A stretch of 58,141 bases of DNA from a virus. Taxonomy: Duplodnaviria > Caudoviricetes. The stretch covers positions 1 to 58,141 of the IMG/VR virus record IMGVR_UViG_3300025168_000098; one strand, 5' to 3'. Positions 1 to 58,141 of this stretch are shown piece by piece (the first letter of the stretch is position 1; each line of letters starts with the position of its first letter). A model generated the notes under the pieces. The model did no database searches, had not been told where the DNA came from, and saw only the letters and a program-made list of their open reading frames with translations. A program made the translations under genes and the position numbers.

Positions 1-1170
1 ATGTGAATCTGAATCTGAATCTGAATCTGAATCTGAATCTGAATCTGAATCTGAATCTGAGTCTGAATCTGAATCTCCATCTGCATCTCCATCTGAATCT
101 GAATCCCCATCAGTTTCAGCACCTTCTGAATCTGCATCTCCTGTCATTGGTTCTGAGTCTGAATCTGAATCTTCTCCACCTTCTCCACCAGCACCTTCTG
201 AATCTGATTCTTCATCTGAATCTTCTCCATCACTACCAGCACCTTCTGAGTCTGAATCTGAACCTTCTGATTCTGAATCTCCAAGTGTGGATTCTGAATC
301 ATCTGAATCTGAATCATCTGAATCTGAATCGTCTGATTTCTTCTCTTCTTTTGGTTCTGCTTTTTCTGCTTCTTTCATGTCCTTGAATCTGTTAGAACTG
401 ACTTGTTCAGGATTGCGACCTTGAGACTCTTGTTGTTCTGATGCTTCCTCGACTTGTTGCTGAGATAAGTCATCTGATGACATTCCTGTGGATGGGTCAT
501 GTTCGTCAGGGAATGCTTCTCTAAACGATTTGATTAATCTCTTTGCTTGGTCTATCACAGCAGATGTATGTCTTTGCTTGATTGCATTGTTTAGTAATGC
601 TCTATTAGCATCCATGAAGTCAATAATTTCGGGTGTTGTAAACCAATGTGGTTCGTGAACAATTGCTTCGGTCATCATAGCAACCATTGCTTGCTCTTTC
701 AAAGGTGAATCATCAGTTGTGTTTTCTTTGTGTCTTTGCATGAAAACTTCGTGAGTAAATTGCATCCTCTTTCTGCTACCCTTCCAATCCTGACCGAATA
801 GGTGATTGATTCTAGCATCTTCTAGCATATTTACAAACTTGTGTAGTAGTGGGTCGCAAGTTCCTTTTTGTGTTGGCTTGACGCATTTTCGACTCCATGC
901 GACAAAATCCGTATAGCGATGATGAGCATTTTCATGTGCTAAGATTGCTTCTTGCATAATTTGATTGTAAGATGGATTGTCGTGCATTGTCTGAGGAATC
1001 CAAATTATTTTTCCATTGGTGCAAGCCTTCCCAGCAGGGTCAATCACTACTCTCTCGACCTTAGAACCGAAGCCTGTTAATTCTCCTGACATGACTTTTG
1101 AGACTCTATGGAATCTAGCGGCTTTTACTGCATTTCTTGACTTTGTTGTGGCTTCGGCTGTGTTGTTCAT
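1..1170 (-). CDS. CobT-like protein, N-terminal part (HExxH metallopeptidase-like domain plus acidic Ser-Asp linker); runs off the left edge
   Basis: Not in the ORF track. Manual translation from ATG 1170 gives MNNTAEATTK...ACTNGKIIWIP...ILAHENAHHRYTDF...NMLEDARIN, then a D/S/E/G-rich linker, open to the window edge. This is the usual N-terminus of vWA partners of MoxR/CobS ATPases; the vWA domain is presumably outside the window. Confidence 0.75.
   Translation of the reverse strand, partial: MNNTAEATTKSRNAVKAARFHRVSKVMSGELTGFGSKVERVVIDPAGKACTNGKIIWIPQTMHDNPSYNQIMQEAILAHENAHHRYTDFVAWSRKCVKPTQKGTCDPLLHKFVNMLEDARINHLFGQDWKGSRKRMQFTHEVFMQRHKENTTDDSPLKEQAMVAMMTEAIVHEPHWFTTPEIIDFMDANRALLNNAIKQRHTSAVIDQAKRLIKSFREAFPDEHDPSTGMSSDDLSQQQVEEASEQQESQGRNPEQVSSNRFKDMKEAEKAEPKEEKKSDDSDSDDSDSDDSESTLGDSESEGSDSDSEGAGSDGEDSDEESDSEGAGGEGGEDSDSDSEPMTGDADSEGAETDGDSDSDGDADGDSDSDSDSDSDSDSDSDSDSDSDSH
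4..75. repeat. (TGAATC)n hexamer microsatellite encoding poly(Asp-Ser)
   Basis: About 12 tandem TGAATC/TGAGTC units; degenerate copies continue to about 330. Confidence 0.9.
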
Positions 1171-1190
1171 ATCCCTACGGGGTTAGTTTC

Positions 1191-1234
1191 CGCTATTAAG
1201 CCGTTCTATGTGGTGGAATGTTTTAGTCAGACTT
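1191..1234 (-). promoter_or_regulatory. Promoter element shared by cobT- and cobS-like genes (copy 1)
   Basis: + strand CGCTATTA-N5-TTC-ATGTGGT-N9-TAGTCAGACTT aligns without gaps to 3900-3943. Confidence 0.6.
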
Positions 1235-2066
1235 TACCACCTTTACCAAACCTATCATTCTTCCTGAATGGAACAGGCTTGCTGTAAGCCGTTCTTAGGG
1301 TCAATAAATAGTTCTTCAAAACCCTAGATAATCCAGCATAATTCCAAGATTCAGATTGCATCTTTATTCCTGTGATTAAGTCATCTGTATTTACATGATT
1401 ATATTCAGCCATTTGAATCAGACTTGAGGGGTGATTATTCATTTTATTTCCATGATATTTTCCTGATAATATCGCTTGATTCTCTTCGACTCCAAACAAA
1501 TCTTTTGTTCTAACTTCTTCTTCACATCTAAATCCATTTGGAGATGTCAGAAGATTGAGTTCAGCACTTCTCCAAGTTGGAGATATCTCAGAAATATATT
1601 TCAGATGTTCATCATCAAAATCATTTGATTTGGATTTCAAAAAACCGAACAGATTTTCCTTAGAAGGTCTGTTGACTTCAACAAGTAAACTAATCTTCCT
1701 GAGATTGAACGGAACAGATTTCAGATTGATGACAATTATTATCATTGGAGATAATTTCTGACTTGAAAAATCTGATACTATTTTCCAATGTTTTTTTGAT
1801 AGAGAATCAGCATCATCAACAATCGCTATTCTCGATAATCCTGAAAGACTCAATGCTGTTACTTTTGAGAAAGGATATTTACCATTCAAGTCCGATATGA
1901 ATTGGGGTTCAAAACCTGAGTTTGTTGAGTATGATTTTGACAGGGTAGTTTTTCCAACTCCTGATTCTCCATGAATGATTATCGTGTTCATGTTAGATTT
2001 GTTTTTCATTGACCAATTATCTAACAAAGATTTCATTGGTTGATAGATTGATTTTATTCCAATCAT
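1227..2066 (-). CDS. rfcL: Replication factor C large subunit-like clamp-loader ATPase (short)
   Basis: IIIHGESGVGKTT Walker A, IAIVDDAD Walker B; replication context with rfcS and PCNA. Confidence 0.6.
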   Translation of the reverse strand: MIGIKSIYQPMKSLLDNWSMKNKSNMNTIIIHGESGVGKTTLSKSYSTNSGFEPQFISDLNGKYPFSKVTALSLSGLSRIAIVDDADSLSKKHWKIVSDFSSQKLSPMIIIVINLKSVPFNLRKISLLVEVNRPSKENLFGFLKSKSNDFDDEHLKYISEISPTWRSAELNLLTSPNGFRCEEEVRTKDLFGVEENQAILSGKYHGNKMNNHPSSLIQMAEYNHVNTDDLITGIKMQSESWNYAGLSRVLKNYLLTLRTAYSKPVPFRKNDRFGKGGKV

Positions 2067-2254
2067 TTCCAGCCCATCAATGTAGTCTGATTTCTTAGAT
2101 GTTCATTTGTCATATTTGGATTTCTGATATCTGTTGCTTGTGATATTGCAGATAGTATAGATTCCAATTTTTCAATCCTGAGATTTAATTGTTGGATTTG
2201 TAATCTCATATCTTCAATTTCGTGCTGTGCATTTCTCTCATTCTGATTACTCAT
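2063..2254 (-). CDS. Small coiled-coil protein with C-terminal PIP-box-like motif
   Basis: Start moved to MSNQNER (ATG 2254) by promoter spacing; heptad helix; ends NQTTLMGWK; ATGA overlap with rfcL. Confidence 0.65.
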   Translation of the reverse strand: MSNQNERNAQHEIEDMRLQIQQLNLRIEKLESILSAISQATDIRNPNMTNEHLRNQTTLMGWK

Positions 2255-2483
2255 ATCAAAGCCTGATATTCCCACCTTTATCAATATCGTAGTTAGAAGC
2301 ATTTACGAATCTGACTATTCTGATACCAATAGAGACAATCTGAGCCATTTGTTAGATTGTCAGGACTCAGATTACCACCGATATCAAAACGTGGCCTTAG
2401 AATCTCTCTATCGGCATATGTTGAGGCCAACATCTAATATTCTAACTCACGTCAGAAAAAAATTGAGAAAAAATCAGATATTG

Positions 2484-2520
2484 AAAATAAAAAAAAGGGA
2501 GACAACCGAAGTTGCCCCCC
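2484..2520 (-). terminator. Hairpin-U-tract terminator with cUUCGg loop, after cobS-like gene
   Basis: Minus strand GGGGGGCAAC-TTCG-GTTGTCTCCC-TTTTTTTTATTTT. Confidence 0.8.
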
Positions 2521-2595
2521 AATTTTTTTTTCGTCTGTTATTTTTCGCTTGATATCACATCCTTAATTTTTATTTTCTAATCTCCAATTTATTCC

Positions 2596-3840
2596 TTAAG
2601 CCAAATCCTCGATGTTTGCTCTTGCTAGGATTTTAACTTCTTCAACGTCATCAACGTCAAACAATGGGTAAACAACTGTATCAAGAGTTTGTTGCATATT
2701 GTAAACAGATAATGTCTCCATCATAGTTACAAGTGTTCTTGTTCCTAAGTCAGTTGGTTCTGAAAATGTCATTGATTCGTTTGCCTTTCTAACATTGCGA
2801 GCGAACTGAACAATTTCTGTTGCCGCATCTACATTGAAATTACTTGATTGTTCTTGGATAACTTGTATCTCTAAATCACGGCCAAGATAGTCGAAGTCTA
2901 ATGTGTGAGTAAACCTACTTCGTGTTGCATTGTTTAGTGGTGAAGTTCCAGCATAGTTTGGATTCATGGATGCTATAATTCTAAAGTCAGGATGAGCGTG
3001 AAGGACTTCTGCACCTGATGCACTTCCTTTCTGATTTATGACCATATGACCAGCATCTAAAACATCGTTTAATTGACTTAGAACTGCTGGCTTGATGAAG
3101 TTGATTTCATCAATGTAAAGAATGCATCCATGACGCATTGCTTTTGTTAATTGGCCGTCTACGAAATGTGTTTCAGTTCCGCCACTTGGGGTTGTTCTAA
3201 CTAGAAGCATTCCTTGAAGGTCATCCCATTCAACACCAACACCACCAACTATTCTGCAAATTGGTTGGCTGATAAGGCGACCAAACTCATAGATAGCCAT
3301 AGTTTTTCCACAGCCTGTTCCACCCTGAGTCAGCAAAGCCGATTTCATTTTATGACAGAAAGCCATAAACTCTAATTCTGAGCCAACTATACCTTGCTCA
3401 ACGTAGCCCTTTGCTACTGTTGGTATTAGTGCTTGAATATCTGCTGGATAAGCAGACGCATCTTTCTTAGCGATTCCGCAGAATACATTTGGTGATGGTG
3501 CAGATGTCATTCCTGATACAGTTGTAGTGATAGTTGGAGACATTGCTCTAGCCCCTCTAGGTATTGATGTAGTTCCGTTAATTGCCGCTTCGACTTGTTC
3601 ATCAGACCAAACATACTGTTGGCCGTTAATGTCTATTTTTTGTAGTCCAGCACCAGCAAGATTCTTTGCTGTAAAACAATGTGCTTTGAGAGAAGTTGGG
3701 TTTGGTATTCCACCATTTGCCGTGATACTATCGGCTATTTCAGCCAAATAGGTTTCACGGTCAACCCTACCGTTGTGGTCATCAACCACATCGAACATTC
3801 TTTGTTGTGTCTCCGTCATATTTTCATTTCGTGTTGTCAT
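2596..3840 (-). CDS. CobS/MoxR-like AAA+ ATPase
   Basis: GGTGCGKT Walker A, ILYIDEIN Walker B, AHPDFRIIASMNP and LNNATRSRF motifs; start placed at MTTR after a GGAGATGA SD. Confidence 0.85.
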   Translation of the reverse strand: MTTRNENMTETQQRMFDVVDDHNGRVDRETYLAEIADSITANGGIPNPTSLKAHCFTAKNLAGAGLQKIDINGQQYVWSDEQVEAAINGTTSIPRGARAMSPTITTTVSGMTSAPSPNVFCGIAKKDASAYPADIQALIPTVAKGYVEQGIVGSELEFMAFCHKMKSALLTQGGTGCGKTMAIYEFGRLISQPICRIVGGVGVEWDDLQGMLLVRTTPSGGTETHFVDGQLTKAMRHGCILYIDEINFIKPAVLSQLNDVLDAGHMVINQKGSASGAEVLHAHPDFRIIASMNPNYAGTSPLNNATRSRFTHTLDFDYLGRDLEIQVIQEQSSNFNVDAATEIVQFARNVRKANESMTFSEPTDLGTRTLVTMMETLSVYNMQQTLDTVVYPLFDVDDVEEVKILARANIEDLA

Positions 3841-3899
3841 TTTTTTCATCTCCATTTTTTTCAATTTGCCCTTCTCGGCGACTCTTCGGACTGAGTGTT

Positions 3900-3943
3900 C
3901 GCTATTATACTCTTCCATGTGGTCTAACAAAATAGTCAGACTT
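3900..3943 (-). promoter_or_regulatory. Promoter element shared by cobT- and cobS-like genes (copy 2)
   Basis: Same blocks and spacing as 1191-1234. Confidence 0.6.
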
Positions 3944-3958
3944 CAATGGATTTGGATA

Positions 3959-4429
3959 TTAGAGCAACTTCTTGATTTTCAAATACGTCATAATCATTCT
4001 TTCATCCCAAGCAATCTCAGCCTGTTTTCTTTCGTAATCAAGAATCTTTTTTCCAGCATAATATCTGTATGTGCTGGCCTGAGAGTTTGTGTAATTCATA
4101 GCCTGTATCAAGATTCGATTTATTTCTTTCACACATACATATGGAAATAATGGTTCTTCATTTTTGTCAGGCCAGCAGAAATTAAAAACAGAAATCCCTG
4201 ATTGTTTTGGGTCATCTCTCATACACAAAACTGCAATCCTTTGAGCGTGTTCTGACCATAGTTTTTTTTCTTTCTTAGAAGCATTCCTTAGTATCTCATC
4301 AAACTTCCCTAAGTGGCTGAGATTGAGTGTAATCAACCACATCGTTTGATGATGTGTAAATCCACATTCACCCCTCAACATCTCATACACTTTTCTTCTC
4401 CGACTTTGAACTACGCTCATGTGAACCAC
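3959..4429 (-). CDS. Hypothetical protein
   Basis: 156-aa ORF overlapping the polB stop. Confidence 0.6.
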   Translation of the reverse strand: MVHMSVVQSRRRKVYEMLRGECGFTHHQTMWLITLNLSHLGKFDEILRNASKKEKKLWSEHAQRIAVLCMRDDPKQSGISVFNFCWPDKNEEPLFPYVCVKEINRILIQAMNYTNSQASTYRYYAGKKILDYERKQAEIAWDERMIMTYLKIKKLL

Positions 4430-7071
4430 TCATCTAAACCAACTTGATTCATTCCAACAAGTGAAGTTTTCCAAGAAGTTCTGAATGCACCCAAAATACC
4501 TTCCCAAGATTTCGATTTTGTGAAGTGTTTGTTGAACGATTCTTCCCTGTTGACTTCAACACCAAAAGACTCAGGAGTTTCCCCCCATTCGATTGCGACA
4601 ATTTTGTTTGCTGGAAGATTCCCATTTTTTGTCGAAGATGCATTGAACAAAACGGGCTTGTCTCCAATGTCAAAATTAGTTCCAATATTTTTGTTAGACC
4701 ATAGCCCTGCTTTGTGAGCCTGAGTTCCGGTCTTTTTCATTCCCATCGGCTGACCAAAATCTATACTCGGTGTTTTCTCGACATCCATCAAATCAGAATG
4801 GATTTCTCTTAACAAATTATTAAGTTCAGATTTGTTGCATCCTTGAAGTATAGAATCAAAAACTTTCAACTGTGCATCTTTGACAATCTTGGGTGCAGAT
4901 GACCTTCTAATCTCGACCCCCCTGAATCCATGTTTACCATTGAAATCTCGATACGCATATCTCTTTTTTACACCCCAAGAAAAGAATCTTTCATAGTGTG
5001 CATCAGGCTTCACAAAAAAGAACTCATTCTTCTCAACACCCAATGTCTCCTGAACAAATCTATCGTAGGAATTATTCAACATTATACACAACATATTTGC
5101 TATCGAAATCACATCATCTTTTGTGAAGTCTCTAACTGCATTCTGAGCCTCATCGTGATTGGTTATTGCTACCTTACAGGAATCAGTATCTTGACCTATG
5201 ACATGGAATGATAATTTGATTCCTTCTGCATCTCCAATATCTTCTGTAAAGGGTTCAATACCCAAATCAGAAAACCAAAGATTTGTTGCTTCAATTAAAT
5301 CCTTATTCCATTGATTATGTATTCTCGCAATTTCTGTAATATCTGACCCCAATTCAGGCAATGCTAATCTGAATGGCCTTCGTTTTGTTTTCTCAGTTTC
5401 ACCTGAATAAAGAACTCCATACCAACTATTCATACTCTCCTTCATTACACGCTGACGTTGATTCAATCGGTTGCCTAATTCTTCATCACCATTTTCATAT
5501 GCTTCTCGCATTAATGCCTGTGTTTCTTTTCTAAGAATAGCAAGATTACGAAGAACAGAAGGCATGATTCCTTCTCTATCTCTTCGATAAATCCGACCTG
5601 CTGGCGTAGTAGTAATTGGGAATGGAAATCCATTAGGATAATCTGCTGGATTAACAAGAGTATCAGGACTTCCGTTTGTAGTAATAATCACCGATGGATA
5701 TTCCATTGAATTATCAACTTCAAAGGCATTCTGATAGACTCCAATTGGATTCTCCATGACGAATCCACCTAACTGTATTCCACCTGTTGTTCTTCGCTGT
5801 CTGACAACTTCAACAGAAGGCATAATAATATTCTTTTGAAACAACAAATGCCCCATCATATCTTCGACCAACATCATGTTAGAGTTTGCTTTTCTCATAA
5901 CTGAATTATGGAATGCAGTTTTTGTCAGGTAAAATGGAACAAGATTTAGTTGGTTCATACATCTCTCAACACATACATTATCCCATATGTTATAGACAGC
6001 CAACATCATTGGGTCTTTCTCCATTAATTCTGTAATTCTTGTTCGTGGAACTTTACCATATCCGAGAACAGAACCAGCCATCCAAGCAAGTGAACCTGAA
6101 CCTGTTGTTGCCGCCGCACCTTGAACCTGTTCTGCATATGCAATTTTAGAATCAAATAGTCTTTGTTTTTTGAGCGACCAATATAGATTCGGATAACGAT
6201 GATGAACAGGAACTTTACCAGCATATCTTCTATCCATTTCTTTTCTCATTACTCGACATCTATTTCTCAAATATGGTATATCATATCCGATAATGTGTTG
6301 ACCACCAAGTAAGTCTCTATCTAAATCTTCTAATCTTTTCTTGAACCACCAAAGTAAGGCCGCTTCATTTGTATCTTCATCCATATGAGAAAAGGATTCG
6401 ACTAAGACCTTCTCAGGGTCAAGTGGGGGAATTGGACTAGAATGCTCAACAACGCTCTCTAACGCCTTCCCTGACCCCAAAAATCGCCTAACTTGGTGTT
6501 GGCTAGTCGGAGAAGTAGTTCCAACTTCGTGAATACCCGTTACACTATCAACAAATGCAATACTCACAACTCTTTCAGGGGCATTATCAACATCAAGTGA
6601 ATCTGCTGTTTCAATATCAAACCAAACTATGTCGAGATTGAATCTTGTTGGGTCAGTTTCACTTGGTCGAATGTGAATCGGTCTGAGATTTCTTCCCGAT
6701 GCTAATTCATCCATGTTGATGTCAACAACCGAAGTCCATCCGTAAATCCACCGAACCAAAGAACTCCAAGAAACATCTGCTGAATAATGTGGATAAAAGT
6801 AATCTCTAATCTCTCTAATATCTGACGGCTTCTCAACTCTAATCTCATACAATGGAACGCCTGTTATCGAAGTCTTATCTGAGAGTTTTGTTGACGTAAC
6901 AAAATCAGGAAGATTTGGAATATCATCAGGATTTTTTTCTGACCAAAATCTTGGAACACAACCCTCAACTGTTACCTTTTTTGTTGACCCATCCAAAGCC
7001 TTCAATCTAAGATGAGTTAGAAGATTATTTGTTTCGTCATATTCAATTGATACAATAAGAAAAGATTCCAT
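4417..7071 (-). CDS. polB: Family B DNA polymerase
   Basis: ExoI WFDIET, ExoII GYDIPYL, ExoIII YNIWDN; motifs DNSMEYPS, KESMNSWYG, QDTDS, KKRYA; C-terminal PIP box QVGLDEWF. Confidence 0.95.
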   Translation of the reverse strand: MESFLIVSIEYDETNNLLTHLRLKALDGSTKKVTVEGCVPRFWSEKNPDDIPNLPDFVTSTKLSDKTSITGVPLYEIRVEKPSDIREIRDYFYPHYSADVSWSSLVRWIYGWTSVVDINMDELASGRNLRPIHIRPSETDPTRFNLDIVWFDIETADSLDVDNAPERVVSIAFVDSVTGIHEVGTTSPTSQHQVRRFLGSGKALESVVEHSSPIPPLDPEKVLVESFSHMDEDTNEAALLWWFKKRLEDLDRDLLGGQHIIGYDIPYLRNRCRVMRKEMDRRYAGKVPVHHRYPNLYWSLKKQRLFDSKIAYAEQVQGAAATTGSGSLAWMAGSVLGYGKVPRTRITELMEKDPMMLAVYNIWDNVCVERCMNQLNLVPFYLTKTAFHNSVMRKANSNMMLVEDMMGHLLFQKNIIMPSVEVVRQRRTTGGIQLGGFVMENPIGVYQNAFEVDNSMEYPSVIITTNGSPDTLVNPADYPNGFPFPITTTPAGRIYRRDREGIMPSVLRNLAILRKETQALMREAYENGDEELGNRLNQRQRVMKESMNSWYGVLYSGETEKTKRRPFRLALPELGSDITEIARIHNQWNKDLIEATNLWFSDLGIEPFTEDIGDAEGIKLSFHVIGQDTDSCKVAITNHDEAQNAVRDFTKDDVISIANMLCIMLNNSYDRFVQETLGVEKNEFFFVKPDAHYERFFSWGVKKRYAYRDFNGKHGFRGVEIRRSSAPKIVKDAQLKVFDSILQGCNKSELNNLLREIHSDLMDVEKTPSIDFGQPMGMKKTGTQAHKAGLWSNKNIGTNFDIGDKPVLFNASSTKNGNLPANKIVAIEWGETPESFGVEVNREESFNKHFTKSKSWEGILGAFRTSWKTSLVGMNQVGLDEWFT

Positions 7072-7095
7072 AAACTCAATCGGGTTTTCCCACCC

Positions 7096-7494
7096 TTATG
7101 ATTGAATTGATTTTGATAACTTTGCATCAACCCATTCTTCTTGTTTTTCTCTAGTCCAAAATACGGGGTTCTGCATTGATTCATTCACTATCCATTCACC
7201 ATTCCAACCATTAATTTTCCTACCTTTGAAAGTATTCAATTTTTTTCTAAATGCTCTAATTTGTGTATCAGTAACTAATGGCTTACCTGCTGGATAATAA
7301 ATATATTTCTCCATTTTCAGATGGTAATCAGAAGCAACTTCCTGTCCGTATTTCGCCATACAATCTCTATTCCTTACTTTCACATCTCTAATTTTCGGCC
7401 AACCGTGTCTCAATTCATCATCAGTAAAGAGCATCATCAATCCTGATTTCGTCATTCCTTTAGGCCATGTTTGTCCGTTCTTATATTTCGTCAT
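7096..7494 (-). CDS. Hypothetical protein (accessory cassette)
   Basis: ORF with GGAGATGA SD; third gene of a 3-gene cassette. Confidence 0.6.
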   Translation of the reverse strand: MTKYKNGQTWPKGMTKSGLMMLFTDDELRHGWPKIRDVKVRNRDCMAKYGQEVASDYHLKMEKYIYYPAGKPLVTDTQIRAFRKKLNTFKGRKINGWNGEWIVNESMQNPVFWTREKQEEWVDAKLSKSIQS

Positions 7495-7495
7495 T

Positions 7496-7690
7496 TCATT
7501 CATCTCCATTCATTATAATTTGGCAACATTCTTCACAATAATTTGACGGATAAGGCATAAACTCTAATGCTTCTTTTTTAGTAGGCCAAACACAACATAA
7601 ACCATGTTCATCACAATGTAATACCCATCCATCGGCACTTTTCCATAAACTAACATCAGTATTAGTTTCTCTAACTTTTCTTGTTATCAT
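7496..7690 (-). CDS. Small Cys/His-rich hypothetical protein
   Basis: CDEH and CEEC putative Zn ligands; SD present. Confidence 0.6.
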   Translation of the reverse strand: MITRKVRETNTDVSLWKSADGWVLHCDEHGLCCVWPTKKEALEFMPYPSNYCEECCQIIMNGDE

Positions 7691-7691
7691 T

Positions 7692-7973
7692 TTACTCATC
7701 TCCATACATCATAGCAATGATATCTTCAATCCGAGTCATTCTTCCGCCCTTCCATCGTAGTAATTCACGAAGGCAAGTCTTGCATATTTTTCCATCCTCA
7801 ATTGCTTGTCTAAACTCATCCACAGTCATTGGTGTTTCTGTGAATGAATCAACTTGTTCAGAAGCAATTTTACAAGCCAGCCCAACATTGTGTTCTCCAT
7901 GAGAAAATGAGTCATCCCATGAGAAGTGGATTTTCTTGTTGTTGTTAATTCGTAGTAGTTTTCTTGTTGTCAT
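7692..7973 (-). CDS. Hypothetical protein with CxxC
   Basis: ICKTC motif; GAGGA SD; own promoter region at 7980-8075. Confidence 0.6.
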   Translation of the reverse strand: MTTRKLLRINNNKKIHFSWDDSFSHGEHNVGLACKIASEQVDSFTETPMTVDEFRQAIEDGKICKTCLRELLRWKGGRMTRIEDIIAMMYGDE

Positions 7974-8133
7974 TTTTTATTCCTCTTTTCGTTATGGCTT
8001 CGCTGGTTTCTCGCTGTGCTATGCACAGCAGGGGAAGGCCGCCGGTATATGAATGAAGATGTAGTCTGACTTGTTTAGTATATAAAGAAACAACAAATCT
8101 CACTATTTTCTACTTGAGCCGAGTAATTTTTTT

Positions 8134-8361
8134 TCAGTCGGATTCTTCCAACAACTCCGTGTTGAGTTCAACATCGAGAGAATCCAACATAATCAGAATC
8201 CGTTGAAGATAAACTGACAAATCCATAGCCTCTTCCATAGCATGATTTATCCATTCTTTCAAAGTCAAATCTGTTCGTTCCATTGTTGTGTTATATTTGT
8301 TCAAACCCAACTCGGCTCTTTGACGTATTTTTTCTATTACTTTTTCTTCAATTTCGCTCAT
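8134..8361 (-). CDS. MazG-like all-alpha nucleotide pyrophosphohydrolase-like protein
   Basis: GLNKYNTTMERTDL...WINHAMEEAMDLSVY pattern (EExxD), common in marine viruses. Confidence 0.55.
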   Translation of the reverse strand: MSEIEEKVIEKIRQRAELGLNKYNTTMERTDLTLKEWINHAMEEAMDLSVYLQRILIMLDSLDVELNTELLEESD

Positions 8362-9383
8362 ACAGTTATTCTCCTTAGAAATGTCTTGACGGTTAGTAAA
8401 TCATCAGATGAAATTGAACACCAATAAATTGCTTCGCCCATACTTTTGTAAATTGATTTTCTTAATTTATTTGGAACATTAGAATCTTCTTCAACAGTCA
8501 GCAGAAATGCATCTAAAATCTCAACTCCTGACATACCTTTTTCGCCTAAGTTTTCAACCATAGAATCTAGTCGCTGGTGAATCTTGACGTATTTGGAATC
8601 TTCAACACCTAACTTGTTGGATTCAACAGCCAATCCTAGCATTTGTCGAAGTGATTTCTGAGATATTTCGTTAGTGATTTCATTGACATCTTCAATTTCA
8701 ACTCGGATTGGTATGCGAGTAACAGAAAAAAGCAGATTTAATGCACTTCTCATAGAGCCATTTGAAGCCATTCCTACGGCCTCTAGTGCATTCGGTGCTA
8801 TATCGAGATGTTCTTGCTTTACAATAGCCTCTAAAGCCCTGCAAATAGCATCAGATGGGATAGGCTTGAACCTTGAACCTGAGAAAGCACATCTATCCCT
8901 GATTGGTGCAATAACTTTGTGAGGATAATTACAAGATAAAATAAATCTAGTTTGCTTGGAATATTTTTCCATGATTCTTCTCAACGCTGATTGAGCATCA
9001 GAAGTAAGATTATCACATTCATCGAGAAATACAACATTGAATGGAATCAACAAATCTTTTCCATCCTTAGTTTGATATGTTCCAATTGTTCCTCTTCTAG
9101 CGAAGTCTTTGACCGTAGTTCTGATGACATTGATGCTTCTCTCATCACTTGCATTTAACTCGATAAAATTGGCCTTCCAATCTTCACCAAACATAGATTT
9201 CATCAGGGCTACTGCAACTGATGTTTTTCCTGTTCCAGCCTTGCCTGAAAACATCATATGAGGAAATGCACCATCATCACCATTCTCATGTAATTTCTCA
9301 ACTACATACCTGAGTCTTTTCACTATATGTTCCTGACCAACAATATCATTAAGATTATTTGGGCGATATTTTTCAGACCACAT
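8358..9383 (-). CDS. rfcS: Replication factor C small subunit
   Basis: WSEKYRP, GKAGTGKT, ELNASDER, LDECDNLT, AQSALRR, RDRC motifs. Confidence 0.95.
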   Translation of the reverse strand: MWSEKYRPNNLNDIVGQEHIVKRLRYVVEKLHENGDDGAFPHMMFSGKAGTGKTSVAVALMKSMFGEDWKANFIELNASDERSINVIRTTVKDFARRGTIGTYQTKDGKDLLIPFNVVFLDECDNLTSDAQSALRRIMEKYSKQTRFILSCNYPHKVIAPIRDRCAFSGSRFKPIPSDAICRALEAIVKQEHLDIAPNALEAVGMASNGSMRSALNLLFSVTRIPIRVEIEDVNEITNEISQKSLRQMLGLAVESNKLGVEDSKYVKIHQRLDSMVENLGEKGMSGVEILDAFLLTVEEDSNVPNKLRKSIYKSMGEAIYWCSISSDDLLTVKTFLRRITV

Positions 9384-9424
9384 GGGATAATCTGTTTAAT
9401 CCCACCCTTATGATAGAATTGATT

Positions 9425-9913
9425 TTACTCGTTCAAAACTTTCTCGATTGAATCTGTTAATGATGATACAATATCGTATGATTCGTAGATTTGTTGTGCT
9501 TTGGTTCTGATGATGTGTTCAGGCACTACTCTTGGCCTGTTTGCATTTCTGTAAATTGATGTCTCGATTGAAACATCTACGAATACTAATCTTGTTGTCA
9601 TTCCAGCATCCTGAGCCATGTGAATGTATGTTGTCATTTTCTGAGAGTTAGTTCCTGTGGAATCATATACTGCATTGGTTGGGTTTTCAAATAAGTCTAA
9701 CATCATTTGATGACACAATAGTTTTGATTCTTCGTGAACAGTTTGAGGATTTAGTGGGTCATATTCAGGCATTGATTCTTTGATTGTATCACAGTCAATG
9801 AAAGAATGAGTTCCCAAGAACATATTTTCTCTTACATATGATTTACCTGATGCTGGTAATCCCATCATTAACACAAGTTCCGGTGTGTTTTTGTTGTCTG
9901 CTTGGTTGCTCAT
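9425..9913 (-). CDS. P-loop kinase (AAA_33/zeta-toxin/PNK-like)
   Basis: MGLPASGKS, IDCD, YDSTG and RNANR lid motif. Confidence 0.75.
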   Translation of the reverse strand: MSNQADNKNTPELVLMMGLPASGKSYVRENMFLGTHSFIDCDTIKESMPEYDPLNPQTVHEESKLLCHQMMLDLFENPTNAVYDSTGTNSQKMTTYIHMAQDAGMTTRLVFVDVSIETSIYRNANRPRVVPEHIIRTKAQQIYESYDIVSSLTDSIEKVLNE

Positions 9914-9980
9914 GTAATGAGCATGGTAGGCATTCCCTATATGAATAGATAGGGTAAATCAATGGTTTTTTCTATCAAAA
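9914..9980 (-). promoter_or_regulatory. 67-bp cassette promoter (copy 1 of 3)
   Basis: TTTTGATAGAAAAAACCATTGAT...ATTCATATAGGGAATGCC...GCTCATTAC-ATG; colinear with 20390-20456 and 35514-35580. Confidence 0.75.
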
Positions 9981-9993
9981 CTTCATTTTCTGA

Positions 9994-10857
9994 CTAAGCC
10001 GAATCATTTTTTTCTCCCTGTAAAACTGAGAGTATTCTGTTTGCTGTGTTGAGGCCAACACCTTCGATTGTCGAGAGTTCTTCCGGTGTCGTTTGACAAA
10101 GTGAAATTATTGTTGGATATTTTTTGGTAATCCTTCTTCTTAATTTTGAACCGATTTTTGGTAATCCTTCAATCAGACAATCTCGATATTCATTTACAGT
10201 TGGAGATTTTGGTCGAGGCACATACAGTCTTGGATTATCATCTTCTATTTTCTGAACTATCTTGTGAGTCAGTAATGAGGCATCGTGTCTATTGTCAATA
10301 AAAATTGGTGGATATCCAACAGCACATAGAGATGCTATGAAAGAGATTAGAGTTTGCTCACTAACACCCCTATCCCTTGCACCTAATCTAATCGCATCGT
10401 AAGACTTTGAAACAATTAGGTAGGAGTATTCAGCCTCTTCTCTCATAGCACCCAACTGCTTGAGCCTACGGCCATCAAACAGGGAAGGAATAAAGTCATC
10501 TTCCTTACGTTCTATACTGACCTTTCTTGTTGATACATCACCCTTACCTGTATCAAGACTAACTATCTCAAAACCAAGTTCAGAAAGATAGGTCAGCATT
10601 TCTTTGTGTTCTCTATGGTCAACCCGTCTATGTCGAGAAAACAACTCATTCAAAATCATCTGATTGACAAGTGGAAAAATCTCATCTGAACTTGGAGAAA
10701 TTGACAATGATTGCGTGTTGGCTTCAACAAGTTCCACAGTTAAGAATCGAGAGAATCCCAGCAGTTGACCAAGTGAAGCAGAATCGAGGAAATCAATTAG
10801 TTCAGAACGGTCATCAAGTAATCTTCCATATCTTGTCTTACGTTGATTTGTTTTCAT
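9994..10857 (-). CDS. ERCC4/XPF-family structure-specific endonuclease with HhH
   Basis: VDHRE...GD...IERKEDDF...DGRRLKQL nuclease motif; C-terminal LPKIG/IEGVG HhH pair; start placed at MKTNQ. Confidence 0.85.
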   Translation of the reverse strand: MKTNQRKTRYGRLLDDRSELIDFLDSASLGQLLGFSRFLTVELVEANTQSLSISPSSDEIFPLVNQMILNELFSRHRRVDHREHKEMLTYLSELGFEIVSLDTGKGDVSTRKVSIERKEDDFIPSLFDGRRLKQLGAMREEAEYSYLIVSKSYDAIRLGARDRGVSEQTLISFIASLCAVGYPPIFIDNRHDASLLTHKIVQKIEDDNPRLYVPRPKSPTVNEYRDCLIEGLPKIGSKLRRRITKKYPTIISLCQTTPEELSTIEGVGLNTANRILSVLQGEKNDSA

Positions 10858-12037
10858 CCCGTTTCGACCATTTGCGTTTAATCTGACGGGGTTGATAATC
10901 CATGCCCCCCATATCCTTGAATCGAGGACAAATATCGCCCACACAACAGCCATTCGCTTTGAGCGTAGTGCAGTTTGGAAAGATGTAATATTTTGGGTCA
11001 TCGAAGATAGTTGACATCTGATACAGCCGATGTTCAGTATTGTGTAAATCTACATATCCAATTTCAGTTCCTAACTGCATCCATATCTTTTCAAAATCAT
11101 GCAAACCCATTCCCAATATTTTAGCAAACAAAGCAGAATAAACTCTCGGTTTATGTGGTGGATTTCTTCTCTTTAATTCATTGACAACTCCCATACATCT
11201 TCTATCTAAGGATGCAAGAAATCGAGATGCTTCCGCATCGGTTTGAGCAATGTTGAAGTCAACATTTACAACAGGCCGAAGCAATGATTCAGGAGAATGT
11301 AATTTTACTCCGAGTTCCTTTACAAAATCAATCAGTTTCAATTTCCTTCCATTGATTTTAGGCAACTCATATTTTGGGCGATACGACATCTTTTCAATGT
11401 CCTCATGTGATAGTGTATCGAGAAGTTCCACATCAACAGGCATTGCGTGTCGGCCACTACTATTTCCATGTCTATCTATGTGCTTAGAAAAAGGAAATCT
11501 GCACAGTCTTTTGGGGTCGCCTGTTGTCTGTTCATCAAGTGTATTCAGACCTATCGTTTTACGCAAATGGTCTTGTGTTTGATGCACGATTTGTTTCAAG
11601 GCTTCACCACTTCCATCCTTGAAGTCAAACTTGAATCTTGTAGCCTCATGGACTATGAATAAATGATATCCTTTACTGCCACTATATTGAACCCAATGAG
11701 CCACATTCATTTCTCTCAAAAACGAAGATAATCTTTGAGCATCTGCAAATGCATTTTCAGGTTTTGATGAATGGTCAAAGTCGAAGAAAGTGAGTTCGTA
11801 AACAATTGTTTTTGGAGATTGTTTATTGCCAACTTCATATTGTAAATTATCATATCCACCTGTGCTTATGAAACAAGATTTATTTCCATTCCATTTTGAA
11901 TAAGACCGATAGATATCTTCCGTAGCAAAGACAAAGTTTTGACGTGGATTTCCTATGGCTCTTGGATAGTGTTTGAATCCAAAATGATTAGCCATTTCAT
12001 CAATGTTGTCAACATCAAATAAACTCATCTCAATCAC
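10838..12037 (-). CDS. Archaeo-eukaryotic primase, PriS-PriL fusion
   Basis: FFDFD, YSGSKGYH and DPKRLCRFP AEP motifs; C-terminal Cys set (RC...NCTTL...CC...ICP) like the PriL Fe-S domain. Confidence 0.85.
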   Translation of the reverse strand: MIEMSLFDVDNIDEMANHFGFKHYPRAIGNPRQNFVFATEDIYRSYSKWNGNKSCFISTGGYDNLQYEVGNKQSPKTIVYELTFFDFDHSSKPENAFADAQRLSSFLREMNVAHWVQYSGSKGYHLFIVHEATRFKFDFKDGSGEALKQIVHQTQDHLRKTIGLNTLDEQTTGDPKRLCRFPFSKHIDRHGNSSGRHAMPVDVELLDTLSHEDIEKMSYRPKYELPKINGRKLKLIDFVKELGVKLHSPESLLRPVVNVDFNIAQTDAEASRFLASLDRRCMGVVNELKRRNPPHKPRVYSALFAKILGMGLHDFEKIWMQLGTEIGYVDLHNTEHRLYQMSTIFDDPKYYIFPNCTTLKANGCCVGDICPRFKDMGGMDYQPRQIKRKWSKRDENKST

Positions 12038-12264
12038 TCTTCATTTAGTATATTTTTTAGATTATCCGAAGCATCCTTAATGTGAGTTTTTACTCTTGCT
12101 TTGTAAGCCATTTGAACTTGTTCATCTGTGATTCCAGCATGAGCAAGTAGTAGGTCAACAGATACTATCATTTTCAATGTAGTTCTATCATCATCAGTCA
12201 TCCCTAACATTTGTTCTGCAAGTGCTATATCGAATCCTATTTTGTTTGGGTCAAACATATTCAC
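12034..12264 (-). CDS. Hypothetical protein
   Basis: 76 aa, overlaps both neighbours. Confidence 0.6.
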   Translation of the reverse strand: MNMFDPNKIGFDIALAEQMLGMTDDDRTTLKMIVSVDLLLAHAGITDEQVQMAYKARVKTHIKDASDNLKNILNEE

Positions 12265-13058
12265 ACATCCCTCATTGTTTCAGCAACAATCAACGTAGTA
12301 TCTCCACATTCAATTACGATAAATGGAACGTCTTTGTGTTTGTGAATTACGAAAGTATTTCCCTCACATCGAGATAATATTCCAGCAAGTATTTCTGATA
12401 AATTAATTTCAATTTTTTCACCTTCAACATCTGCATCTATAACAGAATAAGATTGATTGTTTTTAGCCCCCCAATGTCCTGATGCACAGGTTGATTTTTT
12501 CTTGTCAAAAGTAAATACAATGTAAGGTGCTTTGGCAACTTTCATATCTACCAAACCTTGAGATAATGAATCTCTTGAAAGTGTTATTCTTGTAGTGCAA
12601 ACTTCGTTATCTTTCTGAGGAATCTTGACCCATCCTTTCTTGTCTTTAGGCATCAACCATCTATCGGGAACTATGGAACAATCATCTTCATCTGCTGGAT
12701 GATATACAGTCCGAGAACCGTTTTTATTTTTGATTTCAATTGGCTTGTTTGCTTCTGTTGTAATTTGTATTATTTCATTACCAAACTTTGTAGATAATAA
12801 CTCAGAAAAAGAATCAGGAGATATTAGTAAAACACACGGCTCTTTGACTTTCAAATCATCCACTTTAGAATCAGTCAAAAGAAGATTCATTGTGTTTGAT
12901 ATATCGTGAGTCCATATGCTTATTCCATCATCCGTTAGAAGCATTCTAACAGGGTTTGCTGGCTTATCCATAACGATTCTCTTCAACGTCTTAGAAAGTG
13001 ATGACGCTGATACTCTTATTGTTGCATTTCGTGATACATGGCTATTGGGTGTTATCAT
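12261..13058 (-). CDS. pcn: Sliding clamp (PCNA-like)
   Basis: 265 aa; N-terminal pattern (LTDDGISIWTHDISNTM) and size fit PCNA; RFC genes and a PolB PIP box are present. Confidence 0.6.
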   Translation of the reverse strand: MITPNSHVSRNATIRVSASSLSKTLKRIVMDKPANPVRMLLTDDGISIWTHDISNTMNLLLTDSKVDDLKVKEPCVLLISPDSFSELLSTKFGNEIIQITTEANKPIEIKNKNGSRTVYHPADEDDCSIVPDRWLMPKDKKGWVKIPQKDNEVCTTRITLSRDSLSQGLVDMKVAKAPYIVFTFDKKKSTCASGHWGAKNNQSYSVIDADVEGEKIEINLSEILAGILSRCEGNTFVIHKHKDVPFIVIECGDTTLIVAETMRDV

Positions 13059-13202
13059 AATTTTACATCGGTTCGCCCACCGATATAAATGAAGTCATTT
13101 TGTGAAGTTATGGATTTTCGGGCTTGAATCAATTGAGATGTTGACCTCAACATGGAATGTTTGAAAAAAACTGCAAAAAAAACTGCGGAAAAAATCGAGA
13201 AA

Positions 13203-13559
13203 TTATTTTTCATCGTAAGCATCTTCATGTGCTAACCAAGTTTTCTGAGGATATTTTGTTCTTCCATCAAGACCTGCAACTCTTGATTCACCAGCACAGA
13301 AAAACAGATGTGGTTTTTTGGCTAAATGATTTGTCAATCTGTGAATCTCAAATGGTTGATTTTTCAACTGAACTATTTCTCCTGTTGTTAATGGTTCTCC
13401 ATCGGGATAAATCGCACCAGCCGCAATCAAAGCCTTCCATAATCTTTTGACATTTCGACCATCTGTTTTACCCATGCGACCAAACTTTCTTGTTCCATAT
13501 TTTGAAGATGGAACTTCTCTTGTTTTGGGGTCGTTTTCTTGGTCTTTAGAGTTCGTCAT
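13203..13559 (-). CDS. Winged-helix DNA-binding protein (DUF3860-like)
   Basis: LTTGEI...LTNHLAKKPHLF...G..R...Y...W resembles, from recall, the DUF3860 wHTH family of MGII archaea. Confidence 0.5.
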   Translation of the reverse strand: MTNSKDQENDPKTREVPSSKYGTRKFGRMGKTDGRNVKRLWKALIAAGAIYPDGEPLTTGEIVQLKNQPFEIHRLTNHLAKKPHLFFCAGESRVAGLDGRTKYPQKTWLAHEDAYDEK

Positions 13560-14742
13560 TAGGCTTTCGTCTTATGTTCAATGTCCGGTAGGGTTTAGTA
13601 ATAGCGGAACTCTTTACTTCATCGGCTACTTTGTCAGGCAATATAGGCAATATTCGTTCAACTGCTGTCTTAGATAATGTTGAGACTTGACCGTATGCAG
13701 TAGCACCTATTATTCTTTGAACTTCTGATGGAATATATTCTGTTCTTTTCCTGTCATCATAAGTTACTTTCCATTCGGTAGTTTGTATTGGTTCTCCACC
13801 TGATTGCATATCGAACCATTCTTGTTTAATCGTATCTTCCATTTGCTTTCTTTTCTTAGTCAAAATAGACTGTGCCGCTTTGACTGATGCAAGAGTTGTG
13901 AGCATCTCATTTTGGTCAAGAGAAGTTGGGTCATCCGGCACTACCAAATCCCATGAGCCATTCATAATCAAATCCTGTGCTGTCGGACATATATCTACAA
14001 ACGGACACCACTTGCATCCATCACCTATTGTCGGCACAGGGTCGGTAACAGATTGAATCCATTCATACTGTCCTTTCAACCATGCCTTGAATGACTCAAT
14101 TCTTTCATCAGACCATATTGTTGTAACTGTTCCATAACGAAGTAAATCGAAAGTGAAAATTATATCTCTATCAGGCCATATTTCTTTGGCTACTGCTATG
14201 TATATACCAGCCTGAATATTAGAGTCTGCTTCTTCCTGTTTGATTGGTTTTCTTTGTGATTTGTAATCTAGCAATTCTATTGTTCCATCAGGATGTTCTA
14301 ATACTAAATCTATGAACCCAAAAATGGGTGTTCCATTGGATAATCTATGTGGTGCTTTATGTGAGCCAAGTGATTGTTCAACTGCAAGCACTTTGACCTT
14401 CCTTCCACCCCTTTCAACAAACCATCTTTTTATCATTCGTTTGCCATCTTCATACATATCAAAATTGACTTCATTTTTTGAAGATTCTTCGTCATATAAT
14501 TCTAATAATTTTTTCAGAAGTGGCCTACGAACTTTTCCTGTTTTGGGATTCGGCCTTCTCCATTCTTCCAAAGCATTGTGAATGTTATTTCCTAACTTTG
14601 CCGCTTGCATATTATCTCGATGTTCGTTCTTCCATCTGATAGTTCTATCATCAGCATTATCAGGGTCATATTTCTTCCCATAAGAAAACATACAATCCTG
14701 AGCAAGTTTTAGTCGAGATGCGGATAAGTATGGAACTTTCAT
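13546..14742 (-). CDS. PD-(D/E)xK exonuclease (Cas4/AddB/RecB-like, Fe-S staple)
   Basis: LSASRL...C, GNNIHNALE, GFIDLV, LLDYKS, QAGIY, CKWCPFVDICP. Confidence 0.85.
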   Translation of the reverse strand: MKVPYLSASRLKLAQDCMFSYGKKYDPDNADDRTIRWKNEHRDNMQAAKLGNNIHNALEEWRRPNPKTGKVRRPLLKKLLELYDEESSKNEVNFDMYEDGKRMIKRWFVERGGRKVKVLAVEQSLGSHKAPHRLSNGTPIFGFIDLVLEHPDGTIELLDYKSQRKPIKQEEADSNIQAGIYIAVAKEIWPDRDIIFTFDLLRYGTVTTIWSDERIESFKAWLKGQYEWIQSVTDPVPTIGDGCKWCPFVDICPTAQDLIMNGSWDLVVPDDPTSLDQNEMLTTLASVKAAQSILTKKRKQMEDTIKQEWFDMQSGGEPIQTTEWKVTYDDRKRTEYIPSEVQRIIGATAYGQVSTLSKTAVERILPILPDKVADEVKSSAITKPYRTLNIRRKPNDEL

Positions 14743-14773
14743 TTGTATGCCTCAGATTGTCTCTATTTGATAG

Positions 14774-15661
14774 TTATTGGGTATTATCTTCAACTGCCTT
14801 CCAAAACTTTTCTTGAGTTGGGTGCATTAGTTGAAATGGTTCACAAGTTCTGCTCTTTCTGACAATCGCAATATGTCTTGTTTTGATTTCTTTTCCTTTC
14901 GCTCTTTGTTGTTGATGAAACTCGATTATCCAATCGAAGATAGGGTCGGTCATATCTGCTCGACCTGCACTTGTGATAACTTTCTTTTCGTTAGCAGTTC
15001 CATATCCTTCTGTGTATTCTCTCAACAATGTGGTGGAGATAAAATTAAATTGAAACATTTCTGCCGCAATTTTGATTCTTTCATATGGAGTAAAGAACAT
15101 CTTGTTTATCACTTTGTAAGAATGCATTTGACCCTCTTTGAAAGCAGGTAATGTTTTCTTCCCTTCTGCTATTGCTTGAGTCTGTCTTGCTAACATTAAA
15201 TCTGCTTCACTTTTACCATGAACTTCATATGAATAATAGTCTCTACAACCAACATAGAATGCCGCTTCATTTTCAAAAATTAAGACTCGACAACCATCAG
15301 GATATTTTTCTTGATGTTGTCTATGTAAATCAATAAATGCCAATGCGATTTCATTTACATCTGCTGGTGTTCTGCAAACTTTTCTAATTAGTCTTGAACG
15401 CAATTCAGTTGGAATAATATCTTCTCTTTTTACAAGAGCCGTCTGACCTTCTAAATCACAGTCAATGATAGTGCATAAGCAAGCGTCAGGGTCTTTGCCT
15501 TCTGATAAGTGGGCGAAGGTAGTAAGAGCGAAATGGCTCTTACCACCACCTGCAAATCCTTGCAGTTTCATATGCTTTAGTTGAGGCCGATTCGCCATGT
15601 CTATTCCTGTATCACAAGACTCAATCAAATCTGCATATTTCTCAACTTTCTTTTTCGCCAC
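14774..15661 (-). CDS. RecA-superfamily ATPase (Sak4/AAA_24-like)
   Basis: GFAGGGKS, IIDCDLEG; lies between SSB and exonuclease; GTG start after GGTGA SD. Confidence 0.65.
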   Translation of the reverse strand: MAKKKVEKYADLIESCDTGIDMANRPQLKHMKLQGFAGGGKSHFALTTFAHLSEGKDPDACLCTIIDCDLEGQTALVKREDIIPTELRSRLIRKVCRTPADVNEIALAFIDLHRQHQEKYPDGCRVLIFENEAAFYVGCRDYYSYEVHGKSEADLMLARQTQAIAEGKKTLPAFKEGQMHSYKVINKMFFTPYERIKIAAEMFQFNFISTTLLREYTEGYGTANEKKVITSAGRADMTDPIFDWIIEFHQQQRAKGKEIKTRHIAIVRKSRTCEPFQLMHPTQEKFWKAVEDNTQ

Positions 15662-15666
15662 TTCAA

Positions 15667-16845
15667 TCACCAATCTTCCCAATCATCATCGTCATCATCG
15701 GATTCTGCTGGACTTACTTTTTCATCAGATTTGGTGTTGGCTTCAACAACAGGTTCTTCAACAGTCTCAGGTTCTTTTTCTGCTTCAACAGTTTCAACAA
15801 CTTCTTCTTCTTTTTCTTCATCATCTTCATCGTCATCACCGATAGTTTTGATGTCTGAATTATTGAAGTAATCAGCCGCATCATCATCGTCATCATCTGA
15901 ACCAACAGAAGTCTCAGGAACAGGGGGTGCTACTGTGATAATTCCTATTGCTGTTTCTACATTTGCAGATAGTCCATATTCACCATTTTCCTTTGTAGTT
16001 AGAAGTGCAAGAATCCTACTATATTTTCCGAATCTTGAAGCGATTGATGTTGATGTTATACAATTCAAGAGAAGATTTTCACCACTCTCAATTGCTTCCA
16101 TAGTCATAGTAGAATCATCCTTCAAAAGCATCTTGCCAAATTGACTTCCAGCCCTACTATTCTGAACACCTGCATATGATACAGTTGCTTCAACTAAACG
16201 ATAATCAGTTGGACTTCTACTAATATCTTCATCCAAGTCAGAAATCGGTGAAATATCAAACATTGATTTTAGTAATTCTACCCTATCAGAATGGTCATAC
16301 TTTTCTGCTTTGAAAGAAGTAATCCCCGACATAGTTCTAAGGTCGAGAACTTCTGCATCAAGATTCCTACAAGATACACTTAGAGAGTAAGTTCCACCTG
16401 CTTCAATATCATCTGCTATTGAAGTCTCGGCATCCCATAAACTCATTCTGAAAAGTGCTGAATCCATCACGCTTCCATCTGTATCTTCAACAACCGCTTG
16501 ACCTATCATAAAACAAGCAGGTCTTGGATTGCCTTTATTGATTCCAACAGTTCGATGTGCTACTTCAAAAACATCAACATGGGCAGTATATCTCTTCTGT
16601 CTTAGAATGCTTGTTAAATCAATTAGAACAGCATCAGTTACGAAGGATTGGGCTATCTCACTTTTCATTCCACCAAGAGCATCTATCTGAGGCTTATTTG
16701 TTGGGTCTTTAGCGAAATTAGCGAACAGTCTGATAACTGCGGAATCATCTGTGAAGATTCCTTTTGAAATCCCACTATCTATGAATGGGCGTAATCTCTT
16801 CTCGGCATACTTGGGCAATTTACTAGGAGTCTTTTTATTCGACAT
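15667..16845 (-). CDS. ssDNA-binding protein (RPA/OB-fold-like) with acidic tail
   Basis: FRMSLWD OB-type strand; long acidic tail ending DDDWEDW; context. Confidence 0.6.
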   Translation of the reverse strand: MSNKKTPSKLPKYAEKRLRPFIDSGISKGIFTDDSAVIRLFANFAKDPTNKPQIDALGGMKSEIAQSFVTDAVLIDLTSILRQKRYTAHVDVFEVAHRTVGINKGNPRPACFMIGQAVVEDTDGSVMDSALFRMSLWDAETSIADDIEAGGTYSLSVSCRNLDAEVLDLRTMSGITSFKAEKYDHSDRVELLKSMFDISPISDLDEDISRSPTDYRLVEATVSYAGVQNSRAGSQFGKMLLKDDSTMTMEAIESGENLLLNCITSTSIASRFGKYSRILALLTTKENGEYGLSANVETAIGIITVAPPVPETSVGSDDDDDDAADYFNNSDIKTIGDDDEDDEEKEEEVVETVEAEKEPETVEEPVVEANTKSDEKVSPAESDDDDDDWEDW

Positions 16846-16879
16846 AATTCCTATCCGTTCTTCCCACCCTTATGAATGA

Positions 16880-18883
16880 TTAGTGGGATGACAAATCCTC
16901 ATCTGAAAAATGATTTTCCATCAACGCATCCCATACGTCATTATCATCTGCATTGACATGAACTTTAGATGCTTCTCTAACTTTTTCTTTTATGTCTCGA
17001 TGCTTCTCTAAATCTTGAGTTGCATCAGATTCTAACTCTTCATCTAACCAAGATTTTCCTGAGAACAAAATATCGTTTTGTTCGCTATCACCAATGATTG
17101 TTGACATCAACGTGTCTTTATTGATTGGTCGAAAATATGTTGGAAGAAATAAACTTCTCCAAATACTAGATTCTTTTTTATTTTGACATCCTAATTCTTT
17201 CAATGTTTGACCTTCTCCTTTGTCTAATTTTCTTATAGATTTTGGAACTGCGGAAACATTAATTATACTTCGATATTCTGATATAATATCCATCAAACTA
17301 TTTCTGATTCCTTCTACAAATAATGGAGTCAAGGAATAATTATCCATTAGTCCTTTTCTTGTCTTAACAATCCTGTAAGTTTTCTTTTTTCCGCCTCTTC
17401 CACCACCTCTTCTGAGAACTTCAATTAATCCTGAATCTTCAAGAGTTGGAAGATGTTTTTCTATCAACGCATTCTTTGAAAGAGAAAAGGCATGGATGTG
17501 CAACCATTGTAGTATATTATCAACCGTTAAAGCCCTATTAGATTCATCCATTTTAATCATCTGAGTAAAGGTTGACCAAGAATCATCCGGCACTCCTGAT
17601 AGGCTTGCCCTCAATACCAAATCTGCTAAGACCAAACCAATGATATTGTCCTCAATCGAGGAAAGTAAAAATTGTTCTCCACTTGCATTTGTAAATACAG
17701 GTCTTTGGTGTTGATGAAGTAAAGTAATTGAATCAATAATTGACAAAACTTTTCCGATATCTCTTTGATGTTGTGCAGACCTTGAAGGGAAGAAATCTGC
17801 CATCTGTGGGGCAAAGATATTTCTAACTCTATATTTGTTCAATGAAAGCATAGATGCTTGCATCAAAGTCAGGTCTTTGTGAACCTGAAATAAGTCAGGG
17901 TTTGCTTTCGCTAATAAAGAGTTTTTAACAACTGATGAAACTTTTCCAGCAGTAGTATCAGGAGTCATCAAAAGTGTTCTTGTTATCTGCTCTTGCTCAC
18001 TAGGATTTCTTGTAGTCAAAGTAATGAAAGAAGGTTGACCACGAATGATAAAATCTCTTGTTTCTATTTCACCTGTCAATTCATTTTTGATTGGAGTTTT
18101 CCAAATTAATTCATCATCATCTCCTGACATCAACGGTTTCATTTTTTTGACGAAAGCATAAGAGTCATCTTTCTCTAATACAATGATACACTTATTGTCA
18201 ACATGAATGATGAAATTACCATCGTCATCAATCTCATCATAATCGTATTTTAGAGCCTCTTTACTTGCACCTGCAAGCACCATACACATTGACTTAGGAA
18301 CACCGTTCCTTGCAGTTAAAACCATGTATGTCTTTCCAGCCGCAGAAGTTGCTACCATTTCCAAGTTTAATGGGTTGTCTGTTTTACATGACATGATAAC
18401 TAAAAATGTCAGTATAAGATTTGCATCATCACCGATGAAAGGTGTATCTCTTGATTCGTGTAATATTTTGTTAATTTTGTCGAGCAACAAATCGTCAGCA
18501 AGAAACTTTTCAATCGTGTTGGCATCAACAGCCCCTAATGTTGAATCTGAACCGAGATATTTGTCAATTTCAGGAATCTTCACAACTTCGGGTGCTGGTG
18601 TATATTTTGCATCTCTAATAATTACTCCAACTTCCAATAGTGTATCTTTGAAAAGTTGTTTTTCACCTTCTGCAATTCCAGCAGAAGTTACAAACCTAGC
18701 AATACTATGTTGGGATAGTAGATTTAATTTTCCTTTTGGTTTCTCATCTATATCAGTTGAGAAATCAATTCTTCCTTTCTTAGAAGATAAAAATGTAAGG
18801 ACAACTTTACGTTCTCCAACCATAACTGTAAACTTACTTGCACTCTCAGATGATTGTAAAACTTGTATCTCATTTTCTTCCAT
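16880..18883 (-). CDS. Divergent MCM-like AAA+ helicase with C-terminal wHTH
   Basis: ATSAAGKT Walker A, IIVLEKD, QITRTL Arg finger, wHTH (LEDSGLIE...KKTYRI); start MEENE set by promoter spacing. Confidence 0.6.
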   Translation of the reverse strand: MEENEIQVLQSSESASKFTVMVGERKVVLTFLSSKKGRIDFSTDIDEKPKGKLNLLSQHSIARFVTSAGIAEGEKQLFKDTLLEVGVIIRDAKYTPAPEVVKIPEIDKYLGSDSTLGAVDANTIEKFLADDLLLDKINKILHESRDTPFIGDDANLILTFLVIMSCKTDNPLNLEMVATSAAGKTYMVLTARNGVPKSMCMVLAGASKEALKYDYDEIDDDGNFIIHVDNKCIIVLEKDDSYAFVKKMKPLMSGDDDELIWKTPIKNELTGEIETRDFIIRGQPSFITLTTRNPSEQEQITRTLLMTPDTTAGKVSSVVKNSLLAKANPDLFQVHKDLTLMQASMLSLNKYRVRNIFAPQMADFFPSRSAQHQRDIGKVLSIIDSITLLHQHQRPVFTNASGEQFLLSSIEDNIIGLVLADLVLRASLSGVPDDSWSTFTQMIKMDESNRALTVDNILQWLHIHAFSLSKNALIEKHLPTLEDSGLIEVLRRGGGRGGKKKTYRIVKTRKGLMDNYSLTPLFVEGIRNSLMDIISEYRSIINVSAVPKSIRKLDKGEGQTLKELGCQNKKESSIWRSLFLPTYFRPINKDTLMSTIIGDSEQNDILFSGKSWLDEELESDATQDLEKHRDIKEKVREASKVHVNADDNDVWDALMENHFSDEDLSSH

Positions 18884-18910
18884 ACTACTCATCCGTTTAT
18901 CCCACCCTTT

Positions 18911-19195
18911 TCAATCCTCGATATGAAGCCATACTGTTTCCTTTGGTGGAGAACCAATCAAAGTCCAATAAACACCACATCCTTTGTCTCCACATATTAC
19001 TACAATATTAGGAAATTGATTCAACGGAGATAATAGTAATGCATCCATTTCTGCTTCTCTTGCACATTCAGGATTTAGACATTTTTCGATGATGCTTACA
19101 CCATACACATCTGCTATTCTTGAAGGTGAACCTAAGTTCCTATTATCAGGAGTTAGAACCTGTTTAGGAATTGGTTTACCATCTAAAAATCTCAT
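18911..19195 (-). CDS. Small Zn-binding protein
   Basis: CLNPEC and CGDKGC pairs. Confidence 0.6.
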   Translation of the reverse strand: MRFLDGKPIPKQVLTPDNRNLGSPSRIADVYGVSIIEKCLNPECAREAEMDALLLSPLNQFPNIVVICGDKGCGVYWTLIGSPPKETVWLHIED

Positions 19196-20325
19196 GCTAA
19201 TCTCTTCCTAATTTTTTCAATAATTTCCATCTGTTTCGATGTCATTTCTCGATTCAACATTGCCTTGATTATTATTGATTTTACAAAATCATTTTCCCAG
19301 CCATTCAATCTTGTTTTATCCCATCCCTGTATCTCTTCTGAAAGTGGTGTTGAAGGGAGATTATCAAGCCCCGTTTCTAAAGCATATCTAATTGCGATTT
19401 CTTGAAAGAATCTCTTGTAGCCTGAATCTAATCTTCCGACTCCTTGATTTTTAATTCTTTGAGCAACCCTAACGGACATTGTTTGTTCCCATAAACTTAG
19501 ATTATCAAGCGACCTAATCATCATCTGAAACCTCTTAGTTTGCTCTAACCATTCTTGTCTTTTATTAGCAATTTCTTGAGCCATTTTTCTCCTTCTTTCT
19601 TGGTGTTCTTCTGCAAGTATTCTCATCTTGTTTTGATGTTCTTGTTCTTGTTCAGAATACTTTTGATATTCTTCTTCTGCATAGCCAATGAACTCATCCC
19701 ATTGCCTACTTAATTTAGGGCTTGGATATCCATGAGAAATCAATCTTTTAACCATATTTCTATGAATAGATTTCCATAACTTTTTTCTCCAATCTGTTTT
19801 GTATAGAAATCTGTTGTTAGTCATCATATCTTCATACTTCTTCAAGTCAGACATTGCGGCTGGATATTTTTGGGTGAATGTAGTTCGGTTAAATTGATGC
19901 TTGGCTTCCTTCATATTTGTTTTGAGATAATCCTTCTTTTCTTCACCATCTAAAACTCGATTATCAACTGTGATTTCCACATACCTATATGCACAAACAT
20001 TTCCAACAATAATTTCTCTTTTTGATTCTTCATCGAGAAGAACACAATTTTCAACAATTGGTCTTTTACCACACAAAGAACAAGTATCTCGATGACCGTA
20101 GATTGACTTAGAATATTTCCAATCTTTTTTGAAATCGTTGTAAGGTCTGATTGTTCCATTATCTGCAACAATTCTTGATACCTTAGCAAGACTTTTTATT
20201 TGTCTTTTTTCAAGGCCACTAGCACCTTCTGCTAGTGCCGAATACAGTTCATCCGGCATATCCCCCTTAGCCTGTTTACGAATCCATCTACGGGCTTGCC
20301 TCACAACTATCGCATCTTCGACCAT
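19192..20325 (-). CDS. Hypothetical protein with Zn ribbon and coiled coil
   Basis: CSLCGKRPI...VGNVC; start MVED set by promoter spacing. Confidence 0.65.
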   Translation of the reverse strand: MVEDAIVVRQARRWIRKQAKGDMPDELYSALAEGASGLEKRQIKSLAKVSRIVADNGTIRPYNDFKKDWKYSKSIYGHRDTCSLCGKRPIVENCVLLDEESKREIIVGNVCAYRYVEITVDNRVLDGEEKKDYLKTNMKEAKHQFNRTTFTQKYPAAMSDLKKYEDMMTNNRFLYKTDWRKKLWKSIHRNMVKRLISHGYPSPKLSRQWDEFIGYAEEEYQKYSEQEQEHQNKMRILAEEHQERRRKMAQEIANKRQEWLEQTKRFQMMIRSLDNLSLWEQTMSVRVAQRIKNQGVGRLDSGYKRFFQEIAIRYALETGLDNLPSTPLSEEIQGWDKTRLNGWENDFVKSIIIKAMLNREMTSKQMEIIEKIRKRLA

Positions 20326-20389
20326 GAACAATCAGGATTAGCCCACCATTATGAAAGAATCACATGGCTGGCGTGGATAGAAAATACAA

Positions 20390-20456
20390 TTTTGATATCA
20401 AAAACCATTGATATTACCTAAACATTGATAAGGGGAATGCCGCCCTTGCTCATTAC
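20390..20456 (+). promoter_or_regulatory. 67-bp cassette promoter (copy 2 of 3)
   Basis: TTTTGATATCAAAAACCATTGAT...ATTGATAAGGGGAATGCC...GCTCATTAC-ATG. Confidence 0.75.
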
Positions 20457-21176
20457 ATGAGCAAGACGCAAGAGACACAAAAATCATTCAGGATTATGGA
20501 ATCCGTTTTAGTGGATGGATATAAAATGCCTATCGTTTTCTATAATCCTGAGAATATGTCAGCACCTTACACAACAAAGAATGTTGCAGAAAGTGTGTTC
20601 CAAACATTAACAACAGAAGGTGTTAGTAAAGTCGCATTAAACAAGTTCAGAATATCAATTGTATGTGCGAGTAAATCTACATATGACGAATGGGGTGTAG
20701 GTAAAGAAGCATATGTTCAAGAGACAGATTCAGATGCAAATGGATTTGCTACGGCTATCAATGTTCACGTTTATTTCGATGGCTCAGTTAAATCAGTTAT
20801 ATCCCTAGCACATGAGTTAATTCACGTTGCTCAATATGCTTCTAAGAGATTGAAGTCTGTATGGAACTCCAACAAAGCAGATTGGGTTTCCTCATTCAAA
20901 TTATCTGAAACTAATCAAATCCAAAAAGGAACACATTCTGAAATCCCATACAATCAAAGAGTTTGGGAATGGGAAGCATTCGCAAAGCAAACATACATTG
21001 CTTCTGACATTTACACAGCAATAACAGGATATGGTCTTAGCGGCCATGAATCACAAAACAGTTCTAACGCTTCTAGGAGAATAACTTCTCTCAAAATAGC
21101 GGCTGAATGGGGATGGGATGACCTGCCTTTGAAAATAGTTTGTGCAGTTGGAGATGCAAGAGTTTGCCGAGCATAA
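20457..21176 (+). CDS. Zinc metallopeptidase-like protein (HExxH)
   Basis: LAHELIHVAQY and downstream WEWEA. Confidence 0.75.
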   Translation: MSKTQETQKSFRIMESVLVDGYKMPIVFYNPENMSAPYTTKNVAESVFQTLTTEGVSKVALNKFRISIVCASKSTYDEWGVGKEAYVQETDSDANGFATAINVHVYFDGSVKSVISLAHELIHVAQYASKRLKSVWNSNKADWVSSFKLSETNQIQKGTHSEIPYNQRVWEWEAFAKQTYIASDIYTAITGYGLSGHESQNSSNASRRITSLKIAAEWGWDDLPLKIVCAVGDARVCRA

Positions 21177-21201
21177 ACGTGTTGAGGCCAACATCAAAGT
21201 T

Positions 21202-22941
21202 TTACTGAATATGTCGCTTCAACCAATTCGGAGTTTCACCGATTGAACCACGAAACCAATGTGGTAAAAGTCGAGCATTCATTCTAGCAAATCTAGCCCA
21301 TGAACCATCCAAGATAAATAAGTCTCCTTTGTCAGTTGGACTTCTGATTATTCGGCCAGCACCTTGCACTAATTTCAGACCTGTTTGGAGTTGATACCAA
21401 GCCTTGCAGGGGGCAGGGCAATTGAATGACCCGCACATACCGTTAGAATACTTTGTAGGCGGCTCGTAAGGACAGTCAAGAGTTCCTTCATACTTACTAC
21501 GCCAAGCGTGTTCATCTTCCTGTAATCGTTGCTCTATCACAGCATCTCCTTTGATTGGTAAATATGGAACTTTACAGATGACCAACCATTCTGCTAACTT
21601 GCCTTTGAAATCAAATCCTTGACCAACATATGTGCTAATCAAAACTAAACTTTTATCTTCGCTAGAAAAGAAATGTTTCAATGCAACATCTCTTGCTCTT
21701 GGATTAGAATCGTGAGTAATTATTCTATCACCATATCCGAGTTCTTTCAAACCATTGACAATCGCATTTCTGATGAAATGACTATGTGGTAAAACGACCC
21801 CTCTTCTCTCAGGGTATCTATCCATAATTCCAGCAATTGCTTTGACCTGTTTCAGAACAGATTTATCTCTCTTTGAATATGACATCGAACCACATGGGGC
21901 ATAATGTATTTTGAAGTTCTCAGGGGGGAATGGAGACTTGGTAATATTGACATAAAGATTCTTTTGATTTTCTAAACCAAGACCTGAGAGAAACGTATCA
22001 ACATCGAGAATTGTTGCTGAAAGAAAGATTCGTTTTTTGGAGACACGTTCTAGCATATCCGATGCTAACCTGTTGACACGAACAGGTCTTATTTTCAGAT
22101 ATCTTCCGTTCCGGTCAGATTCATTTTCGACAACTACTCGATTTGGTTCTTTTAGTAGTTCAAGAAGTGTCGTAGTTTTACCCAATAATTTTCGATATCT
22201 TTCTGTTGCTTTCTCATCTTCATTCTGTTCAGATATTTCTATTCCAGCCTGTGCCGCTTTGTGTAATTCTGTAATCGCTGGAATCCAATCTGCCGCATGA
22301 TAATGCATTGGAAAATTAGTTGTCGAGCCGTGAGCCAAAGACCAATCCCCAAGAGTAATTCTTGTTTCAAATAATCCTAAAAGAAATGATTCCATATCAT
22401 GTGCTTCATCAACAATCGTAAACTCTCTTTGACCGAAGTTCTTGTCTCCTTGAATCAGTCTGAAAAGATATGCTGGATTCGACAAAACCAATCTTGAGTT
22501 TGCGGCCTCAAACTTCTGCTCATAATACGGGCATGGGTCATCCTCTTTTGTGTGAGGACATGAACGCTTTGCACCATAGCAAGGTGCGGAATCTGCTGTG
22601 CCTTCTCTAACCCAACATGGAAAATTATTTCTTCCTTTTATTTCTTTCAAAGATGAACCATAATCTCTCTTGTATTGTTCAGTCAGTCCGAGACTTGGTG
22701 CAAGTAGATATGCGGATTGAAACCACTTCTGTAAAGTCATAGCAATTGCTGACTTCCCAATACCTGTTGGTGCTTGGATAATTATGTTATCAAAATCATC
22801 ATTATCCAAAGCCCATTTAATTACAGATAATGCTTCGGCCTGATATGTTCTTGGAGAAGGCATTGGGAAGTCAGGTTGAATATCTTCCCAAAGGTCAGGA
22901 AGTCTGTTTTTTGAGGGGATGTTGATTTTGACTACGGCCAT
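21202..22941 (-). CDS. XPD/Rad3/DinG-family SF2 helicase
   Basis: APTGIGKS, KGRNNFPC Fe-S region, DEAH, LSAT, QGFDF, QGAGRIIR; start MAVVK set by promoter spacing. Confidence 0.9.
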   Translation of the reverse strand: MAVVKINIPSKNRLPDLWEDIQPDFPMPSPRTYQAEALSVIKWALDNDDFDNIIIQAPTGIGKSAIAMTLQKWFQSAYLLAPSLGLTEQYKRDYGSSLKEIKGRNNFPCWVREGTADSAPCYGAKRSCPHTKEDDPCPYYEQKFEAANSRLVLSNPAYLFRLIQGDKNFGQREFTIVDEAHDMESFLLGLFETRITLGDWSLAHGSTTNFPMHYHAADWIPAITELHKAAQAGIEISEQNEDEKATERYRKLLGKTTTLLELLKEPNRVVVENESDRNGRYLKIRPVRVNRLASDMLERVSKKRIFLSATILDVDTFLSGLGLENQKNLYVNITKSPFPPENFKIHYAPCGSMSYSKRDKSVLKQVKAIAGIMDRYPERRGVVLPHSHFIRNAIVNGLKELGYGDRIITHDSNPRARDVALKHFFSSEDKSLVLISTYVGQGFDFKGKLAEWLVICKVPYLPIKGDAVIEQRLQEDEHAWRSKYEGTLDCPYEPPTKYSNGMCGSFNCPAPCKAWYQLQTGLKLVQGAGRIIRSPTDKGDLFILDGSWARFARMNARLLPHWFRGSIGETPNWLKRHIQ

Positions 22942-23081
22942 GACAACTGATTTTACCCCCACCGATATGAATGCAAGCATTCTAAGGGATTCTTTTCATC
23001 AACAGGTTAAATCATACCACCCGAAAAAAAGACGGGCTTAAAAGACCACTATTTTGATATTCGTAATAGTCATATTTGTAA

Positions 23082-24188
23082 TCAAATACTTTGACCTGCC
23101 GCAAATCTGATAGATGTAATGAAATCAGGGGCTTGACGGCCAACTGTCAAAGTCATATCACAACCATCCGTAGTCATGTTCCAAGTTACATCGAAAACCA
23201 TTTGTTTTCCAGCAAGCCCACCTTCGATAGATTTGAACTCAATTATATCACCAGCAATTATGTCTAATCTGTTTGGAATTGCTTCGACAATCCATCTTGA
23301 TTTATCTATACCCTGTTGGTTTAGAATCTGACGTGCAAACAACCTTGCAGAAACTTCGTCAGTAACCATAGTTTCTTGAAACAATCTTTGGATTGGTGAT
23401 GTTGGTAAAGTTTGGGGTTCTGTTACTAAAATATCTAAACCACTATTCTGAACTGAAACAACATTAATCAAATCAGAATCATCCTCTTCTCTAACTATCG
23501 CAGTTGGCATGATATCCAAAGGTGCATTAGTTCTTGGTAAGCGACCAGCGATATACGGAACGTGAGTTGTGTCATCGAGAGATGCAAGGCTGTTGAACTC
23601 AACACGTCTTTCTGAAAGGCTGGAAGATAATCTGAAAAGATTTGGAGTTGAATTAATCAAAGATAATACTGATTGCATTCCTGATAATCTAGTCTTACCT
23701 TTCAGATTCAAATTACTTGGAATGATTACTCTTGTTTCGCCCATCATTTTTTCAAGACTTGTTAGTAAACTGTATGAACTTCCTGATACAATTTCTTTCA
23801 GAACAGAAGCACCATCTGAACGTGTTGATATAGACAATGGATTTGTCAACATAATTTCATTTGTCAATACTCCTAATGTATCGTAAGCAAGAACTGAATA
23901 TGTAGAATTAGAAGTTTCTATATCTGCTACGATTCCGCAGAAAACAAATGGTTTTGAAACACTTCCTGAAACCCATTTATTCGGAGTTGCTTTGACAGTT
24001 AATCTATCGCCTCTTGAAATTGTAAATGCTCTTTTTCCTCTTACGTTAGATAGAACAATTTGACAACTAGATGAAGCATTTAGTTTGTGTTTGACTTTGA
24101 TGCTGATTACGCCCGTTACAGTAACGGTTTGCCACGCTTCTGCCGTAGGGTTGTAATGTTCCACCAACAAGTCAAAGAAGTCGCTCAT
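23082..24188 (-). CDS. Tail tip/baseplate hub protein (gp27/Tal-like)
   Basis: Beta-rich 368 aa with GDRL, VFCGIV, AYD and IAGDII patterns of hub proteins; downstream of tail genes. Confidence 0.6.
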   Translation of the reverse strand: MSDFFDLLVEHYNPTAEAWQTVTVTGVISIKVKHKLNASSSCQIVLSNVRGKRAFTISRGDRLTVKATPNKWVSGSVSKPFVFCGIVADIETSNSTYSVLAYDTLGVLTNEIMLTNPLSISTRSDGASVLKEIVSGSSYSLLTSLEKMMGETRVIIPSNLNLKGKTRLSGMQSVLSLINSTPNLFRLSSSLSERRVEFNSLASLDDTTHVPYIAGRLPRTNAPLDIMPTAIVREEDDSDLINVVSVQNSGLDILVTEPQTLPTSPIQRLFQETMVTDEVSARLFARQILNQQGIDKSRWIVEAIPNRLDIIAGDIIEFKSIEGGLAGKQMVFDVTWNMTTDGCDMTLTVGRQAPDFITSIRFAAGQSI

Positions 24189-24237
24189 ATAGCCTCTAAC
24201 GGGCAAACGTGGTTCAATAGAATATCTATCGGATTTG

Positions 24238-24287
24238 AAAATAAAAAAAAGGGAGAAGCCCGAAGGCTTCCCCCTAATTTGGTTAGG
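24238..24287 (-). terminator. cUUCGg hairpin terminator
   Basis: Minus strand CCTAACCAAATTA-GGGGGAAGCC-TTCG-GGCTTCTCCC-TTTTTTTTATTTT. Confidence 0.85.
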
Positions 24288-24298
24288 TAATTATTTAC

Positions 24299-24586
24299 TC
24301 AGAATGGACTCCAAAAAGTTCCAGTTTGGTCAAACCAAAAGTAAAGGTAAGCAAGTTTTCTGTCTGCGTGGTAGGCCGTGTTCATCTCGTTCTCAGGGAA
24401 TCCAGCCCATTCGTTGCCGCATGACCAATTCTCACTCAACCATTCTCTAACATCCTTTACTGTCGTTGGTCGCTTTGGTTGGTTGTAGCCAACATAGGTT
24501 AAGTTGTAGCCTTGCACCCAAAGCCTTCTTCCTTCTGTTTGTAGTATTCGTGTGTATCTTAAATGTTCCTTTTCTGTTTCATTCAT
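24299..24586 (-). CDS. Hypothetical protein (accessory cassette)
   Basis: GGAGATGA SD; followed by the terminator. Confidence 0.65.
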   Translation of the reverse strand: MNETEKEHLRYTRILQTEGRRLWVQGYNLTYVGYNQPKRPTTVKDVREWLSENWSCGNEWAGFPENEMNTAYHADRKLAYLYFWFDQTGTFWSPF

Positions 24587-24625
24587 TTCATTCATCTCCT
24601 TTTTTCATTTCCTTCATTCATTTAT

Positions 24626-24712
24626 TCAATACTCAAAAGTTACCTGTTCTCCTTCATACCAAAGGTTTCCATTTTCATCTTCATATACTCCATTTATGTC
24701 AGTTGTTGTCAT
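24626..24712 (-). CDS. 28-aa acidic microprotein
   Basis: MTTTDINGVYEDENGNLWYEGEQVTFEY; same GGAGATGAATGAA-ATG SD context as the next gene. Confidence 0.5.
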   Translation of the reverse strand: MTTTDINGVYEDENGNLWYEGEQVTFEY

Positions 24713-24800
24713 TTCATTCATCTCCATTGCGTGTTTTCGCAATCAATCCGAAGGGGCATGAGTATATCAATATAACTTATCTGACTATTCTTATAGAATA

Positions 24801-25232
24801 TCAGGCAAACTTTTCTGTAAATGTTTTGACATTACTCACAGAAGAGATAATTGCTTCACGAAATATTTTACTGAAATCTCTTCTATCACTTTCATCATAT
24901 CGAAGAATAATGTTTGGTAATTCGACTTTAGAATCTCTATGACATCCATGTTTTTTTGATTGACCTACTAATGTATTCATTAGATTATCTTCTTCTTTAC
25001 TAACTATTTCGTTTAGGGTTTCACGATTTTTAGGTGATTGTGAATGCATAATCAATTCTGCAAATGCTAGATTTCCTATTTGTTCAACAGAAGGTATTGG
25101 TAAATCACCTAAAGTTTTTCCTACTTCTGCAAGTTTTTCAGCAGTAATTTGTAAAGTAAATTGAACGTGGTATCTCATCACATCTAATTTTATATCGTTA
25201 TACATTTCATCGTCTATGCCGTCTTTTCTCAT
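24801..25232 (-). CDS. Hypothetical protein
   Basis: Start MRKDG lies 17 nt from a GGTGGG promoter. Confidence 0.65.
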   Translation of the reverse strand: MRKDGIDDEMYNDIKLDVMRYHVQFTLQITAEKLAEVGKTLGDLPIPSVEQIGNLAFAELIMHSQSPKNRETLNEIVSKEEDNLMNTLVGQSKKHGCHRDSKVELPNIILRYDESDRRDFSKIFREAIISSVSNVKTFTEKFA

Positions 25233-25274
25233 GCTACTACCTTTTTTTCCCACCTATATCAATGATTTGTTTTA

Positions 25275-28200
25275 TCAAGATGCTATTTTGAAGGTTGCTG
25301 AGTATGGAGTTTCACCGTGTCGGCCACCTTCTCTTTCATAATCGAAATCAACCATTCTTCCTGTGAATCTTTGAACCGAAGATTGACCAGCCCAATTCGT
25401 AGTTTCCCATTCGATATACAATAATGTTCCAGCAGAAATGTATGTCTCCATTTGTAAGATATCAACTGTCGCTGTCGCTTTCAAGAATGAACCTGTTAGG
25501 GTAAATGTTTCATCTCTAGTTCCCATATCTGTAACGTCAGGATATTCAGAATCTAAGACTGAAACCGAAGTTAAGTTTGCACTTCTCTTTGCACTAAATC
25601 CACTTGGTCTTGTGTTCAAATTACCGAACAAATTAACTGCTACATTTGTCGGTAAAACTTTGTAAACAACAGTTGCAGTTGTAGATATATTGACAGGATT
25701 TTGATTATCTTTAACTCTAAGTGTTGCCGCATATTCACCAGCAGGGAGATTAGTAATTTGTAAGGTTGAACCTGATTGAGATACATCACTTGCACCACTT
25801 ACTCCACTATTGAAAATATATGATACAATATTGATTCCTGATGTTGTTGAAACTAAGTAAGAACTAGATGCATCGAGAGTAATATCTTGACCTGCATAAA
25901 TTAGTGCTGGACTTGCTCTAAGAACACCAACAGGAAGTCCTTCTGCAACTACTACTGAGACAACAGCAGAAGCATTAGATTCATTGCCCTTATCGTCTTT
26001 GACATATGCCTTTGCAGACTTTGTTCCCGCACCTGTATATACATGAGAGACATCGTAAATTGTTGATGTCAAAGTTTGGTCTGCAACATCTATCCATCCA
26101 CTTTCAGAACCATCTCCAAAATCTATTTTTACAGATGATATTTTTCTATCTGAATCAGTAGTCGAAGCATTAATTCTGAAAGAAACTATATTTCCTATTT
26201 TTGTGTTTATTGGTGAAGTTGTATCTCCATTGAATGTGTTGCCTGTGCAAATCAATTCCGCAGTAGGTTTGATGTCATAATTAATTGACCAATTTCTGAC
26301 AATCGGAATCTTGTTCCAATCAATCGGATGATATTCAGTTTGAGTATTATCAGGAATGTAAAAATTGAATCTGATTACGAAACCATTAGCCAATGCCGTT
26401 GCTGGAAGGTTTGACAAATCCACAGTTCCGAACCCACCTAAGATGTTGAGGTCAACATTATCATATCCTGAAATCACAGTCGAAGCCTCAGTTTGAATCC
26501 CATTTTGTGTTGATGTTGGTGGCTCAAGCAAAGTTGCTGTGATATTCATCCCTTTACTCGTATCTATGTTGTTGACTTCAACATCCAATGTATTGTATCT
26601 CGCAACTCCTGAGATTTGTTGTTTCATCGAATCAACTGTAAATGGTAACATCGGTTTTGTTGGAATCTGACGGAGAGTGATTTCGTCAATTTGTAAATCG
26701 GATTGACTCATGCTCATATTGGGTCTTTGGTTGAATGCAACTCCACCTTGATTATTCACAATAGTTCCAGCACCAAGAGCAATTGAATCACCAATTTTTA
26801 TTGTCATTCCCCATACTGCATTTGCTGAGTTTATGTCTATTCCCTGTGATACTCCATCAAGAATATATTCCATTCCACCTTCGGTAAATACTGTTCTAAT
26901 AATATGACTTCCTTCGACTAAGGTTTTTGGTGTTCCATATCCATATCCATTACCAAGATTTCCCCATCCATTATTCCCACCAATTGCTGTTCCTGATGCA
27001 CCCATATTTGGGAAAACATCAGGCAATGAATTAGTCCAATTAGCAGTAAAGAAATCTGTTCCTGTTCCCCAAGTCCATATCGCAGGTCTATTGACTGTGT
27101 ATGATGGGTTATTACCTGCTTGACCATATAATTTTGTAGTGTTCTGACTAGCCAAAACTTGAACACCATTATTGACTGTTGTATTTCCATTCCAAACCGA
27201 ATAGAAACCATGACCATGAAGGAAATTGTTTGTTCCACCATGAGTCATCATAGAATGTCGCCCTGTTTTTCCGTAAGAAACTCCATTGTCAAACTCTATC
27301 ATAACCATTCTATTTTTCTGAACAGGAATGAATGCTTTTATTTGCATATCAAGCCATATTGCTGAACAACCAATTTCAGTTAAACCTATTTTATTTGATT
27401 CTTGTCTCGACATTAATTTGTCTGTTGCCGCACCCACGTTCCACCCCTTAGTGCTTGCATCCTCAAATAGAGATGGAGAATATGCTGTTCTAGTTCCAAC
27501 TCTTGCCTGTGCTGGGTATGGTCTGTTTCTTCCATAAGCCCAGCCGTTAGGCTTGGTAAAATCCCATCCATGACGGCCATTGAAAGAATCAATATAAGAC
27601 CAAAATGGAACATTAATTCCTCTAAAACTCCATCTTGCATTTGGTGAACCATTTAGTGTATGTGCAGTATTTACAAAACCTACATCGGGAGTTGGCACAA
27701 AACTACCTGTCGAAACAGACCCCGAAGATGAATAATAAAACTTGGCTAAATCCCAACCTATCGGTGGGGGTATTCTTAGAACTCCACCACCCACACTTGA
27801 CATTGTTGGTGCAGTAGCAAATGTATCATCTGTATCAGCCCGTATTGAGATGCTTCTAGCCACGAAATTAGTGGAGTCAGTATAGACACCTTCTGCATCG
27901 GGTTGTTGAGCCTTGTATAGTGTTGGTCGGGCTGGATATGTAGAGTCTGTTGAAGCACCGCTTGGAGATGTTGAATCAGGTTGTGAAAGACCTGCTACGA
28001 AACCTGTTGATGTTCCTTGAACTAAGTTTTCTGTTCTCCACGATTCTGTGATTCCATACAGATTCAATCCGTTAGAACCGGATTGCATTTCTGCACCACC
28101 CATTCTTCCTTGACAAGCATATCCTGATGTTGCATATATTGCCTGACCACTTCCGCCAAAGATACCATGCCCTACTCTTATTGTTAATGTTTGATATGTT

Positions 28201-29936
28201 GTTCGACCTAAAATTGAGACTCCATTAACAACAACATCTGATACCGAATCGAGAATCCACCATCCATTATGATTTAGGTCATTTCCATTGTTAGTTCCCG
28301 AACCTGCATTTTGCCAACCATCCTCATCTAATGCACTCCATCTTGTATCAGGATTGTTTGTTGCTGTTCCTAATTTACCACCAATTCCTGTCATATAAAC
28401 GGGCATACCATGAGCCCCAACAAAATAATGAGAAGTTGTAGATTCAAGATAAACTGTTAATGTTCCATTTGCTGATTTGGTGATTCCAAATATTTCGACC
28501 CTGACAGGATTTGGCCTGACTAAAAATTGTCTAGGATTTACTATGTCAGTTGTTGTTGCTGGAATCGGCTGGGATGCAACAATCAAAGGCCAATTTGTAT
28601 GCTCTAATTCGTTTACTGACATATCATAATTATTACCTTGAGAAGCCGGACAAAATGGTGGCTGAACAAAGTCAAACATTGGGTAAATCTGAGCATCACA
28701 ATCATGTGCTACGGGTTGAGAATTACCATATCCATTTTTACCATCCCAAACTGCATACAATGTCGAAGAATTGACACCGCCAATTGTTCTTTCTGAATCG
28801 TAAATATATGGAATTATTGTTCCACCATCATTGAGTGTATAAGTTCCATCTTTTAGAAAACAAGCAAGAGCCATTCTCATTCTGTATTTTGGATTAATTG
28901 CCGCCGCAGAATCTAAAGAAGTATCTGCATTTGAATACCCCATTGTTTGTTGTTTTGTTCCACCAACTGACTTGACTGTGTGTGCTGTTGAATTGGCTGT
29001 AAATGTTTCATTTTTGTATAATGACCAAGCACCAACTGCACCTGTTAAATGGTCGCCTGAATATCCCACTTCTTTGTATTTCACACCATCCGAGCCTGTT
29101 GGTTTTGAATTGTATCTTGTTATGCCTTGAAGTTCATATCCATAGAACTTGGCATCCCTATTATTTCTTGGTAAAGAAAACCCAACAGAAGCATTTGGTA
29201 TTCTTTTGTCAAATTGATTATTATCTAACATCATAGGCATGAAAACGGTTGCTCTAACTTTGTGTTGATTTCCATATAAATCTGATACTTTATTTAGACC
29301 CGAAGAACTTAATCTTGGGTCTGCATTCATCAATGGATTTACTGCTGAACTTGCTACACTTCTTCCAATCAAACCATGTGGTAGGAATGCTGGTTTTGTT
29401 CCATCTTTACTTGGTGTTCCTATATGCCTGTAAGTATCTAACATTTCAGCAAACTCTTGAACTGTCATAAATACCATCGAAGGAGTATGGTCTAATTCTG
29501 CTAATGGTGAACCTGCTTTATTCAGACTTCCAGCCTGAGAACTGACACCATATAATGCGGCGTTTCCAGCCGCAGTATTAGGGGCTGATGGGGCTATCAA
29601 CATAAAGTTGTAAGAAGCGATTCCACCGTAGTTGATTTCTACAAGTGGTGTATGTGTTCCTGAACCTGAGATTGTAAGGGTGTAAGTTCCTGATGTTGTA
29701 GTGCCGTCATCATCAATGACTTCGACTCTTACGCCAGCAGTATTTGACTCATCATTTAGACCACCTTCATCGGCTGGTGTTTTACTTCCAAAATTAGTTT
29801 TGAAAAGAACGGGGTCAACTGAGATTCCGCCTAATCCATCATTCTTGATATAGACAGGAAACCATCTTTGTAATTCTACTAATCCGTTACCCATTCTTGA
29901 AAATGGTTTTGTTATATCTTGTTTGATTGTAGCCAT
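25275..29936 (-). CDS. Large tail protein: beta-rich adhesin region, PKD/Ig domains and C-terminal Dit/tube-like domain
   Basis: 1553 aa directly after the tape measure gene; IDFGDGS...SHVYTGAG and ITLDASSS PKD motifs. Confidence 0.75.
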   Translation of the reverse strand: MATIKQDITKPFSRMGNGLVELQRWFPVYIKNDGLGGISVDPVLFKTNFGSKTPADEGGLNDESNTAGVRVEVIDDDGTTTSGTYTLTISGSGTHTPLVEINYGGIASYNFMLIAPSAPNTAAGNAALYGVSSQAGSLNKAGSPLAELDHTPSMVFMTVQEFAEMLDTYRHIGTPSKDGTKPAFLPHGLIGRSVASSAVNPLMNADPRLSSSGLNKVSDLYGNQHKVRATVFMPMMLDNNQFDKRIPNASVGFSLPRNNRDAKFYGYELQGITRYNSKPTGSDGVKYKEVGYSGDHLTGAVGAWSLYKNETFTANSTAHTVKSVGGTKQQTMGYSNADTSLDSAAAINPKYRMRMALACFLKDGTYTLNDGGTIIPYIYDSERTIGGVNSSTLYAVWDGKNGYGNSQPVAHDCDAQIYPMFDFVQPPFCPASQGNNYDMSVNELEHTNWPLIVASQPIPATTTDIVNPRQFLVRPNPVRVEIFGITKSANGTLTVYLESTTSHYFVGAHGMPVYMTGIGGKLGTATNNPDTRWSALDEDGWQNAGSGTNNGNDLNHNGWWILDSVSDVVVNGVSILGRTTYQTLTIRVGHGIFGGSGQAIYATSGYACQGRMGGAEMQSGSNGLNLYGITESWRTENLVQGTSTGFVAGLSQPDSTSPSGASTDSTYPARPTLYKAQQPDAEGVYTDSTNFVARSISIRADTDDTFATAPTMSSVGGGVLRIPPPIGWDLAKFYYSSSGSVSTGSFVPTPDVGFVNTAHTLNGSPNARWSFRGINVPFWSYIDSFNGRHGWDFTKPNGWAYGRNRPYPAQARVGTRTAYSPSLFEDASTKGWNVGAATDKLMSRQESNKIGLTEIGCSAIWLDMQIKAFIPVQKNRMVMIEFDNGVSYGKTGRHSMMTHGGTNNFLHGHGFYSVWNGNTTVNNGVQVLASQNTTKLYGQAGNNPSYTVNRPAIWTWGTGTDFFTANWTNSLPDVFPNMGASGTAIGGNNGWGNLGNGYGYGTPKTLVEGSHIIRTVFTEGGMEYILDGVSQGIDINSANAVWGMTIKIGDSIALGAGTIVNNQGGVAFNQRPNMSMSQSDLQIDEITLRQIPTKPMLPFTVDSMKQQISGVARYNTLDVEVNNIDTSKGMNITATLLEPPTSTQNGIQTEASTVISGYDNVDLNILGGFGTVDLSNLPATALANGFVIRFNFYIPDNTQTEYHPIDWNKIPIVRNWSINYDIKPTAELICTGNTFNGDTTSPINTKIGNIVSFRINASTTDSDRKISSVKIDFGDGSESGWIDVADQTLTSTIYDVSHVYTGAGTKSAKAYVKDDKGNESNASAVVSVVVAEGLPVGVLRASPALIYAGQDITLDASSSYLVSTTSGINIVSYIFNSGVSGASDVSQSGSTLQITNLPAGEYAATLRVKDNQNPVNISTTATVVYKVLPTNVAVNLFGNLNTRPSGFSAKRSANLTSVSVLDSEYPDVTDMGTRDETFTLTGSFLKATATVDILQMETYISAGTLLYIEWETTNWAGQSSVQRFTGRMVDFDYEREGGRHGETPYSATFKIAS

Positions 29937-32215
29937 TAGAATACACCCCTTGCCCCTCTATATGATTGCTTGACGATTTTAGGCATTTCTGCACTAATTA
30001 TAGACCGAACATCACCTGCTGTCATACTTCCCCCGCCATTGATAGTTATACTCTCAAAATTGAGGGTTAATCCACTATTCGATTGAGAACCCGTATTCAT
30101 GCTTGATTTGCTTGTTAATGTCATATCGTATTTGTCAAGTGGAACAAGTGCTTCTCGACCTGCTTCACCGAAGATTCCGACTGACGGAGATTCTGCAACT
30201 CCGCCCCTGTGATTTGATAACAAACCACCTTCGGGAATACCCAACGCTGAATTGATTTCTTTACCAACTTCATTTGCTTCACCACCAGCACCTACTGAGA
30301 ATCCAACTGCCGCACCACCTATTGCACCTGCTGTTGTTCCAACAACAGGAATGACCGAACCAGCCGCACCACCGACCATAGCACCTGTAATTGCACCCTC
30401 AACGCCTCTCAATAGAGCCGTTCCAATAGCACTTTTTTCTAGCCGATTCATAGCACCAACAATTAAATCTAATATATCGAAAACAGGTTTAAGAATACCC
30501 CCAAGTATTTTCATTGTTTGACCAAATGCAGTAATGAATGGAACTGCTAATTCAAAGGCAACCATAGCCCTATCTACGAACTCAGGTAATTGTGCAATTA
30601 ATGGTAAAATCTCAGTCTGAATTGCATCTCTCAAAACAGTCCATTGGTCAGTATTTTCTCTTAATACTTCTGACACTCGGATTAGTGAGTTCGCAATCTT
30701 ACCATCATTAGCATCTGCAAGACCAATTAATTCAGCAAATAATCCACCAATTACAATTCTTGTTTCTTCAAAGGATGAAGCAACAACTTTCAGTTGGAAA
30801 TCAGAAGTCGTTTTCATGGTTTGTAAATATCTTTGAGCCGCACCATCTGCGTCATTTGTAATATCAACTAAGTCTAAGAATCCTTCACGTTGACCCTGTA
30901 AAGCCATGATAGCAGTTCCACCACGAACTGAGAATATTTCTAACACTTCTGCTGTTGTTGCACCAGCCGCTTCTAACTGATTAATTACATCAACTAAAGA
31001 TGTCAAACCCATAGTCTGAGATTGCACGACATCTTTGTTTGCTGAGAATTGTTTTTCCTGTTCTTTCAGGCTATCTGTAAACTTCTTATTTTGTCTTTGA
31101 GCAAGCCTTTGTTCAAGTGCAACTGATGCTTGTTCAACAGCCAAACTTTTGTTAGCCATTTCTAATTTTTCAATTCTTTTTATTTCAGTCTCAGATAATT
31201 CCCTTCCTTGACGTTCAGCCCTTGCTCTAATCTGCATTATTGCGAGAGAATTAGATTGTTGTTCAATTGACAAATCTTCTAGTTTTCCATTCAGAATGTC
31301 AAGTGCAAATGATGCTCTTTCAACATCAACTTTAGTCTGAGTAATTGTTGCTGAAACTGCTCTTAATGCTGTGTCAGCCGCTTGACCAGCAGGGGTCAAA
31401 GTTAGGAAGTTCAATCCGAGTCTATCCATAACTCTTCTAGCATCATCTGTTGGACTCAACAACTTGTTAATTGACATTCTCAATCCTGTTCCAGCGATTG
31501 TTCCCTGCAAACCTGCATCTCCTAATGCACCAATTGCCGCCGCCATTTCCTCAATAGAAAGTCCAGCCGCATTTGCTGTTGGGGCAAGAAACTTCATTGA
31601 CATTCCAAGAGATTGTAAGTCTGTAAATGATGATGTCATAGTAGCAACAAAAACATCCATTACTCTATCCATTTCTGAAATCTCAAGACCCATACCTTTC
31701 ACAGAAGAAATTACAATCCCAGCCGCAGTTTCAACATCAACTCCACCAACTACTGAGAAGCCAACAAGACTCTTGATTGCACCTTCTGTTGAAGTTCCTA
31801 ATTCATCCATACTAAGACCTGCTAGAGCAAGCACGTTACCTGCCTGTGCTACCTGTGTAGCAGTAGCAGAAGATTGCTTTGCTATGTCTCTTATTACAGT
31901 CTCAAGACCATCCATATTTTCATTGAGTTCTCCTGTGATTTCACTTGTTTCACCAAGAGTTGCACCCATCCTTGTCATAGCAACTTCAAACTCTAAAAAT
32001 GTTCCAATTGATTTCTTGATAAACATCCCTGTGATTGCCGCACCTAATGTTACTGCCGCAACCCCAGCGACAGCCATAGATTTACTCATTGATTTCAATG
32101 AACTTGATATTGAGTTACCTGCTGATTCGGTTGAACCTGCCGCCGCCGCCATAGCCGCTTGTAATTGCTTTGAATTACCCTCAATAACTACTGACATTTT
32201 TACATCTTTAGCCAT
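29936..32215 (-). CDS. Tail tape measure protein (TP901-like)
   Basis: Ala-rich helical protein; LGDAGLQGTIAGTGLR core; C-terminal GEAGREALVPL. Confidence 0.92.
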   Translation of the reverse strand: MAKDVKMSVVIEGNSKQLQAAMAAAAGSTESAGNSISSSLKSMSKSMAVAGVAAVTLGAAITGMFIKKSIGTFLEFEVAMTRMGATLGETSEITGELNENMDGLETVIRDIAKQSSATATQVAQAGNVLALAGLSMDELGTSTEGAIKSLVGFSVVGGVDVETAAGIVISSVKGMGLEISEMDRVMDVFVATMTSSFTDLQSLGMSMKFLAPTANAAGLSIEEMAAAIGALGDAGLQGTIAGTGLRMSINKLLSPTDDARRVMDRLGLNFLTLTPAGQAADTALRAVSATITQTKVDVERASFALDILNGKLEDLSIEQQSNSLAIMQIRARAERQGRELSETEIKRIEKLEMANKSLAVEQASVALEQRLAQRQNKKFTDSLKEQEKQFSANKDVVQSQTMGLTSLVDVINQLEAAGATTAEVLEIFSVRGGTAIMALQGQREGFLDLVDITNDADGAAQRYLQTMKTTSDFQLKVVASSFEETRIVIGGLFAELIGLADANDGKIANSLIRVSEVLRENTDQWTVLRDAIQTEILPLIAQLPEFVDRAMVAFELAVPFITAFGQTMKILGGILKPVFDILDLIVGAMNRLEKSAIGTALLRGVEGAITGAMVGGAAGSVIPVVGTTAGAIGGAAVGFSVGAGGEANEVGKEINSALGIPEGGLLSNHRGGVAESPSVGIFGEAGREALVPLDKYDMTLTSKSSMNTGSQSNSGLTLNFESITINGGGSMTAGDVRSIISAEMPKIVKQSYRGARGVF

Positions 32216-32219
32216 CTAT

Positions 32220-32396
32220 TCACCTACCTTTTTGTCTCTCATATTGTCGCCTGACCTTTTCTGCAAAGGCCGACCAAAGAAACATAGAATCTCTTGGGTC
32301 TAGTTGTCGCCACTCTTGAGGGGTTATTCCGGTTTCGGTCAATATCTGAAAAAGAAATTGCCCTTCGTCTGTTTTGGAGTAATCTATTACTTTCCC
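32220..32396 (-). CDS. -1 frameshift extension of tail chaperone (gpGT-like)
   Basis: GGGAAAG at 32390-32396; the -1 frame reads VIDYSKTDEGQFLFQILTETGITPQEWRQLDPRDSMFLWSAFAEKVRRQYERQKGR and stops at 32220. Confidence 0.8.
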   Translation of the reverse strand, partial: GKVIDYSKTDEGQFLFQILTETGITPQEWRQLDPRDSMFLWSAFAEKVRRQYERQKGR

Positions 32397-32719
32397 AAAG
32401 CACCGTTTTGGCCTGTTCCAACGGCTTCTGTAACTCTTGTTGCCAACTCTCCAAGTAATTGCATTGGAAGTAATCTAAACTTGTTCCATGTAAGTGTAGA
32501 ATCGCATTTGGATAACATCTCAAAGACGGTTCGTAATCCAAGTAATTCGTTTCTATCATCACCTGATAATCTTGCGATTTCCGGTTCTGATTTGAGAACT
32601 TGAAACTCGGATGCTGAAAGTGGTTTGGCTTGGAGAATATCTTCTGATAATCCAAGTCCTGATACATCAACATCAATCGGGTTGTTTGCTTGTTCAATTG
32701 CGTTATCCAGCCATGACAT
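32387..32719 (-). CDS. Tail assembly chaperone (gpG-like)
   Basis: Between tail tube and tape measure genes; ends in slippery G GGA AAG TAA. Confidence 0.8.
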   Translation of the reverse strand: MSWLDNAIEQANNPIDVDVSGLGLSEDILQAKPLSASEFQVLKSEPEIARLSGDDRNELLGLRTVFEMLSKCDSTLTWNKFRLLPMQLLGELATRVTEAVGTGQNGALGK

Positions 32720-32786
32720 ATTTTTCGCCTCTTATTATTACTAATAGCCGAGTTCCCACCGTTATGAATGAAGTGGTATTTGATGC

Positions 32787-33188
32787 TCAAGTGGCTCTTG
32801 ACCAATTCAAACCCTCAAAAGAAGCATTAATCATTAAAGCACCTTCTGAACCTGCTTCTAATCCTTCAATTGACATATCTGTGAATACACAAGTTAAAGC
32901 CGAGTATTTATGCGTAGCAGAACCACTACCTGTTGCTTCAAACTCAATGTTAAACTCAGCATCAGTATTGAAGTAAGTATAGAGTGTATTATCGGTTATT
33001 CCCCAAGCAGATTTCAATGTGCCTGATACAGATTTCAATCCTCTTGTATTTGCTGTTGCTGTATTACCGCCAAGAGTAACATATTTTCCTGTTGCTGTTG
33101 CTAGTGATAAATCACCACTAACAAACCCTACTATACTTCCTGAAACTGTTATCTTGCCTGTTACACCTGTGAATGCGTGAACTGCCAT
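32787..33188 (-). CDS. Major tail tube protein
   Basis: 133 aa, G/T/S-rich beta protein; position before chaperone and tape measure. Confidence 0.75.
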   Translation of the reverse strand: MAVHAFTGVTGKITVSGSIVGFVSGDLSLATATGKYVTLGGNTATANTRGLKSVSGTLKSAWGITDNTLYTYFNTDAEFNIEFEATGSGSATHKYSALTCVFTDMSIEGLEAGSEGALMINASFEGLNWSRAT

Positions 33189-33214
33189 ATCCAAACCCTC
33201 TTCTTATGGGGCTA

Positions 33215-33550
33215 TTAACTGTCTCGCCTAGATTGTTTGTATTTCCGCTTTGCTTCACGTTCTTTTTCTAATTTCTCAATCAGAATCTTTGGTTTGACTT
33301 TTCCATCTTTCGGGTCTTTCTGAAAATATCCAGCCCTTCTACCATCCTGTCTTTCTGCCTCACATAAATCACATCTATGTTCAGAATCTTTAGTGTGTTT
33401 TTCAGCACCCATTCTTTGTAGTTCAGAAACGAATCTCAAACGTGAATCTCCCTGTGGAAAATCAACAGGAATTATACATCTGAGATTGTGATGTTCGCAG
33501 ACACATCTCCATTTATGACCGCAGGTAATTGCTTTGTTTTTCTTACTCAC
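33215..33550 (-). CDS. Cys/His-rich basic hypothetical protein
   Basis: CGHKWRCVCEHH and HRCDLC; adjacent to the glycosyltransferase stop. Confidence 0.6.
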   Translation of the reverse strand: MSKKNKAITCGHKWRCVCEHHNLRCIIPVDFPQGDSRLRFVSELQRMGAEKHTKDSEHRCDLCEAERQDGRRAGYFQKDPKDGKVKPKILIEKLEKEREAKRKYKQSRRDS

Positions 33551-33551
33551 T

Positions 33552-34913
33552 TTATCGCCTCATTCCCATTGTTGAATGTTTACCAAGTGGGTGTTTAGTA
33601 TTGGCGGCTTTAGATAGTATTTTTTCTGTTTGGTCAACTATGATTTCCCAATCAAGATTTTCAATTGCGAAATCTCTTGCATTTCTTCCAAGTTCTTTTC
33701 TTAAATCTTCATTTTCATATGATTGAATCATTGCAGATTTCAAAGCATCAACATCCACCAATCCCATATTGACTGACCACTTTCCACCGCAAATCGAAGT
33801 GATACATTTCACCAACCATCCCCTGTTGGCTTCAACATATGATTTTCCTTCCGCTAGGATTCCGCCTGTCAATTCTGAACCTGTGCTATTATCAGGAAGT
33901 ATGATTGGGATTCCACATGACATTGCTTCTGCACTTGGAACTCCAAAACCTTCTCCACCTGTTGCTAAAACATGAACATCTGAGATACCATAGACAAGTG
34001 CTAATTCTTCTCTTGATAATCCCATCAATGGATTGTTGCCTTTGTCTGTAAATCTGACATTATTTGTTAATCCCATTTGATTCAAAGTTAATGGTAAATC
34101 CCAACCCCCCATTCCCATCGTATCTGATGCATCACCACAATGAATTAGAAGTCCAACAGAATCAGGGTCATCTACTTCATCGAGAAACTTTCTGAATGCT
34201 TCTAATAATCTTGGGATTTGTTTTCGATTTGTATTTCTTCCAACTGAACAAAAAATGTAATCCCAATGCGATATTCCCCACATCTGCTTAGTCTCTTCCT
34301 TTTTCTTTTCCGATATAGGGGCAAATACAGACGTTTCTACGCCATGTAGCAGTATATCCCCCTCATTCCCCCGATAACGGTCTAGCATAGCATCCCTGAG
34401 CGTCTTATCGGCATTCCCAGCACTACTGTATTCATTCACAAAGTCAGAAAATACAGATTTTCCAAAATTAGCCATCCAAAGTGGAGTATGAAGCATTTTC
34501 AAAACATCCTTCCAAGCATATGAAATTGGATATCCATCTATCGGCATATATGCAATATATGGAACATTCATTTTATTGGTGCTGACAACAGATGAACCAA
34601 TGTAAAATGGGTCATTCAATGTCAGATATAAATCGGGTTGTAATCTAGCCAAATGATATTCTAAAACAGTTGGGCTGTGGTCGCCACTTAATCTCTCAGC
34701 ACCATATCCTGAAATCCCAGCATGAACTAAAGTCCAACCTTCTTCATGTTTGAAATCTTCACCATTGTAATCCCATCCGATTATGAAAACTTCATGTCCT
34801 CTTTCAACTAATCGTTTGCAGATTTCTCTAGTTACAGTTCCATATCCTGTTGGTCGAGTTGGTTGCTCAGAACCCCACAGGATTCTCAATTTCTTTGACT
34901 TCGCTTTAGCCAT
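33552..34913 (-). CDS. Glycosyltransferase (GT-B, GT4-like)
   Basis: PTGYG N-terminal motif, VGRNTNRK, EGFGVPSAEAMSCGIP (EX7E). Confidence 0.9.
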   Translation of the reverse strand: MAKAKSKKLRILWGSEQPTRPTGYGTVTREICKRLVERGHEVFIIGWDYNGEDFKHEEGWTLVHAGISGYGAERLSGDHSPTVLEYHLARLQPDLYLTLNDPFYIGSSVVSTNKMNVPYIAYMPIDGYPISYAWKDVLKMLHTPLWMANFGKSVFSDFVNEYSSAGNADKTLRDAMLDRYRGNEGDILLHGVETSVFAPISEKKKEETKQMWGISHWDYIFCSVGRNTNRKQIPRLLEAFRKFLDEVDDPDSVGLLIHCGDASDTMGMGGWDLPLTLNQMGLTNNVRFTDKGNNPLMGLSREELALVYGISDVHVLATGGEGFGVPSAEAMSCGIPIILPDNSTGSELTGGILAEGKSYVEANRGWLVKCITSICGGKWSVNMGLVDVDALKSAMIQSYENEDLRKELGRNARDFAIENLDWEIIVDQTEKILSKAANTKHPLGKHSTMGMRR

Positions 34914-34956
34914 AGATAATGGTCGGAAATCCCACCGTTATGAACAGACTCTAATT

Positions 34957-35088
34957 TTACATTCTAACAGTTGTTCTACCTAACTTGTAAAAGAAGTAAT
35001 AATGGTCTATTTCTTCTTCTGTTAATCCTGAACCTGCATACTCAGTAATAACCATTTCTTCAAACTCTTTTCTTGTCAATTGTCTCAT
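34957..35088 (-). CDS. 43-aa hypothetical protein
   Basis: MRQLTRKEFEEMVITEYAGSGLTEEEIDHYYFFYKLGRTTVRM; starts 2 nt after the upstream stop. Confidence 0.5.
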   Translation of the reverse strand: MRQLTRKEFEEMVITEYAGSGLTEEEIDHYYFFYKLGRTTVRM

Positions 35089-35090
35089 GT

Positions 35091-35513
35091 TTAGAACCCC
35101 CTGTTAGCAAAGATATCTCTTGGTGCATTTCTGCTTCCTCTTCGACCTGCTGATGGATTGTTTCTCAATGGTGTTGAAAGAACTTTTCCTGTCATGTCAA
35201 CTAATACATCTGTGCGTGAAACTGAGAGGTCGAATGTTTGTGTTGCCCTTCGTAGGTAAACAGTTTTCACTTGACCATTTCTTACGATTACAACTACTAA
35301 ATCTCCATTGCTGGTATTGCCCCATGCTTGGCCTCTTTGTGAGCCTAAGTCATGTGCAATGATTCCTACTGATTTTGTTCCATACTTTGCAGATGCTTTT
35401 CTAACTGCTGAAATTACTTTTTGTGCTTCTTCTCCAACTAATCTTTCGTCAACTCTTTGTAAAGCGTGGACTGATAGGTTTGGTCGGTTTGTTGGTTGGC
35501 TCATGTGGCTCAT
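35091..35513 (-). CDS. Hypothetical protein, possibly DUF4258/RelE-like fold
   Basis: LSVHALQRVDERL...VVIVRNGQVKTVY; start fixed by the 67-bp promoter. Confidence 0.55.
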   Translation of the reverse strand: MSHMSQPTNRPNLSVHALQRVDERLVGEEAQKVISAVRKASAKYGTKSVGIIAHDLGSQRGQAWGNTSNGDLVVVIVRNGQVKTVYLRRATQTFDLSVSRTDVLVDMTGKVLSTPLRNNPSAGRRGSRNAPRDIFANRGF

Positions 35514-35580
35514 AAATGAGCCACCGTAGGCTTCCCCCTTATCAATATATCCCAAATATCAATGGTTTTTGATATCAAAA
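35514..35580 (-). promoter_or_regulatory. 67-bp cassette promoter (copy 3 of 3)
   Basis: TTTTGATATCAAAAACCATTGAT...ATTGATAAGGGGGAAGCC...GCTCATTT-ATG. Confidence 0.75.
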
Positions 35581-35961
35581 TTACTTTTTTGACTTGAGCC
35601 GTGTGTTGAGTTCAACATCTGTGCTATGTCTAATCCGATGACAATTTGAACACAACACAACACACTTCTCAATTTCTCCTAGAATCTTTTCTTTTCCATA
35701 TCCATCATGAACCATTTTTGAAACTATTGAAAACTTTTCAGAAGAATCTAAATGATGAAAATCTAAAATCCAAGAATGAGGATATCCTGAGATACTACAA
35801 TCAGCACATTTCAGCGTGTGTTTTATTGACTTGAACCATTCTTTCATTTGTTCTCTTCTGACCTTCTTTTTGTGCTTGTATGATGCTTTCCGTTCAGCAT
35901 ATCTTTTCTTCTGATACCTACGATTGTAGGCTACTCTTTTCGATGCGTCTTTGTAAGGAAT
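35581..35961 (-). CDS. HNH endonuclease-like protein (possible ATT start)
   Basis: CADC...DFHH...EIEKCVVLCSNCHRIRH; frame is open upstream to ATT-CCT-TAC-AAA-GAC (xPYKD); first ATG at 35847. Confidence 0.75.
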   Translation of the reverse strand: MPYKDASKRVAYNRRYQKKRYAERKASYKHKKKVRREQMKEWFKSIKHTLKCADCSISGYPHSWILDFHHLDSSEKFSIVSKMVHDGYGKEKILGEIEKCVVLCSNCHRIRHSTDVELNTRLKSKK

Positions 35962-36006
35962 GAATCGAACCTGATTATTTGCTGTTATTGATAGTTATGA
36001 CTGAGA

Positions 36007-36360
36007 TTATCTTTTTCCGCCAAAATAAGGAGTTCCGTGTCCTTCGGAAATTAATTTTTCAGCAACATCGAACTGTTCATCACCTGTTGACATCAACAGG
36101 CTTCCAAGACACCTGCCGAACTTTCCGACTCCGTGAGATTGCAGAATTATTTTATCAGCACCAGCAACTAATTCTTTCATTCTCTCTTTCGCTTCAAGAC
36201 CTTTCTTTTTTTCTTCTAAATCTCTTGTTCTTGTTTCAGGAGTATTTAGTCCATAAATCCTGATTCGGATATTGTGATGAACTTTGAAACCTAAGTCAAC
36301 TCTTGCGTCAACGGTGTCTCCATCAACAACCCTTAGAACATTGATTGCGTATTCAAACAT
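36007..36360 (-). CDS. Thermonuclease (SNase-like)
   Basis: RVVDGDTV, IRIYGLNTPE, GKFGRCL. Confidence 0.9.
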   Translation of the reverse strand: MFEYAINVLRVVDGDTVDARVDLGFKVHHNIRIRIYGLNTPETRTRDLEEKKKGLEAKERMKELVAGADKIILQSHGVGKFGRCLGSLLMSTGDEQFDVAEKLISEGHGTPYFGGKR

Positions 36361-36366
36361 TCACAA

Positions 36367-36759
36367 TCACAGGGAACGTGCTTCGTCTGAGTTTTTAATT
36401 CCAAAAACAAAGTTTTCCTTTGTTAAATTATTATGGAATGTCATTGCTTTTCTGTAATGATTTAACTCATGTTCAGTAGCATCTCTTTTTACATATTCTT
36501 TGAAAATATTATTGATGAAAACTTCTATGTCATCGTCATCTTCCACATCTGTAACTTCTGCTAATGTTGGTAGTGGTGGATGTTTGTAATCTTCCTCAAC
36601 AACTTCCTCAACAATTTCTTCTGTTTCTTCTGATGCATCATCCCAAGATAAAACTGCATCGAGTCTTTCTGCTAGTTCTGTTTTCGTTCCTTCTGTGTCT
36701 AAACCATTTTCTTCACAAAGAGCGATTAGTTCTGCTTTCTTCAAATCTACGAGAGCCAT
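36367..36759 (-). CDS. SAP-domain protein
   Basis: LKKAELIALCEENGLDTEGTKTELAERL matches the SAP consensus. Confidence 0.75.
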   Translation of the reverse strand: MALVDLKKAELIALCEENGLDTEGTKTELAERLDAVLSWDDASEETEEIVEEVVEEDYKHPPLPTLAEVTDVEDDDDIEVFINNIFKEYVKRDATEHELNHYRKAMTFHNNLTKENFVFGIKNSDEARSL

Positions 36760-36801
36760 ATTACTTGACCGTTGATTTCCGGTTATTCAAGGAATCGGTA
36801 A

Positions 36802-37317
36802 TTATTCATTCCATCGGCATGAAACTGTGATTTCTGCTCGATATCCTGTAACGTCAGTTTTGTCAATATCTATACCACATAATGCATCTTTGAACTCAAT
36901 TGTTTTACCCATTTCTGACCTAACTATTCTAACAAAATGATAATCACTTCCACCAACTCCTGTCATACCACTTCCTGACTGTGGAGAAGTCAAAGTTTCA
37001 TTGTTCAAAACTAGCATTAATTTTTGAAATAATGACCAAACTTTTACTCTAGTTGGGGCATACAAAACTATTGAATAATATCCTGTTGAGATTTTTGGCT
37101 GGGCTGTCGAAGAACCACCTGTTAGATTGAATGCTTCTGAGTCTGTATATAGTGGAACAATTGAGATTTGATATGTCTTTTGACGCTTGAACTCAAGCCA
37201 TCCACTATTCACAATTGGAGTCCAAACTCCATCAGGAGAAGTCATATTTGTAGTGATTAAACTTGACAACATTGTATGTGGGTCTGTTGCTGGGATTCCT
37301 GTGCTTGAAATTGACAT
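36802..37317 (-). CDS. Putative tail terminator/neck protein
   Basis: Position after the adaptor; alpha/beta pattern; start MSISST. Confidence 0.5.
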   Translation of the reverse strand: MSISSTGIPATDPHTMLSSLITTNMTSPDGVWTPIVNSGWLEFKRQKTYQISIVPLYTDSEAFNLTGGSSTAQPKISTGYYSIVLYAPTRVKVWSLFQKLMLVLNNETLTSPQSGSGMTGVGGSDYHFVRIVRSEMGKTIEFKDALCGIDIDKTDVTGYRAEITVSCRWNE

Positions 37318-37327
37318 TAATATTCCC

Positions 37328-38005
37328 TCAATAGTTACCTTCCAAACCAAATGTAGCAACTGCAATCTTAGAATGTTTTTTGACTAATTCTAACATTTCT
37401 TTCAGGTCTGCTTCTGATGATTTTAACAATCTCGCCCACATCTCTTTTACTCTATCCATACAGTTCTCATCGTTCAATGCAGAACGTGCCGCATTTCTTG
37501 ATACCATCATGATTGTAGCCATCTTAGCCTCGATTGTAGGTGTTGCATTACCAGCAATATATTCGGCCTTCAAAGCAAGCACACCATCTTCCGTAAACTT
37601 CCCCATAAATCTTACAATTCCAGCCTCTTTATCATGTAGCCAATATTCATCTGTATTCCTGACCCTACCCTGCACTAAAGCCTTCTCAACACCACTATCA
37701 TTGATTGTGTAAATATTAGTTATTGATGCAACAGGTCGAACCCCCATGACCAAATGTTTAGTGAATCCGTTTATGTCAAAATATTCTGTAACTCCAACAG
37801 TTCCAGCAACTTGAACACCAGCATATGCATCCACTAATCTTGATGCATTTGAAATCATCAAAGCAATCTGAGAATCAGTTGCACCAATACCTTCTGAGAA
37901 GTTTACTCCTGTGTATGCTTCAACGTCTGCTAAAGTGCAATAATCAATTGCAGAAGTAGCACCTTCATCAACAATTAACTGCCCCATTGACCAGCCAATT
38001 GTCAT
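37328..38005 (-). CDS. Head-tail adaptor (gp6/gp15-like)
   Basis: YCTLADVEAY and ISNASRLVDAY; follows the capsid gene. Confidence 0.75.
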   Translation of the reverse strand: MTIGWSMGQLIVDEGATSAIDYCTLADVEAYTGVNFSEGIGATDSQIALMISNASRLVDAYAGVQVAGTVGVTEYFDINGFTKHLVMGVRPVASITNIYTINDSGVEKALVQGRVRNTDEYWLHDKEAGIVRFMGKFTEDGVLALKAEYIAGNATPTIEAKMATIMMVSRNAARSALNDENCMDRVKEMWARLLKSSEADLKEMLELVKKHSKIAVATFGLEGNY

Positions 38006-38111
38006 TAGAAATCCACCTCTTTTTCATTAATAATTATTCCACCAAAAGTATAGCCCAAGAGAATCATTGTCATTGTCTAATCCTTTATGGTTTATCACCG
38101 ATGCTAAAGGA

Positions 38112-38147
38112 CTTAGCCTGACGGCCTTTTGTAGCCATCAAACTAAG
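38112..38147 (-). terminator. 14-bp hairpin after the major capsid gene
   Basis: Minus strand CTTAGTTTGATGGC...GCCGTCAGGCTAAG pairs fully using G-U pairs available only on this strand. Confidence 0.55.
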
Positions 38148-38175
38148 CCATTAGGCAAGGTTTGTTTCAACAGTT

Positions 38176-39237
38176 TCAGACTGTGTTGATTCCGTTGAAT
38201 CTACATAGTGCGTCAGCGTATCGAACACCGAATGCTATGTCTTGTCGTGGAATCAAAACGAATCTATCTTTTGTTGGCTCATCGTGGAAATCAATACTGA
38301 ATCTTCTGTCAGCATTTGTTGGGTTTCCAATCAAAGGACTTCTCTTGTGAACAAGTAAAGCAGTAGTCTTTGTGTGAACATTTGAACCACCTGTTGCTTT
38401 GTGAGTTCCATCCCAATGTAGGTTGGTAGCAAGAGCAGATGTTGCGAATACTGAGATACCGTAAATCTTTCCGATTTCTCCTGTTAATATTGTAGCACCG
38501 CTTCCATATTTATCGAGAGTTTGCAGTTGTTCTAATCCGAGCAGTTGAACCTCAAGATTTCTAGGAACTATCAAAGCAAGGTCATCACGGTTTTCTGCGT
38601 AAACACCAAGTTTGTCAATTGCTTCACGAATATGGGATAATGCGAAAGTTCCGCTTACTAGAACTGATTTTCCAGCAGACTTTCTTAGACCATCGAACAT
38701 TAGTAGGTAATCGTTGTCATCTGCATCAACACCTGTTGGGTTAGTAGATGCATTATAGATACCGTTAATGTTTGCACCATATGCACTTCCTGTTGCTGTA
38801 TCACCGTTTAGTAAAAGTGATTGCTCATTGAATGCAAGACGGGATGCGATATCATCACGAAGAACGGATAGTAAACCTTCAACACCGTATGCAATTAGAT
38901 AGTTTCCAACAGGCACGTTAGCAATCATAGTTTTCAAGGTCATTGTCAACTCAGCAGTTGTCTGAGATGATTCGCCCTGTGCTGTTCCTGATGTTGTATC
39001 TGCAAGTGTTTGTTGGTGGAATGCTACTGAACCTGTTAGGCTTGGAACATTTACAGTTCTACGAGACATTGGTAGTGCTGGGAATAATCCACGCATGAAG
39101 TTTCTTTCATACACTATCGCAATAATTTCGTCTGCTGTTTCAGTAGGCAACATTGTTGCCCCTGAACCTGCTGTATTGCCAGCAAGTGCATCTTTCACTC
39201 TTTCTACTACATCGTTAAACTCTATTTCTTCTGACAT
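38176..39237 (-). CDS. Major capsid protein (HK97 fold)
   Basis: MLPTETADEII, LLNGD, FDGLRK, GEIGKIYGISV; follows the protease gene. Confidence 0.9.
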   Translation of the reverse strand: MSEEIEFNDVVERVKDALAGNTAGSGATMLPTETADEIIAIVYERNFMRGLFPALPMSRRTVNVPSLTGSVAFHQQTLADTTSGTAQGESSQTTAELTMTLKTMIANVPVGNYLIAYGVEGLLSVLRDDIASRLAFNEQSLLLNGDTATGSAYGANINGIYNASTNPTGVDADDNDYLLMFDGLRKSAGKSVLVSGTFALSHIREAIDKLGVYAENRDDLALIVPRNLEVQLLGLEQLQTLDKYGSGATILTGEIGKIYGISVFATSALATNLHWDGTHKATGGSNVHTKTTALLVHKRSPLIGNPTNADRRFSIDFHDEPTKDRFVLIPRQDIAFGVRYADALCRFNGINTV

Positions 39238-39279
39238 TTTATATTCCTCAGTTTGATTTTTTTTGTTCGACCTTTTTCC

Positions 39280-41142
39280 TCAGTTCCTATGTGCAATATT
39301 GGATTCTAGCCATGCCGCTAATCCGTTCATGCCGTTACTCACTTTTGGTTGTGGGTCGAATGTTTTGGTTGCTGTTTTCTTTGATGCAACAGTTGGGATA
39401 GATTTGCGAGATGGGGTTGCTTCAACACCAACTTCTGCAAGTCTTTCTTCTACTCTCTTGGCTACTTCCGCCTCAAGTTTTACTTCTGCTTCTCTTGCCG
39501 CTTTTTCTTCTTTTAGTGAAGTAATCTCAGCCTTTAGAGATGTGATTTCATCTTCTGAGTTATCGAGTATTTCTTCCTCAACAACTTCTGATTTTTCTTG
39601 CATAGAATCAAGAGTCTCCATGATACTCTTTAATGCAGATGCAACATCAATTAATGCTTCTCTTGGAGAAGGCATTTCAATTTCCTCTTCTACGGATTTT
39701 TCTTCCATCATTTCTTCTGTTGTTTCAATAACAACATCTTCTACTAATTCAGGAGTCTCAACAACTACTGATTCTTCTTCGGTTGCAGTAGCATCTTCTG
39801 TGATTAAGTCCATATCTTCGGAGTCCATTAATCCCTTGCTTGACTCTAAGTGGCTATTAACTGATTCGTCTGACTCAAGCCGACTCTCAATAGCATCTAA
39901 TTTGGCTAAAACATCGAAAATCATCTTTTTATCATCATCTTCATCATAATATCCCGCTTCTTCCGGTGCATCTGTTGTATCAACATCTATTCCTTCCCAC
40001 TCTTCGGATTTACCATAAACGACAGTAATGTATTGGTCATCTTCTTCGATTCTAACTATGTGCTTTTCAGTAGTATCGAAATCTAATTTTTTAATTTCTG
40101 ATTCTGAGTCTTTTTCATCACAGCAATCATCACCGCAATCACAATCTTCCATGTTGGTGTCAACACCTAACATTACAGATTTCTGAACTGAGAAAAGTGC
40201 GTCAGGACTTGCTGGAACATCAACAACAGAAGTTTCGACCCAATCAATTTCTGTAAACTTCATGTAGCAACTATCATCATCTTTACATTCTTTTACTGCC
40301 GCCTTAGCGATAAAACCGATTGAAAATGCTTTCAACATTCCTTTTCTGATTTTTCTTGTAATGTCTTTTTCTCCACCATCAATAATTGCAGTTCCCATAG
40401 GCATTTTTACACCGTCTTGTTCTTCCATAGAAACATCGGTCATACGGCCTATTACACCGTATGTTTTTGAGTGGTTGTATAGAATGACAGGATTCTTTGA
40501 ATACTTGTTCCAAGCATCCATGATTGCCTTAGAATCAACAAGTTCTCCATGCCTGTCTAGCATATCATCTCCACCGACATAAACTGCACCACGAATCTTA
40601 ACATCATCTGATTCTTTTTCTTGAACTGCTTTATCAATTTTGAATGGAGTAATTATTCTATAATGAATCTCAACAGGCATTGATTTACCGGCCTTAGAAT
40701 CGAAGTCAGAATCTCCAACTATTGTCGCATCTTCTATCGAGATTTCATGGGTCATATCATGTGTTGGATAACTCAAGGTTTTTATCGGATTCGGATGAAA
40801 TGACTTTTCATCAGCATCAAAAGTTCTCTTTAATCTTCTTGACCAAGATAGCCCTGCTCGACCACCCCAAAGTAATGCGGCGACCCATGCTGGTGAATCT
40901 TTATCAAAAGTCAAAAACCTTGCATTTCTTCCCCACCATCGAACCATTTTTTTGGCTTTGGCAATTGTGATTGGTGTGCCTCTAACAATTGCTCTTGCTT
41001 CTCTAACTGTGGCCGCTTCTAAACCACTTCCACCCATTCCTTCTTCTACCATTTTTATTCCTGTTTTACAGGCTGATTTGACACCTGCTGGTGGACTTAA
41101 TTGTTGTCTTGTTGGTGTTTTCTTAGTTTGTATTTCTGTCAT
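39280..41142 (-). CDS. Prohead protease with N-terminal extra domain and C-terminal scaffold-like coil
   Basis: DRHGE, VILYNH, AFSIGF and ETSVVDVPASP HK97 protease motifs; acidic coiled-coil tail. Confidence 0.9.
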   Translation of the reverse strand: MTEIQTKKTPTRQQLSPPAGVKSACKTGIKMVEEGMGGSGLEAATVREARAIVRGTPITIAKAKKMVRWWGRNARFLTFDKDSPAWVAALLWGGRAGLSWSRRLKRTFDADEKSFHPNPIKTLSYPTHDMTHEISIEDATIVGDSDFDSKAGKSMPVEIHYRIITPFKIDKAVQEKESDDVKIRGAVYVGGDDMLDRHGELVDSKAIMDAWNKYSKNPVILYNHSKTYGVIGRMTDVSMEEQDGVKMPMGTAIIDGGEKDITRKIRKGMLKAFSIGFIAKAAVKECKDDDSCYMKFTEIDWVETSVVDVPASPDALFSVQKSVMLGVDTNMEDCDCGDDCCDEKDSESEIKKLDFDTTEKHIVRIEEDDQYITVVYGKSEEWEGIDVDTTDAPEEAGYYDEDDDKKMIFDVLAKLDAIESRLESDESVNSHLESSKGLMDSEDMDLITEDATATEEESVVVETPELVEDVVIETTEEMMEEKSVEEEIEMPSPREALIDVASALKSIMETLDSMQEKSEVVEEEILDNSEDEITSLKAEITSLKEEKAAREAEVKLEAEVAKRVEERLAEVGVEATPSRKSIPTVASKKTATKTFDPQPKVSNGMNGLAAWLESNIAHRN

Positions 41143-41154
41143 TTCAATACCCCA

Positions 41155-41385
41155 TTATTTTTCGACCCTTAACATCATGTCTAATTTTGTTTTTATTTCA
41201 GCAAGTTGGACTTTCACATCTTGCATATCTTCTTTGGCTTTTCGATGATGAGCCCCAAACTCATTCTTCACTTCATAGAGAGCGAAAACCATGAACCGAT
41301 ATAGTGCATAAATAGACCCCAAAAGTAAAACTAATGGTAAACCATAATCTTCAACTAAAGAAAATGTTGATAGTGCATCTGTCAT
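41155..41385 (-). CDS. Small membrane protein (TM plus coiled coil)
   Basis: Hydrophobic YGLPLVLLLGSIYALY segment. Confidence 0.65.
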   Translation of the reverse strand: MTDALSTFSLVEDYGLPLVLLLGSIYALYRFMVFALYEVKNEFGAHHRKAKEDMQDVKVQLAEIKTKLDMMLRVEK

Positions 41386-41780
41386 TTCAATACCCCGTAG
41401 TTTCTGTCGAACTCATCTAGTGATTTTGTTAAAGATTTTTTCAAGTCTATTCTTGCATCTTTCATTACTGAAATTAACGCTGGTCTGAGATATGGAATTG
41501 GGTCATATGGTGCGAAACTAAATCGGCCAAACTCGACATATCTAGCATAATCAACTTTAGTTCCTTGACCACCAAAAGAAACAATCCTTTGTCTAGGATT
41601 TGCTGTTAATTCTATTCTTCCACTTGCTCTTAATGCACCTGTGCGAACAGGGGCATTTTTCTTTGCTTGGGTTAGTATTCTTGAAGCCAATAAATCTAGG
41701 TATGAAGGCACTATTTTGGTTGGAACTCTTTTCGACCCTCTTCTTAATTCAGAAGCGAAACGAGAAAAAGGTTTTGCCAT
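41382..41780 (-). CDS. HK97 gp10-like neck/tail completion protein
   Basis: AKKNAPVRTGALRASG, YARYVEFG, PYLRPA. Confidence 0.85.
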   Translation of the reverse strand: MAKPFSRFASELRRGSKRVPTKIVPSYLDLLASRILTQAKKNAPVRTGALRASGRIELTANPRQRIVSFGGQGTKVDYARYVEFGRFSFAPYDPIPYLRPALISVMKDARIDLKKSLTKSLDEFDRNYGVLK

Positions 41781-41787
41781 ATTTTAT

Positions 41788-44208
41788 TCACTCCAAATCT
41801 AGTATCTCAGCACCTTCAACATCAGGTTTCAAAATCTGTGATTCAGGCACAGGTTCTCTTGGATTGATTTCGTCAGATGCTTCGTATGGAGTAAAGGTGC
41901 AACGGCAGTTTGGATGGGCTGGAATTACCCCACCTGATTTGTCAATTGGATATACAGCATTCTCAAATGGAACACACAAATCTTTGTCTGTTACTGAATC
42001 AACAGTTACCAATCTTTGAACCTGTGTAAATCCTAATTTTTTCAGCCCTGAAAGATGTGAGTTTTCAACAACTCTTCTTGTTTCTGTTCTAGCAATTCTG
42101 TTGTAATAATATCTCGGAAATGCTTTTCCTGTTGGGTCAATCACTCTTCTCATTTCTCTTTGAACCCATTGCCAATTTTTACTATCTACCAAAGCCGCCT
42201 CAAAGACTGTGAAGATTTCTTTTCTGAAAGCCCCAAGTGTATTTTTTAATGCTGGAACACGCCATCTTGCATTCCAATATCTCATTGCTTCTGCATCTCT
42301 AAAATCAAAGGATATTCCTACACCTGATGCAGATGCCATTGTAGCAAGAGTTTCATCAAATCCAACTGTAAGTGCAGTAGATGTTGAAACTGTTTGTTTG
42401 TCAAGTAATTCTTGTAATTCTCTATCGAGTAAATCAACCATCCAAACTAAGTCATCTCCACCAACTGCTTTTGTCAGAACTCCGTCAAAATCAGATGTTG
42501 GGTTCAACACGTTCCCAAGACTGTATTCAAAAATATCTGTCGGATTTATTCTCTCAGAATATTTATCAATTAATCTGTCAGCAAACTCTTCTTGATTTTT
42601 CATAAGTTTCTGTTCTGTTTGTCTTGTAGTTGCCCTGACAATTCTATCATATTGTGTTCGACTTGCATCGTTAATTTTTTTTTTAATGTCGTGAAGTTCT
42701 TCTGCGGAATATGCTATCTCATCCGTGTCAGAAAACTTCGGCATATCACCAATTTCTTCTTCATCTTCTTGTTCCATTGGATTTGGAAATAAATCGTCTA
42801 ATCCAATATCATCTTCTGAACTTGTTTCATCTTCTGAACTTGCATCTTTTGGAGTATTAATAGATAGTTTTGGACTAACAAAGAATGGGTCATTTGCTCT
42901 TTCGTTTTTGATGACAGGGAATCCCAACATTTCTCTTGCTTCATTGATTGTAATTGCCGCTTCCTGTCTTAGTGTTGCCACCGCAGATGCTTGTGCCTTC
43001 AAAGTCTCGGCTCTCTCGGTTTCTCTTGATGGTCTGATGCTTACAAACTTGAACTTCCAATCTGTAATTTCTAGTAATGGGAATATACGATTATTCATCA
43101 TAGAAGATATCCTCGCATGATAGGATTCGATGACATCATACCAAGCATCAAGTTGTTGCTCAGGATTTGCTAATTTACCTGTCTGAACCCAGCCAAGTTT
43201 CATTGGTGGAATACCAAAAACAGCACAGATTTCTTCACGGTAATAATACAACAAATCTAACTGAGCCCCTTCTCTTGTTGAATCAATTAATCGGTGCATA
43301 TTGAATCCTGTTCCACCATTGATTGCGATAAGTCCGAATGGTGATTTTCCACCTGATAATTGTTGTTCTATAAGACCCAACATTGCCTTCATTTCAGTAT
43401 TAGAAATATCTCCAACATTTAGGATAGTTTTGGGTAAAGTTCCTGTGTAAAGCATATTCAAATAATTTGATAGATTTAATTGACCTGCTATTATCTCCAT
43501 CAAAGGAATTAATGGACTTGAACCATATCCTCTTCCTTGCTTAAACTTAGCAATGTGAATTACTTTATTTGAATCGAACTTTCTCATTGTTTTATCGAGG
43601 GATTGGATGTAAGCCATTTTTGGTGGCTTCGGGGTCTGATTTGCTGGAACAAGTTTCATTGTTTCAGATGGAATAGTCCACACAGCGAGTAAGTCTCCAC
43701 CATATGACCAATTTTCACCATTTGCAGATGATTTGTCGGCACTTCCATCGAGTTCTAGGTAGGCATCCCCGAAGAGGATTAAATCGAACAGAAGAGACTC
43801 CAACCATTCATCACCCATATCGTCAGGATTTGGATTTTTGAAGAAGTTTCTCAACTTGTCTAGTTGCTCTTGACTTCCATCTTCTTTTCCGTCTGCTAAA
43901 ACAAACTCATATCCATTAGCAAGAGTATCATCAACACATCTTCTGAGGATTGCATTTACAACTTCTGATTTGAGAGAAATCTGTCTGAGAAGATTGTATG
44001 AAACTTGTGTATCTGCACCACTTGAGGATTGACGGCCAGCAGTTGTTGCCAAACCTATTTTTGAAAGAGATGCAAGAGTTTTTCCATCCCATGCAATTCC
44101 TTCACTTCCCATATTTCCATTGATTAAATCTGACATTTTTTGAGTATCTGCTGGGTCAGCCCTTCTTCTCAAAAGTCTGTCAATGATACTTCGCTGACGC
44201 TCGGCCAT
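41788..44208 (-). CDS. Portal protein fused to SPP1 gp7/MuF-like domain
   Basis: Portal motifs LFGDAYL, GYGSSP, ICAVFGIPP, TINEAR; C-terminal RIARTE and PAHPNCRC. Confidence 0.9.
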   Translation of the reverse strand: MAERQRSIIDRLLRRRADPADTQKMSDLINGNMGSEGIAWDGKTLASLSKIGLATTAGRQSSSGADTQVSYNLLRQISLKSEVVNAILRRCVDDTLANGYEFVLADGKEDGSQEQLDKLRNFFKNPNPDDMGDEWLESLLFDLILFGDAYLELDGSADKSSANGENWSYGGDLLAVWTIPSETMKLVPANQTPKPPKMAYIQSLDKTMRKFDSNKVIHIAKFKQGRGYGSSPLIPLMEIIAGQLNLSNYLNMLYTGTLPKTILNVGDISNTEMKAMLGLIEQQLSGGKSPFGLIAINGGTGFNMHRLIDSTREGAQLDLLYYYREEICAVFGIPPMKLGWVQTGKLANPEQQLDAWYDVIESYHARISSMMNNRIFPLLEITDWKFKFVSIRPSRETERAETLKAQASAVATLRQEAAITINEAREMLGFPVIKNERANDPFFVSPKLSINTPKDASSEDETSSEDDIGLDDLFPNPMEQEDEEEIGDMPKFSDTDEIAYSAEELHDIKKKINDASRTQYDRIVRATTRQTEQKLMKNQEEFADRLIDKYSERINPTDIFEYSLGNVLNPTSDFDGVLTKAVGGDDLVWMVDLLDRELQELLDKQTVSTSTALTVGFDETLATMASASGVGISFDFRDAEAMRYWNARWRVPALKNTLGAFRKEIFTVFEAALVDSKNWQWVQREMRRVIDPTGKAFPRYYYNRIARTETRRVVENSHLSGLKKLGFTQVQRLVTVDSVTDKDLCVPFENAVYPIDKSGGVIPAHPNCRCTFTPYEASDEINPREPVPESQILKPDVEGAEILDLE

Positions 44209-44318
44209 AAGTTAATGGGTTGTGTTCCGGTTTTTCACCATGACGGCTCTAACCTAGTTTATCGGTGTCTAAAGCAATTATTGAGAACATGAAAAAAAGT
44301 ATCAACCAGCAACAGGTT

Positions 44319-45164
44319 TCAAGAGTCATTTATCTCGACTCCATACCAATCAACCCCTCTAGTATAATCGCCATGAATCTCAAATGTAGCAAAGATGTCA
44401 TATTTTCCTTTTGATAGATTTCCAATTGTCATGTTTGTTTGCTCATAATCATTACCAAATGTTTCGTATGTTATTTTGTCTTGAAGTGGCTCTTTTCCTG
44501 TTGAGTTATTTTCGTAGATAGTCCAATAAACTGTTAGATTGTGATTGTCATTGAAACAGGATAAATCAGCATCCCATGAGAATGTAATATTCTCATTATA
44601 CCAAGACCAATAAACATCATAGAAAACGGGGTCGCATTGTTCCCCTTCTTGATACTGACAAGAATCATCATCGTGGTCTGCATATGGGTCATAATTTTCT
44701 GCTTCGGGGTCGGTGCATCCATAGGTTTCTTCGGGTTCTTCCTCATACTCACAAGAGCCATCATCTTCCCATGCTTCTTCATCATAATTTAGTGCATCTT
44801 CATCCATACATCCATAAGAAATATTAGGTTCTTCACAGGTATCAGTTTCTTCACATTCTTCAACATTTTCTTCGGGTTCATCTGAACCATCTCGACAGTT
44901 TTTGTAGCCATCATCAACTAGAGAATATTCTATGACCGAACCATCACCACATACAAAGTCATCACCCATTTCCCAATCTTCATCAATTACCCATTCATCA
45001 TCTCCTTCACCATATGGTGTAAAATCAACTAAACCAATACCTTCTGCGGCTGGTAAAACTAAAGCAATAATTGATGCAATAGTTATGATTAATTGACGAA
45101 GTTCCGTTGCCCTTTCATTGACTACTTCTATGATTGAATCCGCTTCTTCTTTTGTCAATGTCAT
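44319..45164 (-). CDS. Membrane/secreted acidic protein with LDL-A-like module and GCxD repeats
   Basis: N-terminal hydrophobic helix; FVCGDG...DGYKNCRDGSDE; two YGCxD..A.NYD..A..DD.SC repeats. Confidence 0.75.
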   Translation of the reverse strand: MTLTKEEADSIIEVVNERATELRQLIITIASIIALVLPAAEGIGLVDFTPYGEGDDEWVIDEDWEMGDDFVCGDGSVIEYSLVDDGYKNCRDGSDEPEENVEECEETDTCEEPNISYGCMDEDALNYDEEAWEDDGSCEYEEEPEETYGCTDPEAENYDPYADHDDDSCQYQEGEQCDPVFYDVYWSWYNENITFSWDADLSCFNDNHNLTVYWTIYENNSTGKEPLQDKITYETFGNDYEQTNMTIGNLSKGKYDIFATFEIHGDYTRGVDWYGVEINDS

Positions 45165-45216
45165 TCACTCCGACACTCCTTCTCTACAATGAGAGGATAT
45201 TGACTGTATCGGCTTC

Positions 45217-45468
45217 TCAAATCATCATAGGTATTCCAACGCTTGCTGATACGGCGGCGAAAAAAATCAAAGCCATTTTTTGAGTCCACATTTCGACAAA
45301 CTTTTCAATCGGAGATAATCTAGTTTTGATTACGGCGACATCGGTTTTTAATTCATTCATATCTTTTTCAACGTGAGCAAGATGATTATCTTTCAGAACT
45401 GTCATATCTTCTCTAATTTGTATCAAAGAATCTTTGATAAAATCGAGTTCTTCGGACACAGAAATCAC
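45217..45468 (-). CDS. Coiled-coil protein with C-terminal TM
   Basis: NHLAHVEKDM coil plus hydrophobic C-terminus. Confidence 0.65.
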   Translation of the reverse strand: MISVSEELDFIKDSLIQIREDMTVLKDNHLAHVEKDMNELKTDVAVIKTRLSPIEKFVEMWTQKMALIFFAAVSASVGIPMMI

Positions 45469-45794
45469 GCTTCTTCGGTGTTGGCTTCAACAGCCTCAGA
45501 AAGACGTGCTACGAGTTCCGCTTTTGTTCCCGATGTTGAAAGTCCTTTTTCTTTGCACATTTCTATTAATTCTGCTTTCTTTTTAGCATCCATAGCCGAA
45601 GTAACTTCATCAACTGCTTCAACAACATCATCAATCTTACTTTCACTCTCAGTCAAAGTATCAATTATTTCGTCAAGACTTACTTTACCATCAGCCATAA
45701 TTTTCTGATACTTTTTCAATCCCCATACTGTCAGTCCGAGAACTGCCGCTAAGACAGCAATCCATAATTCTAATTCTACACCATATATCTGCAT
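45465..45794 (-). CDS. Membrane-anchored SAP-domain protein
   Basis: TM WIAVLAAVLGLTVWGL; DGKVSLDE; C-terminal KKKAELIEMCKEKGLSTSGTKAELVARL. Confidence 0.75.
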   Translation of the reverse strand: MQIYGVELELWIAVLAAVLGLTVWGLKKYQKIMADGKVSLDEIIDTLTESESKIDDVVEAVDEVTSAMDAKKKAELIEMCKEKGLSTSGTKAELVARLSEAVEANTEEA

Positions 45795-45804
45795 TTATTT
45801 CACC

Positions 45805-46248
45805 TTAATTTTTCTTTTTTGTATTGAACTCATCCATGTCTAATTCGTGCTTCTGTCTTAGGGATGCTTGCTCTATCTCATGTTGGATGTGAGCATTTTC
45901 CATTTCCTTGACGTGAGCAAGGAATGCTTCTGCACTTTTCATTTCAGATTCAAGACGGGAAGGTAACGCACCAAGTTCTGCGGCTTGTTCGCTTTTCCAT
46001 GACTCCAAAACGGAGTTCATAAACAACAATGCTGGTGAACCAACAATTGCGATTAATGCGACATAGAAATCAAGATTTGATTGAACTAATCCTGTATCAT
46101 CATTTATTCCTGAATAGATAACAAAACAAGCGAAGAATAACCATGATAAAATCAATGGAACACCCAATGTCATCAACATGATATCATTGAATGTAATTGG
46201 CTTTTTAGGGCGTGTTGGGGGTTGAATTGAAGCAGTAGTTTTAGCCAT
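45805..46248 (-). CDS. Two-TM membrane protein with coiled coil (holin-like)
   Basis: Two hydrophobic segments followed by a charged helix. Confidence 0.65.
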   Translation of the reverse strand: MAKTTASIQPPTRPKKPITFNDIMLMTLGVPLILSWLFFACFVIYSGINDDTGLVQSNLDFYVALIAIVGSPALLFMNSVLESWKSEQAAELGALPSRLESEMKSAEAFLAHVKEMENAHIQHEIEQASLRQKHELDMDEFNTKKKN

Positions 46249-46405
46249 GCTGGTCGCCTTAATTCAAAGTCTGTTTTATCGAGGCTCTTTAGAGTATCGT
46301 CAGAAAGAGTAAGTTTTGATAGATTTTGGAGAATACCTCTAAATTAGGCTAAAATTATAGTCAGATATGGAATCATTGATATATGTAAGTATTATCCGAA
46401 GAACC

Positions 46406-46594
46406 ATGAACGCAAACGAAGCAGGTAATCTGACACTACTACGAACATGGGGTCGAGCAATACGAGCAATATGGAATAAAGAAGCAAGAAATGCTTTGAG
46501 AGGCGGAGAGTTTATCGCTTCTCACATTCAATTAATTCCAGCACATTTAACAGTTTTAGACGCTATTGTTTCATTCTTATTGGGGGCATTCTGA
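46406..46594 (+). CDS. Hypothetical protein (accessory cassette)
   Basis: Start MNANE downstream of the ATAGTCAGA/ATTGATATA element. Confidence 0.55.
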   Translation: MNANEAGNLTLLRTWGRAIRAIWNKEARNALRGGEFIASHIQLIPAHLTVLDAIVSFLLGAF

Positions 46595-46717
46595 ATGCAG
46601 TATGAACTTTGGGTATGTGGTGGGATATACACAAGAGGACATTCTCCTGAACCTGCTTGCATCTGCACAAAAAATTGCACTCCAACACCTTATGATTGGA
46701 GTCAACACAGAAAATAA
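46595..46717 (+). CDS. 40-aa Cys-rich microprotein
   Basis: MQYELWVCGGIYTRGHSPEPACICTKNCTPTPYDWSQHRK; starts right after the upstream TGA and ends before the terminator. Confidence 0.5.
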   Translation: MQYELWVCGGIYTRGHSPEPACICTKNCTPTPYDWSQHRK

Positions 46718-46722
46718 AAATA

Positions 46723-46772
46723 CCTAACCAAAATCGGGGGTCGCCTTCGGGCGACTCCCTTTTTTTTATTTT
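46723..46772 (+). terminator. cUUCGg hairpin terminator
   Basis: CCTAACCAAAATC-GGGGGTCGCC-TTCG-GGCGACTCCC-TTTTTTTTATTTT. Confidence 0.85.
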
Positions 46773-46815
46773 GAAAATCGAAACCATATAGACCCTCAAA
46801 ATATCAGCAGTATTC

Positions 46816-48333
46816 GTGAGCGATAGTATTACTGCTAAATTAACAGCAACACAAGCAAGAGAAATCGCAATTTATCCTGACCGTTGGGCTCAGTTTTTCA
46901 GAACAATAAACGGCCAAGAGTTTAGCCTACATGAAAGACCTTATCTGATAGATATCTATCGGCAATTTCAACCTAATATGAAGTCAGATAAAACCAAGAT
47001 AATTGTTCTCAAATGTAGTAGGAAAGTCGAGAAAACTGAAACCATCTGTAATCTACTATTGTATGGGCTTCTGAACATACCATATTTCAATGCAGTTTAT
47101 ACCGCCCCAAGACAGCCTCAAGTAAGCAGATTTGTTGATGAAAGATTCAACGGTGCTTTGATGTCATCTATCAATGGTGGATGCCTGATGAAACCAAGAG
47201 TAAAAACTTCTGTAAGTCATCAAACTTTTGATGTTGGTGCAAGGTCTTTGAATCATCTTTATGCTTACTCAAATTGGGGTGATGCACATGGTCTGTTGGG
47301 TATCGAAGCAGACATGGTATGTATTGACGAATATCAAGATTCAGGAACAGATGTTTTACCGATGCTAGTTGAGATGTTAGCATTGTCAGAATACAAGTGG
47401 GTTTTGATTAGTGGAACTGCAAGAGAACAGGGTTCAGACTTTTGGAAATTATGGGAGAAATCCAGCAAGGGAGAATGGAATGGAGAAGCATGGGTTCATG
47501 GAGATTCAGAAGAAAATATTATTGGATATCATATGAGTCAAAAAATGCATCCTCAGATTTCTGATGAAGATATCAAAATGAAGAAATCAACTTACACTCC
47601 GAGAAGATATGCGAATGAAGTTCTTGGAGAGTTTTTCGCTGGTTCAACGAAACCAATAACTTTCGATGAAGCATTGAAGGCTGTTGACACCAACAGGAAG
47701 ATTGTGAGATTTGTTGATGCACCGGAAGAAACTGTGATGGGTGTTGATTGGGGGAATCAGACAACAGTTGTGATTATGAGGAAAAATGGTGAAATCGTAA
47801 ATGCTCTAAAATTAGATTCAAGGGCTGACTTTGAAAATGATGAAGTTGAGGAAATCAAGAATCTCATAGAACGCTATAATTGCACCCAAGTTGTATGTGA
47901 TATAGGGTATGGGGCAAGACAGGTAAAAGAACTCCAAAGAGAATACGGAGATATGGTAAAATCATGCTATTATTCAAGTCGCCCCCTGACTCCATTCCAA
48001 TACAAGAAAAGAGACAATAATCGAAATCTAATTTACATGGTTGTTGTTGATAGAACTACTTACATCGAAGCAACAATTGAAGCAATCAAAAATGAAGAGA
48101 TTTCACTTCCATACAAAACAACAGATTTGGAATGGGTTTTGCATGAATGGTGTTCTTTGAACTCATCAGCAGAATCAGACGAAAAAAACCAAAGGCCAAT
48201 ATTATCTCAAAGTAAAACAAAGTTTGGTCGAGATGGAGATGACCACGCATTCCATGCTTTGCTCTATGCGAGACTAGCAATTGGATTCGATGAAGATAGT
48301 GGATTGCCCCAAATTAGAGTGTTTGGGGAATAA
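46816..48333 (+). CDS. terL: Terminase large subunit
   Basis: KCSRKVEKTE Walker A variant, YTAP, CIDEYQD, ISGT; nuclease motifs GVDWG, VCDIG, DDHAFHA. Confidence 0.9.
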   Translation: MSDSITAKLTATQAREIAIYPDRWAQFFRTINGQEFSLHERPYLIDIYRQFQPNMKSDKTKIIVLKCSRKVEKTETICNLLLYGLLNIPYFNAVYTAPRQPQVSRFVDERFNGALMSSINGGCLMKPRVKTSVSHQTFDVGARSLNHLYAYSNWGDAHGLLGIEADMVCIDEYQDSGTDVLPMLVEMLALSEYKWVLISGTAREQGSDFWKLWEKSSKGEWNGEAWVHGDSEENIIGYHMSQKMHPQISDEDIKMKKSTYTPRRYANEVLGEFFAGSTKPITFDEALKAVDTNRKIVRFVDAPEETVMGVDWGNQTTVVIMRKNGEIVNALKLDSRADFENDEVEEIKNLIERYNCTQVVCDIGYGARQVKELQREYGDMVKSCYYSSRPLTPFQYKKRDNNRNLIYMVVVDRTTYIEATIEAIKNEEISLPYKTTDLEWVLHEWCSLNSSAESDEKNQRPILSQSKTKFGRDGDDHAFHALLYARLAIGFDEDSGLPQIRVFGE

Positions 48334-48585
48334 AATCTTACGAATATCAATAGAAGCGTTTCTGAGCGTTTTTTGGGGTCGGTGGTAGGTATTGACCCAA
48401 ACCCCCCTAGAGTCCGTCAGATTGGCTGTAAATAGTCAAATATGGGAAAATACGGGTTTTGACCCCTGATGGAATACAGAATGGTAGTATTTCGATAAAA
48501 AATAGTCAGAAATGTAAATATTTAGATTTGTAATAAATCTGAAAAAAAGGTGTTGAGTGCTTTTTCGACCATGTTGGACTCAACA

Positions 48586-48867
48586 TCAATCGTGTTCCAA
48601 AAGAACATCAGCAGTTCCACCGTTCAATGTCAATACTGCAATAATTCCAGCAGGGAATGTTAATCCAGCAAATCCGTATGTAATTGCACCTGCACCAAAT
48701 GTAAATTGATGAACAAGATTTACCGCTATAATATCACCTATAACTTTTCCATTATAGAGTTTCAAAGTAGGTGAGCCTGTTGCATTACCTGCAATCGAAA
48801 GTAGGTTAGTTGTTGAAGCGAAAACAAAATTATTTCCTGTTGCTAAACTGAACGCTCGGTTTGCCAT
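48586..48867 (-). CDS. Small beta-rich hypothetical protein
   Basis: G/A/T-rich; preceded by the AACC-class promoter motif. Confidence 0.6.
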   Translation of the reverse strand: MANRAFSLATGNNFVFASTTNLLSIAGNATGSPTLKLYNGKVIGDIIAVNLVHQFTFGAGAITYGFAGLTFPAGIIAVLTLNGGTADVLLEHD

Positions 48868-48970
48868 AATCATCGAAGGAGAAATTACGGTTAATTACTG
48901 TTGATGTCAACAGGTATATCTGAGATGACAGAAAAAGATTTTTGTGAATTGGAGAATGTAGATGACGGAT

Positions 48971-49189
48971 TCAAGCCTGAGCATCTACACAATTCACAAT
49001 TGCAGTTGGATTTGACCAAACCCAAACTACGGTTTTGGATTCTACATGAACCCACTCTTGACCATCCCATTTTATCGGCCTAGAGCATAGCATACAGAAC
49101 TCACATTGGCAACGTGGCTGGTCATCCCCAATGGAGATAGAGGATAGACCACAATCCACGCATACGCTTTGAGAGTTTGTTACTTTCAT
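48971..49189 (-). CDS. Small Zn-finger protein
   Basis: CVDC, CQC and CMLC; ATGA overlap with the upstream gene. Confidence 0.6.
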   Translation of the reverse strand: MKVTNSQSVCVDCGLSSISIGDDQPRCQCEFCMLCSRPIKWDGQEWVHVESKTVVWVWSNPTAIVNCVDAQA

Positions 49190-51345
49190 TCTACTAATTC
49201 CCCTGCTTTGTTTTGGAAGGAAACTTTAGTATCTTCATCCAGCCAATTATCTGCTTGGTCTTTGTTGTCGAAAGTCATAATGACTGAGTTAGTTTCTAGG
49301 CATACAACAGCCCATGAACCGCCTTCTAATTGCATAACAACTCGGCTTACTTCATTTTCCATTTCTGTCTCAATTAACTTTGCTGATTTCTTACCATGAG
49401 GCAGACCTGCATTCTTAGCACAGGTTGCACCATATCCATGAGTCATTGAAACATCTGTTGAAAGGTGCTTGGAACAGAAGCAACAGTAGCCACTTTTTCG
49501 ACCTAATCTACGGATAGTTGAGATTGGGTCTGCACGAAGGGATTGAAGAACAATCCAAGTATCGTCAGGAAGCCCCATTGAAGGGGTCATACTGCCGTTG
49601 AAACGGTTTACATTACCTCTTGCTAGGGTTGCACCTGTTTGGATGAATCTTCGGCTATCCTGAGATGATGCTCTTTCTGCTTCTGTAAACTGTAATTCTG
49701 CCGCTTCGGTTGTTCTTGTTTTTTTGTCAAAGAAGTTTAATGGGCGAATCACTAATTCTCTTTGGAACGCATCAAAAGTTTCAACGCCTTTTGTTCCGTA
49801 TTTTGGAACGCATGGTGCTGGTGCTTCTTTAGTGTTGGAGTCAACAACCAAAGTGATGATTGGGTGTTTCAAAGGTTTGCCGTTTTCTGAACCTTCAAAC
49901 TGATTGAATAGTTCAACAACTGCATCCCATCCATCTTGCACTTTAGTAGTGTCAGGATTAGATGCAATTCCTTTCTTGGTTAATTCCCCAACCCAATACA
50001 TTTGCTTGTCAGAAAGACGGCCATATTTATTCCATCCACCAATTAAATCAATTGCGAAGTTTTTGTCTCGACCTGTAAGACTTTCATGGACTTCTTTTAG
50101 AGCATCAATTTTTGGATTTCCACCACGACTTGCTTGAGGCGTATTTAGTTCTTTGACGTAATACATCTGAGAAGAAGAAAGTTTTCCATTTGCTAAAAAT
50201 TGACTAACTAAAGATTTAGCGAAACTAATACTTCTGTTAGGAACTGTTCCCATGTCTAAAGCATCTTGAAGTGCCGCAATCTCAGGATGAGCATGACGTG
50301 TCTCAACATCAGTTTCAACAACTGAATTATTTTTAGAATCAGGCAATGCTGAAAATTGTTTTTCTGAGATGAAACTTAGACCTGTTGCATTGCAGTATTC
50401 ACAGGCACTACCTTTGTTGTATATATTGCCCGAAGTCCTACCGACTCCTTTACAGCATTGACAGGCCACTAGAACAGCACCCTTTAGTGAATTACCCCAA
50501 TTTGCAGATAGTTGTTTTACATATGGTTTTTTGTTGCTTCCATTCTTGAGTTGTTTAACAGAAGGCTTGGTGCTATTTGTTGTTATTATATCGAAAGATG
50601 CTGGACGTGATAAAATACGATTAAGGTTAGGTAGTTTGAATGGTTTGTCGTCATATTGACCACCTGAGACTACTTTCATACCAACAATAGAATGGAACAA
50701 AATACCATCCTCACAAACATAATAATATTCTCCATTTGAATCAGTTTTTCTTTGAACAAGTATAGACCTTCTCAGCCTATCATATCTTGCTGATATTGTT
50801 CCATTGATGGTGTTGCTCATACCATAGTAATTCAAAGGGATGTGAATAGTCTCAGGAGAAGAACCATCTTTGAATCCACATATCAGATTTCTTGTCTCAT
50901 ATCCATTACCCATATTTTTTTCTCCATAGATTCCAACATCGTGAGATTTGGCCGCAACATTCCAACTTCTCGGCATGAGAACTTTGGCTGATTGCCTATC
51001 TCCATTCTTGACTAATTCAAGTAAATCTTTCTGCGTAGTATGAGCCAAAGAAATATTCCTTCCCCACCAATCAATCGGTGAATCATATTTCTTGACACCA
51101 AAATTATTTTCACGGACTTGACCACCAAACCGACTGTATGCAATTGGTATGTGGCTTATATCCTCAGTTTGTATCAATGCGTAGTGTTGATGCTCGTCAT
51201 CGTTTGTTGGCTGTTTAACAACAAGTCCTGTTGATTGTAATTTCATTTTTATTCGATTATATCTTTGAATTGGTGTTAAGTCATGTAAGAAATCTGTTGA
51301 AGAAATCCTACTTTTTGGGTCATTTAGTGTGTTTTCTGTTATCAT
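49186..51345 (-). CDS. Multidomain protein with DnaJ-type Zn finger and DUF6011-like C-terminus
   Basis: CQCCKGVG/CEYCNATG; two FA..L......G.LS..QMY.V.EL repeats; CCFCSKHLSTDVSMTHGYGATCAK. Confidence 0.7.
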   Translation of the reverse strand: MITENTLNDPKSRISSTDFLHDLTPIQRYNRIKMKLQSTGLVVKQPTNDDEHQHYALIQTEDISHIPIAYSRFGGQVRENNFGVKKYDSPIDWWGRNISLAHTTQKDLLELVKNGDRQSAKVLMPRSWNVAAKSHDVGIYGEKNMGNGYETRNLICGFKDGSSPETIHIPLNYYGMSNTINGTISARYDRLRRSILVQRKTDSNGEYYYVCEDGILFHSIVGMKVVSGGQYDDKPFKLPNLNRILSRPASFDIITTNSTKPSVKQLKNGSNKKPYVKQLSANWGNSLKGAVLVACQCCKGVGRTSGNIYNKGSACEYCNATGLSFISEKQFSALPDSKNNSVVETDVETRHAHPEIAALQDALDMGTVPNRSISFAKSLVSQFLANGKLSSSQMYYVKELNTPQASRGGNPKIDALKEVHESLTGRDKNFAIDLIGGWNKYGRLSDKQMYWVGELTKKGIASNPDTTKVQDGWDAVVELFNQFEGSENGKPLKHPIITLVVDSNTKEAPAPCVPKYGTKGVETFDAFQRELVIRPLNFFDKKTRTTEAAELQFTEAERASSQDSRRFIQTGATLARGNVNRFNGSMTPSMGLPDDTWIVLQSLRADPISTIRRLGRKSGYCCFCSKHLSTDVSMTHGYGATCAKNAGLPHGKKSAKLIETEMENEVSRVVMQLEGGSWAVVCLETNSVIMTFDNKDQADNWLDEDTKVSFQNKAGELVE

Positions 51346-51505
51346 GGTATCATTTTCCTTGCCCTGTGGGTCGCTTTTATCGCTTCGCTCACGTTGGACT
51401 TTGGTTATGAATACTTCGTTTTCTCAATAAAACTCGATAATACTGTATCAAGTGCATTCGGAACTGATTTGCAGACCAAGTTCCAAGATGCGTTTCTCGC
51501 AGTAA

Positions 51506-51595
51506 TCAAGAAAGAATAAATAAAATTGCTAATAGACAAAATATCTGAGAAATAATCACAATCGCTAATCCAATTGGGTCAAGTTCTTCGCTCAT
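51506..51595 (-). CDS. 29-aa single-TM micropeptide
   Basis: MSEELDPIGLAIVIISQIFCLLAILFILS; ATGA overlap with the upstream gene. Confidence 0.5.
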   Translation of the reverse strand: MSEELDPIGLAIVIISQIFCLLAILFILS

Positions 51596-51789
51596 ATTTC
51601 ATCTTGTGAATTGACACGGTATTTTACGAAATCTAAATCTCGGACAATATCAATCTCATGTGTTGTAAATATTGTTCCTGATGTCATATGGATTTCAGCA
51701 GATATTCCCTTGATTAAAGTTACAGCGATTATCTTAGATTCGTCAATAAAACTCCATCCACTTTCTGTTAATATTTGCATTTCAATCAC
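51592..51789 (-). CDS. Hypothetical protein
   Basis: 65 aa within a coupled operon. Confidence 0.55.
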   Translation of the reverse strand: MIEMQILTESGWSFIDESKIIAVTLIKGISAEIHMTSGTIFTTHEIDIVRDLDFVKYRVNSQDEI

Positions 51790-51869
51790 TCTTTATTTTC
51801 TTGACAAAATAAACAAATCCATGTGATAGGCTCAAGACCCATATCAGTCCAACATTTACATTTACTCAT
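51786..51869 (-). CDS. 27-aa Cys microprotein
   Basis: MSKCKCWTDMGLEPITWICLFCQENKE; GAGGGA SD; GTGA overlap with the next gene. Confidence 0.45.
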   Translation of the reverse strand: MSKCKCWTDMGLEPITWICLFCQENKE

Positions 51870-51878
51870 CTTAATCCC

Positions 51879-52349
51879 TCAAGCAAATGGATTTCTTTTT
51901 CTCTCAGCCATATCCGCTTCACGAACTATTCTTTGTTCTGCCCTGCGAGCGTCATCTTCTTTTCTTTTCTTGGCTCTAGCCCATCTGATTTCTCCAACTT
52001 CAACAACAGCATCTACAATCATCTGAATATGTGGGTCATTTGGATTGTCAAAATGGATAGCCCATTGGAATCCACGCTTGGTTAAATCAACATCATCAAC
52101 TCGGATATTTCCTTCTGAAACCTGTGGTCTAATTTGTTCCCATGCCGATTCCTTAATCCATATTGATGCACCACCACCTTGAGAACCATAGATAGCGGCG
52201 ATTCTTTGATAACTACCCATCAAAGATATTGCTGTGTATTTTACTGCACCAGCAGTTTTTTCGTCAAAGGTGCATCCGTATTTATCAAATGCATCTATGA
52301 TACTTGCTTTCGTCATCGTTTTTATTTCGGCTTTCGTGTATTCCGTCAT
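51879..52349 (-). CDS. Hypothetical protein
   Basis: 156 aa; SD and GGTGGG promoter upstream. Confidence 0.7.
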   Translation of the reverse strand: MTEYTKAEIKTMTKASIIDAFDKYGCTFDEKTAGAVKYTAISLMGSYQRIAAIYGSQGGGASIWIKESAWEQIRPQVSEGNIRVDDVDLTKRGFQWAIHFDNPNDPHIQMIVDAVVEVGEIRWARAKKRKEDDARRAEQRIVREADMAERKRNPFA

Positions 52350-52502
52350 TGTTCACATCTCCTGTGTAATCCGTATCTGACAATCCCACCCTAATAAATG
52401 AATACTTTTCTGACAATGAATATGCTTCTGACCAAACTTCGTCAAACAATTGGAACGGTGGGATTATTGAAATCAGATTGAATGTTGGCTTCAACATCAT
52501 CC

Positions 52503-52646
52503 TCATTCCAAAACTCTCACTTCGACATTTTCGCCAACTCGTTTGAATACAAACTCGACATTCGGATTTGCGAAAACTATGATTTGCATTTTCCGACCAA
52601 ACTCATGTGGATTCATTGACGCTGAGAATATCCATTCTTTTTCCAT
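52503..52646 (-). CDS. 47-aa hypothetical protein
   Basis: MEKEWIFSASMNPHEFGRKMQIIVFANPNVEFVFKRVGENVEVRVLE; ATG 17 nt from a GGTGGG promoter. Confidence 0.6.
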   Translation of the reverse strand: MEKEWIFSASMNPHEFGRKMQIIVFANPNVEFVFKRVGENVEVRVLE

Positions 52647-52672
52647 GACAACACCTGTTAATCCCACCTATA

Positions 52673-53044
52673 TCAAGAGATGATTATAATGATTCCATCT
52701 ATTACAGCCTGACGTAAAGGAACGGTATCACAAATAGTTCCATTGTAGTATGCACCAATCGGTAAAATCTCATAGAGGAAAACATCAGAATGCACTTCCA
52801 TTTGTATGTCTGTAAAATTATCCAAAGTTCCATCAACCACGAAAATATAATCGGCTGTTATTAATCCTTCATTCTCGATTCGCTTGGAAACGATTTCACC
52901 ATCAAACCACATACAGGAATCTTCTTCCCAAAACGGAACTATTCTTGCTGGTAATGGGGGCATCAAAGAAACTGACATTAATAGAATTACTGTGAATAAA
53001 GAGAACACTTGAACAACCAAATCTGAATTATGCTGTTGGCTCAT
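52673..53044 (-). CDS. Membrane-anchored hypothetical protein
   Basis: N-terminal TM; AACC-class promoter 21 nt upstream. Confidence 0.65.
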   Translation of the reverse strand: MSQQHNSDLVVQVFSLFTVILLMSVSLMPPLPARIVPFWEEDSCMWFDGEIVSKRIENEGLITADYIFVVDGTLDNFTDIQMEVHSDVFLYEILPIGAYYNGTICDTVPLRQAVIDGIIIIIS

Positions 53045-53084
53045 AAACATGAAAGAGACAACGCTGGTTATTGTCTAAGATGAT

Positions 53085-53208
53085 TAGGTGAGAGTAGGGG
53101 GGTTTGAAACGGAATTACAACAAGCCGACCCAGCGACCCCCCTACCCTCAAAAATGCAATTTTTGTATGAGCAAGCATTGCATCAAATGATATGTTATTC
53201 GCTGGGTA
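53085..53208 (-). ncRNA. Candidate structured small RNA
   Basis: GGTGGG promoter at 53225 with no ATG at the expected start; 14-bp stem 53090-53103/53136-53149; 9-nt complementarity 53199-53207/53128-53136; ATGCAAT/ATTGCAT hairpin. Confidence 0.45.
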
Positions 53209-53234
53209 ATCTATGCTAGATAAGCCCACCTATA

Positions 53235-53510
53235 TTAAGGATTCATTAATGTAATTCTTCTAGCATTATAATCTGAAACTGCATTGTAATCCACATTCCA
53301 TTTCTTGACATCATCTGTTGGATTCAACAATCTGACATTCTGAAAATAAACATCAAATCCCAATGAAGAAAATAACTCTTTGAAATAAGTAATTTCCATT
53401 CCTGTATTCTGCATTCTCATAATGACTTTTCGATTCCCCAAATTATCTGTTGCGAGATGTAGTTCTCGACCTTCTTCTGCTTCGACCAGCAAATACGATA
53501 CTTCGACCAT
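53235..53510 (-). CDS. Hypothetical protein
   Basis: Likely start MVEVSY within the ORF-track frame 53235-53636. Confidence 0.5.
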   Translation of the reverse strand: MVEVSYLLVEAEEGRELHLATDNLGNRKVIMRMQNTGMEITYFKELFSSLGFDVYFQNVRLLNPTDDVKKWNVDYNAVSDYNARRITLMNP

Positions 53511-53657
53511 GACTATTCGGAATGTATTGGGGTTTTTTATTCCGCCTATTTCCGAGCCGATTAACCATATGAACTCAAGACTATATAAACTGTGCAAGAT
53601 TTCCAAAAACCATTTTTTCGATGTTGGCTTCAACACGGAGTTTTTGCTGGTGATTAC

Positions 53658-53728
53658 AATATCGCTATTGGTCAGGAAGCAGTTTGAGATTACAACCGAA
53701 TGTCAGAATATCGCTATCGGTCAGGAAG
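53658..53728. repeat. 22-bp direct repeat, two copies
   Basis: AATATCGCTATYGGTCAGGAAG at 53658-53679 and 53707-53728. Confidence 0.7.
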
Positions 53729-53966
53729 ATTTCTCATCTTTCAATTCCCAAGCACCTTTCTGACTCGTATGTATCTGACTTAATTGCTCTATTTTGTCAT
53801 TTGCGGCGAATCTGAGAGCCAAAGATAGGTTTACTGACTCATCCATAGCCAAATCATATTTCTTACGCCAAAACCGTTCTGATTTACGCACCTTTCTGAG
53901 AAGTTTTTCTAAATGTCTCAACTTAATGTTTAGATTCTTTATTTTCTCATCTTTTTTCTTACTCAT
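53721..53966 (-). CDS. Basic coiled-coil protein
   Basis: Start MSKKKDEK overlaps the upstream stop. Confidence 0.55.
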   Translation of the reverse strand: MSKKKDEKIKNLNIKLRHLEKLLRKVRKSERFWRKKYDLAMDESVNLSLALRFAANDKIEQLSQIHTSQKGAWELKDEKSS

Positions 53967-54894
53967 CTTCGGACACATCAACTGTAAGATGTCCTGATTC
54001 CTGATAGACCTTAATCCTATCTTTGATATCGAGATTTTTCCCTTCATGGATTAACATCAGAACTTCTGAAACTCTTTCGTTTGTTATTGAGAATGTTTTC
54101 TTATTCCATCGAGGATAATTTTCTGAAATATTTTGGTCAGGCCGTGTAGTAAACATGACATTTCCTGAATAGTTTGATATCGTGTATAATGGTAATAATG
54201 CAATCCGAGAATTACTCTTGAAACCTGACCAAGAATGTTGTTCCTTTTCCAAAGTCCTTTTTGATTTTGATTTTGTTTCCTTCCAACTTCTTGCTTTTCG
54301 ATTATCATCATTCATCTGAATCATAAATGGTGGAATCATATTTGCTTTTTCTTGTTCTTTTCTTGTTCTAAAAATTGTTCTCGGCATTATCATAATTGGT
54401 GGAACAACAATACCATTATTGGGTCGAGAAAATTGACCAAATGTTAAGTCAACAAAATGATGTTTTGTCTGAATTATTACATGACCTGCATATCCTTCTA
54501 AATCACTTTGAAAATCCCAACCATCCATATGACCACATAAACCAATGTAAGCATTTGGAAAACCTTCACAGATATATCCATCAGATGTTAATTCATATCC
54601 ATTTCCAGCATTATACCATTCAACATAATCACGATTCCAATTAGCAATATCAACGCAAATTACTTTACTCGATTTATATCCTAATTTTTTCAGGAATAAA
54701 TGGAACAATTGAGAATGGGAAACACAACTATCTCCTTTCAAAAATGCACCACCATCGGGAGTCTTTTTGTAATCAACAAATGTCTCAACTGCTTTTTCCA
54801 AAAATATACGTTCTTGTCTTTCAGTTAGATTGTATTTATTTTCTGACTTTTTCTTTTTCTTGTAGGCCAATTTTTTCGCTCTAAACTTCGACAT
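53959..54894 (-). CDS. Hypothetical protein, possibly transglutaminase/papain-like fold
   Basis: GDSC...GHVII...FVDLTFGQF gives a Cys-His-Asp arrangement. Confidence 0.6.
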   Translation of the reverse strand: MSKFRAKKLAYKKKKKSENKYNLTERQERIFLEKAVETFVDYKKTPDGGAFLKGDSCVSHSQLFHLFLKKLGYKSSKVICVDIANWNRDYVEWYNAGNGYELTSDGYICEGFPNAYIGLCGHMDGWDFQSDLEGYAGHVIIQTKHHFVDLTFGQFSRPNNGIVVPPIMIMPRTIFRTRKEQEKANMIPPFMIQMNDDNRKARSWKETKSKSKRTLEKEQHSWSGFKSNSRIALLPLYTISNYSGNVMFTTRPDQNISENYPRWNKKTFSITNERVSEVLMLIHEGKNLDIKDRIKVYQESGHLTVDVSEDE

Positions 54895-54931
54895 TTTTTC
54901 TCACTACTCCCTGTTGGCCTCAACACCTGAT

Positions 54932-55279
54932 TTAATACTCGACAAAATCGAGATAATTATCTTGCATAAAATCTAAGAAAATATTCATCTCATTTACTGC
55001 TTGTTCATATGACAAAAAAGATTTATGTGCAATTTTTTGTTGGGATTTCCAATCATTGAATATCGCCCAAGTATTGAATGCAGATTTCAAACCTCTTTTG
55101 TTGTTACATTTATTGCGTCTGCCAATTATTGATTTGTCGTTACCTGAATATCTTTCACCTTGATATGTTCGGTATTTTACATTCTTGAGATTAGCCCAAA
55201 CGAAGTCGAGCCAAGATTCCATTTGTTCAACAAACTTTTCCTGTTCCCAATCATGGACTTGGGTGATATTCCCAATCAT
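54932..55279 (-). CDS. Hypothetical protein
   Basis: Start MIGNIT through an ATGA overlap. Confidence 0.6.
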   Translation of the reverse strand: MIGNITQVHDWEQEKFVEQMESWLDFVWANLKNVKYRTYQGERYSGNDKSIIGRRNKCNNKRGLKSAFNTWAIFNDWKSQQKIAHKSFLSYEQAVNEMNIFLDFMQDNYLDFVEY

Positions 55280-55371
55280 ATTATTTGACCCCCACAGCAA
55301 CCACATTTATTCTTTACAATTTCATTTCTTGTGAAGGAATCTTCGGGGCATTCACATCGAAGCATATACAT
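55276..55371 (-). CDS. 31-aa Cys microprotein
   Basis: MYMLRCECPEDSFTRNEIVKNKCGCCGGQII; TAATG and ATGA overlaps on either side. Confidence 0.55.
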   Translation of the reverse strand: MYMLRCECPEDSFTRNEIVKNKCGCCGGQII

Positions 55372-55721
55372 TATTCTACCCCCGCATAAAATGGATTATC
55401 ATAAATCCGAACATCATCCCAAATAATATCCTGAGATGGAATCCCATCAGGGCTAACGAAGGATGCAGAATCGTCATCTACGCCCAGCATTCTAGTCATC
55501 ATGGGTGAATGGTCGCAACCAAGTTCCATCAGGCTAGAATCACGCCTAAATGGAAGCACCAATATTTTCTTTGAAGTGGCTCTTGTGAAGCAAATCCATT
55601 TGGCTGATGTGTTCATGTCAGTTGAGCAATAAACACCGCCCCAAGATTTTCTGATTCCTTCTCTCGTAATCGAGAAAAAGTTCTCGTATGGTGTGGCGTG
55701 ATAGTAGGTAGTCAGACTCAT
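55371..55721 (-). CDS. ADP-ribosyltransferase-fold protein (Tpt1/KptA/PARP-like)
   Basis: YYHAT...SITREGI...GVYCS matches the H and Y elements of the ART core. Confidence 0.6.
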   Translation of the reverse strand: MSLTTYYHATPYENFFSITREGIRKSWGGVYCSTDMNTSAKWICFTRATSKKILVLPFRRDSSLMELGCDHSPMMTRMLGVDDDSASFVSPDGIPSQDIIWDDVRIYDNPFYAGVE

Positions 55722-55900
55722 GCTTTCACCACACAGTAATTAATTGATTTACAACTTCGGCATCTAACTATATTCATTCTTCTATCAAGACACATCATAT
55801 GAGTATATGAACCACAATCAGAACATTCGATTGCAGGGCTTATCTCACTAATAGGATGGTCTATCCTACCTGCTTTGACACATACACAACATTCTTTCAT
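55718..55900 (-). CDS. PHD/RING-variant-like C4HC3 Zn-finger microprotein
   Basis: Cx2C...Cx2Cx4Hx2C...Cx2C. Confidence 0.6.
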   Translation of the reverse strand: MKECCVCVKAGRIDHPISEISPAIECSDCGSYTHMMCLDRRMNIVRCRSCKSINYCVVKA

Positions 55901-56655
55901 TCTTTCACCTTCCCCAACAGGTATTGGGAAGTTTTAACAAATGGATATGAGTCATGTTCATCAATAACTTCTCCATGATTATTTTCAACCCAAGTATAGA
56001 AATCTAAAGCATTGTTTCTTTGCCCTACAAGGTCTGCTAACGGTTGCATCCACCAATCAGGGGCATCCCTACCCTTAGCCCACTTTGCGAATGATTTGGT
56101 ATGGTAAAATTGCCTGTATGCTTTGACTGTATCAGCAGGGTATTTTTCTTCTATCTTGAACTCATCAGGCATGGCTTGAACAAACTTCTCAACATGAGTC
56201 CAAGCATAATCAGAACCTTCGGGCAAGGAACTGAATGCATCAAAACAACCATGAGTTTTACCATATCTAACGTGATATGCAAGAAGTAATTCTTTGGTAT
56301 GGTAATATAACCAAGAATAATTTGGTGTATTAATAGTAAATCCACTTTCACCTGCGGCTTCCCATGTGCTAACTGTTTTTATTTCTTGGGAAGGTTCGCC
56401 ATAGTAGTTTGGGAATGTCGGTTTATCCAAGTGTTCTCCAACCCATTTCGTGCATGGATGATGAGGATGTGCATTACCTGAATATCTTGTGATTCCATCC
56501 TTACGGAATGGTAGTTCATTGGGTGCTAAAAGACCTGATTGTTTTAGAGCCGTTGTTAGCATCTGCATTGACTCGACAATCATTTTATTGACGTGAATAT
56601 CACACAATGCATTAGCCGCTTCTATTGGGTTGTAATCAACTACGAATATATTCAT
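55897..56655 (-). CDS. Pyrimidine-dimer DNA glycosylase-like protein (Pyr_excise)
   Basis: MNIF...CDIHVNKMIVESMQML...HPHHPCTKWV...RYGKTH...AMPD...AYRQFY. Confidence 0.8.
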   Translation of the reverse strand: MNIFVVDYNPIEAANALCDIHVNKMIVESMQMLTTALKQSGLLAPNELPFRKDGITRYSGNAHPHHPCTKWVGEHLDKPTFPNYYGEPSQEIKTVSTWEAAGESGFTINTPNYSWLYYHTKELLLAYHVRYGKTHGCFDAFSSLPEGSDYAWTHVEKFVQAMPDEFKIEEKYPADTVKAYRQFYHTKSFAKWAKGRDAPDWWMQPLADLVGQRNNALDFYTWVENNHGEVIDEHDSYPFVKTSQYLLGKVKE

Positions 56656-57002
56656 TCTTCCACCCCTGCTTTATCCATCTCTTCTTTCAATCTCACTAAC
56701 ATAATCTCTATACCATCCTCATCAATGAAATTGGATTCAAGAAAACCATAAAATCCATTGTTGCTGTTCAATAATATCATATCTGCAATCCACCTTCTTT
56801 TCATGAAAGATAATCTGTCAAATACGAACCAAGAATCTTTTGTAAAAAGATGGCTCATTTTTCGGAAACAATACTTGTCTAATATCGGATAATCAGGCCG
56901 CCAACCACGCTGTTGTGCGACCCAACCACTTGTATCAAGTCCGATTATCATATTGCTTTCCATTTCTTGTATTTCATCATATATTTTTTCTCCATAACTC
57001 AT
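56652..57002 (-). CDS. Hypothetical protein
   Basis: Start MSYGEK through an ATGA overlap. Confidence 0.6.
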   Translation of the reverse strand: MSYGEKIYDEIQEMESNMIIGLDTSGWVAQQRGWRPDYPILDKYCFRKMSHLFTKDSWFVFDRLSFMKRRWIADMILLNSNNGFYGFLESNFIDEDGIEIMLVRLKEEMDKAGVEE

Positions 57003-57220
57003 TCTTCCACCTCTTCTTTCCATGCTTCATTCTCCACAAGTTTCCGTGCAGTTTTCACTCGTCTTTCATGTTCTTCAAGTTCTGCTTTAGCATGATGTAA
57101 ACAGCCGTTCACAGTATCGTAGATTTGTTGTAATTCAGTAACACGTATCTGTGCCATTATACGACTATCTTCCCTTATTCTCCATTCTCTCTTCATTGAT
57201 TCCTCTATATTTTCATTCAT
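56999..57220 (-). CDS. Coiled-coil hypothetical protein
   Basis: 73 aa within a coupled operon. Confidence 0.6.
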   Translation of the reverse strand: MNENIEESMKREWRIREDSRIMAQIRVTELQQIYDTVNGCLHHAKAELEEHERRVKTARKLVENEAWKEEVEE

Positions 57221-57343
57221 TTATTCATCACCTTCCATTTTTTCCCAACAAGTAGGGCAAATAACCCCACCATTTTGATAGCGAAAGATTTCACCATCTT
57301 TGAATACTCTTCTTCGGCACATAGTCATAATGCAGGGATTCAT
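57221..57343 (-). CDS. 40-aa Cys microprotein
   Basis: MNPCIMTMCRRRVFKDGEIFRYQNGGVICPTCWEKMEGDE; coupled at both ends. Confidence 0.55.
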   Translation of the reverse strand: MNPCIMTMCRRRVFKDGEIFRYQNGGVICPTCWEKMEGDE

Positions 57344-57540
57344 GCTTCCACCCCACTATCATCATTAGGTTTTGGAAATCCAAAGTTGGCTCTAAGATAT
57401 TTAAGATGTGGAATCAAAGCCTCTTCTAAAATCAATAATTCATGTTTGTTCAATTTAACTAAGAAATGTAAATCAACATCTGTCGCTGTTTCTATACCCT
57501 TCGCTTGAAACGGGTTAAAAGTAAAATCCTTATTATTCAT
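57340..57540 (-). CDS. Hypothetical protein
   Basis: Start MNNKDF through an ATGA overlap. Confidence 0.6.
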   Translation of the reverse strand: MNNKDFTFNPFQAKGIETATDVDLHFLVKLNKHELLILEEALIPHLKYLRANFGFPKPNDDSGVEA

Positions 57541-57689
57541 GCTTCCACCCATCCTGTTGAAAGCGAATATACCATACCTGCTTCGTGATTCTTCCTACAT
57601 TCTTTTATTCCACAACAAAATGCTTGAACATATTGTTGTCCTCTATCATATCTGATTAATTGACAATAAGGGCATCTGTAACTACTCAT
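57537..57689 (-). CDS. 50-aa Cys microprotein
   Basis: MSSYRCPYC...FCCGIKEC...WVEA; ATGA overlaps at both ends. Confidence 0.55.
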   Translation of the reverse strand: MSSYRCPYCQLIRYDRGQQYVQAFCCGIKECRKNHEAGMVYSLSTGWVEA

Positions 57690-57952
57690 TCTTCCACCCC
57701 GAACATATCACAAATACAATCAGGACATACTAAAATGTGGTTGTAAGTTTTAATTTGTCTGAAAACTTTCATAGATTTGGTAGAACTGTATGAACTTCCA
57801 CTATGGCAGAATGTAGCATATTGTAATACATCATATTTACAATGATGACAAGACACATAGATTCTATCTTTTTGAAATCTCTTTCTAGGTCTAAGATTCA
57901 TGTCTTTCTTTTCAGCAATTATATTCATATGTGGGTTGTGTTTATATTCCAT
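57686..57952 (-). CDS. Small Zn-ribbon protein
   Basis: CHHC and CPDC; start uncertain (57952 or 57928). Confidence 0.55.
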   Translation of the reverse strand: MEYKHNPHMNIIAEKKDMNLRPRKRFQKDRIYVSCHHCKYDVLQYATFCHSGSSYSSTKSMKVFRQIKTYNHILVCPDCICDMFGVEE

Positions 57953-58141
57953 TTTTTCATTTCTCCTTTATCTCCGCTATACGCTTCGGCAAGCCTTCGG
58001 ATAGAGTGTTCGCATATCAATGCTTTCATTTCTGATTATTTTCCTTTCTGATAGTCTCTAAGAAATCTTTTGTAATCTTCTGAAATATTTTTTTCCTGTT
58101 CAGGCTGGGCGATAGGGATATCAGATGTTGGCTTCAACATT

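What the first reader, a model, noticed from the sequence alone, without database searches (positions are those of the whole stretch)
1670..58139. Genome-wide 14-bp palindrome TGTTG-RNNY-CAACA, about every 1.8 kb, inside and between genes
Seen: at least 32 exact copies by manual scan (starts 1670, 2419, 4548, 6714, 8160, 8615, 10047, 10716, 11251, 13139, 15735, 18517, 21180, 23591, 26444, 26570, 31448, 33824, 35604, 36085, 40152, 42496, 45479, 47682, 48572, 48899, 49833, 52483, 53316, 53622, 54912, 58126). Every copy has an R-N-N-Y spacer. With about 35% GC (estimated by eye), a zero-order model expects fewer than 0.1 copies; I saw only single cases with 1- or 3-nt spacers. Copies occur across all modules. 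They lie in intergenic gaps (2419, 13139, 21180, 48572, 48899, 52483, 54912) and in coding DNA in more than one frame (VEAN/VDVN/VELN, LLSPT/LLNPT), often in C-terminal tails or linkers. This points to selection on the DNA itself. Inference: the dyad with a fixed spacer suggests a site for a dimeric protein coating the whole genome, like bacterial matS (GTGACRNYGTCAC), parS or Noc/SlmA sites. Possible roles are genome compaction or tethering, self-marking against viral or host nucleases, or packaging. I know of no such system described for archaeal tailed viruses.
Basis: partly seen in the sequence, partly recalled or inferred. Interest (0 to 1): 0.92.

Follow-up and report, generated by a model that had tools for sequence, protein, structure and literature searches.

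The report
Virus-wide palindromic DNA mark with dialects
This marine archaeal tailed virus carries 32 exact copies of a 14-base palindrome spread evenly through genes and gaps, and its relatives carry the same kind of mark with symmetric spelling changes, so it looks like a fast-evolving genome tag read by a still unidentified paired DNA-binding protein.

Summary
Selection acts on the DNA itself. Synonymous-codon shuffles give 0.71 in-gene copies against 24 observed. In a relative about 10% diverged, 30 of 30 alignable sites are intact, with 0 of 300 arm positions changed against 8.3% in the flanks. Spacing is more even than random.

The main new result is that related viruses carry symmetric "dialects" of the motif: TGTCG..CGACA, TATTG..CAATA, TATYG..CRATA with mixed half-sites, TACCG..CGGTA and TGTTC-YRYR-GAACA. 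Some sites stay at the same codon across dialects. Two complete relatives lack the motif. In 81 cellular genomes of the presumed host order it occurs about once per Mb, against about 550 per Mb in the virus.

My best reading is a recognition site for a two-fold symmetric double-stranded-DNA reader that co-evolves with its sites and acts as a genome-wide self-mark. A weak lead is a winged-helix plus RHH dimer gene, which lies outside the window. The closest known case is the 17-bp dyad repeat of Cluster O mycobacteriophages.

The parts
1670..1683 (.). motif copy, in gene 1227-2066(-), frame 2
   Evidence: intact at the orthologous place in G001
2419..2432 (.). motif copy, intergenic
   Evidence: intact in G001 with a spacer change
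4548..4561 (.). motif copy, PolB gene 4417-7071(-), frame 2
6714..6727 (.). motif copy, PolB gene, frame 2; the same codon carries a TATYG-type site in G003, G096, G097, G009, G008 and G002
8160..8173 (.). motif copy, in gene 8134-8361(-), frame 2
8615..8628 (.). motif copy, RFC-like gene 8358-9383(-), frame 2
10047..10060 (.). motif copy, ERCC4-HhH gene 9994-11001(-), frame 2
10716..10729 (.). motif copy, ERCC4-HhH gene, frame 2
11251..11264 (.). motif copy, PrimPol-like gene 10838-12037(-), frame 2
13139..13152 (.). motif copy, intergenic
15735..15748 (.). motif copy, gene 15667-16845(-), frame 2
18517..18530 (.). motif copy, gene 16880-18892(-), frame 2; the same codon carries TATYG-type sites in G009, G097, G096, G003 and G002
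21180..21193 (.). motif copy, in the 25-bp gap between convergent genes
23591..23604 (.). motif copy, gene 23082-24206(-), frame 2
26444..26457 (.). motif copy, gene 25275-29936(-), frame 2
26570..26583 (.). motif copy, gene 25275-29936(-), frame 2
31448..31461 (.). motif copy, tape-measure-like gene 29936-32215(-), frame 1
33824..33837 (.). motif copy, glycosyltransferase gene 33552-34913(-), frame 2
35604..35617 (.). motif copy, small Cys/His-rich (HNH-like by eye) gene 35581-35847(-), frame 2
36085..36098 (.). motif copy, SNase-like gene 36007-36360(-), frame 1
   Evidence: this segment does not align with G001
40152..40165 (.). motif copy, prohead protease gene 39280-41142(-), frame 2; the orthologous place in G093 carries that genome's own dialect
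42496..42509 (.). motif copy, portal gene 41788-44208(-), frame 1; the orthologous place in L062 reads TGTCG..CGACA
45479..45492 (.). motif copy, SAP-domain gene 45465-45794(-), frame 2; reads TGTCG..CGACA in L062
47682..47695 (.). motif copy, TerL gene 46816-48333(+), frame 2; the same place reads TGTCG..CGACA in L060-L062 and TATYG-type in G002, G003, G096 and G097
48572..48585 (.). motif copy, intergenic (between convergent gene ends)
48899..48912 (.). motif copy, intergenic
49833..49846 (.). motif copy, gene 49186-51345(-), frame 2
52483..52496 (.). motif copy, intergenic
53316..53329 (.). motif copy, gene 53235-53636(-), frame 1
53622..53635 (.). motif copy at the start of ORF 53235-53636(-), frame 1
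54912..54925 (.). motif copy, intergenic
58126..58139 (.). motif copy 2 bases from the contig end, intergenic by my gene map
   Evidence: not alignable with G001

Best explanation
The 14-mer is a cis-acting DNA element kept by strong selection on the double-stranded sequence. It is most likely the recognition site of a two-fold symmetric (homodimeric) sequence-specific DNA-binding protein. Each subunit would read one half-site of the form T-R-Y-Y-S-R, and the central two bases would go unread. Reader and sites co-evolve, so related viruses carry private 'dialects' at a similar density of about one site per 1.5-3 kb. I favour a virus-encoded reader and a genome-wide self-marking role, meaning it gives some DNA transaction (protection, condensation or organisation, silencing or partition) specificity for the virus's own genome as against host or competitor DNA. 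I do not favour promoter control. What is shown: the enrichment, DNA-level purifying selection, even spacing, symmetric dialect switches, independent half-sites, and near-absence from the presumed host genomes.
For: Enrichment: 32 copies against 0.02-0.17 expected, and only at spacer length 4.

DNA-level selection: 24 in-gene copies against a mean of 0.71 (max 4) in 300 synonymous-codon shuffles. 16 of 17 frame-2-compatible peptides and 6 of 7 frame-1-compatible peptides actually encode the motif. Those peptides are themselves 5-10 times commoner than in residue shuffles (17 vs 1.73; 7 vs 1.36). Site density is 0.45 per kb in coding DNA and 1.7 per kb in non-coding DNA.

Conservation: all covered sites are intact in 7 close relatives (30/30, 7/7, 8/8, 7/7, 6/6, 4/4, 2/2). 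Against G001 there are 0 of 300 arm differences, compared with 146 of 1766 in the flanks and 9.8% genome-wide. In 2000 random draws of 30 sites, the arm-position differences averaged 28.6, with a minimum of 8. R/Y positions changed at 10 of 60 while all 34 G001 copies keep R..Y, and the central NN changed at 8 of 60.

Symmetry and half-site independence: every dialect change is mirrored in both arms (TGTCG, TATTG, TACCG, TATCG, TGTTC). In G003, G096, G097 and G008, mixed TATTG/TATCG half-sites are common (22, 21, 18 and 12 hybrid sites).

Concerted switching in place: sites 47682, 42496 and 45479 read TGTCG..CGACA in L060-L062. Sites 6714, 18517 and 47682 are TATYG-type sites at the same codon in genomes whose PolB is 54-60% identical.

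Density and spacing: G003 has 36, G096 33, G097 35, G093 27 and L062 12 copies, against 0.2 or fewer expected. The spacing CV is 0.54-0.63 with P at most 0.004 in G000, G001, G003, G096 and G097.

Not a host-wide motif: each of 81 cellular genomes holds 0-7 copies, and the 11 host copies I fetched lie in ordinary open reading frames of 225 to 1000 codons (5 of them in one conserved gene).
Against: No reader was identified. Using G002 ORFs as queries, only one family was present in all motif-bearing complete genomes and unseen by tblastn in the motif-less G094 and G095. That family is a beta-rich protein of about 95 aa with no known DNA-binding fold and a tandem paralogue, sitting just before a giant fibre gene. 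A profile search also finds weak syntenic homologues of it in G095 and G008.

G094 and G095 encode the same conserved proteins as the motif-bearing genomes, including the winged-helix plus RHH candidate, yet they have no motif.

No motif copy sits in front of that candidate's operon.

The all-or-none pattern in this window, with no excess of one-mismatch sites, is sharper than usual for regulator sites and would also suit an enzyme.

A host-encoded reader is not excluded.

Even spacing is not significant in G002, G093, G008 or L062.

No expression, binding, methylation or nicking data could be obtained.
Confidence: 0.55

Rival explanations
1. The motif is the target of a sequence-specific DNA enzyme (an orphan methyltransferase or other base modifier, a nickase, or a restriction-like nuclease) and is kept at high density as with cyanobacterial HIP1. 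The 'reader' would be an enzyme, not a structural binder.
For: Recognition in this window is all-or-none and 12 positions long. The site is palindromic with an unread centre, as in many type II enzymes (recalled). N6/N4 methyltransferase genes occur in G003, G096 and G097, and a C5 methyltransferase gene in G096. HIP1 is linked to orphan methyltransferases (PMC4390886, abstract seen in the listing).
Against: None of the three DNA methyltransferase families searched was found in G002 or G093, both complete and motif-bearing. Pfam scans of about 60 window ORFs found none either. The G003 copy carries an in-frame TGA. Targets of restriction enzymes are normally avoided, not accumulated (established knowledge).
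Confidence: 0.12
2. The motif works like a stoperator: a viral repressor binds sites across the genome to block transcription from either direction, and dialects mark different immunity groups.
For: Cluster A mycobacteriophages have 20-30 repressor sites throughout the genome. Their motifs and repressors diverge between heteroimmune relatives (PMC6550527, passages read). The present case shows dialect divergence between close relatives and sites not tied to promoters.
Against: Stoperators are asymmetric, oriented with transcription and bound by a monomer, whereas these sites are symmetric. No integrase or partition gene appeared in the Pfam scans of the window, although the window is only 72% complete. 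Most sites lie inside genes at no particular position.
Confidence: 0.12
3. The motif is a Chi-like signal read on single strands by a viral or host helicase-nuclease. It stops degradation and promotes recombination, and being palindromic it works from either direction.
For: The virus encodes a PD-(D/E)XK (RecB/Cas4-type) nuclease at 13546-14742 and an XPD-like helicase at 21202-22980. Exact-match dependence, even spacing and lineage-specific spelling also fit Chi (recalled).
Against: Known Chi sites are short, asymmetric and strand-biased (recalled). A fixed 14-bp dyad with symmetric R/Y degeneracy and freely mixed half-sites points to a dimer on duplex DNA. Changes in similarity between close relatives do not coincide with sites (a coarse test).
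Confidence: 0.08
4. The reader is a host protein, such as a host replication, chromatin or defence factor, and dialects track different host lineages.
For: Dialects go with large differences in GC content (37% to 57%), which suggests different hosts. No viral gene correlates cleanly with the motif.
Against: Viruses whose TerL is 90% identical have different dialects. Presumed host genomes carry only about one copy per Mb, and the 11 copies I fetched lie in ordinary open reading frames of 225 to 1000 codons (5 of them in one conserved gene). The host order was inferred, not named.
Confidence: 0.08
5. The motif is a hairpin formed in RNA or single-stranded DNA.
For: The arms are complementary. 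Hybrid sites show a weak orientation bias towards the G-U-compatible strand being the sense strand (44 vs 25, p=0.03).
Against: The stem is only 5 bp. 25 of 69 in-gene hybrid sites would have a C-A mismatch on the sense strand. The R and Y positions do not pair preferentially (no G..C combination among the 32 copies). Sites are the same on both strands and occur in genes of both orientations.
Confidence: 0.02
6. The pattern is chance, codon or peptide bias, a mobile mini-element, or an assembly artefact.
For: None beyond the fact that most copies encode V-[D/E]-x-N.
Against: The shuffle controls argue against it. The motif occurs in two reading frames and in intergenic DNA. It is present in independently assembled relatives, in place. 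Flanking sequence is not conserved.
Confidence: 0.01

Closest known systems
Cluster O mycobacteriophage 17-bp dyad repeat (5'-TGTTCGGNNNCCGAACA), more than 30 copies per genome (PMC4351075; passages read)
   Same: It is a tailed-virus genome of about 70 kb with roughly 30-34 exact dyad-symmetric sites scattered through the whole genome. Sites lie between and inside ORFs and mostly away from promoters. The authors predict a dimeric binder, and the function is unknown. The outer arm letters TGTTC..GAACA equal the G093 dialect found here.
   Different: Its architecture is 7-3-7, not 5(6)-4(2)-5(6). It occurs in bacterial viruses. Most of its sites are intergenic or near gene starts. The passages I read describe no dialect series or switching in place. 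Any homology of the readers is unknown.
Cluster A mycobacteriophage stoperators and immunity repressor (PMC6550527; passages read)
   Same: There are 20-30 binding sites throughout the genome, most not at promoters. The site motif and its reader diverge among related phages, giving separate specificity groups.
   Different: Stoperators are asymmetric 13-14 bp sites, oriented with transcription and bound by a monomer, in temperate phages.
Bacterial ParB-parS and Noc-NBS (recalled, not from a call)
   Same: Both use palindromic sites read by a dimer. As I recall, the parS and NBS spellings differ at the second position in the same way (TGTT.. versus TATT..), and a few reader residues switch the specificity.
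   Different: The sites are 16 bp. There are few of them (parS), or they spread over a chromosome at about 1 per 60 kb (NBS). No ParB_N domain was found in 5 related genomes or in the window's ORFs.
HIP1 of cyanobacteria (PMC4390886; abstract seen in the listing)
   Same: It is a short palindrome iterated at very high frequency, including within coding DNA.
   Different: HIP1 is 8 bp, a property of cellular genomes, and tied to orphan methyltransferases. Here the motif is viral, the presumed host lacks it, and methyltransferases are not universal.
DNA uptake sequences (DUS/USS) with dialects, and Chi sites (recalled)
   Same: Both are exact short words at about 1 per 1-5 kb, tolerated in coding DNA in preferred frames.
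   Different: Both are asymmetric words of cellular genomes, read during DNA uptake or by RecBCD/AddAB.
Papillomavirus E2 sites ACCG-N4-CGGT (recalled)
   Same: They are palindromes with a 4-bp unread spacer, present in multiple copies per viral genome and read by a viral dimer that serves replication, transcription and genome tethering.
   Different: It is an animal virus with 4-17 sites, mostly in the control region. There is no evidence of relatedness.

Membership tests
ParB-parS / Noc-NBS | A ParB/Noc-type protein (ParB_N domain) is encoded | tested here: not met
   PF02195 was found in 0 of 5 related genomes at E<=1, while the control search found it in 11 of 14 reference genomes. No such hit appeared in the Pfam scans of the window ORFs.
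ParB-parS / Noc-NBS | A 16-bp palindrome, clustered near an origin (parS) or sparse over a chromosome (NBS) | tested here: not met
   The site is 14 bp, occurs about once per 1.8 kb, and is evenly dispersed.
Cluster A stoperator system | An asymmetric 13-14 bp site oriented with transcription and bound by a monomer | tested here: not met
   The sites are dyad-symmetric. Hybrid half-site orientation relative to the gene strand is 44:25.
Cluster A stoperator system | The site motif diverges among related viruses together with its reader | tested here: inconclusive
Site dialects are shown. The candidate winged-helix plus RHH protein differs in its putative recognition helix between a TGTTG contig and a TGTCG contig, but no more than elsewhere in the protein.
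Cluster A stoperator system | A temperate life style (integrase or partition genes) | tested here: inconclusive
   None was seen in the Pfam scans of the window, but the window is only 72% complete and I did not search the relatives for integrases.
Cluster O-type genome-wide dyad repeat | About 30 or more exact dyad-symmetric sites scattered over a tailed-virus genome, inside and between ORFs, mostly away from promoters | tested here: met
   There are 32 sites, 24 in genes and 8 intergenic.
Cluster O-type genome-wide dyad repeat | The same sequence and architecture (7-3-7, TGTTCGG NNN CCGAACA) | tested here: not met
   The arms are 5 (or 6 counting the R/Y positions) with a 4 (or 2) spacer.
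HIP1-type iterated palindrome | A cognate orphan DNA methyltransferase is always present | tested here: not met
   PF01555, PF00145 and PF02086 were all absent from G002 and G093, both complete and motif-bearing.
HIP1-type iterated palindrome | The motif is enriched in the cellular genome | tested here: not met
   81 genomes of the presumed host order hold 0-7 copies each. By my hand sum that is about 137 copies in about 141 Mb, against about 45 for the reversed control pattern.
Chi | A short asymmetric word with strand bias, read by a RecB-family helicase-nuclease | tested here: not met
   The motif is palindromic. A PD-(D/E)XK nuclease and a helicase are present, but that alone does not make the motif Chi.
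MITE / REP-like mobile repeat | Conserved flanks or a longer unit, with insertion polymorphism | tested here: not met
   The flanks diverge at the background rate. Sites are in frame at conserved codons. Among close relatives, 30 of 30 sites are in place with none gained or lost in aligned DNA.

The most novel reading that the evidence does not exclude
These archaeal viruses carry a private, fast-evolving 'genome identity code'. It is a strictly spelled palindrome written about every 2 kb, even at the cost of protein sequence, and read by a viral dimer so that a protective, condensing or exclusion machinery acts only on DNA with the right dialect. Dialect switches, which pass through permissive intermediates such as TATYG, would then isolate co-infecting relatives from one another. 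That would be a viral self/non-self system of a kind not yet described.
Probability: 0.25. Interest if true: 0.9.

Novelty: new variant of a known kind. Interest (0 to 1): 0.82.

Why it matters
The mark shapes about 24 peptides in this genome and has been kept in place across deep divergence, so it must serve something central to the virus, yet nothing known in archaeal virology accounts for it. The dialect series includes a permissive intermediate and sites that switched spelling in place. That makes it a natural experiment on how a DNA reader and dozens of dispersed sites change specificity together. The dialect could also be a simple sequence label for classifying these abundant ocean viruses, and possibly for predicting which of them can exchange genes or exclude each other.

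Tried and rejected
1. Flank conservation or a longer unit. There is none in the window. G002 adds an outer C/G and G093 an outer A/T.

2. Its putative recognition helix is identical in TGTTG, TACCG and TGTTC-type genomes, and the protein is present in motif-less G094 and G095. Rejected as the dialect determinant.

3. ORF 14774-15682 (Walker-A protein). At first it seemed to correlate with the motif. But G008 turned out to carry the motif, and G094 and G095 have this gene. Rejected.

4. ORF 48586-48873, which is flanked by two motif copies. It is a Gly/Thr-rich protein with no hit to a DNA-binding family. Rejected.

5. The ~95-aa protein family (outside the window). It has pLDDT 82.4 and is beta-rich, the best PDB fold match has E 0.19, and it has a tandem paralogue before a giant fibre gene.

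6. The winged-helix plus RHH protein (G001 56927-57496, outside the window).
   - The AF2 model has pLDDT 81.4.
   - The top fold matches are winged-helix domains, but the best E is 0.06.
   - There is a weak hit to PF10723 (E 0.033).
   - The homodimer model scores 0.61 against a best control of 0.00. That mark was reached by 20 of 30 proteins solved as pairs and by 1 of 23 solved as single chains. The runs agree in at least 82% of their contacts, and the partner's pLDDT is at least 77. The interface covers residues 116-161. RHH dimers are textbook, so the pass may come from likeness to solved structures.
   - The protein is universal, including in motif-less genomes, and no motif copy lies upstream of its operon.
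   - I keep it as a lead only.

7. ParB_N search: none found.

8. Mosaic boundaries versus sites: no visible link.

9. Sequencing runs. 24 runs are listed and all are kept as Logan contigs. No RNA holder is listed and there are no raw reads, so fragment ends, nicks and expression could not be examined.

10. Named relatives. tblastn of the capsid protein against the phage collection found only one distant hit, and the protein search gave no informative names. 'Magrovirus-like' therefore rests on three things: the gene set compared with PMC5434244 (passages), the marine origin, and a related contig in a MAG titled as an archaeon.

11. Literature. 'palindrom', 'motif', 'repeat', 'methyl' and 'inverted' occur 0 times in PMC5434244. 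PMC11706807 has no relevant passage. Four papers hold both 'magrovirus' and 'palindrom', and I saw them as listings only. The searches gave no archaeal-virus case.

I did not use the look-up of encoding contigs, which is closed.

Full report
**What the window is.** The window is a whole IMG/VR virus record of 58,141 bases. It is linear and estimated 72% complete. Nearly all genes lie on the minus strand.

Pfam scans show a tailed-virus structural module:
- HK97-type capsid protein, 38176-39237
- prohead protease, 39280-41142
- portal, 41788-44208
- large terminase, 46816-48333 (on the plus strand)
- tape-measure-like protein, 29936-32215

They also show an archaeal-style replication and recombination module:
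- family B DNA polymerase, 4417-7071
- RFC-like clamp loader, 8358-9383
- PrimPol-like protein, 10838-12037
- ERCC4-HhH nuclease, 9994-11001
- PD-(D/E)XK nuclease, 13546-14742
- XPD-like helicase, 21202-22980

This gene set resembles that described for magroviruses (PMC5434244, passages read). The sequence is held by marine metagenome runs. A related contig sits in a MAG titled as an archaeon. I therefore call the virus magrovirus-like by inference; no tool named it.

**The observation.** Dinucleotide-preserving shuffles expect 0.02. With a free 4-base spacer the same 32 are found, with 0.17 expected. Every other spacer length from 0 to 20 gives 0-2 copies. GC content is 37.7%.

Sites with one mismatch number 3 (2.6 expected), and sites with two mismatches number 25 (21.4 expected). 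In this genome the motif is therefore all-or-none.

With a curated gene map, 24 copies lie in genes. Of these, 19 are in the frame that reads V-[D/E/G]-x-N, 5 are in the frame that reads L/V-L-x-P/S-T, and none is in the third frame. The other 8 copies lie between genes. Site density is 0.45 per kb in coding DNA and 1.7 per kb in non-coding DNA. Position within genes is unremarkable (mean 0.62; 8 of 24 in the last quarter).

**Selection acts on the DNA.** Shuffling synonymous codons within each gene leaves a mean of 0.71 in-gene copies (max 4 in 300 shuffles) against 24 observed. An earlier run on an automatic gene set, which included two probably spurious plus-strand ORFs, gave 0.83 against 23.

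Of the peptides that could encode the motif, 16 of 17 (frame 2) and 6 of 7 (frame 1) actually do. These peptides are themselves far commoner than in residue shuffles (17 vs 1.73; 7 vs 1.36). The motif therefore dictates some amino acids.

**Conservation in close relatives.** G001 is 64.9 kb and differs at 9.8% of 51,785 aligned positions. It holds 34 copies. All 30 window sites that can be aligned are intact at the orthologous place, and the other two lie in unaligned DNA.

Across those 30 sites the ten arm positions show 0 differences in 300. By comparison, the 60 flanking positions show 146 in 1766. Random sets of 30 places showed a mean of 28.6 arm differences, with a minimum of 8 in 2000 draws. 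The R and Y positions changed at 10 of 60 and the two central bases at 8 of 60. All 34 G001 copies still fit R..Y.

Six further partial relatives, at 5-11% divergence, keep every covered site: 7/7, 8/8, 7/7, 6/6, 4/4 and 2/2.

**Spacing.** Gaps between sites are more even than random placement. The coefficient of variation is 0.63 in the window (P 0.004-0.006) and 0.60 in G001 (P at most 0.001).

**Dialects in relatives.** I fetched relatives through PolB and TerL. They do not carry TGTTG..CAACA unless they are very close to the window. Instead they carry the same 5-4-5 architecture with mirrored spelling changes:

| Genome(s) | Relation / status | Motif | Copies (expected) |
|---|---|---|---|
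| L060-L062, L187 | TerL 90% identical | TGTCG-RNNY-CGACA | 12 in 16.9 kb in L062 (0.00) |
| G002 | complete | C-TATTG..CAATA-G, with looser inner bases | 25 (0.70) |
| G003 | complete | TATYG-RNNY-CRATA | 36 (0.07) |
| G096 | complete | TATYG-RNNY-CRATA | 33 (0.15) |
| G097 | 97% complete | TATYG-RNNY-CRATA | 35 (0.05) |
| one contig of MAG G011 | | TACCG..CGGTA | 8 (0.00) |
| G093 | complete | (A)TGTTC-YRYR-GAACA(T) | 27 (0.20) |
| G005-G008 | incomplete | mostly asymmetric variant, TATCG-N4-CAATA | |

In the TATYG genomes the two half-sites mix freely. Hybrid TATTG/TATCG sites number 22, 21 and 18, roughly as expected if each half-site is chosen independently.

Even spacing is again significant in G003, G096 and G097 (CV 0.54-0.61, P at most 0.003). 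It is not significant in G002, G093, G008 or L062.

Two complete genomes, G094 and G095, have no such motif: 0 and 1 copies of the TATYG pattern, and no dominant half-site pair. Their TerL is nevertheless closer to the window's than that of G002 or G003.

**Sites switch spelling in place.** Window sites 47682 (TerL), 42496 (portal) and 45479 read TGTCG..CGACA at the aligned positions in L060-L062.

Mapping through protein alignments extends this. The PolB site 6714, the site 18517 and the TerL site 47682 are TATYG-type sites at the same codon in G002, G003, G096 and G097, and partly in G008 and G009. Site 40152 carries G093's own dialect in G093. The motif-less G094 and G095 have unrelated letters at most of these places.

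Per genome only 0-4 of 4-13 mapped sites coincide, so most sites turn over. The coincidences may partly reflect codons that happen to suit the motif.

**Host genomes.** The MAG that carries a related contig gave a handle to its taxonomic order. In 81 genomes of that order (1.2-2.2 Mb each) the window's motif occurs 0-7 times per genome. By my hand sum of the table that is about 137 copies in about 141 Mb, against about 45 for the reversed control pattern. This is roughly 1 per Mb, against 550 per Mb in the virus.

All 11 host copies that I fetched lie in open reading frames of 225 to 1000 codons. Five of them fall in one conserved gene of about 700 codons. I could not confirm the name of that order.

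**What the anatomy implies.** Four features fit two identical subunits that each read one half-site on duplex DNA:
- strict two-fold symmetry;
- symmetric purine/pyrimidine degeneracy next to an unread central dinucleotide;
- dialect changes that are always mirrored;
- freely mixed half-sites in permissive lineages.

A hairpin is unlikely. The stem has only five pairs, R and Y show no pairing preference, and 25 of 69 in-gene hybrid sites would place a C-A mismatch on the sense strand.

The TATYG genomes look like the permissive intermediates one would expect when a reader drifts from one spelling to another while its sites follow.

This did not succeed.
- No ParB_N domain is present in five related genomes.
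- DNA methyltransferases are present in only three of five complete motif-bearing genomes.
It also occurs in motif-less genomes.
- With G002 ORFs as queries, the only family found in all motif-bearing complete genomes and not found by tblastn in G094 or G095 is a beta-rich protein of about 95 aa. It has no PDB fold match. It has a tandem paralogue and lies before a giant fibre gene. A profile search finds weak syntenic homologues in G095 and G008. It is probably structural.

A better-looking lead lies in the part of the genome that the window lacks, at G001 56927-57496. It is a fast-evolving protein of 160-190 aa with two domains.
- The N-terminal domain is winged-helix-like. The AF2 model has pLDDT 81.4, and the top fold matches are winged-helix domains, although the best E-value is only 0.06.
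- The C-terminal region looks like a ribbon-helix-helix, with a weak PF10723 hit at E 0.033.
- It is modelled as a homodimer through that C-terminal region. The score is 0.61 against a best control of 0.00. That mark was reached by 20 of 30 proteins solved as pairs and by 1 of 23 solved as single chains. The runs agree in at least 82% of contacts, and the partner's pLDDT is at least 77. The pass may reflect likeness to solved RHH dimers.
- Its putative recognition helix is invariant in three TGTTG contigs and differs at four positions in a TGTCG contig. Overall identity there is only 74%, so this is not more change than elsewhere in the protein.
- It is present in the motif-less genomes, and no site lies upstream of its operon.

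I rate it a lead, not a finding.

**Function.** Even spacing, a similar density across dialects, placement regardless of gene position, and rapid divergence between close relatives all suggest a mark that must cover the whole genome and be private to a lineage. I therefore favour a self-marking role for a DNA transaction such as protection, organisation, silencing or partition. I hold this loosely.

The rivals are an enzyme target, stoperator-like silencing, a Chi-like signal and a host-encoded reader. They are listed with their evidence in the rival explanations. None is excluded except chance, codon bias and mobile repeats.

**Comparison with what is known.** The nearest described case is the 17-bp dyad repeat of Cluster O mycobacteriophages. 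It has more than 30 copies per genome, lies inside and between genes, is predicted to bind a dimer, and has no known function. Its outer letters TGTTC..GAACA equal the G093 dialect, which may be coincidence.

Cluster A stoperators share the genome-wide distribution and the divergence of motif and reader between relatives. They differ in being asymmetric, oriented and bound by a monomer.

The parallels with ParB/Noc sites, HIP1, DNA uptake sequences, Chi and papillomavirus E2 sites are parallels of logic, not membership; the membership tests are listed separately.

I found no mention of such a motif for magroviruses or other archaeal viruses in the searches I ran. Supplementary files could not be read.

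**Limits.**
- All relatives are metagenomic assemblies, and several are incomplete.
- Host identity is inferred.
- The gene-content comparison rests on tblastn at E<=1e-3, so it cannot see very fast-evolving small proteins.
- The spacing and orientation tests are simple.
- No binding, modification, nicking or expression data exist for these viruses in the tools available.

Noticed in passing
window 46816-48333: The large terminase gene is one of only two clear plus-strand genes in the window. In G002 the orthologue lies on the same strand as its neighbours, which suggests a local inversion in the window's lineage.
   Followed up: no
window 35581-35847: This small Cys/His-rich ORF has, by eye, a layout like an HNH (His-Me finger) endonuclease: CxxC ... 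HH ... CxxCH. Pfam gave no hit. It is conserved in most relatives, including the motif-less ones.
   Followed up: partly
window 41788-44208: The portal protein has a long C-terminal extension with a weak Mu-F-like match. Only about 46% of the G002 orthologue aligns in the motif-less G094 and G095, against 84-98% in motif-bearing genomes.
   Followed up: no
G095 (loci L147-L151), e.g. 14818, 43848, 46169, 75202-79795: A different palindrome, TATAA-N8-TTATA (often TATAAC-N6-GTTATA), occurs 12 times. Several copies cluster at 75-80 kb, and some have a GAAA-type loop. This genome lacks the main motif.
   Followed up: partly
G002 2015-2366 and 78169-80515; G094, G095: High counts of GGACC-N4-GGTCC and GGTCC-N4-GGACC come from repetitive coding DNA in very large fibre-like genes (collagen-like by eye), not from a binding motif.
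   Followed up: partly
G001 57679-57966 and 58043-58324 (loci L028): Two tandem paralogous beta-rich proteins of about 95 aa share a G-x-G-C-x-(D/N)-P signature. They lie directly upstream of a 2177-aa Thr/Ser/Gly-rich fibre-like gene. The family has only 32 representative clusters in the large protein library.
   Followed up: partly
G003 28118-28675; G096 77170-80337; G097 69297-70574: DNA methyltransferase genes (N6/N4 type, plus a C5 type in G096) sit in the same variable region as the small proteins above. The G003 copy has an in-frame TGA.
   Followed up: no
loci L173, L174, L175, L177, L178 (cellular genomes of the presumed host order): The same 14-mer with an AAAT/ATTT spacer recurs inside one conserved gene of about 700 codons, encoding ...VTVEINKR..., in several genomes.
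   Followed up: partly
window, central dinucleotides of the 32 copies: Counting both strands, only CT/AG, GG/CC, TG/CA, GT/AC and AT occur as the central dinucleotide. AA/TT, GA/TC, TA, CG and GC are absent here, although AA and TA occur in G001. This may reflect coding constraints.
   Followed up: no
window 9994-11001 and 10838-12037: The two ORFs as listed overlap by 164 bases, so the true start of the upstream gene (9994-11001) is probably later than listed.
   Followed up: no
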